Part shown: piece after piece, positions 1-64,000 of the stretch
Layout: the number at the start of each line of letters is the position of its first letter
Numbering within the stretch: position 1 is the first letter of the stretch
Source of the DNA: Bacteroidota bacterium
Lineage (GTDB): Bacteria; Bacteroidota; Bacteroidia; 2-12-FULL-35-15
Direction: 5' to 3'
NCBI GenBank assembly: GCA_005772895.1
Contig: SXIH01000038.1
Span: forward strand, 42,941 to 106,940
Length of the DNA stretch: 64,000 nucleotides
Program-made: the position numbers and the translations under genes
Notes under the pieces: model-generated
Databases searched by the model: none
Told to the model about the DNA's origin: nothing
What the model saw: the letters and a program-made list of their open reading frames with translations, nothing else

Positions 1-1278
1 TTGTGAGCCAATGCTGGCTGCAGATGGATTTCCTGCGCCATCAATTCCACCTTGAGAACCATCAAAATTTTCGCTGTAGTTGTTGTAAGTATAAGCCATT
101 AATTGAGTGCGTAATCCACGTTGGTGTTCAAAATCCATTTCACCATCATCACCCGGACCTTGGTCTGAAGCAATAGCAATTCCTTTTTTATACCATGTAG
201 CACCAGCTTGTGGTGTTTGTTCGTAGTTTACTGTGCGATTCACCATAATCTGTACATGTGTATTAGTAGTTGCAGAAAAACGACCAACAAATAATTCAGG
301 GTATGAATCTGTTCCGCTGATATAACCATAACTGTTATCAGAATCTCCATATACTGTTACAGGAGAAGGAATCTGAGCAGCATCTCCAACTAATAAAACA
401 TACTTTAAAGTAGGATTAGCTACCATATAATTTGTAATGTAAGTTTTGATTGCAGCAGCAGTAGTTCCGGCAACTGATTTAAGAACCAATTCTGTTTTTA
501 TTCCTTTTTTATTTTTCCAGGTAACAAATGGTGCCATATCCGGAGCAAATGAATCGAAACAAATAATAAGCATACATCCATTTTCAGAAACAGGAACGTA
601 CATCATACCTTTGTTAGGTGCTTCATAATTTATAAATTGTCTTTTATAGATCGCTTCAAATTCATTGTCAACAATTTTTTCAGAAGTGATTCTTTCAAAT
701 GCGTTTTCTCCGCCCATTACATTTTGAACACTTACCGAAACAACAATATCCGTGTAAACGCGCAATACTTTTGTGATAGGATTATATTGAAATGGACAAA
801 CACTGATCGTTTGTGCTCTGTGATCTCTCAATATATATGGAGTATTTAATTTGGCAATGTCAGCAGGATAAAAATTACTTTGTCCGTACATTGTACCATA
901 AGTATAAGCAACATTAGCCGGGTCGATATTTCTTTTCAGGTTTCCTTTTGAAGGAGCAATATCAATTCCTGTTAAATCATAATAATTGCTTGATACAATA
1001 TTGATCTGCATTTTCGCAAAATCAGGAATGATTAAGGAAGTAGTTAACTTTTCCATATCAGGAGCACCTTCAATTAAAAGGGCAGTTCCTTTATCAAGCG
1101 ACACAATTTGTGAAACACCTGCAGGAGTTGTTACATTTTTAAAGATGGGGCTACCGGGTTTGAATTGAATTGTAGTAATACCATTGTCGGTATTTACTAA
1201 ATTAATTTTGGTAGAAGTTTCTGCTATTGCTACAGATGTTGCAATAATCAAAGAAAAGAGGGTAATGATTTTTTTCAT
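1..1278 (-). CDS. Peptidase C25 (gingipain-like) family protein, partial; C-terminus lies beyond the window start
   Basis: The reverse-complement ORF starts with ATG at 1278 and encodes MKKIITLFSLIIATSVAIA (signal peptide). It carries the propeptide-like region and the conserved YVLLVGD...IP and GD-DNSYGY blocks typical of C25 peptidases. It is absent from the ORF track because it runs off the window edge. Confidence 0.55.
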   Translation of the reverse strand, partial: MKKIITLFSLIIATSVAIAETSTKINLVNTDNGITTIQFKPGSPIFKNVTTPAGVSQIVSLDKGTALLIEGAPDMEKLTTSLIIPDFAKMQINIVSSNYYDLTGIDIAPSKGNLKRNIDPANVAYTYGTMYGQSNFYPADIAKLNTPYILRDHRAQTISVCPFQYNPITKVLRVYTDIVVSVSVQNVMGGENAFERITSEKIVDNEFEAIYKRQFINYEAPNKGMMYVPVSENGCMLIICFDSFAPDMAPFVTWKNKKGIKTELVLKSVAGTTAAAIKTYITNYMVANPTLKYVLLVGDAAQIPSPVTVYGDSDNSYGYISGTDSYPELFVGRFSATTNTHVQIMVNRTVNYEQTPQAGATWYKKGIAIASDQGPGDDGEMDFEHQRGLRTQLMAYTYNNYSENFDGSQGGIDGAGNPSAASIGSQ

Positions 1279-1374
1279 TGGCCTTTAGATTAGTTTAGAG
1301 GATAACTAAATTATACTAAAGAAAACGGAAAAGCAAACAAAAAGGGAGAATAATTTAGGTTTCGGGACTGGTAT

Positions 1375-2766
1375 TTACATCAAAACATGCCCCAGGAGTA
1401 AGGAAGCAACGCTAAAGTAGATAATTAAGCCTGTGATATCTACCAGGGTTGCAACAAATGGAGCAGAGGACACCGCAGGATCGAACCCGAATCGTTTTAA
1501 AATCAATGGAAATAAGGAACCTATAATATTACCCCAAAGCACAACACCTACTAGTGATGTTCCAACGGTAAGAGCTATTTCCATCCAATGCGGACCATAT
1601 ATTGTAGTGAATTGAGACCAAACTGCTACTCTTAAAAATCCAATTAATCCTAATATTAACCCTAAAATCAATCCTACTTTTATTTCCCTTTGGATGATTG
1701 CCCACCAATTGCGAATGGTAATTTCACCCAATGCCAGTGAACGAATTACTAAAGTAGATGCCTGAGAACCGGTATTTCCCCCGCTGGAAATAATTAATGG
1801 AACAAACAACGAAAGGATAACCACTTTTGCAATTTCATTTTCGAAAAAGCCCATTGCAGTTGCAGTTAATGTTTCTCCTAAAAATAAAATCACCAACCAA
1901 CCTGCACGTTTTTTTAATATTTCTGAAATAGAAACATTCATATAAGGCTCGTCAAACGCTTCCATACCGGCCATTTTCTGAACATCTTCTGTTTCTTCTT
2001 CTCTTCTTACATCTACGATATCATCAATGGTAATTCTTCCAACCAAACGGCCAAGTGCATCAACAACCGGTAATACAACTAAATTGTATTTATCCATTAA
2101 GTTGGCAACTTCTTCTTTATCAGTATTTGTTTTTACAGATATAACTTTTGGATCGTAGATATCAGCTACCTTAGAACGTGTAGGTGAAACAATCAATTTT
2201 TTTAATGGAAGTAAGCCCACTAATTTTTCGTCATCATCCACCACATAAATTGCGTAAATGTTTTCGATATTATCTGCTTGTGCGCGAATTTCACGGACAC
2301 ATTCAATAGCATTACTAGTAACATGAACACGAACTAATTCGGTAGCCATCAAACCACCGGCCGTATGCTCATCGTAATTTAAAAGTTCAACAATGTCGCT
2401 GGCTTGTTCACTGTCTTCCATGTGCGACAATACTTCATCCTGAACTTCATCAGGCAATTCAGCGATAACGTCAGCCGCATCATCCGAATCCATATTATCA
2501 ATATGTTCGGCAATTTCTTTTGAGGTAAGTGAGGCAAGAAAATCTTCACGCACATCTTCATCCAATTCTACTAAAACATCGGCAGCAATTTGTTCGTCCA
2601 ATTGAGAATAAACATATTTAGCTTCTTCTGTTTGAAGTTCGTTGAAGATAACAGCAATGTCAGGCGGATAAAGTTCTTTGAATTGCTCAACGACAAATGC
2701 TCCGTTACGGGCACTGATGGCTGTACGGAGTTTTTGTAAAAAGTCGTCTGTTAATTCAAATTGCAC
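1375..2766 (-). CDS. mgtE: Magnesium transporter MgtE
   Basis: 463 aa with an MgtE N-domain, tandem CBS region and a C-terminal multi-TM MgtE channel domain (GGNTGSQASTLVIRSLALGEI). Confidence 0.85.
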   Translation of the reverse strand: MQFELTDDFLQKLRTAISARNGAFVVEQFKELYPPDIAVIFNELQTEEAKYVYSQLDEQIAADVLVELDEDVREDFLASLTSKEIAEHIDNMDSDDAADVIAELPDEVQDEVLSHMEDSEQASDIVELLNYDEHTAGGLMATELVRVHVTSNAIECVREIRAQADNIENIYAIYVVDDDEKLVGLLPLKKLIVSPTRSKVADIYDPKVISVKTNTDKEEVANLMDKYNLVVLPVVDALGRLVGRITIDDIVDVRREEETEDVQKMAGMEAFDEPYMNVSISEILKKRAGWLVILFLGETLTATAMGFFENEIAKVVILSLFVPLIISSGGNTGSQASTLVIRSLALGEITIRNWWAIIQREIKVGLILGLILGLIGFLRVAVWSQFTTIYGPHWMEIALTVGTSLVGVVLWGNIIGSLFPLILKRFGFDPAVSSAPFVATLVDITGLIIYFSVASLLLGHVLM

Positions 2767-2840
2767 CTGATAGAGCGTTTTAAGGTTTTCGCGTGCAAAG
2801 GTAAGATTTATCCTTATTGGAGCATAGGTTTAACGTAAAT

Positions 2841-3620
2841 TTAAACGTCCACCATATTTGTAAGATTTACAAAGTCGGCAACCGATAATTCTTCTGCTCT
2901 TTGAGTAAGATATTTATGGTCTAAAAATTCGGGTTTTAATTTGAATGCTTTGATAGAATTCCGTAATGTTTTTCTGCGCTGATTAAATCCGGCTTTCACA
3001 ACTTGTTTGAACAATTTTTCATTGCAATCCAATTGTTGAACTGTGTTGCGTGTTAAACGAATAACTGCAGACTGAACTTTTGGAGGAGGATTAAATACAT
3101 TTGCATCAACTGGAAATAAATATTCGATATCATAAAATGCCTGAAGTAAAACGCTGGTAATTCCGTAAGTTTTATTTCTGGGTTTGGAAGCGATGCGTTC
3201 TGCTACTTCTTTTTGAAACATCCCCACAACTTCCGGAACTTGATTTTTATGGTCTAGGACTTTAAATAAAATTTCTGTGGAGATATTGTAAGGAAAATTT
3301 CCAATCACAGCAAAAGATTCCTTGTTGAATAAACTATCGAAATCTAATTTTAAAAAATCACCTTCAATAATTTTGTTTTCAAGACTTGGAAAGTTTTGTT
3401 TTAAGTATGCGATGGATTCTCTGTCGATATCAATGATGTAAGTTTCGTATGCCGTTTCCTGAATAAGATATTTTGTAAGCACGCCCATTCCCGGACCAAC
3501 TTCAATTACCTTTTTATATTGAGAAGAATGTTTTAAGCTTTTTACAATATTAAGAGCGATGGTTTCATCTTTCAAAAAATGTTGCCCTAAATGTTTCTTT
3601 GCTCTAACTTGATCCGACAT
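2841..3620 (-). CDS. rsmA: 16S rRNA (adenine1518-N6/adenine1519-N6)-dimethyltransferase RsmA/KsgA
   Basis: 259 aa with the LGQHFL motif and a SAM-binding VIEVGPGMGVLT motif. Confidence 0.85.
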   Translation of the reverse strand: MSDQVRAKKHLGQHFLKDETIALNIVKSLKHSSQYKKVIEVGPGMGVLTKYLIQETAYETYIIDIDRESIAYLKQNFPSLENKIIEGDFLKLDFDSLFNKESFAVIGNFPYNISTEILFKVLDHKNQVPEVVGMFQKEVAERIASKPRNKTYGITSVLLQAFYDIEYLFPVDANVFNPPPKVQSAVIRLTRNTVQQLDCNEKLFKQVVKAGFNQRRKTLRNSIKAFKLKPEFLDHKYLTQRAEELSVADFVNLTNMVDV

Positions 3621-3624
3621 ACAA

Positions 3625-3924
3625 TTATATTACTTCTAATAATGTTCTGAACGCAACAAATTTGTCTGCGTATTTATCTGCAACATCTTTTTGCAAACGT
3701 GGTGCATGCAATCGTTGATATTCTTTCAAGTCTTCTATGTTTTTGCAAGTGTATTGAAAAGAGTAGGTGATACCTTGTTCTTCTTCTACCAATACTTTAC
3801 ATAATTTATTTTCAATAAAAAAACCTGTTGCCATAACATCCGGAATGTGTTTTGTTTTCATCCAGTGCAACCACTCATCGTGTACATCTTTATCGATGTT
3901 TACTGTTACGTTGTAAATTATCAT
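3625..3924 (-). CDS. DUF4286-family small protein
   Basis: 99 aa beginning MIIYNVTVNID...WLHWMK..HIPDV, the usual small conserved partner downstream of ksgA in Bacteroidota. Confidence 0.45.
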   Translation of the reverse strand: MIIYNVTVNIDKDVHDEWLHWMKTKHIPDVMATGFFIENKLCKVLVEEEQGITYSFQYTCKNIEDLKEYQRLHAPRLQKDVADKYADKFVAFRTLLEVI

Positions 3925-3965
3925 ACCTACGAATTACGAATTTTTGCGAATTACGAACCTGCCTG

Positions 3966-3999
3966 CCGCAGGCAAGTCTGTGTTTTTTTATAATTCGAC
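3966..3999 (-). terminator. Hairpin (cttgcctgcggcaggcag on the minus strand) followed by a T-rich tract; putative terminator of the TPR gene
   Basis: GC-rich inverted repeat in an AT-rich intergenic region immediately 3' of the 4003..5823 gene. It is flanked by TTCGTAATTCG repeat copies. Confidence 0.3.
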
Positions 4000-4002
4000 T
4001 TT

Positions 4003-5823
4003 TTAATTAATACTATCCCCTCTTAATCTTCTGAAACGCTTTCTTGCTTCTACCACATATAAGCTATCAGGATATTTTTCCAATAATTGTTGATAGAGTT
4101 CCTTTGCTTTCTCAATATTTTTAAATTGATTCTCGTTTATGTCGGCTAGCTTAAACATTGCATCATCCCCTAAAATATCCTCTCCGTAATTTTTTAAAAT
4201 TTCTTCATAATAAATAACAGCTTGATTGTAATTTAATTTCTTCAAGGCTATTTGAGCTCTTTTGAAAATAATATCATCAGCTAGAGCATGATTGGGATAA
4301 GTATTGTTTAAAGAGTCGAGCAGAGAAATTGCAGTTTCATCCATATTTCTAAAAGAGAACAATTCGGCTAAGGCAAACAATTCTAACGGAGCTTCATTTG
4401 TATCAATGGCTAATGCATCACTAATTGTTAAGGATAGTTGTAATGCATCATTCGCAATTAATTTTGATGTAGCACCTTTCAACACGTCCAATTGTGTTTG
4501 TGCCCAACCAAAATCTCCTGTATAATAAGATATTCTTGCAACTCTGAATTTTGCTTCCTGTCCGATTGGCTCATGCTTAAACAATTTTTCAACTTGTGAA
4601 TAACGTAATGATGCTTCCCAGATATCGCCAGTCATTAATAATACATCAGCCAATTCCAATTTACATTCAGCTTGAGTAGTTAATGCCAACTGTGGCATAT
4701 TAATCGCTTCTTCTAAAAGTACTTTTGCTTCTTCAGTTTTATCCAAATAAAAAGCCTGAAGATGTGCAAGATTTTTTAAGAGTGGAACTGTGCCTGGAGA
4801 TTTTCCTAATTCAGTAATTGTAGCAGTGTAATTTTTTTCTAATTCAGTCAAATCAAACGGAGTGTAATTCCCTTTTGAAACTACTTTTTGATAATACACA
4901 TTTAATAATTCGATACGGGCATTGGTGTAATAATAAACATCCGGACCTTTTGCAATTATATAGTTGTAGGCTTTAATAGCAACATCATAAGCTTCGTTTT
5001 GTGCAAATAACTGAGCCAAGCCCATCACACGATTCCCTTCTTCTTTTTTTCTTTTATCTAAAGCTTTAGATTGAACAAAAGCGCCTTCCCAATCTTTCTG
5101 CTGAATTTGCATCCAAATTAATAGTTCTGATAAAATTGTTTTGTCGGGATTTTTAGAAATACGTTTTAATAATTCAGTCTTTAATAATTCATTTTGTTTT
5201 TGATCTGCCTCATTTCCAAAACTGGTTTGCAAAGCATTTTGTACACTTTGAATATAGGAGTCTTGTGTTTCTAAAACATCCAGATATTCATTGATCATTG
5301 CAGTTTTTTCTCCTAGTGTATTATAAACATCTGCTAATTCAAAACTGAAAGGATAATTGTTTTGAGAAATTCTTCTGCCTTTTAAATAAGTAGCAACAGC
5401 AAAGTTGTGTTGGCGAAGTGCAATAAAAGCATTGGCAACAGCAAATACTTGCTCGTCATATTTTATGGCTTTTACAGCCGACTCCCAGGTTGACTTTGCT
5501 TTTTCAACATCATCGGCTCTGAAATAAACATTTCCTAAATCAACAATATAGTTTGGTGCATCCGGATTTTGTTTGACTTGTTTTTTTACAATTTTTTCTG
5601 CCTTCTTAAAATCTTTGGTTTCTAAAAGACAATTTAGATAAGGAAGATAAAAAACCTGCGGTGATTTTTTGTTGTAAAGTTTTTCGTAATAATCCAATGC
5701 TTTATCAAATTCTTTGTTCTGATAAAATTGCAAAGCGAGTTGCTCATCTGTTCCGGGTTGGGCAAATGTGTGAATCTGTATAAATACAAATACGAAAAAT
5801 AATATGTGTTTAAGGTTTTTCAA
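4003..5823 (-). CDS. Tetratricopeptide (TPR) repeat protein, secreted/periplasmic
   Basis: 606 aa with an N-terminal signal peptide (MKNLKHILFFVFVFIQIHTFAQ) and many 34-aa TPR-like units (AL.YY.KL....A...Y). Confidence 0.6.
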   Translation of the reverse strand: MKNLKHILFFVFVFIQIHTFAQPGTDEQLALQFYQNKEFDKALDYYEKLYNKKSPQVFYLPYLNCLLETKDFKKAEKIVKKQVKQNPDAPNYIVDLGNVYFRADDVEKAKSTWESAVKAIKYDEQVFAVANAFIALRQHNFAVATYLKGRRISQNNYPFSFELADVYNTLGEKTAMINEYLDVLETQDSYIQSVQNALQTSFGNEADQKQNELLKTELLKRISKNPDKTILSELLIWMQIQQKDWEGAFVQSKALDKRKKEEGNRVMGLAQLFAQNEAYDVAIKAYNYIIAKGPDVYYYTNARIELLNVYYQKVVSKGNYTPFDLTELEKNYTATITELGKSPGTVPLLKNLAHLQAFYLDKTEEAKVLLEEAINMPQLALTTQAECKLELADVLLMTGDIWEASLRYSQVEKLFKHEPIGQEAKFRVARISYYTGDFGWAQTQLDVLKGATSKLIANDALQLSLTISDALAIDTNEAPLELFALAELFSFRNMDETAISLLDSLNNTYPNHALADDIIFKRAQIALKKLNYNQAVIYYEEILKNYGEDILGDDAMFKLADINENQFKNIEKAKELYQQLLEKYPDSLYVVEARKRFRRLRGDSIN

Positions 5824-5851
5824 TCTAAAATCTAACGTCTAAAATCCAATA

Positions 5852-6157
5852 TCATTGTTTGTAACCGATTATTTCAAGAACAACCGCTTTCGCCTCAATA
5901 TCTGTTCCGTTCTGTAAAGTTACTAAACTTCCTTCTCTTAAATGCTCTCCAAATCCAACCGGGGCATAAAGTACTGCATTCAAAACAGCCGTTTCACCTT
6001 GTTCTATTGGCTTTTTGTAGAGTTCAATCTGGCATTCGGTAGAGTAGCTTTTGGCTCCTTTTACATAGGCTTGGGGACGATAAATACCCATTAATTCGTA
6101 TTTGCTCAGATTTTCAACCAGCAATTTAACTATGAGGTATTTTTTGTGGTAAATCAT
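5852..6157 (-). CDS. Hypothetical small protein (101 aa)
   Basis: An ORF with good coding look and conserved-looking Gly/Glu-rich blocks. I recognise no family. Confidence 0.3.
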   Translation of the reverse strand: MIYHKKYLIVKLLVENLSKYELMGIYRPQAYVKGAKSYSTECQIELYKKPIEQGETAVLNAVLYAPVGFGEHLREGSLVTLQNGTDIEAKAVVLEIIGYKQ

Positions 6158-6248
6158 TATAGAAGCAAGATGTTAGAATTAAGATCCAAGAAGCAGGATT
6201 GTTTAGAATAGATACTTTATCTTGTCTCTTGATTCTAACATCTTGCTT

Positions 6249-7592
6249 CTATAAATGCTTTAGCATTGCCTTCTCCACTTCTTCGCTGTCCCACTTTTTA
6301 TCGATATCAGGCATAGACATAATTTTTTGCATGATGACTTCCTGCCTTTGTCCTTCTTTTAATGCTGTGGAATATCGGATGTGCGGACTATATGTCACCA
6401 TTGAATAAAGTGGAATCCATTTGTCGGGATGTTTGCTGCTGAAGTTGGCTTCAATTTTCTTTTGTAGTAAAAATTTCGGGTCGGCTGTTTTGTCACGCAT
6501 CTCAATAAAGTTGGCGATTGCTAAATCGGCAATTGCATCACCATCGGGTTTGCGTAATGTTTCGTATTCAGGAAATATTTTTGTCCAATCTTCTTTGTGT
6601 TTATCAATTAATTGATTTAACACAACACAATCTTCAAAACCGCAATTCATTCCTTGTCCGAAGAACGGAACGATAGCATGAGCGGCATCTCCTATGAGTC
6701 CCACTTTGTTGTCGAATGTCCAAGGGAAACATTTTACGGTTACCAATGATGAAACAGGATTGTTCATATAATCGTCTAGCAATGTCGGCATCAATGGAAC
6801 AGCATCCGGAAATTCTTCTTCAAAAAATTTCTTCACTTGTTCTTTTGTTTTGATGGCTGCAAAGGATTTTTCTCCTTCGAATGGAAAAAATAAGGTGCAG
6901 GTAAAATTGCCATCCAGGTTCGGCAAAGCTATCATCATAAAACTTCCGCGTGGCCAGATGTGCAATGCATTTTTTTCTAATAAAAATTCTCCATTTGGTC
7001 CGGGTGGAATAATTAATTCTTTGTACCCTGCCGAAATATAATGTTGATTGTATTCGAAACGGTCGCTGGTTAATTGCATGTTTAAACGTGATGCAGCAAA
7101 TGCTCCGTCAGAGCCAAACAATAAATCACTTTTAGAAGAACTTGTTTTTTTAGTTTCATCATTTTCAAAATGTGCTTCTAAACTTTTTCTATCAATTGTT
7201 GTACAGCGTTCGTTGAAATGAATTTTTACATTTGGCTGTTGCTCTGCTAAATCCATCAAACGCATATTTATTTCTCCCCGTGAAACAGAATAAATGGCTT
7301 GATTGTCTTTTCCATAAGGTTGATAAGCTGTTGAGCCGTCTTTATGATGTATTGCTCTTCCGTACATTGGAATTGCAATTTTTTTAATTTCATCGGCAAT
7401 ACCAACCCCTTCTAATCCTTTCCAACCTCTGTCGCTCAATGCAAGATTGATAGATTTTCCAGCTGAAATATTTGCAGTCCGCATATCAGGTCTGCGTTCA
7501 AACATATTTATTTTATAGCCACGCTTTGCTAAATAAATGGATAGCAATGATCCAACTAATCCCGCTCCGATAATATTTACACTTTTACTCAT
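6249..7592 (-). CDS. kmo: Kynurenine 3-monooxygenase (FAD-dependent)
   Basis: 447 aa with an N-terminal GAGLVGS FAD motif and blocks LHIWPRGSFMMIALPN..FTCTLFFPFE and GDAAHAIVPFFGQGMNCGFEDC, near-identical to eukaryotic and bacterial KMO. Confidence 0.9.
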   Translation of the reverse strand: MSKSVNIIGAGLVGSLLSIYLAKRGYKINMFERRPDMRTANISAGKSINLALSDRGWKGLEGVGIADEIKKIAIPMYGRAIHHKDGSTAYQPYGKDNQAIYSVSRGEINMRLMDLAEQQPNVKIHFNERCTTIDRKSLEAHFENDETKKTSSSKSDLLFGSDGAFAASRLNMQLTSDRFEYNQHYISAGYKELIIPPGPNGEFLLEKNALHIWPRGSFMMIALPNLDGNFTCTLFFPFEGEKSFAAIKTKEQVKKFFEEEFPDAVPLMPTLLDDYMNNPVSSLVTVKCFPWTFDNKVGLIGDAAHAIVPFFGQGMNCGFEDCVVLNQLIDKHKEDWTKIFPEYETLRKPDGDAIADLAIANFIEMRDKTADPKFLLQKKIEANFSSKHPDKWIPLYSMVTYSPHIRYSTALKEGQRQEVIMQKIMSMPDIDKKWDSEEVEKAMLKHL

Positions 7593-7647
7593 ATATCTTT
7601 TTTATTTCAAATAAATACTTTTGTTTCAGATATCACAATGACAAAAA

Positions 7648-8262
7648 TCACTTCTTCATATATATGTCATTCAAACCCTGTTTCTCTTTTATTTTTGCAA
7701 TGCCTTGTGCCATTCTTTTTTCTCTTGTTGCATCTTGTTTTGCTCCGTTAATCCATTGCACATAGTCTTTTCTTCTGGAGTAACTCATCTCTTCAAAATT
7801 GTGAAGGATTTTATTTTTTTCTAAAAGTTTTTTAAAATCAGGTGGGATGACAACTGTTTTGTCTTTCGCTTCAGTAATTTTCAAACCCTTTTCATTATTG
7901 ATAACTGCTTCTGTAATATACTCGATCAATAATTTTTCATCAATTTGTTTTACGTCTGTATATTTTATGTGACGATTATGCAAATTGCCTTCATTCATTT
8001 GCAATACTTTTTTCTTGTCCTTTAACAATGCGCCTTGCCAAAAAGTAAAAGTGCAGTGTTTTTTAAAATACCAGAATCCGCAAACCATACCATCTTTGTA
8101 GTAATTCGGACCCCATTTCCAATCTTCAATAATTGCAGGCTCTGCCTTGAAAATAATAGCACGCAATTTTTTGCAAATAGCTTGAGCAAATGGTTCAGCA
8201 CTTGCAATGCCTTCATCAATCAATTGCTTGGCATCAGGATTATGTTTTGGTTTTTTTGCCAT
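7648..8262 (-). CDS. DUF1801 / YdeI-OmpD-associated family protein
   Basis: 204 aa with an N-terminal DUF1801-like region and a C-terminal YdeI/OmpD-associated domain (bacteriocin-protection type). Confidence 0.4.
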   Translation of the reverse strand: MAKKPKHNPDAKQLIDEGIASAEPFAQAICKKLRAIIFKAEPAIIEDWKWGPNYYKDGMVCGFWYFKKHCTFTFWQGALLKDKKKVLQMNEGNLHNRHIKYTDVKQIDEKLLIEYITEAVINNEKGLKITEAKDKTVVIPPDFKKLLEKNKILHNFEEMSYSRRKDYVQWINGAKQDATREKRMAQGIAKIKEKQGLNDIYMKK

Positions 8263-8270
8263 TTCTTTCC

Positions 8271-8756
8271 TTATCGACCTTTTGATTTTTGACTTTTTTC
8301 TCTTTTAACTTTTTTTATTGGTAACCCTTTTTCAAAATAATCTTTTTCTATTCTAAGCACACTTGCAACGGCACGTTTTTCTCTTGTTTCTTTTCTTTTC
8401 GATTCGTTGATGTACTTTACATAATTTCTTTTGTGTGAAGGAGAATAAGCTTCGAACATTTTTTCTGCTTCCGGACTCGCTTCAAAAGCTTCTTTTAATT
8501 CTTCAGGAACTTTTAATTCTGCAAAATCTTCTTCTAAAATAATTTCAATTGTATCACCTGCTCCTTTTCTGATTGCTTTTCTGATTTGATTTTTTATTGG
8601 CATACAATGTTCTCCAGTTCCCATCGGCATAAGCGATGTGTCATCAAATGGAAATCTATCAATTGTTCCTTTTACTCTTACGTGTCCTGCTCTTCCAAAA
8701 ACTTTTCTAACATCAATGGGTGTTATAACAATTACCCATGAACCCAGTTTCTGCAT
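8271..8756 (-). CDS. DUF1905 / YdeI-OmpD-associated family protein (start trimmed to the internal Met)
   Basis: The track ORF runs to 8840, but its first 28 codons are encoded by an intergenic TCGCAGAT tandem repeat. DUF1905 proteins start at MQKLGSWVIV, so the likely start is ATG 8756. It is a paralog-like neighbour of 7648..8262. Confidence 0.4.
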   Translation of the reverse strand: MQKLGSWVIVITPIDVRKVFGRAGHVRVKGTIDRFPFDDTSLMPMGTGEHCMPIKNQIRKAIRKGAGDTIEIILEEDFAELKVPEELKEAFEASPEAEKMFEAYSPSHKRNYVKYINESKRKETREKRAVASVLRIEKDYFEKGLPIKKVKREKSQKSKGR

Positions 8757-8829
8757 TTGCACTTTGAATTTTTGTTTCGCTATTTTGCTCGCAGATTTCA
8801 CGGATTTTCGCAGATTTTTTTTAAAAAAT

Positions 8830-10098
8830 TTATAAAGCACTCTTCAGTATCTCTCCGAATCTATATACATCTTCAAAAGAATTATACAATGGAACGGGTG
8901 CACAGCGAATCACATTTGGTTCCCGCCAGTCAGAAATAATTCCCGCTTCCGTTAATTTGTTGAACAATTCTTTTCCTCTTCCGTGAGCAACAATTGAAAG
9001 TTGACATCCTCTTTGTTTTTTATCTCTTGGAGTAATAATTTCTAATTTTTTATCCAAGGATTTATTGATTTCATCAATAATAAATTCTAAATAACCCGTT
9101 AGTTTTTCTGCCTTAGCAACCAAAGCATCCATACCTACTTCGTTAAAAATATCTACTGAAGCTTTGTGAGCGGCCATGGATAAAACGGGAGCATTGCTCA
9201 TTTGCCAAGCTTCTGCAGTTGGCATTGGTACAAATCCTTTTTCCATTTTAAAACGTGTGTTCTTATCGTGTCCCCACCAACCTGCAAAACGAATAATTTC
9301 CGGTTTGTTCAAATGACGTTCGTGAATATAAACTCCTGCAACTCCACCCGGACCAGAATTTAAATATTTATAACTACACCAACATGCGAAGTCTACATTC
9401 CAATTGTGTAATTCTAATTTTAAATTTCCTGCAGCATGTGCCAAATCAAAACCAACCAATGCTCCGATTTTATGTCCGGCCTCCGTAATGCCCTTCATGT
9501 CGAACACTTGTCCGTTATAATAATTCACTCCACCAATCATAATGGTTGCAATCGAATCTTTGTTTTTTTCAATAGCAGCTAAAATATCTTCGTGACGGAT
9601 GCATATTTCTCCTTCACGTGGAGCAACTTCTATAATAGCATCATCAGGATTTAATCCATGAAATTTTACTTGTGATTCCAATGCATATTGATCGGATGGA
9701 AAAGCTTTTGCTTCACACAAAATTTTGTAACGAGTTTTGGTGGGGCGATAAAAACTCACTAATAACATGTGTAAGTTCACTGTCAGTTGATTCATTACAA
9801 CAACCTCTTCGGGTTTTGCACCAACAATTTTTGCAACAGGTTCAGCAAATTGTTCGTGATAGGGCATCCAGGGTTTACGCGAATGAAAATGACCTTCCAC
9901 ACCAAAAGTTGCCCAATCTTCCAATTCGTTCAAAACATAATCTTGTGTTGCTTTCGGTTGTAATCCCAATGAATTTCCCGTGAAATAAATAGTTTCGCGT
10001 CCATGCATCATTGGGAAATAAAATTTCTCACGATAACTTTTTAAAGGATCTGCTGCATCCTGTTGTTTTGCGTATTCAATGGTGTTTTCGTATTTCAT
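8830..10098 (-). CDS. kynU: Kynureninase (PLP-dependent)
   Basis: 422 aa with blocks FTGNSLGLQPK, GFDLAHAAGN, DFACWCSYKYLNSGPGG, RGCQLS and IRCAPVPLYNSFEDVYRF that match kynureninase throughout. Confidence 0.9.
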   Translation of the reverse strand: MKYENTIEYAKQQDAADPLKSYREKFYFPMMHGRETIYFTGNSLGLQPKATQDYVLNELEDWATFGVEGHFHSRKPWMPYHEQFAEPVAKIVGAKPEEVVVMNQLTVNLHMLLVSFYRPTKTRYKILCEAKAFPSDQYALESQVKFHGLNPDDAIIEVAPREGEICIRHEDILAAIEKNKDSIATIMIGGVNYYNGQVFDMKGITEAGHKIGALVGFDLAHAAGNLKLELHNWNVDFACWCSYKYLNSGPGGVAGVYIHERHLNKPEIIRFAGWWGHDKNTRFKMEKGFVPMPTAEAWQMSNAPVLSMAAHKASVDIFNEVGMDALVAKAEKLTGYLEFIIDEINKSLDKKLEIITPRDKKQRGCQLSIVAHGRGKELFNKLTEAGIISDWREPNVIRCAPVPLYNSFEDVYRFGEILKSAL

Positions 10099-10117
10099 AG
10101 AGCCTTGTCGGTTTTTG

Positions 10118-10134
10118 CTCGCAGAGACGCAGAG
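10118..10134. repeat. Left arm of a perfect 17-bp inverted repeat (CTCGCAGAGACGCAGAG) flanking the GxxExxY gene
   Basis: Its exact reverse complement CTCTGCGTCTCTGCGAG lies at 10603..10619. It is a member of the TCGCAGA repeat family. Confidence 0.8.
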
Positions 10135-10197
10135 TTCGCTGAGCTGTGTGTGTTAGTTGTTGGTGTTATTTACCGTGTGTTTTTGAGACGCAGTAGT

Positions 10198-10575
10198 TTA
10201 GTAATTGTTTACTATTCTTACTATCCCGTCTTTTACAAGGTTTACATTAAAATTTACTAATAATCCTACTTTTTTGTCCGTTAATTTTAAATAAGTCAAT
10301 AATTGTTTGTGGTGAACAGGTGCTAGTGCTTCAACTGATTTTATTTCTACAATAACTTTGTCTTCAACTATAATATCTGCTCTAAATCCAATATCCATTT
10401 TGTTGTCATCATAAAACACTTCGATACCTTCTTGTCTCTTAAAACTTAAGTTTCTTTTTTTTAATTCATAACAGACTACTTCTTCATATATACTTTCCAA
10501 CAATCCTGGACCTAGCCTCGAATGGACTTTTATAAAAATGTCAATAAGTGCCCCTGTAATATCATTTTCCTTCAT
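10198..10575 (-). CDS. GxxExxY family protein (PD-(D/E)XK nuclease-like)
   Basis: 125 aa carrying GLLESIYEEVVCYELKKRNL, the hallmark GxxExxY block, with the DxxV(E)xK-like core downstream. Confidence 0.7.
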   Translation of the reverse strand: MKENDITGALIDIFIKVHSRLGPGLLESIYEEVVCYELKKRNLSFKRQEGIEVFYDDNKMDIGFRADIIVEDKVIVEIKSVEALAPVHHKQLLTYLKLTDKKVGLLVNFNVNLVKDGIVRIVNNY

Positions 10576-10602
10576 AAATATTTTTTAATATGCCTCTGCG
10601 TG

Positions 10603-10619
10603 CTCTGCGTCTCTGCGAG
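10603..10619. repeat. Right arm of the 17-bp inverted repeat flanking the GxxExxY gene
   Basis: Exact reverse complement of 10118..10134. Confidence 0.8.
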
Positions 10620-10654
10620 AAATTTTTTCGCGGAGGATATTGCTTCCAAAGATA

Positions 10655-10662
10655 TATATTTG
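10655..10662 (+). promoter_or_regulatory. Putative Bacteroidota sigma-A -7 element (TATATTTG) for hemL
   Basis: It matches TAnnTTTG and sits about 20 nt upstream of the hemL ATG at 10682. Confidence 0.3.
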
Positions 10663-10681
10663 CATCCTAATATTTTCAATT

Positions 10682-11974
10682 ATGAAGAGAGAAAAATCAG
10701 AAGCTTTATTTGAGAAAGCGAAAAAATATTTTCCCGGTGGTGTAAACAGTCCTGTCCGTGCTTTTCGTTCGGTTGGTGGCACTCCATTGTTTATTCAAAA
10801 AGGCAAAGGCTCACATATTTGGGATGCTGATGGAAATGAGTTTATTGACTATTGCGGTTCCTGGGGACCATTAATTTTAGGACATGCAAATGCTAAGGTG
10901 GTAGACGCCATTAAAAAAACAGTTGAGAATGGCAGCTCGTTTGGTGCACCAACAGCATTGGAAAATGATTTGGCGGAGTTGATTTTGAATAACAATAAAT
11001 ACATTCAAAAAATTCGTTTTGTAAGTTCAGGTACGGAAGCGGTGATGAGTGCTATTCGTTTGGCAAGAGGTTATACAAAAAGAAACAAGATTTTAAAATT
11101 CGAAGGGTGTTATCACGGACATAGTGATTCACTTTTGGTGAAAGCAGGTTCGGGATTGGTGACATTTGGTAATACATCATCAGCAGGAGTTCCTGAGAGT
11201 TTTGTGAATGAAACAATTGTAGTTTCATTGAATAACGAAGCCGCAGTTAAGCAAGCTTTCGCAGAATTTAAAGATCAGATTGCCTGTGTGATTATTGAAC
11301 CCATTCCAGCTAACAATGGATTGTTGTTGCAGCGCAAAGAATATTTGCAATTTTTACGCGACATCTGTACAGAAAACAAAACACTTTTAATTTTTGATGA
11401 AGTAATCAATGGATTCAGAATTGGTTTTGAAGGTGCAGCTGGTTATTATAAAATTCAACCAGACATTATTACTTACGGAAAAATTATTGGTGGTGGTTTG
11501 CCTGTTGGAATGTATGGTTCTTCTGCTGAGATTATGAGTAATATTTCTCCTGAAGGAAATGTGTACCAAGCGGGAACATTGAGCGGAAATCCTGTTGCTA
11601 TGGCAGCCGGGATTGCACAATTAACTGAATGTTTAAAACCTGGATTCTATGAGGAGTTGGAGAGCAAGACGAAGTTTTTGGTAGATTCCATCTTTTCAAA
11701 TTTCAAATTTCAAATTTCAAATTTTAAGATTTACAGTGTTGGTTCCGTTTTTTGGATTGCTTTTACAGATAAAGATGTTGTTCGTTCTGCAGAAGAAATT
11801 GATGCTGACTCAATGAAACATTTCAGAATTCTTCATAAAGAATTATTGGAGCGTGGAATTTATCTTGGTCCGTCAGGTTATGAAGTTGGTTTTGTTTGTG
11901 AAGCACATACAGAAGAAGATTTAATGAAAACAGCAAAAGCTTTTCGTGAAGCTTTGGAAATTGCTATGAAATAG
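10682..11974 (+). CDS. hemL: Glutamate-1-semialdehyde 2,1-aminomutase
   Basis: The protein starts MKREKSEALFEKAKKYFPGGVNSPVRAF and aligns along its full length with HemL. The track ORF starts 14 codons upstream at 10640, but ATG 10682 matches the family N-terminus. Confidence 0.9.
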   Translation: MKREKSEALFEKAKKYFPGGVNSPVRAFRSVGGTPLFIQKGKGSHIWDADGNEFIDYCGSWGPLILGHANAKVVDAIKKTVENGSSFGAPTALENDLAELILNNNKYIQKIRFVSSGTEAVMSAIRLARGYTKRNKILKFEGCYHGHSDSLLVKAGSGLVTFGNTSSAGVPESFVNETIVVSLNNEAAVKQAFAEFKDQIACVIIEPIPANNGLLLQRKEYLQFLRDICTENKTLLIFDEVINGFRIGFEGAAGYYKIQPDIITYGKIIGGGLPVGMYGSSAEIMSNISPEGNVYQAGTLSGNPVAMAAGIAQLTECLKPGFYEELESKTKFLVDSIFSNFKFQISNFKIYSVGSVFWIAFTDKDVVRSAEEIDADSMKHFRILHKELLERGIYLGPSGYEVGFVCEAHTEEDLMKTAKAFREALEIAMK

Positions 11975-12000
11975 ATTAAATTTGTTGTAAATTATTCCTT

Positions 12001-12234
12001 ATGAATATCCAAGCACAAAAAATAGAGTTAGCAAAACAACTTTTAGATGTTAAGAGTGAAGTTGTTTTGAAACAAATCAAAGCATTTTTAAATGCTTACA
12101 AAACTGATTTGTGGGATGAGCTTTCTGATGAGCAGAAAGCCTCCATTCATCGCGCTAAAGTTCAGTTGGCAAACGGTGAAGGTGTTGCTCATAAAGAAGT
12201 AATGAAAAAGTATAAAAAATGGCGTACAAAATAA
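12001..12234 (+). CDS. Putative antitoxin (addiction-module component) of a type II TA pair
   Basis: 77 aa. It overlaps the downstream RelE/ParE toxin gene by 16 nt and has a small helical DLWDELSDEQKASI...KKW architecture typical of Bacteroidota addiction-module antitoxins. Confidence 0.5.
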   Translation: MNIQAQKIELAKQLLDVKSEVVLKQIKAFLNAYKTDLWDELSDEQKASIHRAKVQLANGEGVAHKEVMKKYKKWRTK

Positions 12235-12530
12235 TTTGGTCGCCAGAAGCCATTGATACTTTTGATGCAATAATTAAATATCTTTCTGAAAACTGGTCTG
12301 AACGAGAAGTATCTAATTTCTTAGATGACTCAGAGCACACTATATTTTTATTAGAGAAAAACCCATTTTTATTTCGTGGCTCAACCAAAGAGAGTGTTCA
12401 TGAGGCATTGATAACCAAGCACAATTTATTGTTATATCAAATTGTCGAAAATTCTAAAAGAGTTGAATTAATTAGTTTTTGGGACACACGCCAAAACCCT
12501 AAAAGAAAATTTTTGAAAAAGAAAAGATAA
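12219..12530 (+). CDS. Type II toxin-antitoxin system RelE/ParE-family toxin
   Basis: 103 aa starting MAYKIIWSPEA..D...I..YL, the RelE/ParE N-terminal signature. It is translationally coupled to the upstream small gene. Confidence 0.65.
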   Translation: MAYKIIWSPEAIDTFDAIIKYLSENWSEREVSNFLDDSEHTIFLLEKNPFLFRGSTKESVHEALITKHNLLLYQIVENSKRVELISFWDTRQNPKRKFLKKKR

Positions 12531-12554
12531 TTAAATTCTCTAAAGAAGTGTTTT

Positions 12555-13040
12555 ATGGAAGACGATGATTTCGATTTTAATTTCGATGACCTTTCGGATG
12601 AAGAAAAGGAAGAAATTGAAAAACAACAAAGAGAGGAACGAGAGGCTTTAGAAAATAGTCCTATTTATAAAAAAGCATTTGAGATTTATGAGACTGTAAA
12701 TGCTTTAGTTGAAAGTCTTTCTGATGATGATAAAGAATTCTATCAAAGTATCTTGCTTGAATCTTCAATGATTTTAGCACCAAAAATTGCAGGTGCTTTT
12801 GGAAGTGATAGTTGGTTAATTTGTATGCAAAATGCTTCCATTGTTAGATATCACGCTGAGTATTTACTCACTTCCACTTCCGGATTGAGACTATTTACAA
12901 AAGCACAAAAAGAATATGTGCAATTGTTTCGAACAGAAATGGAAAAGTTTCAAGAGTTATTTAAAGAATGGGTCAAAACATTCGATAAGTTAGAAAAGGA
13001 AGAATATGTTGATGAATGGGGATTATTTTTAAGAAAATAA
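12555..13040 (+). CDS. Hypothetical acidic protein (161 aa)
   Basis: Clean ORF with an Asp/Glu-rich N-terminus. No family recognised. Confidence 0.3.
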   Translation: MEDDDFDFNFDDLSDEEKEEIEKQQREEREALENSPIYKKAFEIYETVNALVESLSDDDKEFYQSILLESSMILAPKIAGAFGSDSWLICMQNASIVRYHAEYLLTSTSGLRLFTKAQKEYVQLFRTEMEKFQELFKEWVKTFDKLEKEEYVDEWGLFLRK

Positions 13041-13112
13041 TATATTTTTCTGCGTAAATCTGCGTAATCTGCGAGCCATTTCCTATATTTATTCCATCAA
13101 AACTACTTCACA

Positions 13113-13982
13113 ATGGTAAAAAATATTCTTGTTATCGGAGCTACAGGAATGCTTGGCAAACCGGTCACTAAAGAATTAGCGAATTCCGGATTTACTGTTT
13201 CTGCACTTGTACGCAATCCTGAAAAAGCAAAAAAAGAATTGCCGGCAAATATCAAACTCATCAAAGGAGATATTTCAAGCGAAAAAGACTTAGTGAATGC
13301 TATGCAAGGGCAAGATGCTGTGTATTTAAGTTTATCTATTAAACAAAACGAAAAAAAATCTGCTTTTCACAGTGAACAAGAGGGAATGCAGAACGTAATA
13401 AAAGCAGCAAAACAGCAGAACATAAAACGTATCGGATATTTATCTTCTCTGGTAATGTTCTATCAGGGAATGAATGGTTTTAATTGGTGGGTGTTTGAAT
13501 TAAAACACAATGCTGTGAAAATGCTGAAAGAAAGTGGTATTCCTAGTACAATTTTTTATCCTTCTAATTTTATGGAGAGTCTTGCCGGAATGTACAAGCA
13601 AGGAAAAATGTTGATGCTTGCCGGTAAATCATCTTATCCAATGTATTTTATTTCGGCTTTTGATTATGGAAAACAAGTAGCAAAATCATTTTCAATTTTA
13701 TCGGATGAAAATAAAGAATATGTTGTTCAAGGTACAGAAGCATTTAATGCGGACGATGCTGTAAAATTATTTAAGTCGCATTACAAAAAAGAAAAATTAT
13801 TTATTTCGAAAGCGCCATTAGGAATGATTAAATTTTTTGGAATGTTCACAACTAAAATGAATTATGGTGCACATATTTTGGATGCTTTAAATAATTATCC
13901 TGAAAAATTTGAAGCAGAAACTACCTGGAAAGAATTGGGTAAACCGCAAATGACAATTAAAAAATATTCAGAAGAACTTTAA
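13113..13982 (+). CDS. NAD(P)H-binding NmrA-like / atypical SDR family oxidoreductase
   Basis: 289 aa with an N-terminal ILVIGATGMLGKPV Rossmann motif. Confidence 0.55.
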   Translation: MVKNILVIGATGMLGKPVTKELANSGFTVSALVRNPEKAKKELPANIKLIKGDISSEKDLVNAMQGQDAVYLSLSIKQNEKKSAFHSEQEGMQNVIKAAKQQNIKRIGYLSSLVMFYQGMNGFNWWVFELKHNAVKMLKESGIPSTIFYPSNFMESLAGMYKQGKMLMLAGKSSYPMYFISAFDYGKQVAKSFSILSDENKEYVVQGTEAFNADDAVKLFKSHYKKEKLFISKAPLGMIKFFGMFTTKMNYGAHILDALNNYPEKFEAETTWKELGKPQMTIKKYSEEL

Positions 13983-13992
13983 TCTAAATAAT

Positions 13993-14430
13993 ATGCAAAA
14001 CGAAAAACTTTTTAATGGAACGATTTGGTATTTAAAAATCGCTACGGTTTTTGGACTGATCATGTGTTTTGTATTAATGTATTACCAGAGTTTTGATCCT
14101 GCCGGAGGTTTGGAGATGATGATTGTGCAGGATCTTTACAAAACAGATGTGATGCCTGCAGATGCCAGACCAATGTTTGTGTTTGTATTTCTCTTATTTG
14201 ATATGTTAAGTGTACTAAGTTTAATGGGACAATATTTGGTGATTGTACATGGCTTGCAGAAAAAACAAAAATGGGCTTTTCATTATATGGTTTTGATAGG
14301 CGTTTTTTGGCCTATTGGCGCAGCAATTATAGCCTGGTATTGTAAGGTGCCTGCATATTTCTTTTCAGTTGGAATGATGACGTGTATGTTTTTTCCTCCG
14401 CTTTTAATTTTGTGGAAATATTTTAAATAG
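13993..14430 (+). CDS. Hypothetical integral membrane protein (145 aa)
   Basis: Four predicted TM helices. No family recognised. Confidence 0.3.
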   Translation: MQNEKLFNGTIWYLKIATVFGLIMCFVLMYYQSFDPAGGLEMMIVQDLYKTDVMPADARPMFVFVFLLFDMLSVLSLMGQYLVIVHGLQKKQKWAFHYMVLIGVFWPIGAAIIAWYCKVPAYFFSVGMMTCMFFPPLLILWKYFK

Positions 14431-15268
14431 TTACTAGTATCAGCACTACTCCTTGCAAAATCATTGTTCCATCTAATAATGCTGTATAAAAGTATTCGCT
14501 CCGTTTCGAGGAACTCATAAAAACAATAGTTGCATTTATAATTGCTGTTATCATTAAAGCAATAAAAATTTTTACTGTAAACATTTCACACAAAAACTCA
14601 ATAGAAATTAGAGAAATATAAATCAGCATACATACAACAGCAATCCATCGTGTTCTATTTTCCCCTAATTTCTGGCTTAGTGTAAAAACGCTTTCTGACT
14701 TATCTACTTCCATATCGCGAATATCGAACGGAATACAAATGCTGATAATAAAAAAGAAGCGGACAAAATAATGAAGAATGTTATTTGTAGAAAACGGATT
14801 AGGATTAATTAGTAATGAAGGGACAAGGGCTGTTACCATTGTCCAAACTACAGCTAGTGTAAACAATTTAAACCAGGTATTTTTTCTAAGTTTAACGAAT
14901 GGTAAAAAATAGGCAATCGATAAAATTAGCAATGGTGAGAGGTAAAAGATAATACTATAGTCGTTGTAAAAAAATGAAACCGCTACTCCAACAAGTCCTA
15001 TTATGCTAAGTATTTTAATAGAAAATTGATTTTCGAAAATCCATTTCCTTCTAATAGAAAGCAGACTATTATCCTTTTGAGAAGAGTAAAAAATGCGTTG
15101 CAAATTGTAAACAAATAGAGTAGCAAAAAAAGAAAGTATAGAGTAGAAATATAAATGATTGCTTAGTCCGATTTGAACAACAGTACTTTGAATTAAACAA
15201 ACAGCAGCAAATGCAACATAAATATTGCCGAAGAGAATAAAATCGAAAAAACGTTTTAGAGCATGCAA
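14423..15268 (-). CDS. Hypothetical polytopic membrane protein (281 aa)
   Basis: Multiple hydrophobic helices. Possibly a prenyltransferase-like fold, but no clear Asp-rich motifs. Confidence 0.3.
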   Translation of the reverse strand: MHALKRFFDFILFGNIYVAFAAVCLIQSTVVQIGLSNHLYFYSILSFFATLFVYNLQRIFYSSQKDNSLLSIRRKWIFENQFSIKILSIIGLVGVAVSFFYNDYSIIFYLSPLLILSIAYFLPFVKLRKNTWFKLFTLAVVWTMVTALVPSLLINPNPFSTNNILHYFVRFFFIISICIPFDIRDMEVDKSESVFTLSQKLGENRTRWIAVVCMLIYISLISIEFLCEMFTVKIFIALMITAIINATIVFMSSSKRSEYFYTALLDGTMILQGVVLILVTI

Positions 15269-15288
15269 TTTTTAAAATATGAAACCTT

Positions 15289-15981
15289 TTACTGAAAGGA
15301 GATTTCGCTATTGTTAGCTTTTAGAATAAAAAATGTTCCTAAGCCTACACCCATCCCAATTCCACCACCTACTAAAGAACTGATTTTTCTTTTTTTGCGA
15401 GCAACTCTTTCATAGCCCATTATGTAAGTATCGTGTTTGATATAATCTACATTAGAAACTGTTGATGGACGGACTTTTACTCGGGGAACTCCTGACAAAG
15501 CTGTAAATGCAAAAGGAGGAATTGGACACAAAAAGCTTCCGGTTACACCGCCTGCTGCACCTAGTAGCATGTTTCCCCAAAAAGCACCTTTGGCTTTAAA
15601 TCCTTTTTCGGCATCTTGTTCTCCTAAAATAAAATAACGCATTTCATCAATTGTAAATTCATTCCCAATAATTGTATCATAAACATACATTACACTTTCG
15701 CCATTAGCATTTGTAATGGAAAAAATTCTATCGTTTTCTATGATCAAGTTTTTAGTACTGTCTTTTGGATTTTTAATTGTTGTAACTCCATTTAAAGTAT
15801 CTATTACAGAACCAATAACAACGCCTCCATTCAACAATAGAATAGTATCCTTTCCGTTCTGGGAAAATGTGTTTTTTGAAAGTAGCGTAAATGCCAGACA
15901 AATAATGGTAATTGAAATGTTTTTAAACATAATGGGTGTGATATTTTCTTCAAAGATAACCATTCTAAAATACACCATCAT
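15289..15981 (-). CDS. Hypothetical secreted/membrane protein with a C-terminal glycine-zipper
   Basis: The likely start is the internal Met at about 15930 (MFKNISITIICLAFTLLSKNTFSQ, a signal peptide). The C-terminus reads GGGIGMGVGLGTFFI. Confidence 0.3.
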   Translation of the reverse strand: MMVYFRMVIFEENITPIMFKNISITIICLAFTLLSKNTFSQNGKDTILLLNGGVVIGSVIDTLNGVTTIKNPKDSTKNLIIENDRIFSITNANGESVMYVYDTIIGNEFTIDEMRYFILGEQDAEKGFKAKGAFWGNMLLGAAGGVTGSFLCPIPPFAFTALSGVPRVKVRPSTVSNVDYIKHDTYIMGYERVARKKRKISSLVGGGIGMGVGLGTFFILKANNSEISFQ

Positions 15982-16032
15982 TTTTATTGTTTATTGTTAA
16001 TAATTTCAGTGCCATAAAAGCTCAATTCTAAT

Positions 16033-16040
16033 TATATTTG
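16033..16040 (+). promoter_or_regulatory. Putative -7 element (TATATTTG) for gcvP, followed by a GC-rich leader hairpin
   Basis: It matches TAnnTTTG. A 9-bp-stem hairpin (gcctgcccg / cgggcgggc) at about 16040..16075 lies between it and the ATG at 16100. Confidence 0.3.
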
Positions 16041-16099
16041 CCTGCCCGTTACAAAACGTGTAACGTTCGGGCGGGCATTCCTCAATAAAAAATGAAACA

Positions 16100-18985
16100 A
16101 TGATTACAACCGACAAATTTGTTGACCGTCATAACGGTCCCCGTGCAAACGAAGTAAAAGCAATGCTTTCAAAAATAGGAGCAAGTAGTGTTGATGAGTT
16201 GATAAATCAAACAATTCCTGCTGCCATTAGATTGAAAACACCTTTGAATCTTTCATCTGGAATGTCAGAATATAATTACCATAAGCATTTACGAGCGATT
16301 GCTTCAAAAAACAAAGTTTTTAAATCTTATATAGGTTTAGGATATAGTAATACTATTATTCCTCCAGTTGTTCAACGCAACGTTTTGGAAAATCCAGGTT
16401 GGTATACAGCTTATACTCCTTATCAGGCAGAAATTTCACAAGGAAGATTAGAGGCATTGTTGAATTTTCAAACTATGATAATGGATTTGACGGGGATGGA
16501 AATCGCAAATGCATCATTGTTGGATGAAGCAACAGCAGCGGCAGAAGCTATGGCAATGTTGTTCAGCAATCGTAACCGTGATCAAGTAAAAAATGGTGCG
16601 AATAAATTTTTTGTTTCCAATGAATGTTATCCTCAAACCATCGATTTATTAAAAACCCGTTCAGCTCCTTTGGGCATTGTTTTGGAAATTGGTGACTGGA
16701 AGACTACAAAATTAGATGGATCTGTGTATGGTGCGATCTTACAATATCCTACAGTTGATGGAAAAGTAAACGACTATGCTGATTTTGTAAAAAATGCAAA
16801 AGCAAATGGAATTGCAATTGCAGTTGCTGCTGATATTTTGAGTTTAGTTTTATTAACGCCTCCAGGCGAATGGGGTGCTGATGTTGTTGTTGGAAATTCT
16901 CAGCGTTTTGGTGTTCCAATGGGTTATGGTGGTCCGCACGCAGCCTTTTTTGCTTGTAGAGAAGAATACAAACGTATTATTCCGGGGCGTATCATTGGTG
17001 TTTCTGTTGATGCGCAAGGCAATCCCGCTTTGCGAATGGCTTTGCAAACACGTGAACAGCATATCCGCAGGGATAAAGCAACTTCAAATATTTGTACTGC
17101 TCAGGCATTATTAGCTATTATGGCTAGTATGTATGCAGTTTATCACGGTCCGGCCGGGATAAAAGGAATTGCCCAGCAAGTGCATTTGTCAGCTGTAACT
17201 TTAGCTTCTGAATTGAAAAAATTAGGTTACACAATTGAAAGCGAAAACTTTTTTGATACTATTAAAGTAGTATTGCCAAAAGGTGTTTCAGAAGGAATGA
17301 TTCATCAGATGGCAATTGGTGCGCACATCAATTTCCGCTATATCGATAATTGTTGTGTTTGCATTGCACTTGACCAAACTACAGACGCAGAAGATTTAAA
17401 TGCCATCATCGATATCTTCGCAAAAGCAGCAAACAAAGCGGCTTCAAAAGTTACTCAAGAAGCTGTTTATTCTCAAAAATTCAATATCCAACAGCGAAAA
17501 TCTAATATTCTTACACATCCTATCTTTAACTCTTATCACTCTGAATCAGAAATGATGCGTTACATCAAACGTTTGGAGAATAAAGATTTATCTCTTACTC
17601 ATTCTATGATTTCATTAGGTTCTTGTACAATGAAATTAAATGCAGCATCGGAATTAATGCCAATCACTTGGCCGGAATTTGCACACATTCACCCTTTTGT
17701 TCCTGTTGAACAAGCTGCTGGCTATATTGAAATGATTGAAGAGCTGGATCGTTCATTAAGTGAAATCACCGGTTTTGCAAAAATGAGTTTTCAACCAAAC
17801 AGTGGTGCTCAAGGCGAATATGCTGGATTGTTGGTGATTCAAGCTTATCATCAATCACGCGGTGATGCTCATCGTAATATAGCTTTGATTCCAACTTCTG
17901 CGCATGGGACAAATCCTGCTAGTGCTGCAATGTGTGGAATGAAAATAGTTTTGGTGAAATGTGATGAAAAAGGAAACATCGATGTGAATGATATGCGCGA
18001 AAAAGCGACCTTACATAAAGATAATTTATCTTGTTTGATGGTGACTTATCCTAGTACACATGGTGTATACGAGGAAAGTATTATTGAGATTACAAATATT
18101 ATTCATGAAAATGGCGGACAAGTATATATGGATGGAGCCAACATGAATGCGCAAGTTGGATTAACATCTCCTGGAAATATTGGTGCTGATGTTTGCCACT
18201 TGAATTTACACAAGACATTTGCTATTCCACATGGTGGAGGTGGACCAGGCATGGGTCCAATCGGAGTTGCAAAACAATTGGTTCCATTTTTACCTTCACA
18301 CGTTTTAGTAAAAACAGGAGGAGAAAAAGAAATTTCGGCTGTATCAGCAGCACCATTTGGAAGTTCTTTAATATTATTGATTTCTTATGGTTATATTAAA
18401 ATGTTGGGTGGTGAGGGAGTTGCAGAAGCAACAAAAATGGCAATTTTAAATGCCAATTATATAAAAGAAACTTTAAAAGGACATTATCCTACTTTATACA
18501 GTGGTAAAAATGGAAGATGTGCTCATGAAATGATTTTAGATTGCGTAGAATTTAAGCGTCAGGCTGGTGTAGAAGTGGGAGATATCGCAAAGCGTTTGAT
18601 GGATTATGGTTATCACGCTCCAACTGTTTCTTTCCCTGTGCATGATACATTGATGGTAGAACCCACGGAAAGTGAATCAAAAGAAGAATTGGACCGTTTT
18701 TGTTCTGCATTAATTTCAATTAAAAAGGAAATAGATGAGATTATTTCCGGAAAAGCAGATAAAGAAGACAATGTTATTAAAAATGCGCCACACACAGCGA
18801 AATCTACAATAACAGACGACTGGAAACACACATATTCACGTGAAAAAGCAGTTTATCCTCTAAAATGGGTAAAAGAAGCTAAATTTTGGCCAAGTGTAGC
18901 CAGAGTGGATAATGCTCATGGTGACAGAAACCTCATATGTGCTTGTCCTCCAATAGAATCCTATGCTGAGGTTGAGTTGGCTTAA
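16100..18985 (+). CDS. gcvP: Glycine dehydrogenase (decarboxylating), glycine cleavage system P protein
   Basis: 961 aa starting [23 protein letters not shown]. It has both GcvP halves and the PLP lysine region. Confidence 0.95.
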
Positions 18986-19005
18986 AGCATAATTTTTCTT
19001 TTAAT

Positions 19006-19036
19006 TTGGTAGTATCACTCTATTTAGCTAAATTTG
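19006..19036 (+). promoter_or_regulatory. Putative sigma-A promoter (-33 TTG at 19006, -7 TAAATTTG at 19029..19036) for the first T9SS cargo gene
   Basis: TTG, a 20-bp spacer, then TAnnTTTG, located 48 nt upstream of the ATG at 19084. Confidence 0.35.
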
Positions 19037-19083
19037 TAGCTCGACTTTTGAAATAAATTAATTAATAACTAAAAACAATAAAC

Positions 19084-20082
19084 ATGAAAAAAATTTACAC
19101 GCTTATTGCTACTGTAGCTGTAGTTTTATCTGCTAGCGCACAAAGAAGCAATGTTAACATCCCAAATACTGCTACTACACCTTCAATGGGTGTAAATACA
19201 ACTAGAGCAGTTGGTGATACAATTTATTATTTTGATGGAAATGGTTTCTATGGAACTGGTATCAGTGCAACAAGTACTCCTCCATTTGCATTTGCTAATG
19301 ATGATGTTGATGGTTTAACTGCAGATCCTGCAATGACTCCATGGATTCCGGTTACTGATTGGAAATTTTTCTACGAAGAATTAGCTTTACCTGGAGATAC
19401 AAACTTCTTTATGGGAGCAACTTCTTGGTTTTCACCATTAGCTCAAGCTGATGATTGGTTTGCTGTAGGACCTATATCTATTCCTGCTGCTGGTGCTGCT
19501 TTAACTTGGAAGCACAACATTCCAGATCCAAACTATAGCGATGGATACAAAATCAAAGTTTCTACAACTGGTTTGTCTAACTACACAGATTTCACTGATC
19601 CAGCTATTTTCACTCTTAATGATAATGATCCAACAGCTCAAACTGATACTGCTGGTTTCCCATACAGAGTGTTTTATTCAAGAGGAGTTAGTTTAATGGC
19701 TTATGCTGGTCAAGATATTTATTTAGCTGTTCACCACGATGCTAACGATATGTTCATTTTGTACATGGATGATTTCTTGATTATTGAAGGTCCTGCTAGC
19801 GTTAATGAATTCGTTAACGGAGCTAGATTATTCCAAAACTCACCAAATCCGGCTGGTTCTGCTACAATGATTAACTATGAATTAGAAAGCAGTGCTCAAG
19901 TTGCATTAAACGTTTATGATGTAACTGGTAAAATGGTTTCTTCTTTAAATCTTGGAGATCAAAACGCAGGTACTCATAACTTAAACTATAGTGTTGAGAA
20001 CCTTTCTGCAGGTGTTTACTATTATTCATTAACAGTTAACAATGCTACTTCTTCAGCTATGAAAATGGTTGTAATTAAGTAA
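19084..20082 (+). CDS. Secreted protein with a T9SS type-A C-terminal sorting domain
   Basis: 332 aa with a signal peptide MKKIYTLIATVAVVLSASAQ. The last ~80 aa (NVYDVTGKMV...GVYYYSLTVNN...KMVVIK) match the Por-secretion C-terminal domain (TIGR04183-like). Confidence 0.6.
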   Translation: MKKIYTLIATVAVVLSASAQRSNVNIPNTATTPSMGVNTTRAVGDTIYYFDGNGFYGTGISATSTPPFAFANDDVDGLTADPAMTPWIPVTDWKFFYEELALPGDTNFFMGATSWFSPLAQADDWFAVGPISIPAAGAALTWKHNIPDPNYSDGYKIKVSTTGLSNYTDFTDPAIFTLNDNDPTAQTDTAGFPYRVFYSRGVSLMAYAGQDIYLAVHHDANDMFILYMDDFLIIEGPASVNEFVNGARLFQNSPNPAGSATMINYELESSAQVALNVYDVTGKMVSSLNLGDQNAGTHNLNYSVENLSAGVYYYSLTVNNATSSAMKMVVIK

Positions 20083-20101
20083 TATATAATACTTTTTTAT
20101 G

Positions 20102-20140
20102 AAAGCCACTCCATTTATTTGGTGTGGCTTTCTTATTTTA
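20102..20140 (+). terminator. Rho-independent terminator hairpin (aaagccac...gtggcttt + T-rich)
   Basis: An 8-bp perfect stem directly after the stop at 20082. Confidence 0.5.
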
Positions 20141-20227
20141 ATTAATCGATGAGATATTGTTTTTTGTGCTACTATTTATTACCTTTATCGCTCAATTTTA
20201 AAAACTCAAATTTTAAACCCTGAAAAG

Positions 20228-21319
20228 ATGAAAAAAATTTACTTATTATCAAGCACATTGTTGTTGTCATTAGCAGCAGTTGCTCAAACACCAGAAGTAG
20301 GAAAAGCAAATCCTATTGCTGCTAAACCATTTGCTCATGTTATTCCTACTGACAGAACTTTTGTTTGTGGAGATACTGCAGGATGGCAAAATTTTACTGA
20401 TTTTACTCCTGAATTTGCTGCTATAAGCGGTGGTGCCGTTATTTATGGTTACACTGGTGGTGGTTATATTTATGGAAATAATGTTAGTACAAACATTTTA
20501 AGAATTTGTGGACAAGGATATCAAAATTTAAATTTAGATCCTTTAAGCATTAGTGGAGTTGTATTATGGTTTGGAGGAAAAGAAAGCGATATGGGAAGTT
20601 CAGGAACATCAAAAGTTGTAATTACTGCATTTGATGTAATTGCAAACAGATCTAGAAACACTAATGGTAGCGGTACTTTTAATTCAACTGTTAACAACTG
20701 GCCTGGACCAGCAACTACAGCAAAATGTTCTGCAGATCTTCTTTTTTCAGATGTTGATACTCTTGCCTTCAATTATGTTCCATTTTTAACTCCTGCAAAT
20801 TTCACTGGTGATTTTTGTGTTGTAATGGATGTTACTTCTTTAGCTGCTGGTGATACTGTAGGTTTAGTAAGTGATGGACAAAATGATGCTCAAAACTTAG
20901 ATTATACTTGGCACAAAATCGGGTCAAACTGGTATGTAACTGACCAATTATTCTCTAACCCAGCTGGTCCGGATTTCGGTTCTGGAGGATTAGATAACGA
21001 TATCGCTATGTGGCCAGTTGTTTGTGACCCAGTTAGTGGTGTTTCTGAATTCTACAACGGAATGAAATTAACTACATTCCCTAACCCTGCTGTAAACTCA
21101 ACAGTTATTGAATATACTTTAGAGCAAAATTCTAAAAATGTTAGTCTTGTTGTTTTTGATTTAACAGGTCGTAAACTAATCAACAACGTTTATGAAGAGC
21201 AAAACGCAGGCACTTACAAAGTAAATTTAGCTACTGAAAATTTAGCTGCTGGTTCTTATTTGTATCAATTAAATGCAAATGGATACAGATTTACAAAGCA
21301 ATTTGTAGTAAGTAAATAA
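20228..21319 (+). CDS. Secreted protein with a T9SS type-A C-terminal sorting domain (paralog)
   Basis: 363 aa starting MKKIYLLSSTLLLSLAAVAQ. The C-terminus reads VVFDLTGRKL...GSYLYQLNANG...KQFVVSK. Confidence 0.6.
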   Translation: MKKIYLLSSTLLLSLAAVAQTPEVGKANPIAAKPFAHVIPTDRTFVCGDTAGWQNFTDFTPEFAAISGGAVIYGYTGGGYIYGNNVSTNILRICGQGYQNLNLDPLSISGVVLWFGGKESDMGSSGTSKVVITAFDVIANRSRNTNGSGTFNSTVNNWPGPATTAKCSADLLFSDVDTLAFNYVPFLTPANFTGDFCVVMDVTSLAAGDTVGLVSDGQNDAQNLDYTWHKIGSNWYVTDQLFSNPAGPDFGSGGLDNDIAMWPVVCDPVSGVSEFYNGMKLTTFPNPAVNSTVIEYTLEQNSKNVSLVVFDLTGRKLINNVYEEQNAGTYKVNLATENLAAGSYLYQLNANGYRFTKQFVVSK

Positions 21320-21341
21320 TATAGATAAATAAATTTTAATG

Positions 21342-21376
21342 AAGCCTGGGCAATAGTTGTCCGGGCTTTATTTTTT
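21342..21376 (+). terminator. Rho-independent terminator hairpin (aagcctggg...cccgggctt + tattttttattt)
   Basis: Stem containing one G-U pair, followed by a U-tract after the stop at 21319. Confidence 0.5.
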
Positions 21377-21504
21377 ATTTACTAGGGATAAAAAATATTG
21401 CCCAAGACGATAAATGTCTGGACTTTCTATTGTTTTTTATATTTAAATAGTTTAATTTTAATACTTAATTATCTCCTGCGAGTGCAGGACTAAAACCTGA
21501 AAAA

Positions 21505-23406
21505 ATGAAAAAAATTTACCTTCTAACACTTTTTGTTTTTGTGTCTGCTAGTGTTTGGGCACAAAAAAGTGTATCTACCATGAATGCTGCAAATGCAGTT
21601 ATGACTACAGCTTCTGAAGAAGTGGTAGCTATTCCAGAACCAAATAACAGAGCACCCTTCGATATAATTTGGTCGCAAGATTTTGGGTCTACAGGAATTG
21701 GAAGTATTCCTACAGGTTGGACACAAGCCGGAGCGAATCAAATTTGGAAAAAAACTATGATTGGTTCAACAGGATGTTTTGCTGGAGCAACCCCACCAAC
21801 TTTGGCTTCACCAACGGCTTCAAATGGCGTGTTGATTTATGATGCAGATTCTTTAAATGAAGCTGTTACTGGTGATTGTACTGGCGCTACGTATGCTGCT
21901 TTGTCAGGAGAAGTAATTAGTGAAACAATTGATTTAACAGGTGAGCCAAATGTTAGATTGGAATTCAGACAATATTTTAGATTGTGTTGTTCTCCATCTA
22001 CCACTTTTTTAACTGTTTCTGTTAGTGGAGATGGTGGTGGAACTTGGACAGATTATGAAGCAAAAGGTACTACAGGAATTAACAGCTATAATCCAAATGG
22101 TCAACTTTACTCTGTAAATGTTAGCTCTGCAATTGGTGGATCTAACAATGTGAAAGTAAAATTTAAATTTGATAGTGGTCTAGGAGTTTATTTTTGGCAA
22201 ATAGATGATATTAAAATTATTGAAGGACCTTTGAACGATGTGAAATTAGAGCGTACTTATGCTGATTTCAGTTATACTGATGGTGGATTCTATACACAAA
22301 CACCAGCAGGACAAGTTGCTCCAATTGGTTTTAGAGGTGCAATTTTAAATGATGGTTTTCAAGCACAAACTACAGTTAATATGAATGTGAGTGTTACTGG
22401 TCCAGGAACATATAGCCAGAACAGTAATACCATTACCTCTTTTCCGCTTTATTCAAGAGATACACTTTTAATTACTACACCAACATTTGATCCCGTTACT
22501 GTTGGAACATATAGCATTGTTTATAACGTATCTCAAGTTGAAACGGATGAATTAATTTCCAATAATGCAGATACTGTTTCAATAAAAGTTTCTGATACAG
22601 TGTATGCACGAGATTATGGTATTATTGGTACTGGAATCACTAATTCATTAAGTCCTTCTGATTATGTTGGTGGTGATGTGGATGGTTCTCAAGTAGCTAC
22701 ATTATACGAATTTCCTGCAGCTGGAACAATTACTACTGCATCTGCTTATATTGCAAATTCTACTCAAAATGGTGCATCATTTGATTTTGTTTTATACAAC
22801 ATTGATGGAACAGGTTCTTTTGTAGAAGTTGCTACATCGGATATTTATGTAGTATCAACCAATGCAGATAAAAATAAATGGGTAACAATGCCTTTCATAA
22901 CTCCAGGTGGCCCATACCCAGTATTAGCTGCAGAAACGTATGTAATTGCTGTAAGAGTTTATGGTGCTCCAGGATTTGACTTAGATATTTTAAACGATTT
23001 AACATTGGAAGGAACTCAACCTCCACAAACTTCATTTGTAGATGCAGGTGGCACAGGAACTTGGGGATGGATTCAAAAAGCCCCTTTCTTGCATTTAAAT
23101 CTTGAAGCAATTAATATTGGAATTAATGAGAAGGATATTCAAAATGCAGTTCTTCACCAAAATATTCCAAACCCTGCGGTTGAAACAACTACAGTTAATT
23201 TCCAAATTGTAAAAGCAAACGAAGTTTCTTTAGCTCTTTATGATGTTACAGGAAAATTAATTAAATCAATTAACGAAGGAAATTTATCTGCAGGAATGCA
23301 TACAATTACTTTGGAAACATCCACTATCGATGCTGGAGTTTATTTCTATACTTTAACAGTTGGAGATCAAATCTTGACAAAGAAAATGACGATTATGAAA
23401 AACTAA
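21505..23406 (+). CDS. Secreted protein with a T9SS type-A C-terminal sorting domain (paralog, 633 aa)
   Basis: Starts MKKIYLLTLFVFVSASVWAQ. The C-terminus reads LALYDVTGKLI...GVYFYTLTVGDQ...KKMTIMKN. Confidence 0.6.
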   Translation: MKKIYLLTLFVFVSASVWAQKSVSTMNAANAVMTTASEEVVAIPEPNNRAPFDIIWSQDFGSTGIGSIPTGWTQAGANQIWKKTMIGSTGCFAGATPPTLASPTASNGVLIYDADSLNEAVTGDCTGATYAALSGEVISETIDLTGEPNVRLEFRQYFRLCCSPSTTFLTVSVSGDGGGTWTDYEAKGTTGINSYNPNGQLYSVNVSSAIGGSNNVKVKFKFDSGLGVYFWQIDDIKIIEGPLNDVKLERTYADFSYTDGGFYTQTPAGQVAPIGFRGAILNDGFQAQTTVNMNVSVTGPGTYSQNSNTITSFPLYSRDTLLITTPTFDPVTVGTYSIVYNVSQVETDELISNNADTVSIKVSDTVYARDYGIIGTGITNSLSPSDYVGGDVDGSQVATLYEFPAAGTITTASAYIANSTQNGASFDFVLYNIDGTGSFVEVATSDIYVVSTNADKNKWVTMPFITPGGPYPVLAAETYVIAVRVYGAPGFDLDILNDLTLEGTQPPQTSFVDAGGTGTWGWIQKAPFLHLNLEAINIGINEKDIQNAVLHQNIPNPAVETTTVNFQIVKANEVSLALYDVTGKLIKSINEGNLSAGMHTITLETSTIDAGVYFYTLTVGDQILTKKMTIMKN

Positions 23407-23429
23407 AAATTTCAGTATTAAAAATAAAA

Positions 23430-23468
23430 AACGGGCTCAACAAATTTGTTGAGCCCGTTTTTTTTATA
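23430..23468. terminator. Bidirectional rho-independent terminator (acgggctcaacaaatttgttgagcccgt + T8)
   Basis: Perfect 10-bp stem flanked by an A-tract and a T-tract, between the convergent genes ending at 23406 (+) and 23479 (-). Confidence 0.65.
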
Positions 23469-23478
23469 AAACAATAAA

Positions 23479-24231
23479 TTAAAATTTTGTTTTTAAATCT
23501 TTCATGAATTTTGTAGCATAAACAAAATCACAAACTTCTTGATTGTCTGTTTTTAAAATCTCCTGTTTACTTCCTTGCCACCAATTATCGCCTTTGTAAA
23601 TAAACATAATGTTATCACCAATTTCGATAACAGAATTCATATCATGAGTAATGACCACAGTGGTGATAACGTACTCATCGGTAATTTCTTTTATTAAATT
23701 ATCTATTACAATGGACGTTTTAGGATCGAGTCCGGAGTTTGGTTCATCACAAAACAAATACTTAGGTTGCACAGCTATAGCTCTGGCAATAGCAACCCGT
23801 TTTTTCATTCCCCCGCTTAATTCAGATGGATATAAATTGTTTGCATTTGGAAGGTTTACTCTTTGCAAACAAAAATTTGCTCTGTCGCGTTTTTCAGTTT
23901 CAGTCATATCAGTAAACATTGATAATGGGAAAACTACATTTTCTTCAACATTTTTCGAGTCAAACAATGCACCTCCTTGAAACAGCATTCCAATTTCTTT
24001 TCTGATTTCTTTTTTGCCTTTAAAATCCAGTTCGTAAAAATTTCTTCCGTTGAATAGTACTTCACCGCTATCCACTTCATTTAAACCTACCATGCACTTT
24101 AATAAGGTAGTTTTTCCAGAACCGCTTTCACCGATAATCATATTTGTTTTTCCCTGCTCAAAAGTGAAAGAGATTTCGTTCAGGACTTTTCGCTCCGAAA
24201 AAGATTTCGATATGTTATTAATTTGTATCAA
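23479..24231 (-). CDS. ABC transporter ATP-binding protein (MlaF/Ttg2A-like)
   Basis: 250 aa with Walker A GESGSGKTT, the LSGGM signature and a Walker B motif. Confidence 0.7.
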   Translation of the reverse strand: MIQINNISKSFSERKVLNEISFTFEQGKTNMIIGESGSGKTTLLKCMVGLNEVDSGEVLFNGRNFYELDFKGKKEIRKEIGMLFQGGALFDSKNVEENVVFPLSMFTDMTETEKRDRANFCLQRVNLPNANNLYPSELSGGMKKRVAIARAIAVQPKYLFCDEPNSGLDPKTSIVIDNLIKEITDEYVITTVVITHDMNSVIEIGDNIMFIYKGDNWWQGSKQEILKTDNQEVCDFVYATKFMKDLKTKF

Positions 24232-24968
24232 ACGAGTAAAACCTGAGTTAAAATTAAATCGAAAGTAAGAATCAAAACGCTTGTATAAACTACGCCTTTT
24301 GTACTTGATCGCCCTACTTCGAGTGCACCCCCTTTGGTATAGTATCCGTGATACGCAGGAACAGACGCAATCAAAAATGCGAAAACAGCCGTTTTAATCA
24401 AAGCATAAATAACATTGAATGGCCTGAATTCATAAGTAATACCTAAAATATAATCGAAATCCGTAACCACTCCGGCCATTAAACCAAAAACGTATCCTCC
24501 AAGTATTCCAAGGAACATAGAGAAGATGATTAAAATTGGATTAAATAATACGGATGCTATAATTTTAGGAAGAATTAAATAACCTGCCGAATTGATTCCC
24601 ATTATTTCCAGAGCATCAATTTGTTCGGTAACTCTCATTGTTCCTATTTCGGAGGCGATGCTGGAACCAATTTTCCCTGCTAAAATTAAACTTACAATTG
24701 CTGGAGAGAATTCCAAGATCATTGAATCACGAACGGCAACACCAACAGCGTATTGAGGGATAAGCGGACTTTCAAAATTGAATGCAGTTTGTATGGTAAT
24801 TACTGCACCCATAAACACCGAAATAATGGCTACAATTCCTAAAGAGCCAATACCAAGGGAATTCATTTCTTCAAAAATTCGTTGACGATAGATGGCACGT
24901 TTTTCGGGTTTCCCAAAAGCACGTTTCATTAGAATATAATATTGACCGAAGTGAAAAAATATATTCAT
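24228..24968 (-). CDS. ABC transporter permease (MlaE/Ttg2B-like)
   Basis: 246 aa. The N-terminus (FGQYYILMKRAFGKPEKRAIYRQRIFEEM...GIGSLGIV) is typical of the MlaE family. It overlaps the ATPase gene by 4 nt. Confidence 0.7.
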   Translation of the reverse strand: MNIFFHFGQYYILMKRAFGKPEKRAIYRQRIFEEMNSLGIGSLGIVAIISVFMGAVITIQTAFNFESPLIPQYAVGVAVRDSMILEFSPAIVSLILAGKIGSSIASEIGTMRVTEQIDALEIMGINSAGYLILPKIIASVLFNPILIIFSMFLGILGGYVFGLMAGVVTDFDYILGITYEFRPFNVIYALIKTAVFAFLIASVPAYHGYYTKGGALEVGRSSTKGVVYTSVLILTFDLILTQVLLV

Positions 24969-25075
24969 TTAGTTATTGAGCCAATTTTTATTTGAATTTA
25001 GGGTTAAAAATAAGAATAATTGACCACAAATGATGTGTTTTGTTTTTGCTATCTTTGTATATCAATCTCTGCAAC

Positions 25076-25225
25076 ATGTACAATCATTTTCAAAAAGTAA
25101 TAAAACTTATCGTATTACTTGTTTTTATTACTTTATTTTCCAGCTGCTTTGCAACACGCAAAAAAAATAGGTGTGGCGATTGCCCTAAATGGAAAATGGA
25201 AATCATTGACCTTTTTACAAAGTAA
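25076..25225 (+). CDS. Possible small lipoprotein (49 aa)
   Basis: Encodes MYNHFQKVIKLIVLLVFITLFSSC followed by ...CGDCPKW. It is the internal start of track ORF 25040..25225. Weak call. Confidence 0.2.
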   Translation: MYNHFQKVIKLIVLLVFITLFSSCFATRKKNRCGDCPKWKMEIIDLFTK

Positions 25226-25306
25226 AATCATCTCTGAATTGTCCAAATCCCATAAAATACCATATTTTAGGTATCGGTTTAATCACATTTTGGCTTAAAA
25301 AATACG

Positions 25307-25314
25307 TACTTTTG
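25307..25314 (+). promoter_or_regulatory. Putative -7 element (TACTTTTG) for feoAB
   Basis: It matches TAnnTTTG and sits about 10 nt upstream of the feoA ATG at 25324. Confidence 0.3.
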
Positions 25315-25323
25315 GTATCAACA

Positions 25324-25575
25324 ATGTCAAACACAAAAGCTTTGAAAAATTTAGCACAATTAAAAATAGGACAAAGTGCCATAATTGATTCGTTTACCGA
25401 TAAACAGATGGCTTTGAAACTATTGGAAATGGGTTGCACTCCTGGCGAGATTGTGAAACTCGACCGAATAGCTCCGCTTGGTGATCCGATTGCTATTTCT
25501 GTTGCCGGATATTTGTTAAGTTTGCGTATAGCAGAGGCTTCCACCGTACTTGTTTCTCCTATTCCTGCTGTCTAA
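25324..25575 (+). CDS. feoA: Ferrous iron transport protein A
   Basis: 83 aa FeoA SH3-like protein (L..L..G..A.I..... GCTPGEIV). The track start 25312 is TTG inside the putative -7 box, so ATG 25324 is preferred. Confidence 0.7.
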   Translation: MSNTKALKNLAQLKIGQSAIIDSFTDKQMALKLLEMGCTPGEIVKLDRIAPLGDPIAISVAGYLLSLRIAEASTVLVSPIPAV

Positions 25576-25586
25576 CCCATTTTGTT

Positions 25587-27731
25587 TTGGATTCAAACGC
25601 ATCTTTCGTTCACTTTTCTGATAAAACAACTGTAAAAGTTGCTCTTGTTGGAAACCCCAACAGTGGCAAGTCCACTTTATTTAATGCACTTACAGGCTTA
25701 AATCAAAAAACGGGAAATTTTCCTGGAGTTACTGTCGATAAAAAATCGGGTTTTGCCAAATTAAATTCAACAATTACTGCCGAATTTATTGATTTACCTG
25801 GAACTTATAGTTTATACCCCAAATCGCTTGATGAACGGGTTGCTTTTGAAGTGCTTTGTAATAGTGAAAATGCCCACCATCCCGATGTAACAGTTATTGT
25901 TGCGGATGCCAGTAATCTAAAACGAAATTTGTTTTTAGTTTCTCAAATCATTGATTTAAAAATTCCTGTTATTCTTGCACTCAATATGATGGATATGGTG
26001 GAGAAAGAAGGCGATGCGATTGATGTTATTCGGTTATCCGAAAAATTGGGAGTAAAAGTTGTTGGAATTAGTGCAAGAAACAAAGAGGGGGTTGAAGAAC
26101 TCAAACAAGCTTTGTTACAACCATTGCCGGTACCGCAGTATGACTTTATCGACATTCATAAAATTGCTCCCGAAGCAATTGATAAAATAAAATCTGTATT
26201 AAAAGTAAAAAGCGATTTTTCTGCTTTTCAAATTGCAAACAATCTTTCAGATATTAATTATTTGCATAATAAAGAAATGCAAATAAAAATTACCGATGCT
26301 CTTAATACTTTAATCATTGATAAAAATAAACTACAATCATTAGAAAGTGTTGAACGGTACAAAACAATTAACCGCATTGTTGAAGAATGCATTACTCGTA
26401 AATCAGCAATAAAAACACAATCGTTCACTCAAAAATTAGATAGTGTTTTAACACATAGAATTTGGGGTTATGCTATTTTTTTAGTGGTGCTTTTTCTGAT
26501 ATTTCAAGCTATTTTTTTTCTTGCAGCTTTTCCAATGGAATGGATTGAAAGCTTATTTATTTCTATTTCTGAAATAACTGCAAATGTTTTACCGCAAGGA
26601 GAACTTAGTAATTTATTGGTAAACGGAATAATAGCAGGATTGAGTGGAGTAGTAGTATTTGTCCCGCAAATAGCATTACTTTTTGCTTTTATTGCCATTT
26701 TAGAGGATACGGGCTATATGGCACGTGTGAGTTTTATTATGGATAAACTTATGCGAAGATTCGGATTAAACGGTCGCTCTGTTATTCCATTGATAAGCGG
26801 AGTTGCTTGTGCTGTGCCTGCTATTATGAGTGCACGTACCATCAGTAGCTGGAAAGAACGCATCATTACTATTTTTGTAACACCATTAATGAGTTGTTCT
26901 GCACGACTTCCTGTTTATACACTTTTGATTTCATTAGTTGTTCCACAAGATAAAAATTCGGGATTTTTTAATTATCAAGGGTTGATATTGATGGCTTTGT
27001 ATTTGATTGGATTTATTGCTGCAATCGGATCTGCATGGGTGATGAAATGGATTTTAAAAGCAAAAGAAAAAAGTTATTTTATTATGGAGCTGCCTGTGTA
27101 CCGTACCCCACAGTGGCGTACGGTCGGACTAACAATTTACGATAAAGTAAAATTATTTTTGTTTGACGCGGGAAAAATTATTGTTGCAATTTCTATCATC
27201 CTTTGGTTTTTATCTTCACATGCACCTGGAAATAAATTTGATGAGATTGAAAAAAAATATCAAGACTATAGTTTCAGGGGAGATTTAAATCAAGATGAGA
27301 TAGCAGCAAAAATTTCATCCGAAAAATTAGAGGTATCCTATGCAGGAATGCTTGGAAAATCTATAGAACCCGCCATCAAACCTTTAGGATTTGACTGGAA
27401 AATTGGAATTTCTTTGGTTACATCATTTGCTGCACGTGAAGTATTTGTAGGAACAATGGCAACTATTTACAGCGCAGGAAATACCGACAATACACAAAGC
27501 ATAAGAGAGAAAATGCAAGCAGAAAAAGATCCGGAAACAGGAAAACCAAAATATTCAATTGCTGTAGGATTTTCATTAATGATTTTTTATGCCTTCGCAA
27601 TGCAATGTATGAGTACACTTGCGGTAGTATACAGAGAAACAAAAAGCTGGAAATGGCCGACTGTGCAATTCTTCTTTATGGGAGCACTAGCTTATGTTTC
27701 TAGTTTTATTGTTTATCAATTGTTGAAATAA
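25587..27731 (+). CDS. feoB: Ferrous iron transport protein B
   Basis: 714 aa with an N-terminal G-domain (VALVGNPNSGKSTLFNALTG) and polytopic membrane domains. The start is TTG as read from the display, so the exact start is uncertain. Confidence 0.9.
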   Translation: MDSNASFVHFSDKTTVKVALVGNPNSGKSTLFNALTGLNQKTGNFPGVTVDKKSGFAKLNSTITAEFIDLPGTYSLYPKSLDERVAFEVLCNSENAHHPDVTVIVADASNLKRNLFLVSQIIDLKIPVILALNMMDMVEKEGDAIDVIRLSEKLGVKVVGISARNKEGVEELKQALLQPLPVPQYDFIDIHKIAPEAIDKIKSVLKVKSDFSAFQIANNLSDINYLHNKEMQIKITDALNTLIIDKNKLQSLESVERYKTINRIVEECITRKSAIKTQSFTQKLDSVLTHRIWGYAIFLVVLFLIFQAIFFLAAFPMEWIESLFISISEITANVLPQGELSNLLVNGIIAGLSGVVVFVPQIALLFAFIAILEDTGYMARVSFIMDKLMRRFGLNGRSVIPLISGVACAVPAIMSARTISSWKERIITIFVTPLMSCSARLPVYTLLISLVVPQDKNSGFFNYQGLILMALYLIGFIAAIGSAWVMKWILKAKEKSYFIMELPVYRTPQWRTVGLTIYDKVKLFLFDAGKIIVAISIILWFLSSHAPGNKFDEIEKKYQDYSFRGDLNQDEIAAKISSEKLEVSYAGMLGKSIEPAIKPLGFDWKIGISLVTSFAAREVFVGTMATIYSAGNTDNTQSIREKMQAEKDPETGKPKYSIAVGFSLMIFYAFAMQCMSTLAVVYRETKSWKWPTVQFFFMGALAYVSSFIVYQLLK

Positions 27732-27735
27732 ACAC

Positions 27736-27808
27736 TACGAATTACGAAATTTTTCGAATTACGAATCTATACAATGATTATTTTTGAGTAATAATTCGTA
27801 ATTCGTAG
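27736..27808. repeat. TTCGTAATTCG-family repeat cluster with a perfect 14-bp inverted repeat (ctacgaattacgaa ... ttcgtaattcgtag)
   Basis: Two direct copies (27736..27749 and 27755..27766) plus an inverted copy (27795..27808), lying between feoB and the SprT-like gene. Confidence 0.7.
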
Positions 27809-27812
27809 AAAA

Positions 27813-28472
27813 GTGAATCAACTCGAACGTAACCAATCCATTCTTAATAAATATATTCCGGAAAAGGCTGTTCCCGTTATTTCCGAATGGATTTACAAAT
27901 TCGATTTCAAATTAAAAATAAAAAAGAGTCGTAGTTCTAAGTATGGTGATTATAGGCCACCTGTAAAAGGAGAAAATCATTTGATTACAATTAATTACGA
28001 TATGAACAAGTATGCTTTTTTAATTACACTTGTTCATGAAATTGCTCATTTATCTACTTACAACAAGCATAAGGATAGTGTAAAACCGCATGGAGAAGAA
28101 TGGAAATTACATTATAAATTATTAATGCAGCAATTTTTAATTCCAGATATTTTTCCTGTAGATGTCATCACAGCATTAAGAAAATACATGAATAATCCGG
28201 CTGCATCCAGTTGTTCGGATACAAATTTATTGAGGCTCCTTAAAAATTACGATAATAAACAAGATATTGTGCTTTTAGAAGATATTCCGGTAGGTTCAAC
28301 CTTTTCTTATAATAACAACAGACACTTTATAAAAGGCCCTCAATCGCGAAAACGCATCAAATGTACAGATGTTAATACCAAAGCGACCTATCTATTCAAC
28401 CCCATAACAGAAGTATTGGTAATTCATACACCTTTGTTTGCCGAAAATAAGGCAAAAATCACCAACAATTAA
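27813..28472 (+). CDS. SprT-like zinc-metallopeptidase domain protein
   Basis: 219 aa with an HEIAH motif in an SprT-like context. GTG start. Confidence 0.5.
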   Translation: MNQLERNQSILNKYIPEKAVPVISEWIYKFDFKLKIKKSRSSKYGDYRPPVKGENHLITINYDMNKYAFLITLVHEIAHLSTYNKHKDSVKPHGEEWKLHYKLLMQQFLIPDIFPVDVITALRKYMNNPAASSCSDTNLLRLLKNYDNKQDIVLLEDIPVGSTFSYNNNRHFIKGPQSRKRIKCTDVNTKATYLFNPITEVLVIHTPLFAENKAKITNN

Positions 28473-28505
28473 TCAACAAATAAGCACAAGGTATTGGGTT
28501 TTTGT

Positions 28506-28513
28506 TAAATTTG
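28506..28513 (+). promoter_or_regulatory. Putative -7 element (TAAATTTG) for the aminotransferase gene
   Basis: It matches TAnnTTTG and sits 47 nt upstream of the ATG at 28560. Confidence 0.3.
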
Positions 28514-28559
28514 TTTATCACAATAAATACCAATTAATAATGCTTAAAAATTTTACATT

Positions 28560-29852
28560 ATGAGTGCAAATACAATGGAAAAAAACATCGATTTGAAAGT
28601 ATCAAAACTGGCTCAGAATATTATCGGGTCGGAAATTATAAAGTTGGCTGCTGAGGTGAATGAAAAGATTAAACAAGGCGAGAAAGTTTATAATTTTACT
28701 ATCGGTGATTTTAACCCAAAGATTTTTCCTATTCCTGCTGAATTAAAAACAGCAATCATTGCAGCTTATGAAGATGATCAAACAAATTATCCGGCAGCGG
28801 ATGGAATGTTGGAATTGCGTCAATCGGTTGCAAAACTTTTAAAAGAACGCGGTAATTTAGATTATAAAACGGATGAGATAGTGATTGCTGGAGGAGCTCG
28901 TCCTGTAATTTATGCAATTTTTAAAGCATTGGTGGATGAAGGTGATACTGTTGTTTTTCCGGTTCCATCATGGAACAATAATCACTACACGTATTTAAAC
29001 AATGCAAAACCGGTGTTGATTGAAACAACTCCCGAAAATAAATTTATGCCTACTGCAGCTGATTTAAAACCTTATATCAGTTCTGCTAATTTAATTGCAT
29101 TGTGTTCTCCTTTGAATCCAACGGGAACAACTTTCCGTAAAAAAGATCTGGAAGAAATTTGTGATATGATTTTGGAGGAAAATGAAAAACGTACACTCGC
29201 AAATAAAAAACATTTGTATTTAATGTACGATCAAATTTATTGGGAATTAACTTTTGGAGATACTAAACATTATAATCCTGTATCACTTCGTCCGGAAATG
29301 AAAAATTATACGGTGTTTGTTGATGGAATTTCTAAATCTTTGTCGGCAACCGGAGTGAGAGTAGGTTGGAGTATGGGTCCGAAAAAAATCATTGAAAAAA
29401 TGAAATCCATTTTAACGCATGTTGGAGCTTGGGCTCCGAAAGCTGAACAAATGGCAACAGCGACATATTTGAATGATTTAAATACTTACGAAAGTTTTTT
29501 AACTAATACCAAAACAAAAATTAACGATCGTTTAGTTGGAATTTACAAAGGATTTCAAAGTTTAAAAGCAGAAGGATTTAAAATAGATGCCATTGCTCCG
29601 GAAGCAGCTATTTATTTAACCGTGCAGTTTGCGTTGCATGGAAAAACAAAAGCGGATGGAACAGTTCTGAAAACAACACAGGATGTTACCAAATATATTT
29701 TGGATGAAGCAAAAGTTGCATTGGTGCCTTTTTATGCATTTGGTGCTTCTGATGATTCAAACTGGTATCGTTTGTCGGTTGGAACTTGTAAAGTAGAAGA
29801 GATTGAAGCGGTGATTGAAAGTTTGAGAAGTGCATTAAAGAAACTTAAGTAG
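28560..29852 (+). CDS. Pyridoxal-phosphate-dependent aminotransferase, class I/II
   Basis: 430 aa with aspartate/aromatic aminotransferase-like blocks and the PLP-lysine region (SKS...GVRVGW). Confidence 0.6.
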   Translation: MSANTMEKNIDLKVSKLAQNIIGSEIIKLAAEVNEKIKQGEKVYNFTIGDFNPKIFPIPAELKTAIIAAYEDDQTNYPAADGMLELRQSVAKLLKERGNLDYKTDEIVIAGGARPVIYAIFKALVDEGDTVVFPVPSWNNNHYTYLNNAKPVLIETTPENKFMPTAADLKPYISSANLIALCSPLNPTGTTFRKKDLEEICDMILEENEKRTLANKKHLYLMYDQIYWELTFGDTKHYNPVSLRPEMKNYTVFVDGISKSLSATGVRVGWSMGPKKIIEKMKSILTHVGAWAPKAEQMATATYLNDLNTYESFLTNTKTKINDRLVGIYKGFQSLKAEGFKIDAIAPEAAIYLTVQFALHGKTKADGTVLKTTQDVTKYILDEAKVALVPFYAFGASDDSNWYRLSVGTCKVEEIEAVIESLRSALKKLK

Positions 29853-29854
29853 CC

Positions 29855-30004
29855 CCAACGAATTACTAAAAAAAAGTACGAAAAATACGAAATACAAATC
29901 CAAGAGCTGTATTATCTAATCGACAATTTGTTATTCGTATATTTCGTAAAAATTCGTAATTCGATGGAGTCGATTGTAGTGTGTTATTAATTCGTAATTC
30001 GTAG
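29855..30004. repeat. TTCGTAATTCG-family repeat cluster (degenerate and intact copies)
   Basis: Intact copies attcgtaattcga at 29952..29964 and ttcgtaattcgtag at 29991..30004, plus degenerate acgaattac / tacgaaa units at 29858..29900. Confidence 0.6.
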
Positions 30005-30008
30005 TTTT

Positions 30009-31097
30009 GTGAAGAATAATTATTGTGTGATAATGGCAGGTGGCGTTGGAAGCCGCTTTTGGCCGATGAGCAGAACGGCTCATCCTAAGCAGTTCATGGA
30101 TATTTTAGGAACCGGCAAAACACTTTTGCAACAAACCTATAGCCGGTTTTTAAGACTTTGTCCGAAAGAAAATATCTTTATTGTCACCAACGATTCTTAT
30201 GTTGATTTAGTAAAGGAGCAAATCAAAGGAATTGCTTCCGAAAATATTTTGAGCGAACCGGCACGTAAAAATACAGCTCCCTGTGTGGCATATGCTTGTT
30301 ATAAAATAGCTCAATTAAATCCTGATGCGCTTACAGTTGTTGCACCTTCAGATCACTTAATTGTGAAAGAAGATACTTTTGTGAAAGCAATTAAAGCCTG
30401 TTATTTAAAAGCAGCTTCTGAAGATTGTCTGGTTACATTAGGAATACGTCCAAGCCGACCAGATACTGGTTATGGTTACATTCAATTTGTAGAATCAGCA
30501 ACAAAGGAAAAAGATAAACGGATTAAAAAAGTAAAAACGTTTATGGAAAAGCCGCAATTAGAAATGGCAAAATTCTTTTTGCAGAGCGGTGATTTTTTGT
30601 GGAACTCAGGAATTTTTATTTGGAGCGTGAAAAGTGTTATCAAAGCATTTGAGAAACATTCTCCGGAAATGGATGCTATTTTTAAAGAAGGAAATGGTGC
30701 ATATAATACTCCAAAAGAAGCGGAATTTATTGCAAAAGCATATACTAATTGTAAGAATATTTCTATTGATTATGCATTGATGGAAAAGGCGGAGAATGTG
30801 TATGTACGTTCATCCATCATTGGTTGGAGCGATTTAGGTACTTGGGGTTCGCTTTATGATCACATTAAACAAGATGACAATAACAATGCAATAGTTGGGA
30901 AAAATGTGATGATGTACGATTCAAAAAATTGTATTGTGAATGTTTCAAAAGATAAGTTAGTGGTGATGCAAGGATTGGAAGATTATATTGTTGTTGAATC
31001 GGATGGAATTTTGTTAATCTGCAAAAAACAAGATGAACAAGAAATTAAAACATTTGTAAACGATGTTAAGATTCAAAAAGGAGATAAGTTTGTTTAG
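30009..31097 (+). CDS. Mannose-1-phosphate guanylyltransferase (GDP-mannose pyrophosphorylase)
   Basis: 362 aa with the nucleotidyltransferase motif VIMAGGVGSRFWPMSR and a C-terminal left-handed beta-helix-like region. GTG start at 30009. Confidence 0.7.
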   Translation: MKNNYCVIMAGGVGSRFWPMSRTAHPKQFMDILGTGKTLLQQTYSRFLRLCPKENIFIVTNDSYVDLVKEQIKGIASENILSEPARKNTAPCVAYACYKIAQLNPDALTVVAPSDHLIVKEDTFVKAIKACYLKAASEDCLVTLGIRPSRPDTGYGYIQFVESATKEKDKRIKKVKTFMEKPQLEMAKFFLQSGDFLWNSGIFIWSVKSVIKAFEKHSPEMDAIFKEGNGAYNTPKEAEFIAKAYTNCKNISIDYALMEKAENVYVRSSIIGWSDLGTWGSLYDHIKQDDNNNAIVGKNVMMYDSKNCIVNVSKDKLVVMQGLEDYIVVESDGILLICKKQDEQEIKTFVNDVKIQKGDKFV

Positions 31098-31098
31098 A

Positions 31099-31165
31099 AG
31101 TGACTAGGTGATTGAGTGACTAAGTAACTAGGTTTGTGATTGGGTAATAAGGTGATAGGGTTAGT
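31099..31165. repeat. GTGACTAGGTGAT-type low-complexity repeat (left copy)
   Basis: Reads agtgactaggtgattgagtgactaagtaactaggtttgtgattgggtaataaggtgatagggttag. The inverted counterpart lies at 32105..32156. Confidence 0.6.
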
Positions 31166-31262
31166 TTTAATTTAAATTTTACGATAATTAATTCCCCCTT
31201 TGGAAAAGGGGGTTAGGGGGATTTGATGAGGGGAGAAAAATTATAATTAAAAAAGAAAAACA

Positions 31263-31943
31263 TCAATCAACATTTTTTCCGTCAGCATACTTCTTCCCTC
31301 TGTAAGCTCCTGAAAAATATACAATGAACTTCGCTCCGAAAATAGCTTGTTCTTGATTCCAATCCACAAAAAAAGTAAATCCTGCTCCAACATCATAGGT
31401 AATTTTTTTTACTCCTTCTATCTGAGCATAAATTCCGGGTTGACTAAAAGGGCGCGTATAAACAGTGTCACCAACTTTTCCATAACCTGTAGAGTAGGAA
31501 ATTCCTGCAAACCCTGCAAAATGAATGTCTTTATCCTCAAAGCGTTTTCCGTATCCTAAATGAAATTCATAGTTGTCGTAAAAACCAAATTTTTCTCCCG
31601 AAATAAAAGTTCCTAATTGAAAGTAGTGTTGTTTAATGTGAAAATTGTAATCTAATCCTCCCGCAAAACCAATTTTTCTTTTATATGTTAAATTTTGATT
31701 AAAGCCTCCACCAACAGTCAGCCAGTTGTTATAATAGCGAAGCTTTTTATTTTTTAGAATAAAAGTACTGTCAACAGGTGGTATGTGCCTTTTCTTTTTA
31801 GTTGCAACGGTTTGCTCAACTTGTTTTGCCTCTTCAACTTTTTTATACCGAACTCCATTTATCACAGTATCTGTTTGTGAAAAAATGGAAGTAGCAATAA
31901 AACTAATTGCAATAAAAAGTAAAATGGAAAAATATTTTTTCAA
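31263..31943 (-). CDS. Hypothetical outer-membrane/secreted protein (226 aa)
   Basis: Signal peptide MKKYFSILLFIAISFIATSIFSQ and an aromatic-rich beta-strand-like composition ending in F/Y-rich segments. It is flanked by inverted GTGACTAG repeats. Confidence 0.35.
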   Translation of the reverse strand: MKKYFSILLFIAISFIATSIFSQTDTVINGVRYKKVEEAKQVEQTVATKKKRHIPPVDSTFILKNKKLRYYNNWLTVGGGFNQNLTYKRKIGFAGGLDYNFHIKQHYFQLGTFISGEKFGFYDNYEFHLGYGKRFEDKDIHFAGFAGISYSTGYGKVGDTVYTRPFSQPGIYAQIEGVKKITYDVGAGFTFFVDWNQEQAIFGAKFIVYFSGAYRGKKYADGKNVD

Positions 31944-32061
31944 AATTTTAATAGTAAAATTAACGGGGATGATATTTATTAACGCAGAAATAAGTTTAAT
32001 TAGTATAAATTACTCACTCACTTTTTCACTTCCTAACAATGGCATTGCTTCTCATCGGGAG

Positions 32062-32101
32062 ATCCCGTGTCGTGGCACGGGATGACGGCTCCGAAGGAAC
32101 C
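32062..32101. other. GC-rich structured element (hairpin atcccgtg-tcgtgg-cacgggat, plus ggctccgaaggaacc)
   Basis: About 65% GC over 60 nt in a roughly 35% GC genome, with a perfect 8-bp stem. Not a tRNA and no U-tract. Confidence 0.3.
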
Positions 32102-32104
32102 TAC

Positions 32105-32156
32105 TCATAACCCCATAACCCCATCACCTAGTCACTTAATCAGCTAGTCACCTACT
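32105..32156. repeat. GTGACTAGGTGAT-type repeat (inverted copy; overlaps the fumC stop)
   Basis: Contains atcacctagtcact (the reverse complement of agtgactaggtgat) and ataaccccataacccc (the reverse complement of the gggttatggggttat-like units). Confidence 0.6.
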
Positions 32157-33549
32157 TCATACTTCCACACATATCTTCTGGCTTTACCCACTGATCAAAC
32201 TGTTCGTTGGTAACATAACCCAATTCAATTGCAGCTTCACGCAAAGTTTTGTTTCCTTTGTGCGCTGTCTTGGCAATTTTCGCGGCTTTCTCGTAACCAA
32301 TATGTGTGTTCAATGCAGTAACTAACATCAAGGAATTTTCCAAATGTTGTTTTAACATTGCTAAATTTGGTTCAATTCCTACCGCACAATTATCATTGAA
32401 TGAAACACAAGCATCACCAATTAAACGAGCCGACTGCAAAACATTTGCAGCAATTACAGGTTTGAAAACGTTTAATTCAAAATGACCATTTGATCCTCCA
32501 ATAGAAACAGCAACATCATTTCCCATTACCTGAGCACACACCATTGTCAATGCTTCTGGCTGAGTTGGATTTACTTTCCCAGGCATAATTGAAGAACCTG
32601 GTTCGTTATCCGGAATAATTAATTCTCCAATTCCTGAGCGTGGACCAGAAGACAACATTCTGATATCGTTTGCAATTTTCATTAATGAAACAGCTGTACG
32701 TTTTAATGCTCCTGATAATTCAACCATTGCATCGTGTGCTGCTAATGCTTCAAATTTATTTGGTGCAGTTACAAAAGGCAAACCTGTTAATTCAGCAATT
32801 TTTTTCGCAACTAAAACATCGTATCCTTTTGGAGTATTTAATCCTGTTCCTACAGCAGTTCCACCCAATGCCAATTCACGAACCATTTCCAATGCGTTTT
32901 TAATTGCACGGATTCCATTCGTTAATTGTTGTGCGTATCCTCCAAACTCTTGTCCGAGTGTTAAGGGTGTTGCGTCCATAAAATGCGTACGACCTGTTTT
33001 TACAATATTTTTAAAGTCGTTTGATTTTTTTAATAAAGTATCTCTTAGTTTTTCAATCCCAGGAAGTGTAACATCCACCACTTGTTTGTACGATGCGATG
33101 TGCATAGCTGTTGGATACGTATCGTTTGACGATTGTGATTTATTTACGTCATCATTCGGATGCAATACTTTTTTATCATCAGCTAATTTTCCTCCGCTGA
33201 TTACATGAGCACGGTAAGCAATTACTTCATTCGCATTCATGTTGGATTGAGTGCCCGAACCAGTTTGCCAAATCACCAACGGAAATTGATCATCTAATTT
33301 TCCGGCAATAATTTCATCACAAGCTTTTGCGATAAGGTCTTTTTTATCAGCAGATAAAACACCCAATTCACAATTTGCCATTGCAGCAGCTTTTTTCAAA
33401 TAACCGAATGCATATATAATTTCCTTTGGCATACTTGCTTCAGGTCCTATTTTAAAATTGTTGCGGGAACGCTCAGTTTGTGCTCCCCAATATTTGTCAG
33501 CAGGTACTTTTACCTCGCCCATCGTGTCTGTTTCAATTCTGTATTCCAT
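32152..33549 (-). CDS. fumC: Fumarate hydratase, class II
   Basis: 465 aa starting [28 protein letters not shown], with the GSSxMPxKxN signature ([13 protein letters not shown]). Confidence 0.95.
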
Positions 33550-33588
33550 TGTCTTTAATATTTAATTTTCTTACTGTAAATTTAAGAT

Positions 33589-33948
33589 TTATTTCAATGA
33601 TTTGATGAACTCCAATACTTTTTCAGAAGGCCTGCCAATAATAGCTTTTTTTCCTTTTACAACGATAGGTCGCTCAATAAGAATAGGGTTTTGAGCCATT
33701 GCTTTTATCCATTGTGCTTCGGTTAATTTCTTTCCCTCATACTTTTCCAAAAATAAAGGCTCTTTTTTTCGTACCAAATCCACTGCTTTTATTCCTAACT
33801 TTTTTAAAAGCTCTTTTATTTCAGCTTGAGTAGGAGGTGTTTTTAAATATTCAAACACTTCTGTTTTTACTTTCTTTTTTTCTAAGATAGTGCAAACCTC
33901 TCTGCTTTTTGAGCAACGTATGTTGTGGTAAATTTTAACTGTTTCCAT
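33589..33948 (-). CDS. ArsC/Spx/YffB-family protein (arsenate-reductase-like thioredoxin fold)
   Basis: 119 aa with an N-terminal [12 protein letters not shown] motif. Its 5' end overlaps the 3' end of prfB by 14 nt. Confidence 0.65.
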
Positions 33949-35024
33949 ATTCCATTAAATAAGCTTTAATAAAATCTTTCAAATCTCCATCCATTACTGC
34001 TTGAATGTTGGATGTTTCATGTCCCGTTCTTACATCCTTAATTAATTTGTACGGATGAAAAACATAATTGCGGATTTGTGAACCCCATTCAATTTTCTTT
34101 TTATTCCCTTCAATCACATTTATGGCTTCGCGTTGTTTTCGCAATTCAATTTCGAACAATTGAGATTTTAATAATTTGATTGCGTTCTCTTTGTTTTGTA
34201 ATTGTGAACGCGATTCTTGATTTTTAATGATGATTCCGGATGGCTTGTGATACAAGCGTACTGCTGTTTCTACCTTGTTTACATTTTGTCCGCCAGCACC
34301 GCCAGCTCTAAATGTTTCAAATTCTAAATCACCAGGATTTACATCAATTTCAATTGTATCATCAATTAATGGATACGCATATACGGAAGCAAAAGAAGTA
34401 TGTCGTTTTGCATTTGAATCAAATGGAGAAATACGAACCAAACGATGAACTCCGTTTTCGCCTTTTAAATATCCGAATGCGTAATCGCCTTCAAATTCCA
34501 ATGTCACCGATTTTATTCCAGCTGTATCTCCGTCTGTTCTGTCCGTCTCTTTTATTTTATACCCGTTTTTACTTCCCCACATCATATACATTCGCATCAA
34601 CATTTCTGCCCAGTCGCAGCTTTCTGTTCCGCCTGCTCCTGCATTTATTTGTACAACACAACTTAAAATATCCTCTTTTCCACTTAGCATATTTTTGAAT
34701 TCAATTTCTTCTAACAGCTGAACAGTAGTTTGAAATTGTTCTTCTACATCTTGCTCTGTGGCTTCACCTTGCTTAAAATAATCATACAACAAGGTAAGGT
34801 CATCCACGTTGCTTTGTGCTTTAGCAAATGAAATGGTCCAATTCTTTTTTAATTTGGTTTGTTTTAGCAGTTCTTCTGCTTTTTTTGGGTCGTCCCAGAA
34901 ATTCGGTGCGAGTGCTTTCTCTTCTTCTTCAGCTATTTCGCGAAGTTTACGGTCGATGTCAAAGATGCCCCCTTAACGCACTGGTGCGCTCCCGAAGGTC
35001 TTTTAGTTGGTCTGTAGTAATCAT
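33935..35024 (-). CDS. prfB: Peptide chain release factor 2, with programmed +1 ribosomal frameshift
   Basis: Frame 1 runs from ATG 35024 and encodes [21 protein letters not shown], stopping at TGA within AGGGGGCATCTTTGAC (CTT at 34964..34962). After the +1 shift the reading continues [13 protein letters not shown]... into the track ORF 33935..34807, which carries the GGQ motif ([16 protein letters not shown]). This is the classic CUU UGA C site with an upstream SD-like AGGGGG. Confidence 0.85.
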
Positions 35025-35082
35025 ACTGCGAAGTTAATAAATATTGGGAATTTGAGAGAGAAATAAGAGTATTTTTGCAATA

Positions 35083-35562
35083 ATGAAGCCGACAAAATAT
35101 TTCAGAACAACTACAGGTGAATATTGTCATATTGATGACGAAACAGTATATATCTTTAACAGCAAGGAACCAACACGTATTCCATTAGAGCACGAAGTAA
35201 GTGATGCTTGGGGAATAAAGAGTGTGTTGAATTATATTTTCTTTGCTTTTATACTTTTCTATACTATGTTTTCTATGTCATATTATGGAAGTAGTTTTTT
35301 TAAGCACATCCTCAATTACGGAGCCCTGCTTTTATTAGTGCTTTCACTTATGCAAATTAAAGAAGCATTTGTGAGCAGCAGTACCCCAACTATTCAAAGA
35401 AATAAAATAAAAAATGTACTTTTTAAAACTCCAATTTTTTCCTACCCTAGAGTATTAATTTATTTTGAAGGACCAGAAGGAAAAATTTTGAGAAGAAGTA
35501 TTTCGGTGAAGTATAAGCAGGAGGGAATTCAGATTTTGAAGGAGTCAGGATTAATGACGTGA
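35083..35562 (+). CDS. Hypothetical membrane protein (159 aa)
   Basis: Clean ORF with two predicted TM helices. No family recognised. Confidence 0.3.
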   Translation: MKPTKYFRTTTGEYCHIDDETVYIFNSKEPTRIPLEHEVSDAWGIKSVLNYIFFAFILFYTMFSMSYYGSSFFKHILNYGALLLLVLSLMQIKEAFVSSSTPTIQRNKIKNVLFKTPIFSYPRVLIYFEGPEGKILRRSISVKYKQEGIQILKESGLMT

Positions 35563-35571
35563 TTCGCTTTT

Positions 35572-35608
35572 TTTCTCGCAGATTTCGCAGATTCTCGCAG
35601 ATTTTTCT
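35572..35608. repeat. TCGCAGAT short tandem repeat (ctcgcagatttcgcagattctcgcagat)
   Basis: Three tandem roughly 9-bp units. Same family as the copies at 8785..8820, 10112..10134, 10597..10619 and 13048..13076. Confidence 0.7.
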
Positions 35609-35635
35609 TTTTTGTTTTCTTTTTTTGTCTATTGT

Positions 35636-36130
35636 TTACTGTCTACAGTCTATTTTTTTAATTTCGTCCCAAACCAAATCTCCCTCATATCCTCTCGAAA
35701 TTGCATATTGTGCAGCTTTATAATTTCTAACTTGTTCCTTGCCTTTCGGATTTTCTTTTAGTTTTTTTACTAAAATGCTTTTCAGTGTTTTAATATAATC
35801 TGTATCATCAATTTCCTGCATTCCTTTTTTTATACAATAATCCGAAATTTTACGTTTTTTTAATTCGATTTTTATTTTTACTCTTCCCCATTTTTTGATT
35901 CTGAATTTTCCTCCGGCAAAAGCTTTTGCAAATCGTTCTTCATTCAAAAAATTGTCAGAAATTAAGTTAGCGATAATGTTCTCCACATCATTGCTGTGCA
36001 AGCCCCATTCGTATAGTTTGTCACGCATTTCTTGCTGACAACGTTCCTGGTAAGCACAAGAAAGTTGTGCTTTTATCGTTGCTTGATTGGGAGTAAGCTT
36101 TTTTTTAGGTTTTTTATCTTCGAAATCCAT
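35636..36130 (-). CDS. recX: Regulatory protein RecX
   Basis: 164 aa, basic at both ends, with central triple-helix repeats (AQLSCAYQERCQQEMRDKLYEWG...). Confidence 0.6.
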   Translation of the reverse strand: MDFEDKKPKKKLTPNQATIKAQLSCAYQERCQQEMRDKLYEWGLHSNDVENIIANLISDNFLNEERFAKAFAGGKFRIKKWGRVKIKIELKKRKISDYCIKKGMQEIDDTDYIKTLKSILVKKLKENPKGKEQVRNYKAAQYAISRGYEGDLVWDEIKKIDCRQ

Positions 36131-36196
36131 AATTCTCCTGTAAAATTAGAGGAATTATTCGATATTTAGAGGGATTGAAGTAGTTTTGTTACCAAC

Positions 36197-36787
36197 TTGT
36201 GTTTTACTATATGTATACGTATCCAGAACAAAAAATTTGTGAGTAGTCCCGCTGAAGAAACATATAAACTAAAAGGATTGACCCGTAATGAATTTATTAC
36301 AGTGATATATAATAGGTATGGAAAAAAATTATATACCTACGCAATTCGGACCTGGAATTTAGATGAAGATGCAGCTTGGGATTTAATTTATAAAACACTT
36401 TATAAAGTTATAGATAGCTATACAAATTATGAGTTTGTATCTGAAGAAAAATTTGCTTCGTTTGTTTTCAAAATTTTTATCAATTATTTAAGAAATCACC
36501 ATCGGGATAATAAAGAAAGTAAACTGTTTGAGTTCAGCGCAATGGATGATGTAGATTTAACTACTAAAGAAGCAAAAGAAGGAGAAGAACCTCTTACAAA
36601 TAAGAAATTAATTGCTTTAAATGAAGCGCTTGATAAAATGGAAGATTGGGAACGAATGCTTTTATTAATGCGAAGTGAAGGAAGAGCCTATTCAGAAATT
36701 GCTCAATATATTGATAAACCGGAAAATCAGCTGAAAGTATATTACCAACGCTTGAAAGAACAAATTCAAAAAAAATTAAATGACTGA
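36197..36787 (+). CDS. RNA polymerase sigma factor, sigma-70 family (ECF-like)
   Basis: Region 2-like NEFITVIYNRYGKKLYTYAIRTW..DEDAAWDLIYKTLYKV and a region-4 HTH-like C-terminus (RAYSEIAQYIDKPENQLKVYYQRLK). The start is ambiguous (TTG 36197, GTG 36239 or a later ATG). Confidence 0.5.
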   Translation: MCFTICIRIQNKKFVSSPAEETYKLKGLTRNEFITVIYNRYGKKLYTYAIRTWNLDEDAAWDLIYKTLYKVIDSYTNYEFVSEEKFASFVFKIFINYLRNHHRDNKESKLFEFSAMDDVDLTTKEAKEGEEPLTNKKLIALNEALDKMEDWERMLLLMRSEGRAYSEIAQYIDKPENQLKVYYQRLKEQIQKKLND

Positions 36788-38285
36788 TCAGAAAAATAAT
36801 AACGACAAACACATTCGCGACTTGCTCAAATGGCGCCTATTAGAGCAAGCCGGGGATGATGATTTACTAACCAAAAAACTAATAGACATGGAAGCAAAAC
36901 TTGTATTTAGTAATGAGGCGCTAATGCAGCCATCCTTACAAAAAGAAAATGAATTATTAAATAAATTAAAAGAAACAAAAAGTAAGAATAGACTTTTGAA
37001 ATGGATATTGCCAAGTTTTTTGATTGTATTAACATCGATTGTGATTTTATTTTATAAGAATGATACTGCAAAACCAATCGTTGCATCAAATAATGCATCG
37101 GTAAGTCCTGAACAAAATAGTAATCTGCCAACAATTCAAACGCATACTATTGAGTCGACCGATTCTACTGTGGGTACAGTTAGCACCATTGTAGTAAAAG
37201 TTTCTGAAAAAGAACAGAAAATAGATTCAGTTAAACTTGAAGCAAAAGAAAAATGGACTGTCGGTGATGCCGGAATAAAAGTGGAGCAGAAGCAAGTTGC
37301 GCCTAAAAAGGTAGCAACCTATGACAATACGTATGAAGGTATTCCTGCTTTGTCAGAGTATCAAAAATCCTGGACAAAGAAAATGAAGGAAAAAATGGTG
37401 AAAGCGGTGATTAAGTTGGATAAGAATTCTTGGGTTTATATTCCAACTAGCACCGAATCAATTTATGGTGATGTTGTTTCAGTTCAGGGTTTCTATATGT
37501 CAAATATGGAAGTCACAAATAATACTTATCGCATATTTTTGAATGATTTGATTATCCAGGATAAGTTCGATGATTATATAAAAGCTGTTCCTGACACAGC
37601 GAAGTGGTTGACAGATATAATCAAAGGACGATCTTATGGTGAACCAATGAGAAAAAATTATTTTTGGCATCCTGCTTATGACGAGTTTCCTGTTGTGAAT
37701 GTTAGCCGGGAAGGAGTTAAAATGTTTTGTATGTGGTTAACAAATGCAGTTAACGAAAAAATAAAAGCAAGTCATTCCAAAGAAAAGTCAGAAACACTTT
37801 TAATAAATGACATCCGTATACCTGCAGAAGAAGAGTGGATTGTTGCAGCCCGCGGTGGGAAAGGTGATTATTCTTATCCTTGGTCATACAGAAGCGGTAC
37901 AAAAAATCCTCAAAATTCAAAAGGTTGCTATTTATGCAATTTCTCTATCGTAAATTATCCTGATAGTTTAAAAAATAGAGCGGAATGTTCAAACGATAAA
38001 TTGAAAAATGCGATCACATCTGCAGGAACTTATTCAAATGATTTCTTTTGCACATGCAAGGTGAATTCATACAATCCTAATGATTATGGTTTGTTTTGTA
38101 TTTGCGGAAATGTTTCAGAAATGGTATGGCAATACAAAACTAAAAATCCTTGTGCAAAAGGTGGAAGTTGGAAAAGCGATGCTGAACAAATAAAAGTAAA
38201 TGCCGAACCAGAATTAATGAATGTTACAGAAGGTAACCCAGCTCTGGGTTTCAGGCCTGTTTTTACTGCAAAAAAATCTAAATGA
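36780..38285 (+). CDS. Single-pass membrane protein with a C-terminal FGE/SUMF1 (sulfatase-modifying-factor-like) domain; putative anti-sigma/sensor partner
   Basis: 501 aa. It overlaps the sigma gene by 8 nt. It has a cytoplasmic N-terminus, one TM helix (ILPSFLIVLTSIVILFY) and a C-terminal FGE-sulfatase-like domain (VQGFYMS..EVTN..Y..F; RGG...Y.WG; GLF.ICGNVSEMVW; GGSW). Confidence 0.5.
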   Translation: MTDQKNNNDKHIRDLLKWRLLEQAGDDDLLTKKLIDMEAKLVFSNEALMQPSLQKENELLNKLKETKSKNRLLKWILPSFLIVLTSIVILFYKNDTAKPIVASNNASVSPEQNSNLPTIQTHTIESTDSTVGTVSTIVVKVSEKEQKIDSVKLEAKEKWTVGDAGIKVEQKQVAPKKVATYDNTYEGIPALSEYQKSWTKKMKEKMVKAVIKLDKNSWVYIPTSTESIYGDVVSVQGFYMSNMEVTNNTYRIFLNDLIIQDKFDDYIKAVPDTAKWLTDIIKGRSYGEPMRKNYFWHPAYDEFPVVNVSREGVKMFCMWLTNAVNEKIKASHSKEKSETLLINDIRIPAEEEWIVAARGGKGDYSYPWSYRSGTKNPQNSKGCYLCNFSIVNYPDSLKNRAECSNDKLKNAITSAGTYSNDFFCTCKVNSYNPNDYGLFCICGNVSEMVWQYKTKNPCAKGGSWKSDAEQIKVNAEPELMNVTEGNPALGFRPVFTAKKSK

Positions 38286-38293
38286 TATTAGGT

Positions 38294-38330
38294 CTTGCTC
38301 TGATTACATTTTTCAGAGCAAGATTTTTCT
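38294..38330 (+). terminator. Rho-independent terminator (tcttgctctga ... tcagagcaaga + TTTTT)
   Basis: Perfect 11-bp stem directly after the stop at 38285. Confidence 0.55.
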
Positions 38331-38450
38331 AATATTTATCTCAATAATAGTACAATTGGTCGTATAAATCTGTTATAAGTGATATAAATGCGAACTATTT
38401 TTTATTCCCCTCCGTAAAAGAACGTAGAAGCACTATAAATTTCCTTACGC

Positions 38451-41400
38451 ATGAAGAAGATTTACAGTTGTATTTTTCTTTTTTTATTGTCATTTCTACT
38501 CCCTCTGACAATTTCGGCAACGCACATAGTAGGTGGCGTTTTGAACTATGTATATAACGGTTCAAATAGCTACACGGTTACTCTTACGCTTTATCGTGAT
38601 TGTGGAGTTGGTTCTGCAGCTTACCCTGCTACAGTTACAATACAAGTGCAGCAACCAAATGGTTCCGAGTTTGCTCCAAGTCGTGATATAACAGGTATTC
38701 CCGGTGGTCCAATTACAAATGTTCCATATACTTTAGATAGTTGCGCTGTAACACCATCACCTATTCCTTGCGTTCAGATGCGAACATATTCGGCAACAGT
38801 TACATTACCTCCTGTTAGTGGTGGTTATCATTTATATTATTCATTATGTTGTAGAAATTCTACACTTAGTAATACAACTACTTCTGATCAAACTCCCGGA
38901 CAAGATGGTGAATCTTTTTATGCTTTTATCCCGGGAACTTCACTTTGGTATGAAGATTTTACATTAGCAAATGGTACAACGGTAGATGCCGGTCCAACAG
39001 CATGGACAAGAACTTTGGGTGCAGTGCCTCCGGGTTATGCATCAGTTCAAGCAAACCTTTTTGAAGTTCAAGGTGCAAGTAATGCCCAAGCTACGTGGAC
39101 ATCTCAAGTAATAAACATTTCTACATTGACAGCCGGAGCAAATCTAAGTGTTGATTTATCTGAAGCAGGAAATATGGATGCGAATGATTCTATTTTTACT
39201 TATTATAGTTTGAATGGGGGACCATTAACGCAATTCACAACAAATGGTTTGCGTGTAGATGATTTTACTGCAGTTGTTGCAAGCCAAAATGGTTTGATTG
39301 GAACAACAGTACAAATTGTAGTTCGTGTCCACTATGATGCAGCTTCTCCAACAACTGAATTATATCGTTTTGATAATGTACAAGTTTATAATTCTGTTTC
39401 AAACAGTAATCCAACATATACTTTATTTCCTCCTCTTTTTTTATGCGTGGGAAATTTTTTCACGTTCGACCATTCGGCAACGGATTTAGATGGAGATTCT
39501 TTATTCTATTCTTTTTATACTCCTTATGCAGATGCAGCACCAACGTTTCCTCTAAACGTTGCAACATTTACTCCTTTAATTTGGAATGCCGGTTATTCTG
39601 CTACAAGCCCTTTGAATGCAGGTGGACCAGCTTTAACATTAAATTCTGCAACAGGATTGCTTTCCGGAACTCCGAATTCAATTGGTCAATTTCAAGTAGG
39701 AGTTAAAACTACAGAATACAGAAGTGGAATTAAAGTGAGTGATATGGTTCGCGACTTTCAATTTAATATTATTAATTGTCCACCTCCTGCACAAGCACTT
39801 ATTACTCCATCAGGAACATTGTCTGTTTGCAGCGGAAGCACTCTTACATTCCCAAATAATAGTGATGCTGCTGCAACAAATTGGACTTGGAATTTTGGAG
39901 ATTTAAGTACAACATCAGATACTTCAACATTACAATATCCAACATATACTTATCCCGGACCCGGATCATATACAGCAACGCTCATAACCAATGCGGGAAC
40001 ATCTTGTGCAGATACTTCCACTGCAGTGGTTACAGTAACTACACCACCAGCTTCTCCAACAGCGGGAAGCAATAGTCCGGTTTGTGTTGGAGCAACATTA
40101 AATTTAACAGCTACTCCGGTTGGCGGAGCAACTTATACATGGACAGGTCCGAATAGTTTTTCTTCTACTTTACAAAACCCTTCTATAGCAGGTGTAACAG
40201 CATTGGCTGCAGGAACATATTCGGTAACTGCAACTGTAGCAGGTTGTACAGGGCCAGCAGGAACAACAACTGTAGTCGTAAATTCTGCACCCGCTGCTCC
40301 AACAGCAGGAAGTAATTCTCCTGTTTGCGAAGGATCTCCATTAAATTTAACGGCAAATACAATTGCAGGTGCTACCTATTCATGGACAGGTCCGAATGCA
40401 TTTTCATCAGCTTTGGAAGACCCGACAATTGCAAGTCCTACGGTGTTAGCATCAGGAACATATTCTGTAACAGTTACTGTAGGAGGTTGTACTGGGCCTG
40501 CAGGAACAACAAGTGTAACAGTAAATCCATCTCCGGTTGCACCAACAGTAGGAAGCAACTCACCTGTTTGTGCTGGTTCAACAATATTATTGACTTCAAA
40601 TACAATTGCCGGTGCAACTTATTCGTGGACAGGTCCTGCTGCATATTCTTCTTCATTAGAAGATCCAACTCGCCCGGTTGCAACAGCAGCGATGGCTGGA
40701 ACATATTCTTTAACAGTAACAGTAGCTGGCTGTACAAGTCCGGTTGCGACAACAACTGTAGTAGTAAATCCAACACCTGCTGCTCCAACAGCAGGAAGCA
40801 ATTCTCCGGTTTGTGCAGGCGCAACAATAAATTTAACATCTAATACTGTAGCTGGTGCAACATATTCCTGGACAGGTCCAAGTGCATTTTCATCCGCATT
40901 AGAAGATCCAACAATTGCTTCAGCAACAGCAGCAATGGCTGGAACATATAGTTTAACAGTAACTGTAGGAGGATGTACAAGTCCGGTTGCAACAACTACT
41001 GTTGTGGTAAATCCAATTCCTGCAGCACCAACAGTTGGAAGTAATTCTCCGGTTTGTACTGGTGCAACAATTCTATTGACTTCAAATACAATTGCCGGTG
41101 CTACCTATTCATGGACAGGTCCTGCAGCATTTGCATCTGCATTAGAAGACCCAACTCGTCCGGCTGCAACATTAGCGATGGCCGGAACCTATTCATTGAC
41201 GGTAACAGTAGCAGGTTGTACAAGTCCTGTTTCAACAACAACAGTAGTAGTAAATTCAACTCCTGTAGCTCCAACTGCTGGAAGTAATTCTCCTGTTTGT
41301 GCAGGAGCTACAATAAATTTAACTTCTAATACTGTAGTAGGAGCAACTTATTCCTGGACAGGACCGAGTGCATTTTCTTCCTCATTAGAAGATCCAAGTA

Positions 41401-44400
41401 TTGCATCTGCAACAGCAGCCATGGCCGGAACATATAGTTTAACAGTGACAGTAGCTGGTTGTACAAGTCCGGTTGCGACAACAACTGTAGTAGTAAATCC
41501 AACACCTGCTGCTCCAACAGCAGGAAGTAATTCTCCTGTTTGTGTAGGTGCAACAATAAATTTAACATCTAACACTGTAGCCGGTGCAACATATTCCTGG
41601 ACAGGACCAAGTGCATTTTCTTCAGCACTTGAAGATCCAAGTATTGCATCTGCAACTTTAGCAATGGCCGGAACCTATTCATTGACGGTTACTGTAGCAG
41701 GTTGTACAAGTCCGGTTGCAACAACAACTGTTGTTGTAAATCCAATTCCTGCTGCGCCAACAGTTGGAAGTAACTCTCCTGTTTGTACAGGAACACCAAT
41801 AAATTTAACATCAAATACAATTGCCGGTGCAACATATTCTTGGACAGGTCCTGCAGCATTTGCATCTGCATTGGAAGATCCAATTCGTCCGTCTGCAACT
41901 TTAGCGATGGCCGGAACATATAGTTTAACAGTAACAGTAGCAGGTTGTACAAGTCCGGTTGCAACAACAACTGTAGTTGTAAATCCTACACCTGCAACTC
42001 CAACTGCAGGCAGTAACTCTCCGATTTGTGATGGAGCTACATTGAATTTAACTTCAAATACAATTGCCGGAGCAACTTATTCTTGGACGGGTCCGAATTC
42101 CTTTTCATCAGCATTAGAAGATCCATCAATTGTTGGAGCAACAACTCTTGCTTCCGGAACATATTCTGTAACAGCTACAGTTGCCGGCTGTACAAGTAAT
42201 CCTGGAACCACGGTAGTAACTGTAAACCCAATTCCTGCAGCACCAACAGTAGGAAGTAATTCTCCGGTTTGTACTGGCACAACAATATTATTGACTTCAA
42301 ATACTATTGCAGGTGCAACTTATGCATGGACTGGTCCGGCAGCATTTGCATCAGCCTTAGAAGATCCAACTCGTCCCGCTGCAACATTGGCAATGGCCGG
42401 AACCTATTCTTTAACAGTAACAGTAGCAGGTTGTACAAGTCCGGTTGCAACAACAACTGTAGTAGTAAATCCAACTCCTGCAGCTCCAACAGCTGGAAGT
42501 AATTCTCCTGTTTGTGCTGGAGCAACAATAAATTTAACATCTAATACTGTAGCAGGTGCAACTTATTCCTGGACAGGACCGAGTGCATTTTCTTCATTAT
42601 TAGAAGATCCAAGTATTGCATCTGCAACAGCAGCGATGGCTGGAACATATAGTTTAACAGTAACAGTAGCAGGTTGTACAAGTCCGGTTGCAACAACAAC
42701 AGTTGTTGTAAATCCAATTCCTGCAACTCCAACGGCTGGAAGTAATTCTCCAATTTGTGTTGGAGCAACATTGAATCTTACAACTCCTGCAGTTGCGGGA
42801 GCAACATATAGTTGGACAGGTCCAAACAGTTTTTCATCAGCATTACAGAATCCATCTATTGTAGGAGCAACAGCTTTAGCAACCGGAACATATTCTATAT
42901 CAGTTACTGTTTTAGGTTGTACCAGTGCAATAGGAACAGTAGCTGTTACTGTAAATTCAGCACCGGTTTCTCCTACGGCTAGTTCAAACACTCCGGTTTG
43001 TTCTGGTGATTCTTTATTGTTATTTGCTTCAACAATTGCCGGAGCAACATATTCATGGACGGGTCCGAATTCTTTTACATCAACGTTACAAAATCCATTT
43101 ATTGTTGGTGCAACAACATTAGCAGCAGGAACATATACGGTTGTTGCAAACAATGGATGCGCAAGTTCACCTGCTACAACAACAGTAGTTGTAAACCCAA
43201 CACCAGTGGCACCAACAGCAGGAAGCAATGGTCCGCTTTGTGAAGGTGCTACTTTAAATTTAACATCAAATACAATTGCTGGAGCAACATATTCTTGGAC
43301 TGGTCCAAATAGTTTTTCATCAGCATTGGAAGATCCATCAATAGTTGGAGTAACTGCAATTGCATCAGGAACGTATTCTGTTTCAGTAACTGTAAATGGA
43401 TGTACAGGTCCAATAGGAACTATTGCAGTAGTGATTAATCAACCTGCAGTTGCAAGTGCGGGACCAAATCAAACGGTTTGCGCAAACAATGCAATCATAA
43501 ATATTTCAGGAACTGTAACTGGCGGAAGTACAACAGGAATTTGGAGTACAAGTGGAACAGGAACATTCTCTCCTTCTAACACAAGTTTATCTGCAACATA
43601 TAATCCAACTAGCGCAGATACTGCTTCAGGAAGTATAACATTAACATTAACGTCAACTCTTAATGGAGCATGTGCTGCATCTGTATCGTCTCTTGTAATT
43701 ACAATTACAAATGCTCCAACTGTAAATGCGGGTGTTGATCAGAGTGTTTGTGCGAACAATGCAAATACTAATTTAAATGGAGTTGTAACAACTGCTGGTG
43801 GAGGTTTGTGGAGCACATCGGGAAGCGGAACTTTTTCACCGGATAATATTACATTGAATGCAACATACATTCCTAGTGCTGCGGATACAACAAGTGGAAT
43901 AGTTACTCTTACTTTGACGTCAACCGGAAATGGAACTTGTATAGCAGTTTCCGATACAATGATAATAACAATAACAAATGCACCAATTGCCAATGCGGGT
44001 GCTGATCAGTTTGTTTGTTTATCTAGTCCTAATGCAACTTTATCAGGAACCATAATTGGTGGAGCAGGAACAGGAATCTGGACTACATCGGGAACCGGTA
44101 CATTTTCTCCAAGTGCAACTTCTTTAACAGCAACATATATTCCTAGTTCAGTTGATACTGCTGCAGGAAATGTTGTAATTGTTTTAACAACAACTGCCAA
44201 TGGTGGATGTGCTGCAGCTACCGATACAATGACAATTAATTACACTACAATTCCAACAGTTGATGCTGGAGTTGATCAAACTGTTTGTGCAAACAATGCC
44301 TCTGTTTTATTAAATGGAACAGTGAACGGAACTTCCAACACCGGAATATGGAGCACAAGTGGAACAGGAATATTTACTCCAAACGATAGTACCTTAAATG

Positions 44401-47372
44401 CAACATATATTCCAAGTGCTGCTGATACTACTTCCGGTTCTGTAACACTTACATTGAGTTCAACAAATTCTTGTTCAGTTATTACTGATGTAATGGTAAT
44501 TACAATTACAGATGGCCCTTCTGTTTCAGCAGGTGCAGATGTAAATGTTTGCTCTAATAATCCTGATGCGAATTTAACTGCAGTAATAAGTGGCGCAACA
44601 ACAACAGGTATTTGGACAACAGCAGGAACAGGAACAATTTCTCCATCAGCAACAAGTTTAGCAATTACATATTCACCATCTGCAACTGATATTTTAAATG
44701 GAAGTGTTGATTTAATAATTACATCAACAGGAAACGGAACTTGTAATGCAGTTTTTGATACAGTAACAATAATTATTACTCCACCGCCTGCAGCATTTGC
44801 AGGAAATGATACTTCTATTTGTGCAAATACATCTTTCCAATTATCTGGAGTAATAACCGGTGGTGCAGGAACAGGAAACTGGACAACATCCGGATCGGGA
44901 ACTTTTTCACCTGCAAGTAATATTTTAAATGCAATTTATATTCCTAGCAATGCCGATACTTTAAGTGGAACTGTAACTTTAACATTGACGTCAACAAACA
45001 ATGGTGGATGTATTGCAGTAAGTGATAATATTGTTATAACAATTACTGATGCTCCAATTGCAAACGCAGGTGTTGACCAAGGTGTTTGCTCTAATAATCC
45101 TGCAGTTGCATTGAGTGGTTCTGTAACTCAGGCTAGTGGAGGTGTTTGGACAACCAGCGGAACAGGAACATTTGATGTTGCAACAAATTTAAATGCAAAT
45201 TATACTCCTTCTCCTGCAGATATTTTAAGTGGAACAATTACTTTAACACTTACAACAACTGGTAATGGAAATTGTAATCCTGCAGTTGATTCAATGTCGG
45301 TTAATTTTTCTCCTGCTCCAATTGTAAATGCAAATGCGGATCAATTTATTTGTACAGGAACTACCACAGCAGTTTTAAATGGAAGTGTTAGTGGTGGAAG
45401 TATAACAGGAATATGGACAACATTGGGTTCTGGAACATTTAGTTTGGATACCGATATGAATGCTACTTATACTTTGAGTAGTGCTGATACAACAGCAGGT
45501 TCAGTAACTCTTATTCTTACATCAACAAGTAATGGAAATTGTTTAGCAGTTTCTGATACAATGCAAATTACAATCACAACTATTCCTACTTCTAATTCAG
45601 GATTAGATCAAATACTTTGTGCAAATAATGCAAACGTAATTTTAAACGGAATTATTACAGGTGGCTCAGGAATGGGTCAATGGTCAACATATAACGGTAC
45701 AGGAACATTCAGTCCTTCGGATACAACATTAAATGCAACTTACAATTCGAGTGCTGCAGATACCGCGCAAGGTTTTGTTTCACTTGTGTTAACTCCTATC
45801 AACGCATGTTTAAATGTTCCGGATACTTTACAAATTACATTTACTGATGCTCCGGTTATTTTTGCAGGAAACGATCAATCCATTTGTAATGGAGGTACGA
45901 TCAGTTTGAGTGCAACTATGAATGCTGTGTCATCAGGAATGATTTGGACTACGAGCGGTACAGGGACGTTTGCGCCTGATGATTCTTCTTTAGCTGTAAC
46001 TTATAATCCATCTGTTGGAGATGCAACTTTAGACACTATTTATTTTTATGCTACTACAACAGGAAATGGAAATTGTTTTGCAGTGATGGATACTGTTATG
46101 GTTTTATTGGGAAATACTCCTGTTGCAGATTTTACAACTTCAGGTAATTGTAGCGGACTATTAGTTTCGTTTACAGATATTTCAACAGTTTCGCCTGGAA
46201 CAGTAAGCGGATGGATTTGGGATTTTGGTGATACTAATACATCGGTTTTACAAAATCCAACAAACATTTACACAGCAGCGGGAACATATACTGTAACTTT
46301 GGTTGCATCTTCCGGTGCAGGTTGCAGTGATTCGATTGTAAAAGTAATTGTTATTAATCCTCTACCTGTTGCAGCATTTAGTTATGTTTCAAATTGTACT
46401 TCTGACAGTGTTCTGTTTACAGATAATTCTACTATTTCTTCCGGTACAATTTCACAATGGTCATGGAATTTTGGAGATTCAACATCTTCAGTATTGCAAA
46501 ATCCGATTCAAGTTTATAGTGTGATAGATACATTCTCGGTTACACTTACTGTTACTTCTGATTCTGGTTGTGTTGCAAATATTACACAAAATGTAATTGT
46601 TGCTCCACGACCAACTGCAAACTTTGGTTACTCTATTAATTGTGCAACTGGCATAGCAATTTTTACTGATTCGTCAACGATAGACGGAAACGATTCCATT
46701 ATTTCTTATAGTTGGAATTTTGGAAATAGTACGACTTCTACACTTCAAAATCCTTTACCTGTAATGTATAATCCGGGAACGTATATTGTTCAGCTGATTG
46801 TAACAACGCAAGGAGGCTGTAGTGATATTGATACTGTAACGATAGTTATAACAGCTCCTCCGATTGCAGATTATATTCCTCAGGGTGGACAATACCAAAT
46901 CGGACAAACAATAAACTTTACAGATCAAAGTCAAAATGCCACTTCTTACTATTGGACTTTTGGAAACAATAATAATACATCCATTGTTCAGAATCCAAGT
47001 TATTCATATGGAGTGAATGGTAATTATATTGTGACACTTATCGCTACAAACGCAAGCGGCTGTTCTGATACTGCAGCATATCAATTTGAAATAATCGGAA
47101 GTTCAATAGTTGCACCTACTGCATTTTCACCAAATGGTGATGGATTGAATGATTACTTCAGCATCAAAGGCGGACCATTTAATTCTTATGAATTAAGAGT
47201 GTTTAATGAATGGGGACAACAAATATTTATTTCTAATAGCCAAGATACCGGTTGGGATGGAACATATAAAAGAAAAGACCAGCCAGCTGGTTCATACGTT
47301 TATATTTTTGTTGGAGTAAGCTATACAAATGAAGAAATTAAAATGCAAGGAGAAATTGCTATAACACGTTAA
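38451..47372 (+). CDS. Giant cell-surface adhesin-like protein (2973 aa) with a T9SS type-B C-terminal sorting domain
   Basis: Signal peptide, then a ~520-aa N-terminal region, then 14 tandem ~80-aa repeats (SPVCxGATxNLTSNTxAGATYSWTGP..F.S.LEDP), 10 tandem ~90-aa repeats (AG.DQ.VC.NN....L.G.V...W.TSGTG.F.P), four PKD-like domains (W.FGD...S..QNP...Y...G.Y.V.L), and the terminal gliding-motility-associated C-terminal domain (FSPNGDGLNDYF.I.G....Y.L.VFNEWGQ..F). Confidence 0.8.
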   Translation: MKKIYSCIFLFLLSFLLPLTISATHIVGGVLNYVYNGSNSYTVTLTLYRDCGVGSAAYPATVTIQVQQPNGSEFAPSRDITGIPGGPITNVPYTLDSCAVTPSPIPCVQMRTYSATVTLPPVSGGYHLYYSLCCRNSTLSNTTTSDQTPGQDGESFYAFIPGTSLWYEDFTLANGTTVDAGPTAWTRTLGAVPPGYASVQANLFEVQGASNAQATWTSQVINISTLTAGANLSVDLSEAGNMDANDSIFTYYSLNGGPLTQFTTNGLRVDDFTAVVASQNGLIGTTVQIVVRVHYDAASPTTELYRFDNVQVYNSVSNSNPTYTLFPPLFLCVGNFFTFDHSATDLDGDSLFYSFYTPYADAAPTFPLNVATFTPLIWNAGYSATSPLNAGGPALTLNSATGLLSGTPNSIGQFQVGVKTTEYRSGIKVSDMVRDFQFNIINCPPPAQALITPSGTLSVCSGSTLTFPNNSDAAATNWTWNFGDLSTTSDTSTLQYPTYTYPGPGSYTATLITNAGTSCADTSTAVVTVTTPPASPTAGSNSPVCVGATLNLTATPVGGATYTWTGPNSFSSTLQNPSIAGVTALAAGTYSVTATVAGCTGPAGTTTVVVNSAPAAPTAGSNSPVCEGSPLNLTANTIAGATYSWTGPNAFSSALEDPTIASPTVLASGTYSVTVTVGGCTGPAGTTSVTVNPSPVAPTVGSNSPVCAGSTILLTSNTIAGATYSWTGPAAYSSSLEDPTRPVATAAMAGTYSLTVTVAGCTSPVATTTVVVNPTPAAPTAGSNSPVCAGATINLTSNTVAGATYSWTGPSAFSSALEDPTIASATAAMAGTYSLTVTVGGCTSPVATTTVVVNPIPAAPTVGSNSPVCTGATILLTSNTIAGATYSWTGPAAFASALEDPTRPAATLAMAGTYSLTVTVAGCTSPVSTTTVVVNSTPVAPTAGSNSPVCAGATINLTSNTVVGATYSWTGPSAFSSSLEDPSIASATAAMAGTYSLTVTVAGCTSPVATTTVVVNPTPAAPTAGSNSPVCVGATINLTSNTVAGATYSWTGPSAFSSALEDPSIASATLAMAGTYSLTVTVAGCTSPVATTTVVVNPIPAAPTVGSNSPVCTGTPINLTSNTIAGATYSWTGPAAFASALEDPIRPSATLAMAGTYSLTVTVAGCTSPVATTTVVVNPTPATPTAGSNSPICDGATLNLTSNTIAGATYSWTGPNSFSSALEDPSIVGATTLASGTYSVTATVAGCTSNPGTTVVTVNPIPAAPTVGSNSPVCTGTTILLTSNTIAGATYAWTGPAAFASALEDPTRPAATLAMAGTYSLTVTVAGCTSPVATTTVVVNPTPAAPTAGSNSPVCAGATINLTSNTVAGATYSWTGPSAFSSLLEDPSIASATAAMAGTYSLTVTVAGCTSPVATTTVVVNPIPATPTAGSNSPICVGATLNLTTPAVAGATYSWTGPNSFSSALQNPSIVGATALATGTYSISVTVLGCTSAIGTVAVTVNSAPVSPTASSNTPVCSGDSLLLFASTIAGATYSWTGPNSFTSTLQNPFIVGATTLAAGTYTVVANNGCASSPATTTVVVNPTPVAPTAGSNGPLCEGATLNLTSNTIAGATYSWTGPNSFSSALEDPSIVGVTAIASGTYSVSVTVNGCTGPIGTIAVVINQPAVASAGPNQTVCANNAIINISGTVTGGSTTGIWSTSGTGTFSPSNTSLSATYNPTSADTASGSITLTLTSTLNGACAASVSSLVITITNAPTVNAGVDQSVCANNANTNLNGVVTTAGGGLWSTSGSGTFSPDNITLNATYIPSAADTTSGIVTLTLTSTGNGTCIAVSDTMIITITNAPIANAGADQFVCLSSPNATLSGTIIGGAGTGIWTTSGTGTFSPSATSLTATYIPSSVDTAAGNVVIVLTTTANGGCAAATDTMTINYTTIPTVDAGVDQTVCANNASVLLNGTVNGTSNTGIWSTSGTGIFTPNDSTLNATYIPSAADTTSGSVTLTLSSTNSCSVITDVMVITITDGPSVSAGADVNVCSNNPDANLTAVISGATTTGIWTTAGTGTISPSATSLAITYSPSATDILNGSVDLIITSTGNGTCNAVFDTVTIIITPPPAAFAGNDTSICANTSFQLSGVITGGAGTGNWTTSGSGTFSPASNILNAIYIPSNADTLSGTVTLTLTSTNNGGCIAVSDNIVITITDAPIANAGVDQGVCSNNPAVALSGSVTQASGGVWTTSGTGTFDVATNLNANYTPSPADILSGTITLTLTTTGNGNCNPAVDSMSVNFSPAPIVNANADQFICTGTTTAVLNGSVSGGSITGIWTTLGSGTFSLDTDMNATYTLSSADTTAGSVTLILTSTSNGNCLAVSDTMQITITTIPTSNSGLDQILCANNANVILNGIITGGSGMGQWSTYNGTGTFSPSDTTLNATYNSSAADTAQGFVSLVLTPINACLNVPDTLQITFTDAPVIFAGNDQSICNGGTISLSATMNAVSSGMIWTTSGTGTFAPDDSSLAVTYNPSVGDATLDTIYFYATTTGNGNCFAVMDTVMVLLGNTPVADFTTSGNCSGLLVSFTDISTVSPGTVSGWIWDFGDTNTSVLQNPTNIYTAAGTYTVTLVASSGAGCSDSIVKVIVINPLPVAAFSYVSNCTSDSVLFTDNSTISSGTISQWSWNFGDSTSSVLQNPIQVYSVIDTFSVTLTVTSDSGCVANITQNVIVAPRPTANFGYSINCATGIAIFTDSSTIDGNDSIISYSWNFGNSTTSTLQNPLPVMYNPGTYIVQLIVTTQGGCSDIDTVTIVITAPPIADYIPQGGQYQIGQTINFTDQSQNATSYYWTFGNNNNTSIVQNPSYSYGVNGNYIVTLIATNASGCSDTAAYQFEIIGSSIVAPTAFSPNGDGLNDYFSIKGGPFNSYELRVFNEWGQQIFISNSQDTGWDGTYKRKDQPAGSYVYIFVGVSYTNEEIKMQGEIAITR
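40045..43440 (+). repeat. 14 near-identical tandem ~240-bp coding repeats inside the giant adhesin gene
   Basis: Long stretches are identical at the nucleotide level (for example aattctcctgtttgtgc...ggaacatatagtttaacagt recurs). This explains the many spurious overlapping ORFs on both strands in the track. Confidence 0.85.
43440..46120 (+). repeat. 10 tandem ~270-bp coding repeats (second repeat class) inside the giant adhesin gene
   Basis: Periodic AG.DQ.VCANN ... ITITNAP units. More diverged than the first repeat class. Confidence 0.7.
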
Positions 47373-47376
47373 TGTT

Positions 47377-48366
47377 ATGAAAAAAGCACTCACATATTTT
47401 ATCTTGATTTGCAGTTATACTTTGTCTGCACAGGATTTTCACATATCGCAGTACGATGTGTTGACGTTGTATAATAATCCAGGATTAACCGGAGTTTACA
47501 ATGAAGAACAAAAAGTAGATTATAAAGTTTATTTGACTCATCGTTCTCAATGGAAGTCGTTAGGGATTAAACCTTTTAAGACTTATTCTGTTGCATACGA
47601 TATGAAATATAAACGTTTTGGAATAGGAGGAGTGCTTCTGAATAATCGCTCAGGTGCGGGAAATTTTAACACATTAAACTTTCTACTTTCTGGTTCATAT
47701 TTTATTGTTAAAGATCCTGAATCTCCACATACTCTAAATGTTGGACTTCAGATGGGTTTAATAAACAAGTCTTTCGACTCTGAAAAATATTTGTATGAAA
47801 GTCAGTACAATTCTTCAACCGGAATGCTTGATGAAAATATTGAAAGCGGGGAGATGTATTCAAAAACAAGCATTTTAAGATTTGATGCAAATGTTGGCGT
47901 TTATTATAGTTACAATGAAAAATCAAAAAACTATCATCCTTTCATTGGTTTTTCATTTTATCATTTGACAAAGCCAAATGAATCATTTACTACTACACCA
48001 AGCAGAATGCCTATGCGATTTAATTTAAATCCAGGGTGTGAATTTATTGTTAATGAAAAAGTAAAATTGACTCCGAGTATTTTATACATGAATCAGGCAA
48101 AAGCTTCAGAGTTTAATATCGGTGTATTAGGAACATATCGAATAAAAGAAAAAAATGATGTTATTTATGGGTTGAATTATCGTTGGAAGGATGCAATTAT
48201 TATTCATGTTGGTTTCCGGAAAGATAATTTAGTTTTGAGAATGAGTTATGATGTGAATGCTTCTTATTTGTCTCCTTATACAGGACGTAAAGGAGGATTT
48301 GAAATGTCGTTAACGATGACCGGTAAAAAAGGGGAAAATCCACTTAAATCAGTAAAGTCTTTTTAG
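47377..48366 (+). CDS. PorP/SprF-family type IX secretion system membrane protein
   Basis: 329 aa with a signal peptide and the QDxH(F)SQY N-terminal motif. It sits 4 nt downstream of a type-B CTD cargo gene, the canonical cargo-PorP pairing. Confidence 0.75.
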   Translation: MKKALTYFILICSYTLSAQDFHISQYDVLTLYNNPGLTGVYNEEQKVDYKVYLTHRSQWKSLGIKPFKTYSVAYDMKYKRFGIGGVLLNNRSGAGNFNTLNFLLSGSYFIVKDPESPHTLNVGLQMGLINKSFDSEKYLYESQYNSSTGMLDENIESGEMYSKTSILRFDANVGVYYSYNEKSKNYHPFIGFSFYHLTKPNESFTTTPSRMPMRFNLNPGCEFIVNEKVKLTPSILYMNQAKASEFNIGVLGTYRIKEKNDVIYGLNYRWKDAIIIHVGFRKDNLVLRMSYDVNASYLSPYTGRKGGFEMSLTMTGKKGENPLKSVKSF

Positions 48367-48375
48367 GAATTTCTA

Positions 48376-49710
48376 CTATATCAATCCTCTCGCTTTCAAT
48401 TCCAAATATTTATTTATAGTATTTACAGATAAATTTTGCGGAGCGGCTAAAATGCTATGAATACCATATTTCTCTAATTCTTTTACAATCAATTTTTTTT
48501 CGTAAGAAAACTTTTCTGCAATTGTTTTGTTGTATACTTCTTCAGTGCTGATAGCTGGTTTATTAAGAAAAGAGCGTAATTCGGTATTTTCAAAAAAGAT
48601 TACAACTAGTAAATGATCTTTGGCAATTCGTCTTAAATATTTTAATTGTCGCTGTAAGCCCGACAATGTTTCAAAGTTGGTATACAATAAAAACAAACTC
48701 CGTTGATTGATTTTTGTTTTTACATTAATGTATAAATTTTCAAAATCACTTTCCAAATAACCTGTTTTTTGATTGTACAGCAATTCCATTATTTTTTGCA
48801 ATTGCGCATTTCTTCTGTCAGCGGGTAAAACAGATTGTACTTTGTTCGAAAAAGTAACGATTCCGGCTTTGTCTTGTTTGAGCATGGCAATGTTGGAAAT
48901 CACCAAGCTGGAGTTGATTGCATAATCCAAAAGACTTAATCCTTCAAATGGCATACGCATAATCCGTCCCATATCAATTACCGAATACACCTGTTGTGAT
49001 TTTTCATCTTGATATTGATTGATCATCAATTTGTTCCTACGGGCAGTAGCTTTCCAGTTTACTGTTCTATAATCATCGCCTGCAACGTATTCTTTTATTT
49101 GTTCAAATTCAGCATTGTTTCCTCTTCTCCGTATTTTCTTAATTCCGGCATCTGTTAACCTGTTGGAGATAGCTAATAATTCATATTTACGCATTTGCAT
49201 AAAGGATGGATAAACCGGAACCATCATGTCTTGCGAAAAGCGATAACGTTTTTTAATAAATCCAATCGGGCTTTTTACATAAATATTTACAGCTCCGAAA
49301 TGATATTCACCGCGCTTTACAGGATGAACGTCATATTCGATAATCTTATTTTTGCCTGGTTCAATGGATAATTTAAACTCTTTATCACGTGCCTGAAACT
49401 GAAAAGGCAACTCATCGATTATTCCAATACGTGCAGGAAATAAATATCGGTTTTCAATAATTATTTGAACAGGGTTGTCGTCTCCATTAGATAATTTATC
49501 CAATGTATCTCTTCGTGCAAAAATGCCATCTTTGTTTATGAAAAGTATTAGTATGTCAATAAAAAACAAAGCAACAATTGCAATTAAAACATAATGAGCA
49601 ATTATGTAAAGTGTAGGAAAGAAAAATCCAAGTACCAGAAATACTACTTCTGCTGCTATAATATAGTATAGCAGATTTGAAATGTATATGGACTTGAAAA
49701 ATGTTTTCAT
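48376..49710 (-). CDS. DUF58 domain protein (vWA-like, two N-terminal TM helices)
   Basis: 444 aa with the DUF58 signature GNNAEFEQIKEYVAGDDYRTVNWKATARRNKLMINQYQDE. Confidence 0.7.
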   Translation of the reverse strand: MKTFFKSIYISNLLYYIIAAEVVFLVLGFFFPTLYIIAHYVLIAIVALFFIDILILFINKDGIFARRDTLDKLSNGDDNPVQIIIENRYLFPARIGIIDELPFQFQARDKEFKLSIEPGKNKIIEYDVHPVKRGEYHFGAVNIYVKSPIGFIKKRYRFSQDMMVPVYPSFMQMRKYELLAISNRLTDAGIKKIRRRGNNAEFEQIKEYVAGDDYRTVNWKATARRNKLMINQYQDEKSQQVYSVIDMGRIMRMPFEGLSLLDYAINSSLVISNIAMLKQDKAGIVTFSNKVQSVLPADRRNAQLQKIMELLYNQKTGYLESDFENLYINVKTKINQRSLFLLYTNFETLSGLQRQLKYLRRIAKDHLLVVIFFENTELRSFLNKPAISTEEVYNKTIAEKFSYEKKLIVKELEKYGIHSILAAPQNLSVNTINKYLELKARGLI

Positions 49711-49715
49711 TTTAA

Positions 49716-50693
49716 TTATCTTGGAATTTCAATTTTTTCGATGATTCCTTTGATGACATCCTTTGTTGTAATTCCTTCCATTTCTTTTTCAGGAGTTAAA
49801 ATAACTCTGTGTTTTAAAACATGTGAGGCAACAAATTTCACATCATCCGGTGTAACAAAATCTCTTCCACGCATTGCTGCAATTGCCTTCGAGCTGGTTA
49901 AAATGGCTAGTGATGCACGTGGGGATGCACCCAGATACAAAGAAGAATTATTTCTTGTTTGATTTACAATTTTTGCAATGTAAGAGATTAAGTTTGCATC
50001 AATGTGAACATGCCCTACTTTTTCTCTGTAGTCTGCTACTTCAGAAGCATTCATTACACCAATAACCGAATTAATATCTATTTTGTTTTTACTTGCATGA
50101 TAATCTCCAATAATCTTAGTTTCATCATCCAATGTTGGATAGTCAACTTCTATTTTAAATAAAAACCTATCAAGCTGTGCTTCGGGTAAACGATATGTTC
50201 CTTCTTGTTCAACAGGATTCTGAGTTGCCAATACTATGAATGGCGGAGCTAGTAAATAAGTTTTCCCATCAACCGTGATTTGACGCTCTTCCATTGCTTC
50301 AAATAAAGCAGATTGTGTTTTTGCCGGAGCACGATTGATTTCATCAATTAAAACTATGTTTGAAAAAAGAGGTCCTTGCTTAAACTCAAATTCCGATGTT
50401 TTCAAATTGTAAATACTAGTTCCGATAATATCAGAAGGCATTAAATCTGGAGTAAATTGAATTCTGGAAAATCCAACTTTCATTGTTCTTGCCAAAAGTT
50501 TTGCGGAAAGTGTTTTTGCAACACCCGGAACACCTTCAATTAAAACATGTCCATCAGCCAAAACTGCTGCAATCAATAATTCTATCATATTGTCTTGCCC
50601 GACAATGATTTTGTTGACTTCTCTTTTAATGTTGGTTACAGCTAGCTGCAGTCCACTTAAATCAACTCTGTTTTGAAATACTTGTTCTTCCAT
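49716..50693 (-). CDS. MoxR-family AAA+ ATPase
   Basis: 325 aa with Walker A HVLIEGVPGVAKT, Walker B VLIDEINRAPAKTQSALFEAMEE, and a conserved C-terminal MoxR region. Confidence 0.9.
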   Translation of the reverse strand: MEEQVFQNRVDLSGLQLAVTNIKREVNKIIVGQDNMIELLIAAVLADGHVLIEGVPGVAKTLSAKLLARTMKVGFSRIQFTPDLMPSDIIGTSIYNLKTSEFEFKQGPLFSNIVLIDEINRAPAKTQSALFEAMEERQITVDGKTYLLAPPFIVLATQNPVEQEGTYRLPEAQLDRFLFKIEVDYPTLDDETKIIGDYHASKNKIDINSVIGVMNASEVADYREKVGHVHIDANLISYIAKIVNQTRNNSSLYLGASPRASLAILTSSKAIAAMRGRDFVTPDDVKFVASHVLKHRVILTPEKEMEGITTKDVIKGIIEKIEIPR

Positions 50694-50733
50694 ATTTGTT
50701 AGTTTTATTTTTTAATATTGTCTGAAATGTCAA

Positions 50734-51963
50734 TTACCTTTTATTCTTTTTGTGAAACTCTTCAATCATTCTATTTAATTTTAATAACTCTTGCTGACTA
50801 ATCGCAGATTTTACACTTATATCTGCAAAATAGTAAAACAAGTCATGCACTTTTTGTCTTTCAATTCCTGATAAATTTGTTATTCTATCAATAAAAACAT
50901 CGTCATATAAGTTTGTTTTTACTTGAAAAGTTGAACGAATGTATTCTAAAAAGTATACTATTTTTTTATCAGCAATATTTTTGTGATTTCCTGTTTGATA
51001 GTATAAAGTGCCAACAATATCAACAAAATCCAAAGTTGTATTACGCAATGGTTCTACAACAGGAATGATTCTTTGTTTGCGTTTTATTCCTATAATTATA
51101 AATAATAATAAGGAAAGCAATAAAACATAGTACGCACTTTTTAAAGCCGGATTATTAAAAATAACTCTTAATGAGCTTTCTTTTTTAATATTACCTGCTT
51201 TATAATGTTCATCCCAAATAACTGTTTGGTTCGGTAGGTACGACAATGCTTTATAAGAATAATCGTAATTCTGTTTGTTGACAAAAAGATAATTTGTAAA
51301 CACTTCAGGAACCGTACTCAAATAAATATTACCTTTTCCCCAATTGATTTTAATAAAGTTAATCTTGTTGTCAATAGTATTTCCTAAGACTATTGTTTTT
51401 GATGTATCGAATGATTTAAAATAAGTATTGTCTATTCCCTTTGAATAAACATAATTTGTTTTTCGCTTTAATAGTGGGTTTGTAAAATTTATTACTGCTG
51501 TATCATATGGCTTATAAAATTGGCTGAGACTTATTGAATCATTTTCAAATGTTTCTTCAATTCCATAATAGTTATCTGTCTCTAACTTTAGAGTATCAGC
51601 AAATTTTCCGGAAAAATAATTTGCAGCAATAAATATTGAGTTTCCATTTTTTGCAAATTCTAGTAACTCACGTGTATCTAATTTGTCGGGTTCAAATGTA
51701 TTGTTAATGATGATATAATTGCTTTTTGTTAAGTCCTGATCGTTTAATACATTATATATGGGGAACATTTCTGTATTAATTTCCTGCCCGGGAAAAATAC
51801 TTGGCAACACATCATATAAAGCAGACGTTCCAAATGGAATAATATCTTTTTTCATAAAAGTCTGAGCCCAATTGATTGGTTTTGGTGCCATCACTTGAAG
51901 TAAGATAAGTCCTATGAAACAAAGGCTTACAATAAAAATATATTTTTTGCTGCCTTTAAACAT
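50734..51963 (-). CDS. Hypothetical membrane-anchored protein (DUF4350-like)
   Basis: 409 aa with an N-terminal TM anchor, a large extracytoplasmic domain and a C-terminal TM helix. The position within the MoxR/DUF58 module fits DUF4350, but I cannot confirm by motif. Confidence 0.35.
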   Translation of the reverse strand: MFKGSKKYIFIVSLCFIGLILLQVMAPKPINWAQTFMKKDIIPFGTSALYDVLPSIFPGQEINTEMFPIYNVLNDQDLTKSNYIIINNTFEPDKLDTRELLEFAKNGNSIFIAANYFSGKFADTLKLETDNYYGIEETFENDSISLSQFYKPYDTAVINFTNPLLKRKTNYVYSKGIDNTYFKSFDTSKTIVLGNTIDNKINFIKINWGKGNIYLSTVPEVFTNYLFVNKQNYDYSYKALSYLPNQTVIWDEHYKAGNIKKESSLRVIFNNPALKSAYYVLLLSLLLFIIIGIKRKQRIIPVVEPLRNTTLDFVDIVGTLYYQTGNHKNIADKKIVYFLEYIRSTFQVKTNLYDDVFIDRITNLSGIERQKVHDLFYYFADISVKSAISQQELLKLNRMIEEFHKKNKR

Positions 51964-52720
51964 TTATTTTAAATTCTTTAAACTTGTTGATGCTGCTCTT
52001 GAAATTATTTTCATCTAATTGAAAATCTCCATACCAGATATATTCATACATCAGTGCTAACTCTTTAAACTTGCTACTAAATTTGCTGTTGGAGAGTTCC
52101 ATTGAATAATCATTATTGGTTTTGTCGATTTGCCAGGAAATCAAATTTTTGTCGGTGAGCTCTTTAAGTAATTTCAAAAAATGTAATCTGACAGCTTTGC
52201 GATAATCCATTTTATTGATAGCGTCTGCAATCAATTCGTCAAAATTTATTTTGTGAATGTCTTCGTTAAACTCTTTAAAATCAATTGCTACAGAAGCACT
52301 TTTTCCATAAAAGACAGCTCGTATGTCATTTTTTAAAACCAGCAGAACAATTGCAATGATTACAGCTGCTATTAAAATATATTGAAAAATGCTCAACCCA
52401 ATTTGTCCGCCATCGGAACTAAAAATGTCACCAACTTTTCGCCAAAACCATTCTTTGAATCTCTCCCACCATGATTTTGGTGCCGGACCAACCCGATCGT
52501 ATTTGTAATCGGAATTATCTAATAATTTTTCTTGTTCATCAGGATTAAGCTGCCGAACCTGAACTTTACTTGAGTCGTACTTTACATCAACTTTTGTTTG
52601 TGTGGAATCGTTTAATGCAAAAACTGTATTGCCCTTTATAATTATAAAGAACAATACAGAAATAGTAAAAAGTAAACGTTTAATATTGTTGATTGACATT
52701 TGCACTCGGAGCTGTTCCAA
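51956..52720 (-). CDS. DUF4129 domain protein
   Basis: 254 aa with a central TM helix and the C-terminal YRKAVRLHFLKLLKELTDKNLISW...KTNNDY block typical of DUF4129. Confidence 0.5.
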   Translation of the reverse strand: MEQLRVQMSINNIKRLLFTISVLFFIIIKGNTVFALNDSTQTKVDVKYDSSKVQVRQLNPDEQEKLLDNSDYKYDRVGPAPKSWWERFKEWFWRKVGDIFSSDGGQIGLSIFQYILIAAVIIAIVLLVLKNDIRAVFYGKSASVAIDFKEFNEDIHKINFDELIADAINKMDYRKAVRLHFLKLLKELTDKNLISWQIDKTNNDYSMELSNSKFSSKFKELALMYEYIWYGDFQLDENNFKSSINKFKEFKINV

Positions 52721-53663
52721 TTTCGTTTATTCTTTCCATCAATCCTTTTCCATCATTTTTTTCCGCTAAACTATAATAATGAACTCCGTTTATTACATAC
52801 ATAACGCTATATAGTAATGTGGTGCAGAATGTACAAATAGTTGCAACAATTACAAATGGGATGGATGTTTCATTTTCATTGCCTTGCATACTGCTAAATG
52901 TTAAAAACATTTGATATGCAATTTGAGGTAGCGTAAAAACAACTCCGGCTATTCCAATCGCAAAACTTGTACACACTACTATTAACCAAGTCCACCAAAA
53001 ATTTCCTCTCATTACTTCTCTTGTTTTCCCGAAAGATGTTAATACTCCTGAGCCTTCGTCCATTTTGACTAAATATACTGCTGATAATTGCCATATAAGC
53101 GGTGGAAATAAAATTAACATTCCAAAAATAGCCGCTAACATGAACAGAACTCCTAACATTGGAACAGCAACACCAATTGCTACCCCTAATGCAACTGCAC
53201 CTCCAATTACTACGATTAGCAATAATGTTAATCCGAAAAATACTCCAAGAATTCCTCCTGTATTTTTAAGCAATGTATTTCCTACATCATTAACTGTAAA
53301 TTGGCCAGGCCCCTTTTCTGAATAATTTATCATGAATGAATACACCGTACCTACTAAAGCTAAATTTGCCAGGATACTTGAAATTAAAAATATCAAATAT
53401 GTCCAACCAAATTGTTCAAATATGATATCCCAAGGATCACTTCCGTAACCAGACATCATTCCTGATTGCAGTCTGCTCTGCATAGTAATTGCATTGGCTT
53501 GATAAAATGCTCCTGCAATTGAACTAATTAATAAAAATGGTCCAGCGATGAACACAAGTGATTTTAAAAACAGTTTAAAATTTTGTCGAACTAATTTAAT
53601 AGAAGCATTAAATGTTTCTCCAAAATCTCGGACTTGACGAAAATTAATTTTTTCTTGATTCAT
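52680..53663 (-). CDS. Hypothetical polytopic membrane protein (glycine-zipper rich)
   Basis: 327 aa with several TM helices and GxxxG/A-rich segments. Part of the conserved module. Confidence 0.35.
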   Translation of the reverse strand: MNQEKINFRQVRDFGETFNASIKLVRQNFKLFLKSLVFIAGPFLLISSIAGAFYQANAITMQSRLQSGMMSGYGSDPWDIIFEQFGWTYLIFLISSILANLALVGTVYSFMINYSEKGPGQFTVNDVGNTLLKNTGGILGVFFGLTLLLIVVIGGAVALGVAIGVAVPMLGVLFMLAAIFGMLILFPPLIWQLSAVYLVKMDEGSGVLTSFGKTREVMRGNFWWTWLIVVCTSFAIGIAGVVFTLPQIAYQMFLTFSSMQGNENETSIPFVIVATICTFCTTLLYSVMYVINGVHYYSLAEKNDGKGLMERINEIGTAPSANVNQQY

Positions 53664-53682
53664 GTTTTCGAATTTTAAATGA

Positions 53683-54651
53683 CTACAAATTACTTTTTTG
53701 TGCCTTGTTGTTTAATTGAATAGGATAAATAATAAAATACCAAATGATAAAACTGAAAGATGCACCTATGATCAATAGGCTTAACCACATTGGCATATTG
53801 CTGTATCTGGTAACAAATGACTCTAAAAATCCTGCAGCAATAAATACGGGAACTAATCCTATAATTATTTTCACCCCTTGTTTAGCTCCTCTTACAAATG
53901 ATACTCCTCTGGAATACGTCCCTGGAAATAAAATACTATTTCCCATTGTTAATCCTGCACAACCTGCAATCACAATGGCTGAAATTTCTAATGTACCATG
54001 TATCCAGATAACTAATGCGGATTGTAATAAAACTCCTTTTGTGTAAAAAAAACATTGGAATGCTCCAACCATTACTCCGTTTGTAAATAACATATAGCCT
54101 GTTCCAAATGAAAAGAATATTCCCATTGCGAAACAAACAAATGAAACATAAATATTGTTTACTGTAATTATTGAAAACATATTTCCCTGACTCATTCCTT
54201 TGTAAATGGCCATTGGATCACCTTTGTCTATATTTTCAAGTGTTTCATTCACATATTGATCACCTAAAATCAATCTAACAAAGGTGTCGTCATATAAACA
54301 TGAAACAACTCCAATTAAAAATGCAACAGCAAAAATGATAAAAGCGTAGAGCAGTTGTTTGTGAGAGTTTTTGAAAATAAAGGGTAGTTCATATTTCCAA
54401 TAAGAAATAATGCGTGATTTTTTTTCTTTTTTGTTCTTATAGATTTCTTGATGGACTCTTGCTGCAATAGAGTTAAGATATTGAGTAGTTTTTGCTTTTG
54501 GATAATGCGTTTTGGAATAAGATAAATCATCGGTAAGTTGAATAAATAAATCAGCCATTAAATCGGGATTTGAACCTCCTTTGGTTGTAATGAGTGTTTC
54601 AAACTCTTGCCATTTTTCGGCATTTTGCTTTAAAAAAGTAATTTCCTTCAC
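53683..54651 (-). CDS. Stage II sporulation protein M-like (DUF95) membrane protein
   Basis: 322 aa with the SpoIIM-like blocks NN..V.F..FA.GI, FTNG...G and HGTLEISAIVIAG...FLESFVTR. Confidence 0.55.
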   Translation of the reverse strand: MKEITFLKQNAEKWQEFETLITTKGGSNPDLMADLFIQLTDDLSYSKTHYPKAKTTQYLNSIAARVHQEIYKNKKEKKSRIISYWKYELPFIFKNSHKQLLYAFIIFAVAFLIGVVSCLYDDTFVRLILGDQYVNETLENIDKGDPMAIYKGMSQGNMFSIITVNNIYVSFVCFAMGIFFSFGTGYMLFTNGVMVGAFQCFFYTKGVLLQSALVIWIHGTLEISAIVIAGCAGLTMGNSILFPGTYSRGVSFVRGAKQGVKIIIGLVPVFIAAGFLESFVTRYSNMPMWLSLLIIGASFSFIIWYFIIYPIQLNNKAQKSNL

Positions 54652-54785
54652 AATCCGATTATTGTTTCATGTCTTTTGCGTTTATCCAGCACGCAGTTCT
54701 GTAAATTTATACAAAATAATCGTTAAAAAAAGGGTTTTTTATAATCCATTTAAATGCTTATTTTTATGGAAAATCCTCTCTTTAC

Positions 54786-55502
54786 ATGGATAACATTAAA
54801 ATACAAACTACTCAAAACGTTGATATCGAATACGAATTGGCAAGTGTTGGCGATCGTATTTTGGCTACCCTCTTGGATTATCTGTTTTTCTTCGGCTATA
54901 TGCTTTTGGTTTTTCTTTTTATAGGCTTAATCGGAAGCCACATTGAAGACAATTTATGGTTGCTGATTGTTCTTTTTCTTCCCATTTTACTTTATGATTT
55001 ATTGTGTGAAATGTTTTTTCAAGGAAAATCATTCGGGAAAATGATTATGAAAATTAAAGTTGTAAAATTGGATGGAACGCAAGCCGGTTTCGGAGCTTAT
55101 TTATTGCGATGGCTTTTGCGAATTATTGATACACGTATGTTTTCCGGTGGAATAGCTTTGATTGCAATTTTAGCTAATGGAAAAGGCCAGCGTATTGGAG
55201 ATATGGCTGCAGGAACAACGGTCATTAAAATGAAACAAAAAGTAACTATTAATGATACAATTTTAAATAAAGTAAAACCAAAATATACTATTGTTTACGA
55301 AGAAGTATCAAAACTTTCTGATTCAGATATTGCTATAATAAAAGAAGTGATGCAGGTTTCTTTGCGAACAGGTAATCAGCAGGCAATCGACAGACTAGCA
55401 AAAAAGACAAAAGAAACAATGGGAATTACTACCAATTTACCTCATACACAATTTTTAGCAACTGTTGTTCAGGATTATACTCAGTATAATTTCGATAAGT
55501 AG
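54786..55502 (+). CDS. RDD-family membrane protein
   Basis: 238 aa with an N-terminal RDD domain (R..A.LLDYL.....), three TM helices and a soluble C-terminal region. Confidence 0.65.
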   Translation: MDNIKIQTTQNVDIEYELASVGDRILATLLDYLFFFGYMLLVFLFIGLIGSHIEDNLWLLIVLFLPILLYDLLCEMFFQGKSFGKMIMKIKVVKLDGTQAGFGAYLLRWLLRIIDTRMFSGGIALIAILANGKGQRIGDMAAGTTVIKMKQKVTINDTILNKVKPKYTIVYEEVSKLSDSDIAIIKEVMQVSLRTGNQQAIDRLAKKTKETMGITTNLPHTQFLATVVQDYTQYNFDK

Positions 55503-55513
55503 ATTGCCCTAGC

Positions 55514-57403
55514 TTATTTCTTTAGAATCGGTAACAAAATACTAGATGCATTATTTGCATCATGATAAATCTTTATAGTCGATTTAATAAAATCTTTTTC
55601 ATCGCAATGATAGATGTCACAAAATTGCTGCGGATTTCTATCTACCAAAGGGAACCAAGAGCTTTGAATTTGAATCATTAGTTTATGTCCTTTCTGAAAT
55701 GTATGTGCTACATCCGGTAACTCAAAACTTACAGGAGTAATTTGATTTGGAACAAAAGGTTCAGGATTTTTTCCAATTGAATCTCCAGGGATAAAACTGT
55801 TTCTGAATTTTCCTCTCAACACTTCTCCACGTACCAACATCTGATAACCGCCCATTGGATATTTATCATTTTCTGAATATTTGAAATCGTCAGGAAAAAC
55901 ATCAATTAACTTCACAACAAAATCTGCATCAGTAGTGGAGATGCTTGCTAATAAATTTGCTATTACCGGTCCGGCCAATGTCATCTCTTCTGTTAAAACT
56001 TCAGTGCTGAAAACTAAAACATCTGTTCTGCGAGCAGCAAAACGTTGATCGTCTATCATGTATTCACGTGTGCGGTGAAGATGCACATCTTCTGTATACG
56101 GAACAGGTTTCGCAGGATCGCTAACATAATCGGTAAAAGCGATTCCAATTATTGGCTTTGAAAATGATAAGCCACCTTTCTCAAATAAGTAAATAGGTTT
56201 TGTTTCAACATTTTTTGGTGGCCATTCAGTAAAGGTTGTCCATTTGTTTTCTCCTGTTAAAAAAATTGTTGCTTCAGAAATTTTACTCGCATCGCCTTCA
56301 CCTTTTAAATAATAGTTGAAAAAAGGCATCTCAATATTTTTGTAATAGTATTCGGAATTTCCTTTTCCAAATTGTATGTTACCTAAATAACTTCCATCTG
56401 TTTTTGCCCAGCCACCATGAATCCAAGGACCCATCACAATTTTGTTAGTTGTTTTCGGACTTTGTTTTTCTATTGTTTTATAGGTGTTCCAAGCTCCCCA
56501 ACAATCTTCAGCATCAAATAAACCACCGGTAATTAGCATTGCTGGTTTCACATTTTTTAGATGATAAGTTACCGCGCGCTCTTTCCAAAATGCATCATAA
56601 TTAGGATGATTCATTTCTTCCATCCAAAATTTCATGGAATCACCCATGTATAATTTTGTCAGATTTTTTAATGTTCCCACTTTTAAAAAGAAATCATAAT
56701 TATCAGGAGTAGGATATTTAAAATCAGGACCATCTTTTGTTGTTGGTTTCGGACGAGGAACGCCAAATGAATAATCGAAATCAAAATCATCCATTACAAA
56801 AAATGCGCCTTTGTGATGAACATCATCACCAATAAACCAATCTGTAACAGGTGCTTGCGGACCAACAGCTTTGAGTGCTGGATGTCCGCACAATGCTGCC
56901 ATTGTTGAATAAAAACCAGGATAGGAAATTCCACTTACTCCTACATTCCCATTATTGTTAGGAATATTTTTTATCATCCAATCAATTGCATCGTACGTAT
57001 CACTTGCTTCGTCTACATCTTTTTTAGATTTTTTATTTGGGTTGAACGGGCGAACATCTTCATATGTTCCTTCACTCATGTATGCGCCACGCACATCCTG
57101 AAGTACAACAATGTAATTCTGTTTAAAATATTCTTTTGTATTTCTTGTCCAAAAACTTCTGAATTTATTTTCACCATAAGGAGCGCAAGAGTAGGGTGAA
57201 CGCGTCATCATAATCGGATATTTTTTTGTAGCGTCTTTAGGAATATAAATAGAAGTAAATAATTTTACTCCGTCACGCATTGGAATACTACGTTCTATTT
57301 TATAATAGTTAGTTACAATATAAACAGAATCTTGGTTGATGATTTGTGCATTAATTGTACTAAAAAGAAATAAAAATAAAAATGTCGGGATAATTTTTTT
57401 CAT
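55514..57403 (-). CDS. CocE/NonD-family hydrolase (S15 X-Pro dipeptidyl-peptidase-like), secreted
   Basis: 629 aa with a signal peptide, an alpha/beta-hydrolase N-terminal region (RDGVKL...IYIPK...YPIMMTRSPY) and a C-terminal jelly-roll domain. Confidence 0.7.
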   Translation of the reverse strand: MKKIIPTFLFLFLFSTINAQIINQDSVYIVTNYYKIERSIPMRDGVKLFTSIYIPKDATKKYPIMMTRSPYSCAPYGENKFRSFWTRNTKEYFKQNYIVVLQDVRGAYMSEGTYEDVRPFNPNKKSKKDVDEASDTYDAIDWMIKNIPNNNGNVGVSGISYPGFYSTMAALCGHPALKAVGPQAPVTDWFIGDDVHHKGAFFVMDDFDFDYSFGVPRPKPTTKDGPDFKYPTPDNYDFFLKVGTLKNLTKLYMGDSMKFWMEEMNHPNYDAFWKERAVTYHLKNVKPAMLITGGLFDAEDCWGAWNTYKTIEKQSPKTTNKIVMGPWIHGGWAKTDGSYLGNIQFGKGNSEYYYKNIEMPFFNYYLKGEGDASKISEATIFLTGENKWTTFTEWPPKNVETKPIYLFEKGGLSFSKPIIGIAFTDYVSDPAKPVPYTEDVHLHRTREYMIDDQRFAARRTDVLVFSTEVLTEEMTLAGPVIANLLASISTTDADFVVKLIDVFPDDFKYSENDKYPMGGYQMLVRGEVLRGKFRNSFIPGDSIGKNPEPFVPNQITPVSFELPDVAHTFQKGHKLMIQIQSSWFPLVDRNPQQFCDIYHCDEKDFIKSTIKIYHDANNASSILLPILKK

Positions 57404-57524
57404 AAATATTGTTTATCAAGCTTAAGCCTTGTAAAGATATACTAAAAACAAAAACGTCCAGTATTTCTACCGAACGTTTCGTCTAATGTGTATTATCTAT
57501 CAACCAATTGAAGATATCTAACAA

Positions 57525-59111
57525 CTAAATCTTAATCTCATCCTCATTCTTATTCATAAAATGATATTCCATAAAAGTATAAGAAGACACAGCGCGTACT
57601 TTAAATTTGCGTCCGTATTTTTTCCCCCATTTACGTTTTAGTGAACTGAAGAATCCTTTTGTGATGTATGCTTCCAAATAAGGATGAACACAAAGTGTTA
57701 CTCCTTTTTCATTTTGCTCTTTTAAAATATAACGTAAGTTGTTTTCTATCTGATCGATTAAAATAATGCTCGCTTGAATTTCACCGCTACCGTTACAAGT
57801 CGGACATTTTTCGACAGTAACAATATTCATTTCTGGACGAACACGTTGACGGGTGATTTGGATAAGTCCGAATTTACTTGGAGGAAGAATGTTGTGCTTG
57901 GCACGATCCTTCGCCATTTCATCACGAATTTTTTCGTAAAGTAATTTGCGGTTTTCGGCTGAATGTAAATCAATAAAATCTACTACAATAATTCCACCCA
58001 TATCTCGCAAGCGTAACTGACGGGCAACTTCAACGGCTGCTTCTAAGTTTACTTCCAGCGCATTGTTCTCTTGCGAATTATCAGACTTTGCGCGGTTACC
58101 ACTGTTTACATCTATTACGTGTAATGCCTCGGTATGTTCAACAATTAAGTAACCTCCACTTTTCATTGTCACTGTTTTTCCAAACAGTCCTTTGATTTGT
58201 CTGTCAACTCCAAAATTATCGAAGATGGGAACGTTGCCTTTGTAAAGTTTTAAAATATTTTCTTTATCCGGAGCAATAGTATGTAAGTATGATTTTGTTT
58301 CTTCATACAAAGCCTGGTCATTCACATGAATACTGTTGAAACTTGAATTCAACAAATCGCGTAAAATAGCAGATGTACGATCCAATTCTCCCAATACTTT
58401 TTGTGGCGGCTGAGCAGTTTTTAATGCTTCATAACATAAATCCCACTTTTTTACTAAGTCGTTTAAATCTGCATCTAAGTCGGCAACACTTTTACCTTCT
58501 GCTACCGTCCGGATAATAACACCAAAGTTTTTCGGTTTGATACTCGCGATGAGTTTTTTCAAACGCGATTTCTCATCATTGGTTTTTATTTTCTGAGAAA
58601 CAGATATTTTATCTGAAAAAGGAATGAGAACTAAATAACGTCCTGCTAAAGAGATTTCGGTAGTAATTCTAGGACCTTTTGTAGAAATAGGTTCCTTGGC
58701 AATTTGAATCAGAATTTGCTGATTGGCATTTATAACATTACCTATTTTGCCATCTTTTGGGATATCATTCTCAAACTTAAAATACATTAAGTTGGAAGTG
58801 GTTTGTTTTCCCGTTTGTACCAGTTTGGTATATTTTCCGAATGATGCGGCCTGAGGCCCCAGATCCAGGTAATGCAAAAATGCATCTTTTTCGTATCCAA
58901 CATCCACAAAGGCTGCATTTAAACCGGGCATCACTTTTTTTACGCGTCCCAGATAAATGTCGCCAACTGAAAAGTTATTGTTGCTTTTTTCTCGATTAAG
59001 TTCTACTAATCGTTTGTCATTTAATAGTGCAATAACAACTTCGGAGGGTGTTGAATCAATGATTAATTCGCTGTTCACTCTAAAGTTTTTTAATGAATAC
59101 AATATCCACAA
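57525..59111 (-). CDS. rng: Ribonuclease G (RNase E/G family)
   Basis: 528 aa with an S1 domain (GDIYLGRVKKVMPGLNAAFVDVG) and a DNase-I-like/catalytic RNase E/G core. The true start is probably GTG 59078 (VNSELIIDSTPSEVVIAL) rather than ATG 59111. Confidence 0.8.
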   Translation of the reverse strand: MWILYSLKNFRVNSELIIDSTPSEVVIALLNDKRLVELNREKSNNNFSVGDIYLGRVKKVMPGLNAAFVDVGYEKDAFLHYLDLGPQAASFGKYTKLVQTGKQTTSNLMYFKFENDIPKDGKIGNVINANQQILIQIAKEPISTKGPRITTEISLAGRYLVLIPFSDKISVSQKIKTNDEKSRLKKLIASIKPKNFGVIIRTVAEGKSVADLDADLNDLVKKWDLCYEALKTAQPPQKVLGELDRTSAILRDLLNSSFNSIHVNDQALYEETKSYLHTIAPDKENILKLYKGNVPIFDNFGVDRQIKGLFGKTVTMKSGGYLIVEHTEALHVIDVNSGNRAKSDNSQENNALEVNLEAAVEVARQLRLRDMGGIIVVDFIDLHSAENRKLLYEKIRDEMAKDRAKHNILPPSKFGLIQITRQRVRPEMNIVTVEKCPTCNGSGEIQASIILIDQIENNLRYILKEQNEKGVTLCVHPYLEAYITKGFFSSLKRKWGKKYGRKFKVRAVSSYTFMEYHFMNKNEDEIKI

Positions 59112-59216
59112 CTCTCCTAATAAAAGAGTTTGTAGATCATTTTAATATGTTGATTGTGCTTAATTTCTCCCGGTTTCAGAAGGAGAAAAAGAAAACAAAC
59201 AGGCGTGTGCTAATAA

Positions 59217-59246
59217 ACAGAATAGATTTTTGAATTTCTATTCTGT
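59217..59246. other. Perfect 10-bp-stem hairpin (acagaataga-tttttgaatt-tctattctgt) in the rng upstream region
   Basis: Lies between the small basic ORF and rng. Candidate terminator or attenuator, or an autoregulatory leader structure. Confidence 0.4.
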
Positions 59247-59288
59247 AAAATGACGCTGTTAATCACATAATTAAAAATAATCCCCCAA

Positions 59289-59320
59289 TCCCGATAGCTA
59301 TCGGGAGGAATTATTTTTTC
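59289..59320. other. Hairpin tcccgatag/ctatcggga followed by ggaattatttttt
   Basis: Perfect 9-bp palindrome immediately 3' of the small basic ORF, with a T-tract on the plus strand. Confidence 0.4.
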
Positions 59321-59400
59321 TTATGTCTGTTTTTTCTCAAACGCTTTTTACGTTTGTGAGTAGCCATTTTATGTCTTTTTCTTTTTTTACCGCTTGGCAT
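59311..59400 (-). CDS. Small highly basic protein (29 aa), bS22-like (AURKAIP1/COX24-type ribosomal protein candidate)
   Basis: Encodes MPSGKKRKRHKMATHKRKKRLRKNRHKKK. It is below the 60-aa cutoff of the ORF track. Its Lys/Arg composition and the KKRKR.KM..HKRKK.LRK.R pattern resemble bS22. Confidence 0.4.
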   Translation of the reverse strand: MPSGKKRKRHKMATHKRKKRLRKNRHKKK

Positions 59401-59430
59401 GACTTAAATGTTTAATGTTTATAAATCCGT

Positions 59431-60279
59431 TTATTGTGTGTGACCATGAGTTTCCTCAGTGGTTAATTTATTTATATAATCTTGTACTTCTGCTTTGATT
59501 GTTACATCATCTACTAATGCAACATATTTTTTTAAACTCTCAATTGCTTTTGCTTTATCACCTTTTTGTTGATAGGCATCTGCTAAATGCAAATACGCTT
59601 CAATAAAATCGGGTTGAATCTTCAACACTTTTTCAAATCGGGCAATTGCTTTATCCCACTGTCCTGATCGTTCCGAGAAAAATGCAAAGTTCAATTGAAG
59701 ATTTACATTGTTCGAATCGGTTTTTTCAATTTCTCTCAACATTCCAATTCCTTTCATTGGGTCTGGACTGCCTTCTACATAACAAGATGCTAAATTAATT
59801 TTTGCATCTAAGTTTTCCGGATTCAATTCTAACACTTGGTTGAAACAATCCATTGCTTTATTAAAAAGTAATGGACGTTCAGCTTCTCCAACAAAACGGG
59901 TAGCTGCATAATAACGATTTGCTGCTTCCATCCAATTGCTTTCTGTTGGTGATGCTATTGAAGCTTGCTCCATATAATAAGCCGCAACCGAAGGATTTCT
60001 TAAACTGTCCCACATGTTAATCATGTTTTCGAAAGCTGTTTTTTTATCAGTTGAAGATTTTATTGCCTCATCTAATTTTTGAACTGCTTTTTTATCTTCT
60101 GCACTTAAACCATCCACTGCAGTTTGCACCATTTTGGTAAATGCAAGCATATTGGGGTTTGCGTGTTCGGAAGAGACAGCTTCTTCTTTTGGAAGAAGTT
60201 TTGTATTTGCTAATAATAAAAGAACGATAAGTACTAATGCTCCTGAAATGACTGCTATTTGAGTTTTATTCAGTTTCAT
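59431..60279 (-). CDS. TPR repeat protein with an N-terminal membrane anchor
   Basis: 282 aa with an N-terminal TM helix (IAVISGALVLIVLLLLA) followed by several TPR-like repeats. Confidence 0.55.
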   Translation of the reverse strand: MKLNKTQIAVISGALVLIVLLLLANTKLLPKEEAVSSEHANPNMLAFTKMVQTAVDGLSAEDKKAVQKLDEAIKSSTDKKTAFENMINMWDSLRNPSVAAYYMEQASIASPTESNWMEAANRYYAATRFVGEAERPLLFNKAMDCFNQVLELNPENLDAKINLASCYVEGSPDPMKGIGMLREIEKTDSNNVNLQLNFAFFSERSGQWDKAIARFEKVLKIQPDFIEAYLHLADAYQQKGDKAKAIESLKKYVALVDDVTIKAEVQDYINKLTTEETHGHTQ

Positions 60280-60369
60280 TTTTTATTCAGTTTCGGGTTT
60301 TTAGTTTAAAAGTTTTGAGTTTAGCAAATCCACAACTATTAAACTATAAACTTTTTAACTCTAAACTGT

Positions 60370-60669
60370 TTATGCTGGTATTTCCTTTTTAACGTTTTTC
60401 TTTACTTTCTCAGCAAAAGTTTTAGCCGGTTTAAATGCCGGAATGTAATGTGCCGGAATAATAATAGTTGTGTTTTTGGAAATGTTTCTTCCTGTTTTTT
60501 CAGCTCGTCTTTTTACGATGAAACTTCCAAATCCTCTCAAGTAAACGTTTTCTCCACTTACCATAGAGTTTCTTACTGATTTCATGAATGCTTCAACACT
60601 TGCCTGAACAGCTACTTTTTCAATTCCTGTTTTTTCTGCAATGTCGTTAATGATGTCTGCCTTTGTCAT
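60370..60669 (-). CDS. HU-family DNA-binding protein
   Basis: 99 aa with MTKADIINDIAEKTGI ... GFGSF...R.A.KTGRN and the beta-arm RNP motif. Confidence 0.85.
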   Translation of the reverse strand: MTKADIINDIAEKTGIEKVAVQASVEAFMKSVRNSMVSGENVYLRGFGSFIVKRRAEKTGRNISKNTTIIIPAHYIPAFKPAKTFAEKVKKNVKKEIPA

Positions 60670-60810
60670 ACTTCTATAAACTATTTATAATCAAACAATT
60701 AATACAATAATAATTTTTCGGGAGGCAAAGATAGTATTTTAATTTTCAAACAAAAATTTTAATCGTAATTTCGACCTACTTTTAATAAAATCGGTCAAAA
60801 AAGCCCATAA

Positions 60811-61869
60811 ATGAAGCATTTTTCCCCTAAAATAATTACCTGGTATCATCAAAATAAGAGGGATTTACCTTGGCGGAATACAAAAGACGCTTATTTAATA
60901 TGGCTTTCGGAGATTATTTTACAGCAAACCCGCGTAGATCAAGGCATGGCTTACTATTTAAAGTTTGCCGAGCATTTTCCTACGGTAAAAGACCTTGCTA
61001 AGGCAGATAATGATAAAGTAATGAAACTTTGGCAAGGATTGGGCTATTATTCCCGAGCTCGGAATTTGCATACTGCCGCCAAAACAATACACACTATATA
61101 TAAAGGCAAATTTCCCGATTCCCATGAAGAGATTCTTTTGCTTAAAGGAGTGGGAGAGTATACCGCTGCTGCAATAGCTTCTTTTGCATTTAATAAACCT
61201 CATGCCGTTGTGGATGGAAATGTATACCGTGTTCTTTCAAGAGTCTTTGGAATAGAAACTCCGATTGATAGTTCTTTGGGTAAAAAAGAATTTTACAAAC
61301 TAGCCAACGAATTAATCGATAAAAAAAATCCGGGTTTGCACAATCAGGCCGTCATGGAATTCGGAGCGCTGCAATGTAAACCTGCTAATCCCGATTGTTC
61401 TGTTTGTCAGTTAAACAATATGTGCTACGCTTTCGCGAAGAAAGTGGTGACCGATTTGCCTGTCAAGGAAAAGAAAACAAAAGTGAGGAACCGTTTCTTT
61501 AATTATATGGTTTTCCGATATAAAGGAACAATTGCTATTCATAAAAGAACAGCAAAAGATATTTGGATTAACCTTCACGATTTCCCATTGATTGAAACAG
61601 TCAAAGAATTATCTGAAGAGCAATTATTAAAATCGACTGAGTGGAAAAAGGTGTTGGGTAAAACAAAATATTCGATAAGATCTATTTCCAATTCTTATAA
61701 ACACATCCTGAGTCATCAAAAAATTTATGCAAGGTTTATAGAGATTGATTGTAAAGAACCATTGAAGAATTTTCTTCCAAAAAATATGCTTATTATTAAA
61801 GAGAAAGATATTCATAAGTATGCAGTTCCAAGGTTGGTGGATTTGTATTTAGAAAAGGTGAGTTGTTAA
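60811..61869 (+). CDS. mutY: A/G-specific adenine DNA glycosylase
   Basis: 352 aa with an HhH-GPD domain (LPGVGEYTAAAIASFAF), a 4Fe-4S cluster loop (C.P.NP.C..C...C) and a C-terminal NUDIX-like domain. Confidence 0.85.
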   Translation: MKHFSPKIITWYHQNKRDLPWRNTKDAYLIWLSEIILQQTRVDQGMAYYLKFAEHFPTVKDLAKADNDKVMKLWQGLGYYSRARNLHTAAKTIHTIYKGKFPDSHEEILLLKGVGEYTAAAIASFAFNKPHAVVDGNVYRVLSRVFGIETPIDSSLGKKEFYKLANELIDKKNPGLHNQAVMEFGALQCKPANPDCSVCQLNNMCYAFAKKVVTDLPVKEKKTKVRNRFFNYMVFRYKGTIAIHKRTAKDIWINLHDFPLIETVKELSEEQLLKSTEWKKVLGKTKYSIRSISNSYKHILSHQKIYARFIEIDCKEPLKNFLPKNMLIIKEKDIHKYAVPRLVDLYLEKVSC

Positions 61870-61924
61870 GAAGAAGCTATTCCCACTTAAAAAGGGGGCT
61901 AGGGGGATTATTTCATGAAACGCT

Positions 61925-61954
61925 TGATTTCACCCTCTTCATTCCTTATATTTG
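61925..61954 (+). promoter_or_regulatory. Putative sigma-A promoter for ssb (-33 TTG at 61925, -7 TATATTTG at 61947..61954)
   Basis: TTG, a 19-bp spacer, then TAnnTTTG, located 22 nt upstream of the ssb ATG. Confidence 0.35.
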
Positions 61955-61975
61955 TTATGAAATAAAATTAAGATT

Positions 61976-62380
61976 ATGGCAGGCGTTAATAAAGTAATAT
62001 TGGTTGGTAATTTGGGGAAAGACCCAGAAGTCCGTCATTTAGAAGGAGGAGCTGTGGTGGCAAATTTTCCTATCGCAACTACGGAAGTGTATAAAGATAA
62101 AACAGGAACACGTCAGGAGCAAACCGAATGGCATAACATTGTTGTGTGGAGGGGTTTGGCTGAAGTAGCTGAAAAATATTTGAAAAAAGGAATGACCATT
62201 TATATAGAAGGAAAATTACGAACCCGTTCCTGGGATGATAAAGAAGGACATAAGCGTTATACTACAGAAGTGGTGGGTGATACATTTACAATACTGAGTA
62301 AAAAAGAAAGTCAATCTTCCGGTAATAATGAAGAAAGTGGTATTTCAGGCCCCAAAACAGGAGATGATTTACCTTTTTAA
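61976..62380 (+). CDS. ssb: Single-stranded DNA-binding protein
   Basis: 134 aa with an OB fold ([20 protein letters not shown]...TEWHNIVVW) and an acidic DDLPF tail. Confidence 0.9.
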
Positions 62381-62521
62381 TTGATTAATTTGCAAAGCAC
62401 TATCTTTACATCCTTATAAGTTTAACTAATATCCAAAATTTTGGCCGTCACGAGTACCAGTCTGCTTTTTAATTCTTCGCTTCTCAGCATTGTTGTAAAC
62501 CCTTTTTCCTTTAGCATTTTG

Positions 62522-63811
62522 ATGGCAATCATAACAATGTTTGTGCTGTTATTGATTGTTGCTATGGTTTCAGCTGCTGAATCTGCCTTTTTTTCTCTTA
62601 GTCCAAACGATTTGGATGAATTAAAAACATCCGATTCTAAATCCGACCAAAAAATCCTTCAACTAATTGGTGCACCAAAACGCTTGTTGGGAACATTGCT
62701 GATTAGTGTAAATTTTATAAGCATTGCAATTGTTATTATTAACTCGACATTTATTTTTGGAACAGAAGGGTGGTTTAATTTCTCGGGAGCTGCTACTTTG
62801 GGGTTTATTATTCAAGTGGTGGTGGTTACTTTTTTAATATTATTGATAGGAGAAGTAACACCTAAAATATACGCTACTCAAAATCCTTTGAAAGCTTCGC
62901 GCAGGCTAATTTATTTTGTGCTTGTGCTACAAAAATTATTTTATCCTGTGAGTTCGTTTTTAATTATGATTACTTCTTTGCTCGACAAAGTAATCAAACC
63001 AAAATCTCATAGTATTTCGGTTGATGAATTATCGCATGCTCTAGAGCTTACTTCTGATGAGGATATTCCGGAAGAAGACCATAAAATTTTAAAAGGAATT
63101 GTAAAATTTGGGAATACTGATGTAAAACAAATTATGCAGTCGCGCACCCATGTTACTGCTTTTGAACATAAAATAGGTTTTACAAAATTGTTGACCGATA
63201 TTACAGCCTACGGTTTTTCCCGAGTGCCAATTTATAAAGAAACACTGGATAATATTGTAGGTGTGCTTTACACAAAAGATTTGCTTCAATATACCAATGA
63301 GTCTGATAGTTTTAATTGGCAGACAATTGTCCGTGCTCCGTTTTTTGTACCTGAAAATAAAAAGATAGATGATTTGCTCAGAGAGTTTCAGTATAAAAAA
63401 ATTCACTTAGCAGTAGTGGTTGATGAGTATGGTGGGACTTCCGGTATTGTTACTTTGGAAGATGTAATAGAAGAAATTGTTGGTGAAATAAATGATGAGT
63501 TTGATGACGATGATCTGGTTTATTCGAAATTAGATAATAATAATTTTGTGTTTGAAGGAAAAGCAGCCTTAAATGATGTGGCAAGAATTCTGGAAATAGA
63601 TAGAGCAAATTTTGAAGATGTAAAAGGAGAAGCTGATAGTTTAGCAGGATTGATTATTGAAATAGAAGGCAGAATCCCGACTAAAAATGAAAAAATTGTT
63701 TTCACGCCAGGCGGACAAACGGATAGAAATTTAGTCTTTACAATTGAATCGGCAGACAATAGAAAAATTAAAAGAGTTAAAATTACAATTGAAAGAGCGA
63801 ATGAAGAATAA
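62522..63811 (+). CDS. gldE: Gliding motility-associated protein GldE (CorC/HlyC-family: DUF21 + tandem CBS + transporter-associated domain)
   Basis: An N-terminal 4-TM DUF21 region, two CBS domains and a C-terminal CorC_HlyC domain. The track start 62441 adds a 27-aa extension, so ATG 62522 (MAIITMFVLLL) is preferred. Confidence 0.65.
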   Translation: MAIITMFVLLLIVAMVSAAESAFFSLSPNDLDELKTSDSKSDQKILQLIGAPKRLLGTLLISVNFISIAIVIINSTFIFGTEGWFNFSGAATLGFIIQVVVVTFLILLIGEVTPKIYATQNPLKASRRLIYFVLVLQKLFYPVSSFLIMITSLLDKVIKPKSHSISVDELSHALELTSDEDIPEEDHKILKGIVKFGNTDVKQIMQSRTHVTAFEHKIGFTKLLTDITAYGFSRVPIYKETLDNIVGVLYTKDLLQYTNESDSFNWQTIVRAPFFVPENKKIDDLLREFQYKKIHLAVVVDEYGGTSGIVTLEDVIEEIVGEINDEFDDDDLVYSKLDNNNFVFEGKAALNDVARILEIDRANFEDVKGEADSLAGLIIEIEGRIPTKNEKIVFTPGGQTDRNLVFTIESADNRKIKRVKITIERANEE

Positions 63812-64000
63812 AAAATTTCAGATTTCAGATTTCAGATTTAAAATTGAAGAAAGATTTTTTCTTCTTTTTATTTGTCTATTGTCTACTGCTTTTTGTCTAC
63901 TTCCTTCCTGCGGTGGCGATGATGAAGAAACAATAGCTCCGAAACCAAGAGCATATTTTCGATTGGCTTTTCCTGAAAAAAAATATGTTAGTTATGATTC
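63801..64000 (+). CDS. gldD: Gliding motility lipoprotein GldD-like, partial (N-terminus only)
   Basis: The frame overlapping the gldE stop encodes ...FICLLSTAFCLLPSCGGDDEETIAPKPRAYFRLAFPEKKYVSYD: a lipobox, then the PKP.GY.R...PEKKY start typical of GldD. The start codon is uncertain. Confidence 0.4.
   Translation, partial: MKNKKFQISDFRFKIEERFFLLFICLLSTAFCLLPSCGGDDEETIAPKPRAYFRLAFPEKKYVSYD

Follow-up and report, generated by a model that had tools for sequence, protein, structure and literature searches.

The word TACGAAT, which recurs in three intergenic spacers of the 64,000-nt stretch of DNA analysed here (the window), belongs as a further member to a kind of simple repeat that is already known and widespread among bacteria, and is not the binding site of a regulator. 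The known kinds closest to it are the cyanobacterial STRRs and the TAACTGA heptamer repeats. More specifically, it is probably a heptanucleotide short tandem repeat of the STRR/heptamer simple-sequence class, arranged as two-unit blocks in a module of ~30 nt and forming one of many word families in the spacers of this genome; how it arose and what effect it has, we infer.

The motif behind the original prediction is real, and all copies listed there—exact, near, and degenerate—were recovered. The 13-mer TACGAATTACGAA occurs exactly at 3928-3940 (+), 27736-27748 (+), 27795-27807 (−), and 29991-30003 (−), with the 14-mer CTACGAATTACGAA common to all four; copies with one mismatch lie at 3945-3957 (+) and 27753-27765 (+), degenerate ones at 29857-29898 (+) and 29927-29965 (−). 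What had gone unnoticed is the 7-nt period, as had the many sister word families of the window: TACGAATTACGAA reads TACGAAT-TACGAA, that is, a head-to-tail repetition of the heptamer (ATTCGTA on the other strand) in blocks of two units only. Because of this block length, the family is missed by a strict search for exact tandem repeats, which required more than two units and in place of which we used lag-recurrence analysis: 5-mers recur at a lag of 7 nt at 19.2 per kb in intergenic versus 1.9 per kb in coding DNA of the window. Its exact arrays of at least three units belong to heptamers other than TACGAAT, and the spacers hold at least seven other word families, including TCTAAAA, AGANNNN, CTCTGCG, GTGACTAG, TTCAGAT, and TGTCTAC. 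All copies of TACGAATTACGAA are intergenic, and the genome harbors several heptamer families in such places. Elsewhere in the window, pairs of word-repeat arms bracket whole small genes, one of them a GxxExxY/PDDEXK_3 gene.

Could this be a chance cluster of an AT-rich word devoid of biological meaning? There are just three loci in the ~82 kb read (window and flanks), all within 26 kb, the 18 kb of flanking sequence scanned contained no further TACGAAT copies, and single heptamers (TACGAAW) are barely above expectation (28 versus 17.6). At up to two mismatches, however, TACGAATTACGAA has 14 matches in the window against 1.89 ± 1.39 expected from 100 dinucleotide-preserving shuffles, none of which reached 14. 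Exact identities of 16-17 nt are common to different sites, and a relative (L125) carries an orthologous copy. Moreover, scanning species-representative genomes for TACGAAT repeats with 22 specified bases returned at least 120 loci, where a simple arithmetic estimate predicts roughly 2. The shuffle count and the genome-collection scan refute the chance reading, whose probability we regard as practically nil. Two of the three sites (A and B, below) have the same sequence in two independent ENA assemblies (L001 and L202) and are therefore no assembly artefacts. A literature search with the 14-mer returned no paper containing the motif sequence, and an Rfam scan of the whole window at gathering thresholds matched no known RNA family.

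The at least 120 loci listed are spread over Cyanobacteria (54), Bacteroidota (30), Acidobacteriota (7), Chloroflexota (6), and others, and most are pure (TACGAAT)4-12 arrays, usually beside arrays of other heptamers; Nostoc, Calothrix, Planktothrix, and Dolichospermum are among the genera that carry them. Among the loci listed, 74 of 85 arrays are intergenic, and an inverted partner lies at most 160 nt away in 16 of 105. Orientation relative to the flanking genes is unbiased (25 versus 20), and the sole position bias of the listed arrays is that convergent spacers are favoured over divergent ones (22 versus 7). Period 7 prevails in their surroundings as well: the 890 kb around the listed loci contain 68 arrays of 56 other heptamers, compared to 28 arrays for the remaining periods between 4 and 12 taken together.

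Within the window, each site lies between co-directional genes. The original prediction was right in placing the copies between genes (three of three loci), yet none of the loci separates a convergent pair. Site A lies between two minus-strand genes, that of a TPR protein and the DUF4286 gene that follows it. Its module (3928-3957, +) reads TACGAATTACGAA-ttttt-GCGAATTACGAA, comprises two 2-unit heptamer blocks, and is identical in L202; read on the minus strand, TTCGTAATTCGTA ends 3 nt ahead of the DUF4286 ATG (3924). A GC-rich palindrome, CCTGCCTGCCGCAGGCAAG (3958-3978), adjoins the module, and a relative (L122) has a similar sequence, CCTGCCTGCCGGTAGGCAGG, in the loop of its feoB-sprT element. 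Right after the TPR gene (4003-5823) and its stop codon comes a degenerate inverted copy, TTATAATTCGAC (3988-3999, −; GUCGAAUUAUAA on the minus strand), whose predicted pairing with the module is weak (z −2.6).

Site B separates FeoB from a SprT-like protein. Starting 4 nt past the FeoB stop codon, its left module (27735-27766, +), CTACGAATTACGAA-attttt-CGAATTACGAAT, forms the 5′ arm of a hairpin whose right arm, TTCGTAATTCGTAG (27795-27808, −), ends 4 nt before the SprT-like GTG (27813). The 14-bp inverted repeat predicted here is indeed perfect, with 14 of 14 bp complementary, albeit with the left arm displaced by one base: the arms are 27735-27748 and 27795-27808, with 46 nt between them. 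Site C, between an aminotransferase gene (amt) and manC, consists of degenerate ACGAA words, AACGAATTACTAAAAAAAAGTACGAAAAATACGAAATACAAA (29855-29899, +), running from the aminotransferase stop codon onward, and of TTTGTTATTCGTATATTTCGTAAAAATTCGTAATTCGATGG (29926-29967, −), which pairs with them and, reversed, is a degenerate copy of the ~30-nt module. Outside this hairpin stands a solitary exact copy, ATTCGTAATTCGTAG (29990-30004, −), 4 nt before the manC GTG at 30009. The latter is the true, conserved start, and its leader, GTGAAnAATAATTATTGTGTGATAATG, is kept in all relatives; L125 has this copy too, 5 nt ahead of its own GTG. Altogether, TTCGTAATTCGTA ends 3, 5, and 5 nt before the start codons at 3924 (ATG, minus strand), 27813 (GTG), and 30009 (GTG), and likewise in L125, a start-proximal placement seen at three loci only. 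In the ATTCGTA orientation found next to start codons, the word carries TAA/TAG.

Relatives with conserved synteny show that such elements come and go at fixed junctions. At the amt-manC spacer, ACGAAT-word hairpins are found in the window, in L122-124 (z −7.4), in L125 (27-bp stem, z −8.7), and in L170, whereas the spacer is free of ACGAAT words in L195, L127, L128/L134, L142, and L161 (10-27 nt) and in L126 (~56 nt). Five of these genomes (L126, L127, L128, L134, and L195) encode proteins with 83-85% amino-acid identity in the same gene order, but have no such sequence. Although also built from ACGAAT words, the hairpins of some close relatives are constructed differently from those of the window. 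Since the empty spacers measure only 10-27 nt, any insertion abuts both codons; the nearness of the hairpins to stop and start codons is therefore no evidence of function.

These comparisons bear on the proposal that the constant spacing of the direct copies marks the site of a dimeric DNA-binding protein. The spacing itself was borne out, at 17 nt from start to start at both sites A and B, and the 30-nt modules of the two sites agree at 27 of 30 positions. Taken together with an exact copy 3-5 nt ahead of a start codon at all three sites, this might suggest a dimeric or tandem-binding regulator that occupies two 13-bp half-sites 17 bp apart and controls the downstream genes. However, the spacing belongs to the duplicated ~30-nt module and is 16 nt in L125, and relatives sharing the gene order either lack the element or carry a different hairpin, so there is no conserved operator. 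The downstream genes (DUF4286, SprT-like, ManC) have no common function, and we found neither conservation at orthologous promoters nor a coherent regulon. Further evidence against an operator comes from the position of the copies, which coincide with or lie beyond the point where transcription is expected to begin, outside the promoter, from an architecture common to many unrelated word families of the window, and from the plain TACGAAT arrays of 4-12 units in at least seven phyla. We thus consider regulator binding highly improbable. A sigma-70 promoter scan of the three sites yielded nothing exceeding shuffle expectation. The −7 box of Bacteroidetes promoters (TAnnTTTG) is matched at 27779-27786 and 30002-30009; as the latter match runs into the true start codon of manC, both were put down to chance in AT-rich DNA.

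The original prediction had alternatively considered a long terminator or attenuator stem, of which the structure found support and the terminator did not. In folding predictions, the inverted arrays of sites B and C form hairpins (27735-27808, −24.3 kcal/mol, z −4.75 versus shuffles; 29855-29967, −30.8 kcal/mol, z −6.47), and a hairpin made from a different word family (6155-6251, z −8.6) starts at a stop codon and extends to within 2 nt of the ATG that follows. Rho-independent termination or attenuation at gene 3′ ends could draw on these strong predicted stems, which at sites B and C start 0-4 nt past stop codons, and on the excess of convergent over divergent spacers among the listed cross-phylum arrays. 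Yet instead of a G+C-rich stem, short loop, and U-tract, the two sites have A/U-rich stems, with no U-tract in their tails (GAAAAGUG and GGAGUCGA), and loops can reach considerable length (~110 nt at most, in L122). A consensus terminator scan of the sense strand gave no match at sites B or C, while canonical terminators with a GC stem and T-run are present elsewhere in the window (for example, 20083-20227, 21320-21400, and 23407-23478). Furthermore, relatives have no hairpin at all at these junctions. Intrinsic termination is therefore an unlikely account. Comparing sense and antisense fold energies for eight hairpins as a probe of selection at the RNA level, we found the sense strand to fold better in four and about equally well in the other four, which gives no consistent asymmetry.

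Heptamer repeats, familiar for decades, have served as markers in strain typing. The classical STRR1-3 units, as reportedly described by Mazel et al. in 1990, are CCCCAGT, TTGGTCA, and CAACAGT, with TACGAAT not among them. Like cyanobacterial STRRs, the present family has a 7-bp unit, is intergenic, coexists with several other heptamer families in one genome, and yields hairpins where arrays are inverted, reminiscent of the STRR between the co-transcribed hupS and hupL. It differs in that its blocks contain 2 exact units, where classical STRRs have at least 3, and are split by spacers of 3-5 nt. The window also encodes proteins with T9SS tails and GldD; its host belongs to the Bacteroidota rather than to the heterocystous or filamentous cyanobacteria, and we therefore file the family in the broad heptamer-repeat class and not under STRRs in the narrow sense. 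These 7-bp hairpin-forming repeats have been proposed to influence how stable transcripts are or to couple translation (PMC2670836).

TAACTGA repeats, in turn, are known from Beggiatoaceae, Cyanobacteria, and Bacteroidetes (MacGregor 2015, PMC4679880), where they mostly sit a few nucleotides before start codons, oriented such that every frame meets a stop; close relatives are without them (PMC4679880). Like these repeats of 2-6 direct copies, the present family is mostly intergenic, start-codon-proximal, and in the stop-bearing orientation, lacks a functional pattern downstream, shares spacers with other heptamers, is replaced by shorter empty spacers in close relatives, and is patchily distributed across phyla. 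TACGAAT nevertheless is an analogous, separate family: its unit is a different one, it is far less numerous in the DNA sampled here, and its copies are also inverted to form hairpins, compared to one indirect repeat among 170 sets in BOGUAY. Among long simple sequence repeats with units of 5-11 nt, heptanucleotides are commonest and polymerase slippage has been proposed as the origin, as far as the work of Mrazek et al. 2007 is relayed in PMC4679880. The dominance of period 7 in the window and around the listed cross-phylum loci resembles the pattern so relayed, but pure slippage leaves unexplained the inverted copies, the 30-nt module at separate loci, and the same-length in-frame inserts in Dolichospermum.

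Proteobacterial REP/BIME/REPIN elements are also short, strain-variable intergenic hairpins at gene 3′ ends and in co-directional spacers. Each REP unit forms an imperfect palindrome, bears GTAG/CGTC as a tag at its 5′ end, and is mobilised by a RAYT; mRNA stabilisation and attenuation are proposed roles (PMC3116915, PMC3733652). One might accordingly regard the ACGAAT-word arms as terminal inverted repeats of a REPIN- or MITE-like non-autonomous element, moved by a transposase of its own (RAYT/IS200-like or of another type) that is encoded elsewhere in the genome. This would fit the variable loops between inverted arms, the presence/absence polymorphism among relatives, the arm pairs around small genes, and L122, where near-identical arms with differing loops occupy the feoB-sprT and amt-manC sites, 2 kb apart. 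Besides, all exact copies terminate in ...CGTAG, whose last four bases match the REP tag GTAG (PMC3733652). Here, though, a heptamer word is repeated directly: the doublet has no internal palindrome, unlike the 20-40 nt imperfect palindromes that form REP inverted doublets, and GTAG is confined to the 3′ end of an arm, where it is paired, and is not a free 5′ tag. Inverted arms are present as in MITEs, but comparing filled with empty spacers, whose flanks are too diverged for a clear comparison, revealed no recognisable target-site duplication. Finally, many word families share one architecture, which favours a sequence-independent process. We consider a REPIN- or MITE-like element unlikely; a dedicated enzyme could be encoded anywhere beyond the ~82 kb read.

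On the heptamer-repeat reading, a DNA process that depends little on sequence would create the arrays and spread them, with replication slippage, template switching between arms, and insertion of ready-made arrays as candidates. The arrays would turn over fast and be for the most part selfish or neutral DNA, in contrast to a conserved site of regulation. Transcripts across them would contain an intercistronic hairpin that is long and A/U-rich and whose effect would most likely be post-transcriptional: it could act on the upstream message as a 3′-end or processing barrier, and could also mask the downstream start region until a ribosome completing the upstream gene opens it (translational coupling). 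With whole hairpins gained and lost between close relatives, feoB-sprT and amt-manC are defined junctions with natural 'empty' alleles, at which the effect of a hairpin on the expression of its neighbours can be gauged. That a Bacteroidota genome can be this dense in word repeats, one of which recurs in distant phyla, also cautions annotators against reading such motifs as regulator sites or terminators.

More speculatively, and with little confidence, heptamer-word hairpins might be tiny self-propagating elements found across phyla, copied independently of their sequence, landing in frame within genes, and perhaps co-opted as intercistronic devices in the Shine-Dalgarno-poor Bacteroidota. If so, the hairpin would conceal the downstream start until the upstream ribosome comes, and the stop-rich ATTCGTA copy would shut stray frames. 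In-frame arrays, whose insertional behaviour supports the heptamer-repeat reading itself, are seen in a Dolichospermum defence locus, where an ORF for an Eco57I-like methylase contains five arrays of 33 nt (encoding NYELRITNYEL) and the adjacent helicase ORF a longer one. Homologues of the methylase vary at several indel hot spots in having or lacking such heptamer-coded inserts.

The repeat element TACGAATTACGAA consists of two TACGAAT heptamers arranged head-to-tail. A sequence scan of the window located exact copies at 3928(+), 27736(+), 27795(-) and 29991(-), copies with one mismatch at 3945(+) and 27753(+), and degenerate copies at 29857-29898(+) and 29927-29965(-). Tolerating at most two mismatches brings the count to 14, where 1.9 would be expected and none of 100 shuffles yielded as many. 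The originally listed copies are confirmed. Common to all four exact copies is the 14-mer CTACGAATTACGAA, which appears in no paper of the literature searched. At two of the three locations, sites A (around 3928-3957) and B (around 27735-27808), which are also present in two independent ENA assemblies (L001 and L202), two TACGAATTACGAA-type blocks form a 30-nt module: TACGAATTACGAA-TTTTT-GCGAATTACGAA at A and TACGAATTACGAA-ATTTTT-CGAATTACGAA at B, with 27/30 identity. The regular spacing of direct copies noted in the original prediction holds, the offset being 17 nt at both sites. The perfect 14-bp inverted repeat at site B is likewise genuine (27735-27748 / 27795-27808), its left arm lying one base away from where it had been placed. 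The right arm of site C (around 29855-30004) is a degenerate version of the same module.

Site A lies between the genes for a TPR protein and a DUF4286 protein (both on the - strand), site B between feoB and an SprT-like gene, and site C between an aminotransferase gene (amt) and manC. Given these neighbours, all three are spacers between co-directional genes; the copies are thus intergenic and occupy tandem-gene spacers as proposed, while the convergent setting does not apply. Since the Pfam match covers the full length of the 99-residue DUF4286 product, ATG 3924 is the real start of that gene. The true start of manC is GTG 30009, and its leader GTGAAnAATAATTATTGTGTGATAATG (MKNNYCVIM...) is kept in every relative. 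At all three sites, a copy reading TTCGTAATTCGTA stops 3-5 nt 5′ of the downstream start codon. The window, which derives from a Bacteroidota, also encodes proteins with T9SS C-terminal domains, and GldD is encoded just past its end.

Do relatives carry these elements at the same junctions? A metagenome scan with the aminotransferase as query returned 80 loci, more than 12 of them with full or partial feoB-sprT-amt-manC order. The amt-manC spacer, 156 nt in the window, measures 10-27 nt in L195, L127, L128/L134, L142 and L161 and ~56 nt in L126, and ACGAAT words are absent from all of these spacers. At 91% amino-acid identity, L122-124 carry an element of ~220 nt with 38-nt inverted ACGAAT-word arms (z -7.4), and in L125 (85%) a compact hairpin (z -8.7), whose 27-bp stem is perfect, terminates in the same ATTCGTAATTCGTAG, 5 nt 5′ of GTG; L170 has a degenerate version. 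In the feoB-sprT spacer, L122 and L123 have an element with near-identical arms and another loop (z -8.6), and L126, L127, L170, L129 and L142 have none. Among close relatives, entire hairpins have thus been acquired, lost or rebuilt at junctions that stay fixed. This turnover contradicts a conserved operator, and with neither conservation nor a regulon, the dimeric DNA-binding-protein site that the spacing had brought to mind is not supported. Given how short the empty spacers are, any hairpin there has to lie close to stop and start codon alike, so this proximity is a matter of geometry and no evidence of function.

The other proposal, a terminator or attenuator stem, fared better as far as structure is concerned. 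Folded as RNA in the sense orientation, the predicted hairpins reach -24.3 kcal/mol at site B (27735-27808; z -4.75) and -30.8 kcal/mol at site C (29855-29967; z -6.47), the fold predicted for site A being weak (z -2.6). The AGANNNN family, unrelated to TACGAAT, also yields a predicted hairpin, at 6155-6251 (35-nt arms, 91% complementary, z -8.6); its stem spans from the stop codon of the gene for an FAD-binding protein (6249-7592, -) and stops 2 nt short of ATG 6157, where the following ORF begins. A T-run was found 3′ of neither this hairpin nor those at sites A-C, and a terminator scan of the sense strand gave no match at sites B and C; terminators of the ordinary type, with GC-stem and T-run, are present elsewhere in the window. 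Lacking both a GC-rich stem and a U-tract, the predicted stems fail as canonical intrinsic terminators. Sense and antisense fold energies of eight hairpins, compared as a test of RNA-level selection, showed no consistent asymmetry.

TACGAAT is one among many short-word repeat families in the spacers. Listing all intergenic spacers of the window revealed TCTAAAA (5824), AGANNNN with an inverted copy (6158-6248), CTCTGCG/CGCAGAG (10115, 10594, 13049 and 35575), GTGACTAG-type octamers (31098, inverted at 32100), TTCAGAT (63815) and TGTCTAC (63860; L202 16043-16254). Recurrence of 5-mers at lag 7 amounts to 19.2 per kb in intergenic versus 1.9 per kb in coding sequence of the window, and no other lag comes near it. 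In the sampled relatives this excess is weak (4.8 per kb versus 19.2), indicating that the abundance of heptamer repeats is lineage-specific. The CTCTGCG/CGCAGAG ('TCTGCGTAATCTGCGAG') family, found in at least five places, the copy at 8787 within ORF 8271-8840, is probably the 'first' dispersed family of the original prediction. Inverted CGCAGAG-word arms (10115-10143 / 10594-10622; 29 nt, 86% complementary) also flank, within 10095-10640, a 125-aa GxxExxY / PD-(D/E)XK_3 gene (10198-10575, -); the predicted 17-bp stem encloses the entire ORF (z -2.2), as if a small gene occupied the loop of a word-repeat hairpin. Similarly placed, between inverted GTGACTAG-type octamer arrays (31098-31165 and ~32100-32151), is a 226-aa ORF (31263-31943, -) without a Pfam/NCBIfam match. 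An exact (TTTCAAA)4 of 31 nt (11694-11724) lies within ORF 10640-11974(+), reflecting either in-frame tolerance or a wrong ORF call.

Beyond this lineage, a scan that took a single genome from each species and required a pair of CGAATTACGAA copies within 30 nt returned at least 120 loci; by our own arithmetic, chance alone would give ~2 with 22 bases specified in 596 Gb. Hosts among the matches listed comprise 54 Cyanobacteria (Nostoc, Calothrix, Planktothrix and others), 30 Bacteroidota (Chitinophaga, Saprospiraceae, Pontibacter, Flavobacterium and others), 7 Acidobacteriota, 6 Chloroflexota, 4 Patescibacteria, 4 Planctomycetota, 2 Ignavibacteria and 13 other or unclassified. Among these listed matches, the majority are pure (TACGAAT)4-12 arrays, often next to arrays of other heptamers; 16/105 arrays have an inverted partner at most 160 nt away, and of the 85 whose position with respect to ORFs could be assigned, 74 are intergenic (22 in convergent, 7 in divergent and 45 in co-directional spacers, the last with no orientation bias, 25 vs 20). 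All 11 ORF-internal arrays listed read in the TACGAAT orientation, which has no stops in any frame, the ATTCGTA orientation having TAA in every frame. The 890 kb around the listed matches contain 68 arrays of 56 other heptamers, compared with 28 arrays for the remaining periods between 4 and 12 taken together. One Patescibacteria-labelled MAG (JAHJTG010000007.1, L007 1739-1768) carries TACGAATTACGAATTTTTTCGAATTACGAAT, nearly the 30-nt module of sites A and B including the 17-nt offset; shared origin, convergence or misbinning could account for the likeness.

Arrays inside genes are exemplified by Dolichospermum sp. ST_sed8 (JAKOGY010000182.1, L108 417-7842), where an Eco57I-like N6-methylase ORF contains five in-frame 33-nt (TACGAAT)n arrays encoding NYELRITNYEL and the adjoining helicase ORF a longer one; both ORFs terminate in IRNS* (ATTCGTAATTCGTAA), supplied by an inverted array. 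An alignment of 29 methylase homologues shows several indel hot spots at which the heptamer-coded inserts occur in some sequences and are missing from others; the more distant homologues are without them, and some have a further 8-residue insert (VSEALPKG) nested in the heptamer-coded stretch. This pattern shows that arrays enter DNA as insertions, tolerable in frame.

How does the family relate to known repeats? Cyanobacterial STRR are 7-bp repeats forming intergenic hairpins, for which roles in transcript stability or translational coupling have been proposed (PMC2670836). For Beggiatoaceae, Cyanobacteria and five Bacteroidetes, MacGregor reported repeats of the heptamer TAACTGA; these are mainly intergenic, lie within a few nucleotides 5′ of start codons, oriented so that every frame contains stops, precede genes of no functional pattern and share their spacers with other heptamer repeats, the corresponding spacers of close relatives being shorter and repeat-free (PMC4679880). 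The same paper summarises Mrazek et al. (2007), in whose survey heptanucleotide units were the most frequent among long simple-sequence repeats and who proposed that polymerase slippage produces them. The TACGAAT family agrees with the STRR/TAACTGA class on every structural feature tested, but differs in unit sequence, in blocks of two units only and in its marked inverted arrangement, and from STRR in the narrow sense also in host. REP/REPIN elements fail as an alternative, a palindromic unit carrying a free GTAG tag being absent. The motif has a 7-nt period and hairpin-forming geometry, turns over between relatives, recurs across phyla and behaves as an insertion. Taking classification and origin together, it is probably a heptanucleotide tandem repeat of the STRR/TAACTGA type, a new member of a class already known.

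Such arrays would arise through a largely sequence-independent DNA process. Slippage with template switching between arms is one conceivable route, and would also account for arms that diverge from genome to genome yet remain complementary to each other; alternatively, ready-made arrays might be inserted. The main consequence would be an intercistronic RNA hairpin, which may slow the 3′-to-5′ decay of the message upstream or its processing, and may also keep the downstream initiation region covered until the ribosome on the upstream gene opens the 5′ arm. Any specific RNA-level function we regard as doubtful. For experiments, the feoB-sprT and amt-manC junctions offer natural empty alleles.

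Two further repeats bear mention. A dispersed intergenic repeat, GTCATCCTGAGCGGAGTCGAAGGAC / CTCGACTCCGCTCGAA, occupies several spacers of the same genome (L202 16230 and 17832; L205 14610 and 16180; window 32040-32080) and has no relation to the heptamer words. Finally, ORF 38451-47372 (2973 aa) contains two repeat series, 14 tandem copies of a 243-nt (81-aa) unit at 39969-43424 and units of ~267 nt at 43435-46111, and probably encodes a large repetitive surface protein.

Follow-up and report, generated by a model that had tools for sequence, protein, structure and literature searches.

The short tandem arrays scattered between the genes of the 64,000-nucleotide Bacteroidota stretch analysed here (the window) are best interpreted as the terminal arms of small palindromic elements, which would constitute selfish, DNA-level cassettes around a PD-(D/E)XK nuclease; we place the probability of this reading at roughly 60%. 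The system as a whole is best read as one of REP/RAYT-like or IVS-like selfish cassettes built on such a nuclease, and no published description of this palindromic-element family was found. The full-length form consists of two inverted arms around a GxxExxY gene of ~375 nt, as exemplified by positions 10115-10622 of the window, which also harbors three solo arms (Table 1).

Tandem-unit arrays in the window

The five arrays listed in an earlier, sequence-only reading are all present and intergenic, and each comprises three units with a CTGCGAG end. A mechanically called ORF (8271-8840) overlaps the array at 8788-8815, which is nevertheless counted as intergenic because alignment with orthologs sets the true start of this ORF at the ATG ending at 8756. 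The motif TCGCAGAT occurs exactly seven times in the window against 1.03 expected, with none of 100 shuffles reaching seven, and same-strand CGCAGA pairs spaced 6-13 nt apart number seven, where 200 Markov shuffles of the window give 0.005 on average. Array counts far exceed chance at the level of both the window and the collection. The exact TCGCAGAT at 50802, the seventh, stands alone within an ORF and looks like a chance occurrence.

More generally, an arm is made up of three direct units of 8-10 nt with the core C-T-Y-K-G-Y-G, represented in the window by (A/C)TCTGCG, and always ends in CTGCG(A/T)G, beyond which an A-rich stretch is frequent. Three units are found in 240 of 338 arms; an 8-nt spacing is the commonest (248), followed by 9 nt (74), and the consensus is CTtTGCGcCTCTGCGAGAgA. 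The unit TCGCAGAT had also been claimed for the arrays at 10112 and 10597, where the actual unit is CGCAGAG; that these two form an inverted pair around a gene had gone unremarked.

A heptamer array reported near 63816 does exist, as (CAGATTT)x3.6 at 63815-63839. The kinship proposed for it is suggestive at most, in that it may be related to CAGAT-type arms; in loci L107, L240, L286, L291 and L301, arms occur together with arrays that have a CAGAT core and a period of 9-10 nt.

Table 1. Arms, arrays and the associated gene in the window
Feature	Position	Strand	Arm as read on its own or the gene strand	Array extent and units	Remarks
Solo arm	8788..8815	-	ATCTGCGAAA ATCCGTGAA ATCTGCGAG (minus strand)	8788-8815: CTCGCAGAT TTCACGGAT TTTCGCAGAT	Three 9-10-nt units, middle unit degenerate
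Downstream (F) arm	10115..10143	-	CTCAGCGAA CTCTGCGT CTCTGCGAG caa (gene strand)	10118-10143: CTCGCAGAG ACGCAGAG TTCGCTGAG	20 nt upstream of kynureninase start codon
GxxExxY gene	10198..10575	-			125 aa; minimal PD-(D/E)XK nuclease, in the 'loop' between both arms
Upstream (R) arm	10593..10622	-	TTT CTCGCAGAG ACGCAGAG CACGCAGAGG (gene strand)	10593-10619: CCTCTGCGTG CTCTGCGT CTCTGCGAG	Stops ~25 nt ahead of GxxExxY ATG
Solo arm	13049..13075	+	TCTGCGTAAA TCTGCGTAA TCTGCGAG	13049-13075: TCTGCGTAAA TCTGCGTAA TCTGCGAG	
Solo arm	35575..35602	-	ATCTGCGAGA ATCTGCGAA ATCTGCGAG (minus strand)	35575-35602: CTCGCAGAT TTCGCAGAT TCTCGCAGAT	
Heptamer array	63815..63839	+	(ATTTCAG)x3.6		May be kin of CAGAT-type arms

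The GxxExxY cassette and its encoded protein

The two arms of the window cassette form a 29-nt inverted repeat of 86% complementarity (10115-10143/10594-10622); the 450 nt that separate them contain the sole GxxExxY gene of the window. The same R-gene-F layout is found in L036, L140, L155 and other loci.

The translated product matches TIGR04256 (Bitscore: 143.9, cut-off 35; e-value: 2.6e-42) and PF13366 PDDEXK_3 (e-value: 4.8e-41), and the catalytic E/D/ExK set is kept (E27, D67, E77 and K79 invariant). Its AF2 model (pLDDT 87) has Cas4 SSO0001 as best PDB neighbour (e-value: 9e-4; TM 0.54), there are weak matches to Cas4 profiles, and the fold is predicted to be Cas4/lambda-exonuclease-like. 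Between the window gene and its L210 ortholog pN is 0.020 and pS 0.474 (pN/pS ~0.04), indicating that the gene is under purifying selection, and judged from its sequence the protein looks functional. The pS is lower in this gene (0.47) than in the adjacent kynureninase gene (0.66). Cas4, TnsA of Tn7 and the Rpn/YhgA (PDDEXK_2) recombination-promoting nucleases are PD-(D/E)XK enzymes that take part in rearranging DNA or in processing its ends. They provide a precedent for proteins of this fold that promote such rearrangement. The GxxExxY protein has the fold and catalytic motif in common with all of these, but is a bare 125-aa core without an Fe-S cluster domain and is encoded outside CRISPR loci and Tn7-like transposons. 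GxxExxY is catalogued as a protein of unknown function (PMC3424549).

Association of gene and arms in other genomes

An array lies within 150 nt of 68 of 76 independent metagenomic GxxExxY genes, as opposed to 12/114 control ORFs taken from these loci. Arrays on both sides accompany 47/76 of these genes but only 1/114 control ORFs, and if at least three units are required the counts are 48/76 and 4/114, respectively. Further than 600 nt from the gene, relaxed arrays occur in these loci at 0.17 against 0.11 per kb, only modestly above chance. The gene-between-arms layout is also seen in genome loci of other phyla, and is present but unannotated in cultured Bernardetia and Bacteroides finegoldii. 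The two arms of an element co-vary: the median arm-alignment score is 33 for own arms and 17 for arms of other elements (p 1e-15), and partner arms share 0.49 of their unit cores, compared to 0.25 +/- 0.02 when partners are shuffled. The match between unit type and protein identity is only weak (0.618 vs 0.590).

The arms might alternatively act at the RNA level, with co-transcribed R and F arms pairing into a ~25-bp stem that is cleaved by RNase III as in the intervening sequences (IVS) of 23S rRNA. Cleavage would then free or insulate the cassette transcript, and solo arms would be inert leftovers. In the predicted RNA fold of the window cassette the arms do pair and enclose the entire ORF, in the MFE and centroid structures alike (dG -104.4 kcal/mol; z -2.9), cassettes often lie between co-directional genes, and the architecture matches that of the Coxiella/Leptospira IVS, a ~430-nt element with a ~28-bp terminal stem and a small ORF in the loop, which is sporadically distributed and has short ORF-less versions in other taxa (PMC4990558). 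Furthermore, a sister cassette with an IVS-type four-helix-bundle gene (TIGR02436) occupies the recX spacer of L331 and L332. Mismatches between partner arms, however, show no sense-strand preference for G-U (37 G-U vs 45 A-C, p 0.44; 119 transversions), which fits a constraint at the DNA level. The gene, moreover, can point either way between its arms (19 R-gene-F, 7 F-gene-R), doublets and solo arms show no orientation bias to neighbouring genes, and the spread of the cassettes is left unexplained. We consider this RNA-level account rather improbable, but it is compatible with the DNA-level cassettes favored here and not exclusive of them.

The resemblance to the S23p-encoding IVS of 23S rRNA (PMC4990558) extends to the ~25-28-nt terminal inverted repeats, the ~400-450-nt segment with one small ORF, the ORF-less short versions, the sporadic, selfish and supposedly horizontally acquired distribution, and the four-helix-bundle cassette with tandem-unit arms at one intergenic site in a relative. 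In contrast, the elements described here are intergenic beside ordinary genes rather than within rRNA, their arms are built of three tandem 8-10-nt units, their ORF encodes a PD-(D/E)XK nuclease, they also exist as dispersed solo arms and doublets, and the sense-strand G-U signature was not found.

Polymorphism among close relatives

Comparison with close relatives, a check proposed alongside the original observation, revealed intact, pseudogene, remnant and empty states at the site of the cassette between the aminotransferase and kynureninase genes. Like the window, L210 and L211 carry an intact cassette (95% amino acid identity), both ends of which show a tandem amplification of ~105 nt. A pseudogene with CTTTGCG arms is present in L212, an arm remnant and leader in L206, whose kynureninase gene is 93% identical at the nucleotide level to that of L210, and gene-less remnants in L208 and L213, while L209 has a clean empty site of 77 nt. 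No target-site duplication was seen.

We infer that the elements are mobile or recombinogenic, and that their nuclease recognises or cuts the arms in cis and in trans, whether these are in duplex form or extruded as hairpins. This activity would bring about insertion, loss, replacement and end-amplification of the elements, and would leave as residue the doublets and solo arms of intergenic DNA, mostly at the 3′ ends of genes. The solo arms with 9-10-nt ATCTGCG units would likewise be products of the GxxExxY-cassette machinery.

Solo arms of the ATCTGCG type

The solo arm at 8788..8815 is located within the 73 nt that separate the kynureninase stop (8830) from the start of a DUF1905 gene (8756), and is missing or different at that site in relatives. 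That at 13049..13075 begins 9 nt past the stop of a 161-aa ORF (last base 13040) and 37 nt before an NmrA-like gene, at a gene-content breakpoint relative to L206 and L207 as judged by gene order. Near-identical 27-mers are found in Draconibacterium, Saprospiraceae and other Bacteroidota (L006, L019, L037, L046 and L100), and also in L263. The third (35575..35602) lies where a 159-aa ORF and recX converge, in the spacer that separates them. This spacer contains an orthologous but drifted array in L333, with a terminus changed from GAG to GTG (the two canonical termini), another array in L329 and L330, and none in L334; in L331 and L332 it holds the four-helix-bundle cassette instead (TIGR02436; e-value: 1e-36), which has its own tandem-unit arms.

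These solo arrays could be unrelated to the cassettes, representing a separate Bacteroidota repeat family, or replication slippage in AT-rich spacers, and sharing no more than the CTGCG core with the GxxExxY arms. None of 92 loci with a GxxExxY ORF has 9-10-nt ATCTGCG arms, units change in concert per site between relatives, as slippage and conversion would give, and the window is crowded with other intergenic short tandem repeats of unrelated units (TACGAAT, GTGACTAG, TGTCTAC, TCTAAAA and CAGATTT). Set against this, the three-unit design and exact terminal CTGCGAG are common to the gene-flanking arms, the ATCTGCG type forms R-loop-F doublets in Bacteroidota (L029, L031, L048 and L105), and mixed arms occur in L011 and L105. 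Slippage, moreover, cannot explain near-identical 27-mers at non-homologous sites of different genera. At the cassette site of L206, a CACAGAT/CGCAGAT array of 10-nt period, thus of GAT type, takes the position of the GAG-type CGCAGAG arm, and the altered terminus in L333 is a change between two canonical forms. An unrelated origin is therefore unlikely, and from their anatomy and two positional cases the solo arrays probably belong to the cassette family. A further link between the GAT(T) and GAG arm types comes from L301, where single ORFs are flanked alternately by CACAGAG (8-9 nt) and ATCTGTG/ATCAGTG (10 nt) arms.

Spread of the family and relation to known repeats

A three-unit genome scan seeded with the motif of the window and covering 185,579 species returned at least 120 matches, against ~17 expected at equal base frequencies (our own calculation). 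The matches listed derive from at least 10 phyla with GC contents of 0.32-0.75, and most commonly are inverted doublets 10-200 nt apart. A census of 128 arms yielded 60 R-loop-F doublets, 15 F-loop-R doublets, 12 gene-sized pairs and 34 solo arms. Gene-less doublets, with arms 10-200 nt apart as in REPINs or short IVSs, far outnumber full-length copies; among the matches listed, the gene was found in 7 of 120 array-bearing genome loci (8 kb per locus).

The initial suggestion of a REP/BIME-like element holds in as far as this is a multi-copy, intergenic, orientation-free family with inverted doublets and a nuclease gene between inverted copies, but fails on the three classical criteria that were applied. 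As in REP/REPIN-RAYT systems (PMC3116915, PMC3733652, PMC5581495), a nuclease-type gene lies between inverted copies of a short repeat, which is dispersed as intergenic inverted doublets and singlets favoring 3′ gene ends and co-varies with the associated gene copy. The RAYT enzyme, by contrast, is a HUH Y1 transposase, while here a Cas4/RecB-like PD-(D/E)XK nuclease is encoded; a REP is a single imperfect palindrome with a GTAG/CGTC tag, whereas here the repeat is direct, triple and untagged. In addition, gene copies are here lost or pseudogenised at orthologous sites, and the repeat is conserved across phyla. Classical REP/BIME elements mobilised by a RAYT would account for dispersed, intergenic copies in both orientations with frequent inverted doublets, and a Y1_Tnp-like ORF does occur in the relative L206. 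That ORF, however, has different palindromes at its flanks, the window lacks a Y1_Tnp homolog, the GTAG/CGTC tag is absent, each arm is a direct triplet and not a palindrome, and the arm-flanked gene is PDDEXK_3; we thus find this origin scarcely credible.

The companion proposal of a regulator-binding iteron is not supported. Direct 9-10-bp repeats could serve as operators at which a host transcription factor (for example a response regulator) controls the neighbouring genes, and both the roughly helical-turn spacing and the fact that 4/5 window arrays precede, on their F-arm side, a start codon by 20-63 nt would agree with this. Most arms, however, are spaced at 8 nt, which does not match a helical repeat. 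Analysis of 202 arms with scorable flanks disclosed no orientation bias, and placed arms nearer to stops (136) than to starts (84). Neighbouring genes are unrelated to one another, the motif is conserved across many phyla over the GC range of 0.32-0.75, and arrays come and go in close relatives despite conserved neighbouring genes, all of which makes an operator role very unlikely.

MITEs such as Correia/NEMIS are also comparable, as are two kinds of cyanobacterial repeat, the small dispersed repeats and the STRR heptamer arrays, reportedly described by Mazel in 1990 and Elhai in 2008. All of these are short, non-coding, intergenic and strain-variable, and possess either inverted repeats at their termini or tandem heptamers. 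The elements described here are likewise short, scattered, intergenic and variable between strains, with inverted ends, but differ in the lack of any visible target-site duplication, in an autonomous partner that is no recognised transposase and in their fixed three-unit arms.

In viral-collection sequences, none of 97 array-bearing loci contains the GxxExxY gene, and some phage-like contigs carry arrays in almost all of their intergenic gaps, next to ORFs that are unrelated. An independent life of the arrays, or a function in host or phage, is thus conceivable.

Tandem arrays and the GxxExxY cassette of the window

The five short intergenic arrays of a roughly 9-bp unit claimed by the sequence-only reading are all present in the window, with Tandem Repeats Finder periods of 9-10 nt and 2.6-3.2 copies, and all five lie between genes; an ORF that seemingly covers 8785-8820 is over-extended, since orthologues place its true start at 8756. 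The claimed enrichment is likewise borne out, as the exact string TCGCAGAT occurs seven times against 1.03 expected, a count reached in 0 of 100 shuffles, while CGCAGA cores spaced 6-13 nt apart on the same strand occur seven times against 0.005 in Markov shuffles. Each array, hereafter arm, comprises three units and ends in CTGCGAG when read in one orientation, and arms occur at a density of 5 per 64 kb. The sequence-only reading gave all five arrays one unit; two of them have the unit CGCAGAG instead and constitute an inverted pair that had been missed (see table). The window belongs to a 534-kb contig (k141_455229) of the ENA metagenome assembly ERZ27257034 and has a base composition of ~34% GC; a Bacteroidota origin is indicated by its Por_Secre_tail proteins and by best matches named Bacteroidota or Bacteroidia.

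Features of the window and states of the aminotransferase-kynureninase site in related loci (R and F, the two arm orientations; window positions)
Feature	Position or locus	Strand	Details
TACGAAT/ATTCGTA heptamer arrays	3925-3960, 27731-27812, 29853-30008		local hairpin 27735-27753 / 27790-27808
Spacer inverted repeat	6158-6248		AAGCAAGATGTTAGAAT ... ATTCTAACATCTTGCTT
Solo arms	8788-8815, 13049-13075, 35575-35602		ATCTGCG type, 9-10-nt period
Inverted arm pair of cassette	10115-10143 / 10594-10622		29 nt, 86% complementary, 450 nt between
GxxExxY gene	10198-10575	minus	125 aa; TIGR04256, E 2.6e-42; Pfam PDDEXK_3, E 4.8e-41
Cassette R arm, gene strand			TTTCTCGCAGAG ACGCAGAG CACGCAGAGG, then 25-nt leader, then ORF
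Cassette F arm, gene strand			64-nt spacer after ORF, then CTCAGCGAA CTCTGCGT CTCTGCGAG; 20 nt to kynureninase ATG
ParE-like toxin gene	12219-12530
Partner ORF of toxin	~12001-12234		77 aa
Second tandem-unit inverted pair	31098-31165 / 32100-32151		GTGACTAG GTGATTGA GTGACTAA...; 35 nt, 80% complementary, 982 nt apart
ORF inside second pair	31263-31943		226 aa, no family match
16-mer AGGGGG(T/C)TAGGGGGAT	31207-31222, 61893-61908		intergenic
TGTCTA(C/T) / GTAGACA repeats	35620-35660, 63868-63900
243-nt tandem repeat	40054-42926		11.8 copies, 75% identity; inside 2,973-aa ORF 38451-47372
Site, window	window		intact cassette
Site, L210/L211	two samples		intact cassette, protein 95% identical, same arms, both ends amplified
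Site, L212	L212		GxxExxY pseudogene, CGCAAAG/CTTTGCG arms
Site, L206	L206		degenerate CAGAT-type R-arm remnant and cassette leader, without gene; kynureninase 93% nt identical to that of L210
Site, L208 and L213	L208, L213		gene-less F..R remnants
Site, L207	L207		almost nothing
Site, L209	L209		clean 77-nt empty site

The inverted pair brackets a small ORF in the spacer that separates an aminotransferase gene from a kynureninase gene, and in a single-strand fold of this cassette the arms pair around the ORF in both the minimum free energy and centroid structures (dG -104.4 kcal/mol; z -2.9). The ORF product is a member of the GxxExxY family, scoring far above the profile cut-offs (TIGR04256: 143.9 bits, cut-off 35; PF13366: 140.2 bits, cut-off 22) and carrying both the motif and the PD-(D/E)XK residues E...D...ExK, with G24, E27, Y30, D67, E77 and K79 invariant in both sets compared (A1 and A2). 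The structure closest to its AlphaFold model (pLDDT 87) is Cas4 SSO0001 (E 9e-4; TM 0.54), followed by lambda-exonuclease-like enzymes, AdnAB and RecE; defence-system profile models gave weak Cas4 matches and nothing more, and a PDB sequence search with the protein returned no match, that is, no sequence relative with a solved structure. Compared with its counterpart in the related locus L210, the gene shows 36 synonymous and six non-synonymous differences (pS 0.47; pN 0.02), the adjacent kynureninase gene having a pS of 0.66.

The family is very large: at 50% identity, 1.84 billion representatives include 18,548 clusters that match it at E <= 1e-3, 6,215 of them at E <= 1e-10. The one survey found to mention it, on PD-(D/E)XK proteins, lists it as 'unknown, multiple transfers' (GxxExxY / PDDEXK_3; PMC3424549). 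Members annotated at 132-147 amino acids are common in databases, probably through gene callers reading through the stop-free R arm (e.g. ...SQRRRDRRE... in L036), and the arms thus inflate the predicted N-termini of GxxExxY proteins. Some representatives of 266-296 amino acids contain two GxxExxY domains, by fusion or by read-through of tandem cassettes.

Arm design and distribution across bacteria

A three-unit pattern seeded from the window motif (TCTGCG-N2-5-TCTGCG-N2-5-TCTGCGAG) was searched in one genome per species across 185,579 species and gave at least 120 matches, against ~17 expected at equal base frequencies by our own calculation. The matches listed derive from Bacteroidota, Verrucomicrobiota, Planctomycetota, Acidobacteriota, Nitrospirota, Myxococcota, Gammaproteobacteria, Spirochaetota, Cyanobacteria, Chloroflexota and others, at GC contents of 0.32-0.75; a few in high-GC actinobacteria are simple repeats within coding sequence. 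The arms typically read ...C TCTGCGnnC TCTGCGcC TCTGCGAGA and have CTCGCAGAGgCGCAGAGnnCGCAGAG close by as inverted partner. Across 338 arms the design holds steady, with the consensus CTtTGCGcCTCTGCGAGAgA, three units in 240 arms, 8-nt spacing in 248 and 9-nt spacing in 74.

Among the matches listed, 128 arms could be evaluated for partners, and inverted doublets account for 75 of them (60 R-loop-F within 200 nt and 15 F-loop-R). A further seven are partnered on both sides, the partner lies 200-700 nt away in 12, and 34 are solo. Bacteroidota units are often ATCTGCG at 9-10-nt spacing, like the solo arrays of the window, and the same doublets occur in four Bacteroidota loci (L029, L031, L048 and L105), while near-identical copies of the 13049 array are found in Draconibacterium, Saprospiraceae and other loci. 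Examined against gene ends, the arms show no orientation bias and lie nearer to stops (136) than to starts (84), a 3'-end preference.

Association of the arms with GxxExxY genes

A GxxExxY ORF placed between an R and an F arm, or with a complete doublet on either side, occurs in six genome loci of different phyla. Independently of any repeat, 80 metagenomic loci were fetched by protein similarity alone (52-80% identity), yielding 76 genes with sufficient flanking sequence, and were scanned for a generic array of at least two units of T[CT][TGA]G[CT]G at 7-11 nt within 150 nt of the gene. Such arrays accompany 68/76 GxxExxY genes, on both sides in 47, as compared to 12/114 control ORFs in the same loci, where only one has them on both sides; arrays of at least three units accompany 48/76 and 4/114, respectively. 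The unit types in the 80 loci are CTTTGCG (45), CTCTGCG (18), CTTGGCG (10) and CTTTGTG (4).

The two arms of an element match each other, with a median alignment score of 33 against the own partner and 17 against arms of other elements (p 1e-15), and the fraction of identical unit cores is 0.49 between partners versus 0.25 +/- 0.02 when partners are shuffled. The gene occurs in both orientations relative to its arms (19 R-gene-F and seven F-gene-R). In the cultured Bernardetia sp. and Bacteroides finegoldii, CACAGAG / CTCTGTG arms flank GxxExxY genes that lie between housekeeping genes, and repeat annotation is absent from these public (RefSeq) records.

Approached from the arrays, a GxxExxY gene was found within the 8 kb fetched in 7/120 loci (120 of the at least 120 matches), and gene-less copies therefore greatly outnumber cassettes. 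When the ORFs adjoining the arrays in these 120 loci were clustered, GxxExxY was the sole recurrent small family among the matches listed. No GxxExxY gene with ATCTGCG-type arms was observed in 92 loci.

Arrays are also present in 113 stretches of the viral collection, of which 97 were analysed as loci and none contained a GxxExxY ORF, giving no sign of phages as carriers of the gene. Since these contigs carry arrays without the gene, the arms may also spread or function independently. Two phage-like IMG/VR contigs are densely populated: L241 (14 kb) has three-unit arms of CACAGAG, CTCTGTG, ATCTGTG and CTTTGCG types in many intergenic gaps, and L301 (2573-4609) has three-unit arms in nearly every gap. 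The arms in both often alternate between R and F with one unrelated ORF between them, including an HNH-like ORF, and the fetched part is without GxxExxY.

Presence and absence among relatives

The sequence-only reading had proposed that copies be compared between close relatives, and both the cassette and the solo arms vary in related loci. Five same-strain contigs (L001-L005) are 99.9-100% identical to the window and thus uninformative on polymorphism. Syntenic loci were instead identified through kynureninase homologues (87-92% amino acid identity), the site being that between the divergent aminotransferase and kynureninase genes, and its states range from an intact cassette to an empty site (see table). 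No target-site duplication is evident between the filled site and the empty site of L209, but the site is degenerate.

The amplified cassette ends in L210 (4552-6000) and L211 (1-1358) consist of ~105-nt tandem units with small inter-copy differences, at least seven copies upstream and three to four downstream, and are seen in two independent samples. The upstream unit comprises flank, R arm, leader and the first ~40 nt of the ORF, and the downstream unit comprises the F arm, flank and ~35 nt from the start of kynureninase. Repeated breaks mended at the arms would account for this pattern, as would an artefact of assembly.

On the downstream side of kynureninase, an F-oriented ATCTGCG arm in the window corresponds to an R-oriented CACAGAT pair in L206, to two copies of CACTAAGA in L208 and to nothing in five relatives. 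At the 13049 array, gene content breaks off relative to that of L206 and L207. Arms mark gene-content breakpoints and rearrangement hotspots. In the recX spacer, L333 (93% RecX identity) retains an orthologous, drifted array in which GTG replaces GAG at the terminus; the array of L329/L330 is of the CTCTGTG type, and L334 lacks one. The same spacer in L331/L332 contains a 507-nt insertion with a frameshifted four-helix-bundle gene (TIGR02436; E 1e-36) flanked by inverted GTGAYTAR arrays.

Comparison with known repeat and element classes

The arrays had been described as REP/BIME-like or as regulator iterons. The former finds partial support: the copies are intergenic, inverted doublets make up 75 of the 128 arms evaluated, the window has five arms in 64 kb and arms can flank a gene, but the palindromic unit, the terminal tag and the Y1 transposase are lacking. 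A REP or BIME unit is an imperfect palindrome of 20-40 bp, while a single arm has three units of 8-10 nt in direct orientation and no dyad of its own, and a palindrome forms solely from two inverted arms. REP elements carry a conserved GTAG or CGTC at one end (PMC3733652); the consensus arm terminus is CTCTGCGAGA, and the window arms are without either tetranucleotide. The gene flanked is, in 68 of 76 cases, a PDDEXK_3 member rather than a RAYT-type Y1 (HUH) transposase, and the window has no Y1_Tnp homologue. The iteron proposal fails, given arms without orientation bias that lie nearer to stops, beside unrelated genes, and are polymorphic among close relatives; promoter and operator readings are rejected because there is no position or orientation bias beyond the 3'-end preference. 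R-loop-F doublets also depart from the consensus of intrinsic terminators, in which a 3' U-run comes after a GC-rich hairpin: judged from the sequences, a T-run stands ahead of the R arm and an A-rich stretch comes after the F arm (TTTCTCGCAGAG...CTCTGCGAGAAA), leaving no U-run behind the stem on either strand. A likeness to MITEs lies in the arms common to the form with the enzyme gene and the form with a 10-200-nt loop.

Intervening sequences (IVS) of 23S rRNA genes are inserted at helix 9, 25 or 45. The window contains no rRNA and no match to any Rfam family (12 array-rich loci yielded tRNAs alone), and its cassette lies between protein genes. In architecture the resemblance is closer, as the 29-nt cassette arms, 86% complementary, pair in the fold around a small ORF in the loop, comparable to the 28-bp stem, loop ORF and RNase III cleavage of an IVS (PMC4990558). 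By this analogy, the arms could act as an RNA stem and RNase III substrate, a live reading that is compatible with a cassette. A purely RNA-level role is countered by partner-arm mismatches without a sense-strand G-U excess (37 vs 45) and by the occurrence of the gene in both orientations, and action at the DNA level is favoured for these reasons.

The arrays are probably the arms of a selfish cassette family, on which the encoded nuclease would act. This reading draws on the bracketing of the gene by matched inverted arms, the many gene-less doublets and singlets, the 3'-end preference without orientation bias, conservation across phyla regardless of GC content, and fast turnover at a single site by gain, loss, pseudogenisation and replacement. 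In its full form, to which we assign a probability of roughly one in three, GxxExxY proteins would be the enzymes of an unrecognised mobile-element class, in which a minimal Cas4-like nuclease recognises arms of three tandem octamers and mobilises its own cassette, gene-less doublets and solo arms, reaching at least 10 phyla as well as phage genomes. It would be a functional analogue of REP/RAYT with another catalytic fold and be evolutionarily tied to the 23S IVS, whose four-helix-bundle ORFs appear to move in sister cassettes with tandem-unit arms of their own. The gene-plus-arms pattern runs parallel to both REP/RAYT and the 23S rRNA IVS, and we class the system as REP/RAYT-like and IVS-like, differing from both in its nuclease fold and in the design of its repeats.

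A large orphan family thereby gains a concrete candidate substrate, the three-unit inverted arms, and if the link is causal, the REP/RAYT model of domesticated and selfish repeat systems would extend to a second class of enzyme. To our knowledge, it has been an open question since 1990 where rRNA intervening sequences come from and how they move, and the four-helix-bundle sister cassette, found in an intergenic site that is shared, is relevant to it. No published description of the arms or of their link to GxxExxY was found in full-text papers outside subscription-only journals, in Rfam or in public-record annotation, nor was any full-text paper found that joins the IVS protein, four-helix-bundle, PDDEXK and RAYT.

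Other repeats and neighbouring insertions

The second inverted pair of the window shares its GTGAYTAR unit family with the arrays of the four-helix-bundle (23S-rRNA-IVS-type) insertion at 1972-2503 of L331/L332. This points to a separate arm family for every small 'selfish' gene family. For the four-helix-bundle family the generalisation draws on two cases, as the comparison loci contain one further such gene (L140, with weakly matching arms). A single-sequence query found no four-helix-bundle relatives in the viral collection.

Long-range inverted pairs of the TACGAAT/ATTCGTA arrays bracket SprT-like and aminotransferase genes (27813-29852), and ATTCGTG arrays adjoin TCTGCG arms in the Bacteroidota loci L027 and L123. 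The TGTCTA(C/T) / GTAGACA repeats adjoin the 35575 arm and a CAGATTT array, and are kept beside the orthologous arm in L333 (1984-2030) with a different copy number. The 16-mer looks like another dispersed repeat family, with two copies versus none expected (100 shuffles). The ParE-like toxin gene and its partner lie between the aminotransferase gene and a 161-aa ORF, and represent a second small insertion in the neighbourhood, since they are absent from the syntenic L206, L207 and L208. The 243-nt tandem repeat falls in a higher-GC part of the window, and a segment related to the 6158-6248 spacer repeat is located at the orthologous place in L208 (15283-15354).

What the first reader, a model, noticed from the sequence alone, without database searches (positions are those of the whole stretch)
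10112..10625. GxxExxY (PD-(D/E)XK-like) gene cassette flanked by perfect 17-bp inverted repeats between kynU and hemL
CTCGCAGAGACGCAGAG at 10118..10134 has its exact reverse complement at 10603..10619. The two arms bracket a single 125-aa GxxExxY gene oriented opposite to hemL. GxxExxY genes are notorious for occurring as small insertions (for example within rRNA intervening sequences). A perfect inverted-repeat bracket suggests a mobile or recombination-prone cassette, or alternatively a long stem that would sequester the whole gene in a hairpin when transcribed. The arms belong to the TCGCAGA repeat family seen elsewhere in the window.
Basis: seen in the sequence. Interest (0 to 1): 0.6.

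Follow-up and report, generated by a model that had tools for sequence, protein, structure and literature searches.

The report
Inverted-repeat-bounded mini-nuclease gene cassette
A small nuclease gene sits between two housekeeping genes, bounded by inverted repeat arms that flank this gene family across several bacterial phyla, and relatives have lost or swapped the unit at the arm edges, so it behaves like an undescribed exchangeable, probably selfish, cassette.

Summary
CTCGCAGAGACGCAGAG (10118-10134) has its exact reverse complement at 10603-10619, against 0.02 matches expected by chance. The repeat extends to 29 nt. It brackets a 125-aa PF13366/TIGR04256 (GxxExxY) nuclease gene between kynU and hemL.

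The arms are not locus-specific. Each is TTTC[T/A] plus three CGCA[G/A]AG heptamers spaced 8-9 nt apart. The same inverted pair flanks about 65% of GxxExxY genes sampled in Bacteroidota, Ignavibacteria/Chlorobiota, cyanobacteria and Acidobacteriota. Arms are 22-91 times denser beside these genes than elsewhere.

The cassette has no recognisable promoter of its own. It lies in the kynU 5' UTR, downstream of a conserved bidirectional promoter core. Elsewhere it sits co-oriented inside gene strings.

The hemL-kynU site is empty in deep-branching relatives and in four nested close ones. In two strains with 98% identical kynU, a 74% identical cassette has replaced the other, with breakpoints at the arm edges. 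Gene-less arm hairpins, tandem arm arrays and solo arrays also occur.

The protein is under strong purifying selection (dN/dS 0.03-0.09) and has a Cas4/RecB-like fold. I found no target-site duplication, no Rfam family and no literature.

Best reading: an exchangeable, REP/RAYT- or IVS-like nuclease cassette. The mechanism is inferred, not shown.

The parts
10198..10575 (-). GxxExxY / PDDEXK_3 mini-nuclease ORF (125 aa). Catalytic-type residues E27/E31, D67, E77 and K79 are invariant in 30 homologues.
   Evidence: AF2 model has pLDDT 87.7; the best PDB match is Cas4 SSO0001, TM 0.54. dN/dS is 0.03-0.09.
10594..10622 (-). Gene-upstream arm. Read on the minus strand it is TTTCT-CGCAGAG-A-CGCAGAG-CA-CGCAGAG, and it ends 18 nt before the ATG.
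   Evidence: It matches the family consensus from 50 loci.
10115..10143 (-). Gene-downstream arm. Read on the minus strand it is CTCAGCG-AA-CTCTGCG-T-CTCTGCG-AGCAA. It lies 54 nt after the stop codon and 16 nt before the kynU ATG, followed by an A-rich run.
10185..10196 (-). Extra partial arm unit directly after the stop codon (minus strand CTACTGCGTCTC). It is conserved in relatives.
   Evidence: Relatives show aactactgcgtctcc.
10623..10636 (-). Outer partial arm of opposite polarity (minus strand CCTCCGCGAAAAAA). With the first unit of the upstream arm it forms a local 12-bp hairpin.
   Evidence: hairpin 10610-10636. Similar outer remnants occur in L005, L102, L106 and L107.
10645..10662 (.). 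Conserved bidirectional promoter core, TGCAAATATATATCTTTG as read on the minus (kynU/cassette sense) strand. The minus-strand -7 box TATCTTTG (10654-10647) faces the cassette and kynU. The plus-strand -7 box TATATTTG (10655-10662) faces hemL.
   Evidence: It is present in filled and empty loci alike. That this is the promoter is inferred from the published Bacteroidetes consensus TAnnTTTG.
8788..8815 (+). Solo array of three CGCAGAT-type units (CTCGCAGATTTCACGGATTTTCGCAGAT) just downstream of the kynU stop.
   Evidence: The same flavour flanks a GxxExxY homologue on viral contig L181.
13049..13075 (-). Solo array of three CGCAGAT-type units, 9 nt downstream of ORF 12555-13040.
35572..35602 (+). 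Solo array TTTCT-CGCAGAT-TT-CGCAGAT-TCT-CGCAGAT between convergent genes (the right-hand one is recX-like).

Best explanation
**Shown.** The feature is one copy of a conserved cassette architecture of the GxxExxY (PF13366/TIGR04256) family. The cassette is a roughly 125-aa minimal Cas4/RecB-like PD-(D/E)XK nuclease ORF with no recognisable promoter of its own. It is bounded by two inverted arms of about 30 bp. Each arm is TTTC[T/A] followed by three CGCA[G/A]AG heptamers at 8-9 bp spacing.

In this window the cassette lies inside the kynU 5' UTR, downstream of the conserved hemL/kynU bidirectional promoter core. In other genomes it lies co-oriented inside gene strings.

At the hemL-kynU site the cassette was gained once in an ancestor. 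It was then inherited vertically under strong purifying selection, lost several times, and in some lineages replaced by a divergent cassette. The exchanged segment is delimited by the outer arm edges. The arms also occur without the gene, as hairpins, tandem arrays and solo arrays.

**Inferred.** The arms are the cis-acting ends of a selfish or semi-domesticated element, recognised as duplex DNA, most plausibly by the encoded nuclease acting as a dimer. Movement or exchange would proceed by nuclease-induced breakage plus recombination through the conserved arms or flanking homology. That is homing-like or REP/RAYT-like, not DDE-type transposition with target duplication.

Because both arms are co-transcribed, they would also pair in the RNA. 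That pairing may limit polar damage to the host operon.
For: **Family identity and active site.**

**Arms are a family-wide feature.**
- 65% of 78 loci have an own-locus inverted-repeat score of at least 12. They span four phyla and the arms usually lie 0-30 nt from the ATG and the stop.
- The arm consensus comes from 50 loci.
- Arm density is 22 times (GxxExxY-centred loci) and 91 times (unbiased kynU-centred loci) higher within 200 nt of GxxExxY ORFs than elsewhere.

**No own promoter, embedded in host transcription units.**
- No TAnnTTTG lies closer than 54 nt to the ATG in any of the 78 loci.
- In the window, the only sense-strand -7 box lies upstream of the arm.
- Upstream neighbours are co-oriented in 66 of 76 loci, and downstream neighbours in 67 of 75. 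Median gaps are 85 and 62 nt.

**Gain, loss and replacement.**
- Empty sites.
- The kynU tree has empty deep branches and four empties nested among filled loci.
- L106 vs L107: kynU is 98.2% identical but the cassette ORF only 74.1%. The left flank is 87/87 identical up to the outer TTTCT. Identity resumes on the right at GCGAGAAATT-ATG.
- Cassette lineages at this site are polyphyletic.
- The L104 cassette is a pseudogene.

**Gene-less derivatives.** L080 carries arrays that include internally deleted cassettes. L108 carries a 20-bp perfect hairpin, z = -9. See also L127, L045 and L075.

**Selection and family size.**
- dN/dS is 0.03-0.09 while the arms persist at saturated dS.
- Fused two-domain homologues suggest a dimer.

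**DNA-level rather than RNA-helix signature.**
- Arm mismatches are 17 sense-wobble, 21 antisense-wobble and 68 transversions.
- Free positions are paired in only 44-69% of loci, whereas the heptamer sequence is conserved across phyla.
Against: - No biochemical or transcript data exist. Nothing shows that this protein binds or cuts the arms.
- No target-site duplication was found.
- No near-identical copies at different loci were seen. The nearest cassette in another context is at most 80% identical, so recent transposition is not demonstrated.
- Strong purifying selection and long vertical inheritance would equally fit a host-beneficial gene.
- The two arms of a cassette share the G/A flavour in about 90% of cases. 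That is also what an RNA or DNA pairing requirement would give.
- Loss and replacement could result from ordinary homologous recombination in the flanks after DNA uptake, with no activity of the element itself.
- I could not inspect a whole genome to count cassettes against gene-less arms.
Confidence: 0.5

Rival explanations
1. RNA-level element, IVS-like. The two arms pair in the read-through transcript to give a 26-29 bp duplex. RNase III or a similar enzyme processes that duplex. This excises or stabilises the cassette mRNA and restores a usable leader for the downstream host gene. Under this reading the arms exist mainly for RNA structure.
For: - Both arms lie downstream of the only sense promoter box.
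- The cassette is co-oriented with its neighbours in about 88% of loci.
- The closing stem appears in both the MFE and the centroid fold on either strand.
- 87.9% of cells are paired, against 82.8% in shuffles (0 of 500 shuffles reach it). There are both-sided changes at the flavour and -1 positions.
- An A-rich run follows the downstream arm, just before the host ATG.
Against: - There is no excess of G-U over A-C mismatches (17 vs 21), and most mismatches are transversions.
- Free positions are paired in only 44-69% of loci, and spacer 1 matches no better than in cross-locus pairs.
- The heptamer sequence is conserved across phyla, which pairing alone does not require.
- Solo arrays have no partner.
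- No Rfam family matches.
- This reading does not explain exchange breakpoints at the arm edges.
Confidence: 0.3
2. A host-beneficial, non-mobile small nuclease, for example in repair or defence. The heptamer arrays are operator sites for autoregulation. Presence/absence simply reflects ordinary gene loss and homologous recombination between strains.
For: - dN/dS is 0.03-0.09.
- Inheritance at the hemL-kynU site is vertical across a whole clade.
- There is weak Cas4-like similarity.
- Three direct heptamers at 8-9 bp spacing look like protein-binding sites.
Against: - Gene-less hairpins, internally deleted copies and tandem arm arrays exist.
- Cassettes are replaced with breakpoints at the arm edges.
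- Cassette lineages at one site are polyphyletic.
- The same arms occur with the gene across four phyla, which implies transfer as a unit.
- An operator is not expected downstream of the stop codon in inverted orientation.
Confidence: 0.15
3. A chance inverted repeat, or a generic intergenic or terminator-type repeat unrelated to the gene.
For: Related solo arrays exist at three other intergenic sites in the window. One local terminator-like hairpin lies at 10610-10636.
Against: - Chance expectation is 0.02 matches.
- Arms are 22-91 times enriched beside GxxExxY genes.
- The long-range inverted repeat has no loop or U-tract geometry of an intrinsic terminator.
Confidence: 0.03

Closest known systems
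REP / REPIN - RAYT systems (repetitive extragenic palindromes with their REP-associated tyrosine transposase; PMC3733652, PMC5581495, PMC8049555)
   Same: - A single nuclease-type gene is flanked by inverted copies of a short repeat.
- The repeat also occurs without the gene, as hairpin doublets and clusters in intergenic regions.
- The gene is vertically inherited under purifying selection and does not behave as a multiplying insertion sequence.
   Different: - The protein is a PD-(D/E)XK (Cas4/RecB-like) nuclease, not an HUH/Y1 transposase.
- Each arm is three direct heptamers, not a palindrome with a GTAG/CGTC tag.
- Arms are strongly concentrated at the gene, with few dispersed copies in the sequence seen here.
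- The family is often multi-copy per genome. That last point rests on my own knowledge of the family and was not tested here.
23S rRNA intervening sequences with an internal ORF (e.g. the Coxiella and Leptospira IVS; PMC4990558)
   Same: - A small ORF of about 0.4-0.6 kb is bracketed by inverted repeats that can form a closing stem.
- It is embedded in a host transcript.
- Its distribution is sporadic, and it is regarded as a selfish element.
   Different: - It is located between protein-coding genes, not in 23S rRNA helices.
- The ORF belongs to PF13366, not the four-helix-bundle S23p/PF05635 family.
- RNase III processing has not been shown here.
Free-standing or intron-borne homing endonuclease genes, including the PD-(D/E)XK enzyme I-Ssp6803I (from my own knowledge)
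   Same: - A small nuclease gene shows presence/absence polymorphism at one conserved site between housekeeping genes.
- Spread by break-induced recombination would leave no target duplication.
   Different: - Homing endonuclease genes lack conserved terminal inverted repeats.
- They usually decay quickly, whereas this gene has dN/dS of about 0.04.
- No structural match to I-Ssp6803I appeared among the top Foldseek hits.
MITEs / TIR transposons
   Same: Terminal inverted repeats bound the unit, and internally deleted gene-less derivatives form hairpins.
   Different: - No target-site duplication.
- No DDE or other known transposase.
- No near-identical dispersed copies were seen.
Cas4 (CRISPR adaptation nuclease)
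   Same: It is the best structural match (4ic1, TM 0.54) and gives weak profile hits.
   Different: - The protein has 125 aa and a single cysteine, so it lacks the Fe-S cluster.
- No cas gene or CRISPR array is adjacent: the flanking genes are hemL and kynU.

Membership tests
PF13366 PDDEXK_3 / TIGR04256 GxxExxY | Full-length HMM match above the curated cut-offs | tested here: met
   Pfam gives 140.2 bits against a cut-off of 22. NCBIfam gives 143.9 bits against a cut-off of 35.
PF13366 PDDEXK_3 / TIGR04256 GxxExxY | GxxExxY motif and the PD-(D/E)XK catalytic signature (E ... D ... ExK) | tested here: met
   G24-L-L-E27-S-I-Y30, D67 and E77-I-K79 are all invariant in 30 homologues. The model shows an alpha-beta PD-(D/E)XK core.
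TIR transposon / MITE | Terminal inverted repeats bounding the unit | tested here: met
   Arms of 29 nt, of which 17 nt match perfectly. They are conserved across the family.
TIR transposon / MITE | Target-site duplication flanking the repeats | tested here: not met
   No direct repeat of 3-8 nt exceeded shuffled partners in 49 loci.
TIR transposon / MITE | Several near-identical copies at different loci | tested here: inconclusive
   The closest cassette in another context is at most 80% identical. No complete genome could be surveyed.
REP-RAYT | The associated gene is an HUH/Y1 (IS200/IS605 TnpA-like) transposase | tested here: not met
   The protein belongs to PF13366, a PD-(D/E)XK family.
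REP-RAYT | The gene is flanked by inverted repeat units that also occur dispersed, and as hairpin doublets | tested here: met
23S rRNA intervening sequence | Inserted in 23S rRNA (helix 25 or 45) | tested here: not met
   The flanks are hemL and kynU. There were no Rfam hits, rRNA included, in 25 other loci.
23S rRNA intervening sequence | Closing stem cleaved by RNase III | not testable with these tools
   The stem is predicted, but there are no RNA-end data.
Intrinsic terminator | Short GC-rich hairpin with a 3-8 nt loop followed by a U tract | tested here: not met
   The arms are 450 nt apart. The only consensus hit is a local hairpin at 10610-10636.
Cas4 | C-terminal four-cysteine Fe-S cluster and association with cas genes | tested here: not met
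   The sequence has a single cysteine, C35. The neighbours are hemL and kynU. PADLOC hits reach only E about 1e-3.
Integron gene cassette | A single attC site per cassette, arrayed next to an intI integrase | tested here: not met
   There are two inverted arms per gene, the cassette stands alone between housekeeping genes, and no recombinase is adjacent.

The most novel reading that the evidence does not exclude
GxxExxY genes and their heptamer-array arms may form a previously undescribed, cross-phylum class of repeat-plus-nuclease element. It would be a PD-(D/E)XK counterpart of REP/RAYT. A minimal Cas4/RecB-like nuclease would recognise TTTCW(CGCARAG)x3 ends and drive insertion, exchange and decay of promoterless cassettes inside host operons. 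It would also seed gene-less hairpins and solo arrays, which could serve as landing pads. The G, A and T 'flavours' of the heptamer would mark co-evolving nuclease/arm specificities.
Probability: 0.3. Interest if true: 0.8.

Novelty: new variant of a known kind. Interest (0 to 1): 0.64.

Why it matters
PF13366/GxxExxY is a very large family of unknown function, with 18,548 clusters at 50% identity. The main survey of PD-(D/E)XK enzymes lists its function as 'Unknown' (PMC3424549).

A conserved pair of sequence-specific inverted arms travels with the gene across phyla. These arms delimit the segment exchanged between strains and survive as gene-less hairpins. Together these findings give the family its first testable functional context: a likely DNA or RNA substrate (the arm) and a likely biology (an exchangeable cassette embedded in operons).

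If confirmed, this would add a nuclease-based analogue to REP/RAYT systems. It would also explain a class of short GC-rich intergenic repeats in AT-rich Bacteroidota and cyanobacterial genomes, and flag a source of polar effects and local tandem duplication next to housekeeping genes.

Tried and rejected
- **Chance inverted repeat.** Rejected.
- **Generic terminator or ubiquitous repeat.** Rejected by the enrichment test and the geometry.
- **Recent insertion.** Rejected. Orthologues down to 69% protein identity keep the gene at this site, and dS is saturated.
- **Target-site duplication.** None found.
- **Known RNA family.** There was no significant Rfam hit in the window region. The only hit was a eukaryotic lncRNA at E = 2, which I treat as noise. 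There were no hits at all in 25 loci.
- **Solved structure by sequence.** None found.
- **Defence or phage libraries.** Only weak Cas4-like hits.
- **Viral carriage.** One distant hit only.
- **Other cargo in the window.** The ORFs beside the solo arrays are not four-helix-bundle or IVS proteins. One is recX-like and the others have no family.
- **Protein residues tracking the arm flavour.** Positions 2, 7, 8 and 103 differ between G- and A-flavour cassettes. This is confounded by phylogeny, so I did not use it.
- **Empty versus filled site alignment.** Aligning L102 with L027 gave no clean junction, because the spacer has been remodelled.
- **An early error.** My first arm-register regex used the wrong spacer length and failed. 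It was corrected.
- **A conclusion I softened.** My early view of 'no covariation at all' was revised. The flavour and -1 positions do covary.
- **Literature.** Searches for GxxExxY, PDDEXK_3, PF13366, TIGR04256, IVS with four-helix bundle, and REPIN/RAYT found no description of this architecture.

Full report
**1. The observation**

The 17-mer CTCGCAGAGACGCAGAG lies at 10118-10134, and its exact reverse complement lies at 10603-10619. With up to three mismatches allowed these are the only two matches in the 64-kb window. Shuffles predict 0.02 matches. The complementarity extends to 29 nt at 86% (10115-10143 / 10594-10622).

Between the arms is a single ORF, 10198-10575 on the minus strand (125 aa). 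It matches PF13366 PDDEXK_3 (E 4.8e-41) and TIGR04256 GxxExxY (E 2.6e-42) over their full length. The flanking genes are kynureninase (8830-10098, minus) and glutamate-1-semialdehyde aminomutase hemL (10682-11974, plus). The window is AT-rich (34.9% GC). It comes from a Bacteroidota metagenome-assembled contig (relatives named).

**2. The arms are a family-wide motif, not a locus-specific repeat**

I fetched 79 loci encoding relatives of the protein (56-95% identity) from species-representative genomes. In 65% of them the best inverted repeat between the 150 nt upstream and the 150 nt downstream scores at least 12. It is the same kind of sequence each time, and usually lies 0-30 nt from the start and stop codons.

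Aligned on the outermost heptamer, 50 loci give this consensus upstream: TTTC[T/A]-CGCA[G/A]AG-N-CGCA[G/A]AG-N(1-2)-CGCA[G/A]AG. Downstream is its reverse complement, followed by an A-rich run.

The carriers include Bacteroidota, Ignavibacteria/Chlorobiota, the cyanobacteria Nodularia and Sphaerospermopsis, and a Bryobacterales genome.

Arm-like arrays are 22 times denser within 200 nt of a GxxExxY ORF than elsewhere in these loci. In an independent set of 80 loci chosen through kynU rather than through the nuclease, they are 91 times denser. So the perfect 17-bp match in the window arises because both arms carry the consensus CGCAGAG-A-CGCAGAG. The idea that the repeat is a generic motif unrelated to the gene is rejected.

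**3. Pairing or sequence?**

On 16 loci with identical arm spacing, 87.9% of cells form standard pairs against 82.8% in shuffles. Nearly all two-sided changes sit at heptamer position 5 (the G or A 'flavour') and at the position just outside the first heptamer. The freely varying positions are paired in only 44-69% of loci.

In a broader set, the single-base spacer matches its partner no more often than it matches the partner of another locus (0.33 vs 0.33).

Among 106 arm mismatches in 50 loci, 17 would be G-U on the sense RNA, 21 would be G-U on the antisense RNA, and 68 are transversions. An RNA helix under selection should show a wobble bias and drift in sequence. Here the sequence is conserved across phyla and no such bias exists.

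I therefore read the arms as two inverted copies of a recognised sequence. They will still pair when co-transcribed: the closing stem appears in the MFE and centroid folds of either strand.

**4. Transcriptional setting**

All hemL-kynU loci, filled or empty, share the core TGCAAATATATATCTTTG as read on the kynU sense strand. It contains the Bacteroidetes -7 consensus TAnnTTTG on both strands (the consensus itself is established knowledge, not tested here). The kynU-facing box (window 10654-10647) lies upstream of the upstream arm. No such box lies closer than 54 nt to the cassette ATG in any of the 78 loci examined. The cassette therefore appears to lack its own promoter and to sit in the kynU 5' UTR.

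In other genomes the upstream neighbour is co-oriented in 66 of 76 loci and the downstream neighbour in 67 of 75. Median gaps are 85 and 62 nt. The exceptions on the upstream side are mostly the hemL-kynU orthologues.

**5. History at this site**

The gene occupies the hemL-kynU spacer in orthologous loci down to 69% protein identity. It is under strong purifying selection, with dN/dS of 0.03-0.09 and dS from 0.5 to saturation. It is therefore an old, functional resident.

A kynU-based metagenome scan nevertheless found empty sites:
- L101 has kynU 95% identical at the protein level, a 112-nt spacer and no arms.
- L102 has a 120-nt spacer and is 93.6% identical in kynU DNA to the filled L027.
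- L105 is also empty.
- L127 has a 138-nt spacer that contains an arm hairpin without a gene.
- Eight or more deeper relatives are empty as well.

On a kynU tree the deep branches are all empty, and four empties are nested inside the filled clade. This fits one old gain followed by several losses.

L106 and L107 have 98.2% identical kynU and 97.6% identical downstream DNA. Their cassette ORFs are only 74.1% identical, with arms of different flavour. Their left flanks are 87/87 identical up to the outer TTTCT and diverge from the first heptamer. Identity resumes on the right at GCGAGAAATT-ATG.

Other findings point the same way:
- The L104 cassette is a 65%-identical pseudogene.
- L113 has the arms in flipped order.
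- The outlier cassettes at this site (L107, L044, L113) are about as close to cassettes in unrelated contexts as to the main hemL-kynU clade, and L113 is closer.

The segment that is gained, lost and exchanged is thus bounded by the arms.

**6. Gene-less derivatives and arrays**

- L080 carries arrays of about 112-nt units on both sides of its gene. Each unit is forward arm, short loop, reverse arm. Two units retain the 5' UTR and the first four codons fused to the reverse arm, so they are internally deleted cassettes.
- L108 has a 20-bp perfect arm hairpin directly after kynU, z = -9.
- L045 and L075 have similar gene-less pairs.
- A viral contig (L181) carries a 52% homologue embedded in alternating arrays of a CGCAGAT flavour. 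The three solo arrays in the window (8788-8815, 13049-13075, 35572-35602) are of this same flavour.
- In the closest relatives of the window (protein 96% identical) both flanks are tandemly duplicated. Upstream there are one to four or more 105-nt units (outer flank, arm, first 11 codons). Downstream there are one to three or more 117-nt units (3' UTR, arm, first 13 kynU codons). Copy number differs between samples.
- A second cassette in L013/L025 shows an analogous duplication that includes the 3' end of the upstream gene.

I have no mechanism for these duplications.

**7. The protein**

E27/E31, D67, E77 and K79 are invariant. The AlphaFold model (pLDDT 87.7) is a PD-(D/E)XK core. Its best solved match is Cas4 SSO0001 (TM 0.54), followed by lambda-exonuclease-type enzymes.

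Profile hits to Cas4 are weak. With a single cysteine it cannot hold the Cas4 Fe-S cluster.

The family has 18,548 clusters at 50% identity with E below 1e-3. These include fused two-domain forms that suggest a dimer. No solved structure is detectable by sequence. The major survey of the superfamily lists the function as unknown (PMC3424549).

**8. Interpretation**

Shown:
- The cassette architecture is conserved across phyla.
- It sits inside host transcription units and shows no promoter of its own.
- It is gained, lost and replaced, with breakpoints at the arm edges.
- Gene-less derivatives exist.
- There is no target-site duplication.

Inferred: the arms are cis-acting ends recognised as DNA, most plausibly by the encoded nuclease. 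Exchange would proceed through breakage plus recombination via the arms or flanks. I give this 0.5.

The main rival, at 0.3, is that the arms exist for an RNase III-type processing stem, as in rRNA intervening sequences. The two readings are compatible. A non-mobile autoregulated host nuclease gets 0.15. It fits the selection data but not the derivatives or the exchange breakpoints. Chance or a generic terminator is excluded.

**9. Comparison and novelty**

The closest analogues are:
- REP/REPIN-RAYT systems, which share the logic but use a different enzyme class and repeat structure;
- ORF-bearing 23S rRNA intervening sequences, which share the geometry but have a different host context and ORF family;
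- homing endonuclease genes;
- MITEs.

Each fails at least one defining feature (see the membership table). I found no Rfam family and no paper describing the arms or the cassette.

I rate it a new variant of a known kind, namely inverted-repeat-bounded selfish nuclease elements. The more novel reading is a PD-(D/E)XK counterpart of REP/RAYT, at about 0.3 probability.

Noticed in passing
L005 3708-4034; L006 1-333 and 692-1051; L007 1-215 and 573-932; L022 (hemL-kynU gap 1263 nt): In the closest relatives both cassette flanks carry tandem duplications centred on an arm. The upstream units are 105 nt and include the first 11 codons of the nuclease. The downstream units are 117 nt and include the first 13 codons of kynU. 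Copy number (1 to 4 or more) differs between samples, and units are about 89-94% alike. The number of 9-nt heptamer units also varies (3 vs 4). I have no mechanism for this.
   Followed up: partly
L080 2420-2990 and 3420-3960: A Cyclobacteriaceae GxxExxY gene is embedded in arrays of about 112-nt gene-less arm hairpins on both sides. The arrays include two internally deleted cassettes that keep only the 5' UTR and four codons.
   Followed up: partly
window 8788-8815, 13049-13075, 35572-35602: Solo arrays of three CGCAGAT-type units lie just downstream of stop codons. They have no inverted partner and no nuclease gene nearby. The same flavour flanks a 52% GxxExxY homologue on viral contig L181. 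A matching nuclease may lie elsewhere in this genome.
   Followed up: partly
window 10645-10662: An 18-nt core, TGCAAATATATATCTTTG as read on the minus (kynU) strand, has back-to-back TAnnTTTG boxes on the two strands. It is conserved in all hemL-kynU loci, filled or empty, and looks like a compact bidirectional Bacteroidetes promoter.
   Followed up: partly
window 7648-8840 and 12001-14430: Gene content next to the cassette varies between relatives. The DUF1905/OmdA and DUF1801/OmdA genes between kynU and the FAD monooxygenase are absent in L005-L008. The ParE-type toxin pair, ORF161, the epimerase and ORF145 between hemL and ubiA are also absent in L005. Solo arm arrays sit at two of these junctions.
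   Followed up: no
L013/L025 5376-5944: A second GxxExxY cassette (132 aa, CGCAAAG-flavour arms) lies 2 kb from the first, between the DUF1801 gene and the monooxygenase. Its upstream arm and the 3' end of the DUF1801 gene are duplicated.
   Followed up: partly
L016 3503-4811: In GCA_964268675.1 the kynU gene downstream of the cassette is called as three short fragments (163, 89 and 85 aa). This is either a pseudogene or frameshift errors in the assembly.
   Followed up: no
P0121-P0124, P0131, P0132 and others: Some family members are 270-295 aa proteins with two tandem GxxExxY domains. This is consistent with the single-domain proteins acting as dimers.
   Followed up: no
L113, L055, L060, L074: In a minority of loci the arm order is flipped relative to the gene, with the CTCTGCG-type arm upstream and the CGCAGAG-type arm downstream. 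Simple inversion between the arms cannot produce this arrangement.
   Followed up: no
window 6249-10098: Kynureninase and a kynurenine-3-monooxygenase-like FAD enzyme lie within 1.3 kb of each other, separated by the two DUF1905/DUF1801 genes, in this Bacteroidota genome. This looks like a kynurenine-pathway cluster whose first gene carries the cassette in its leader.
   Followed up: no
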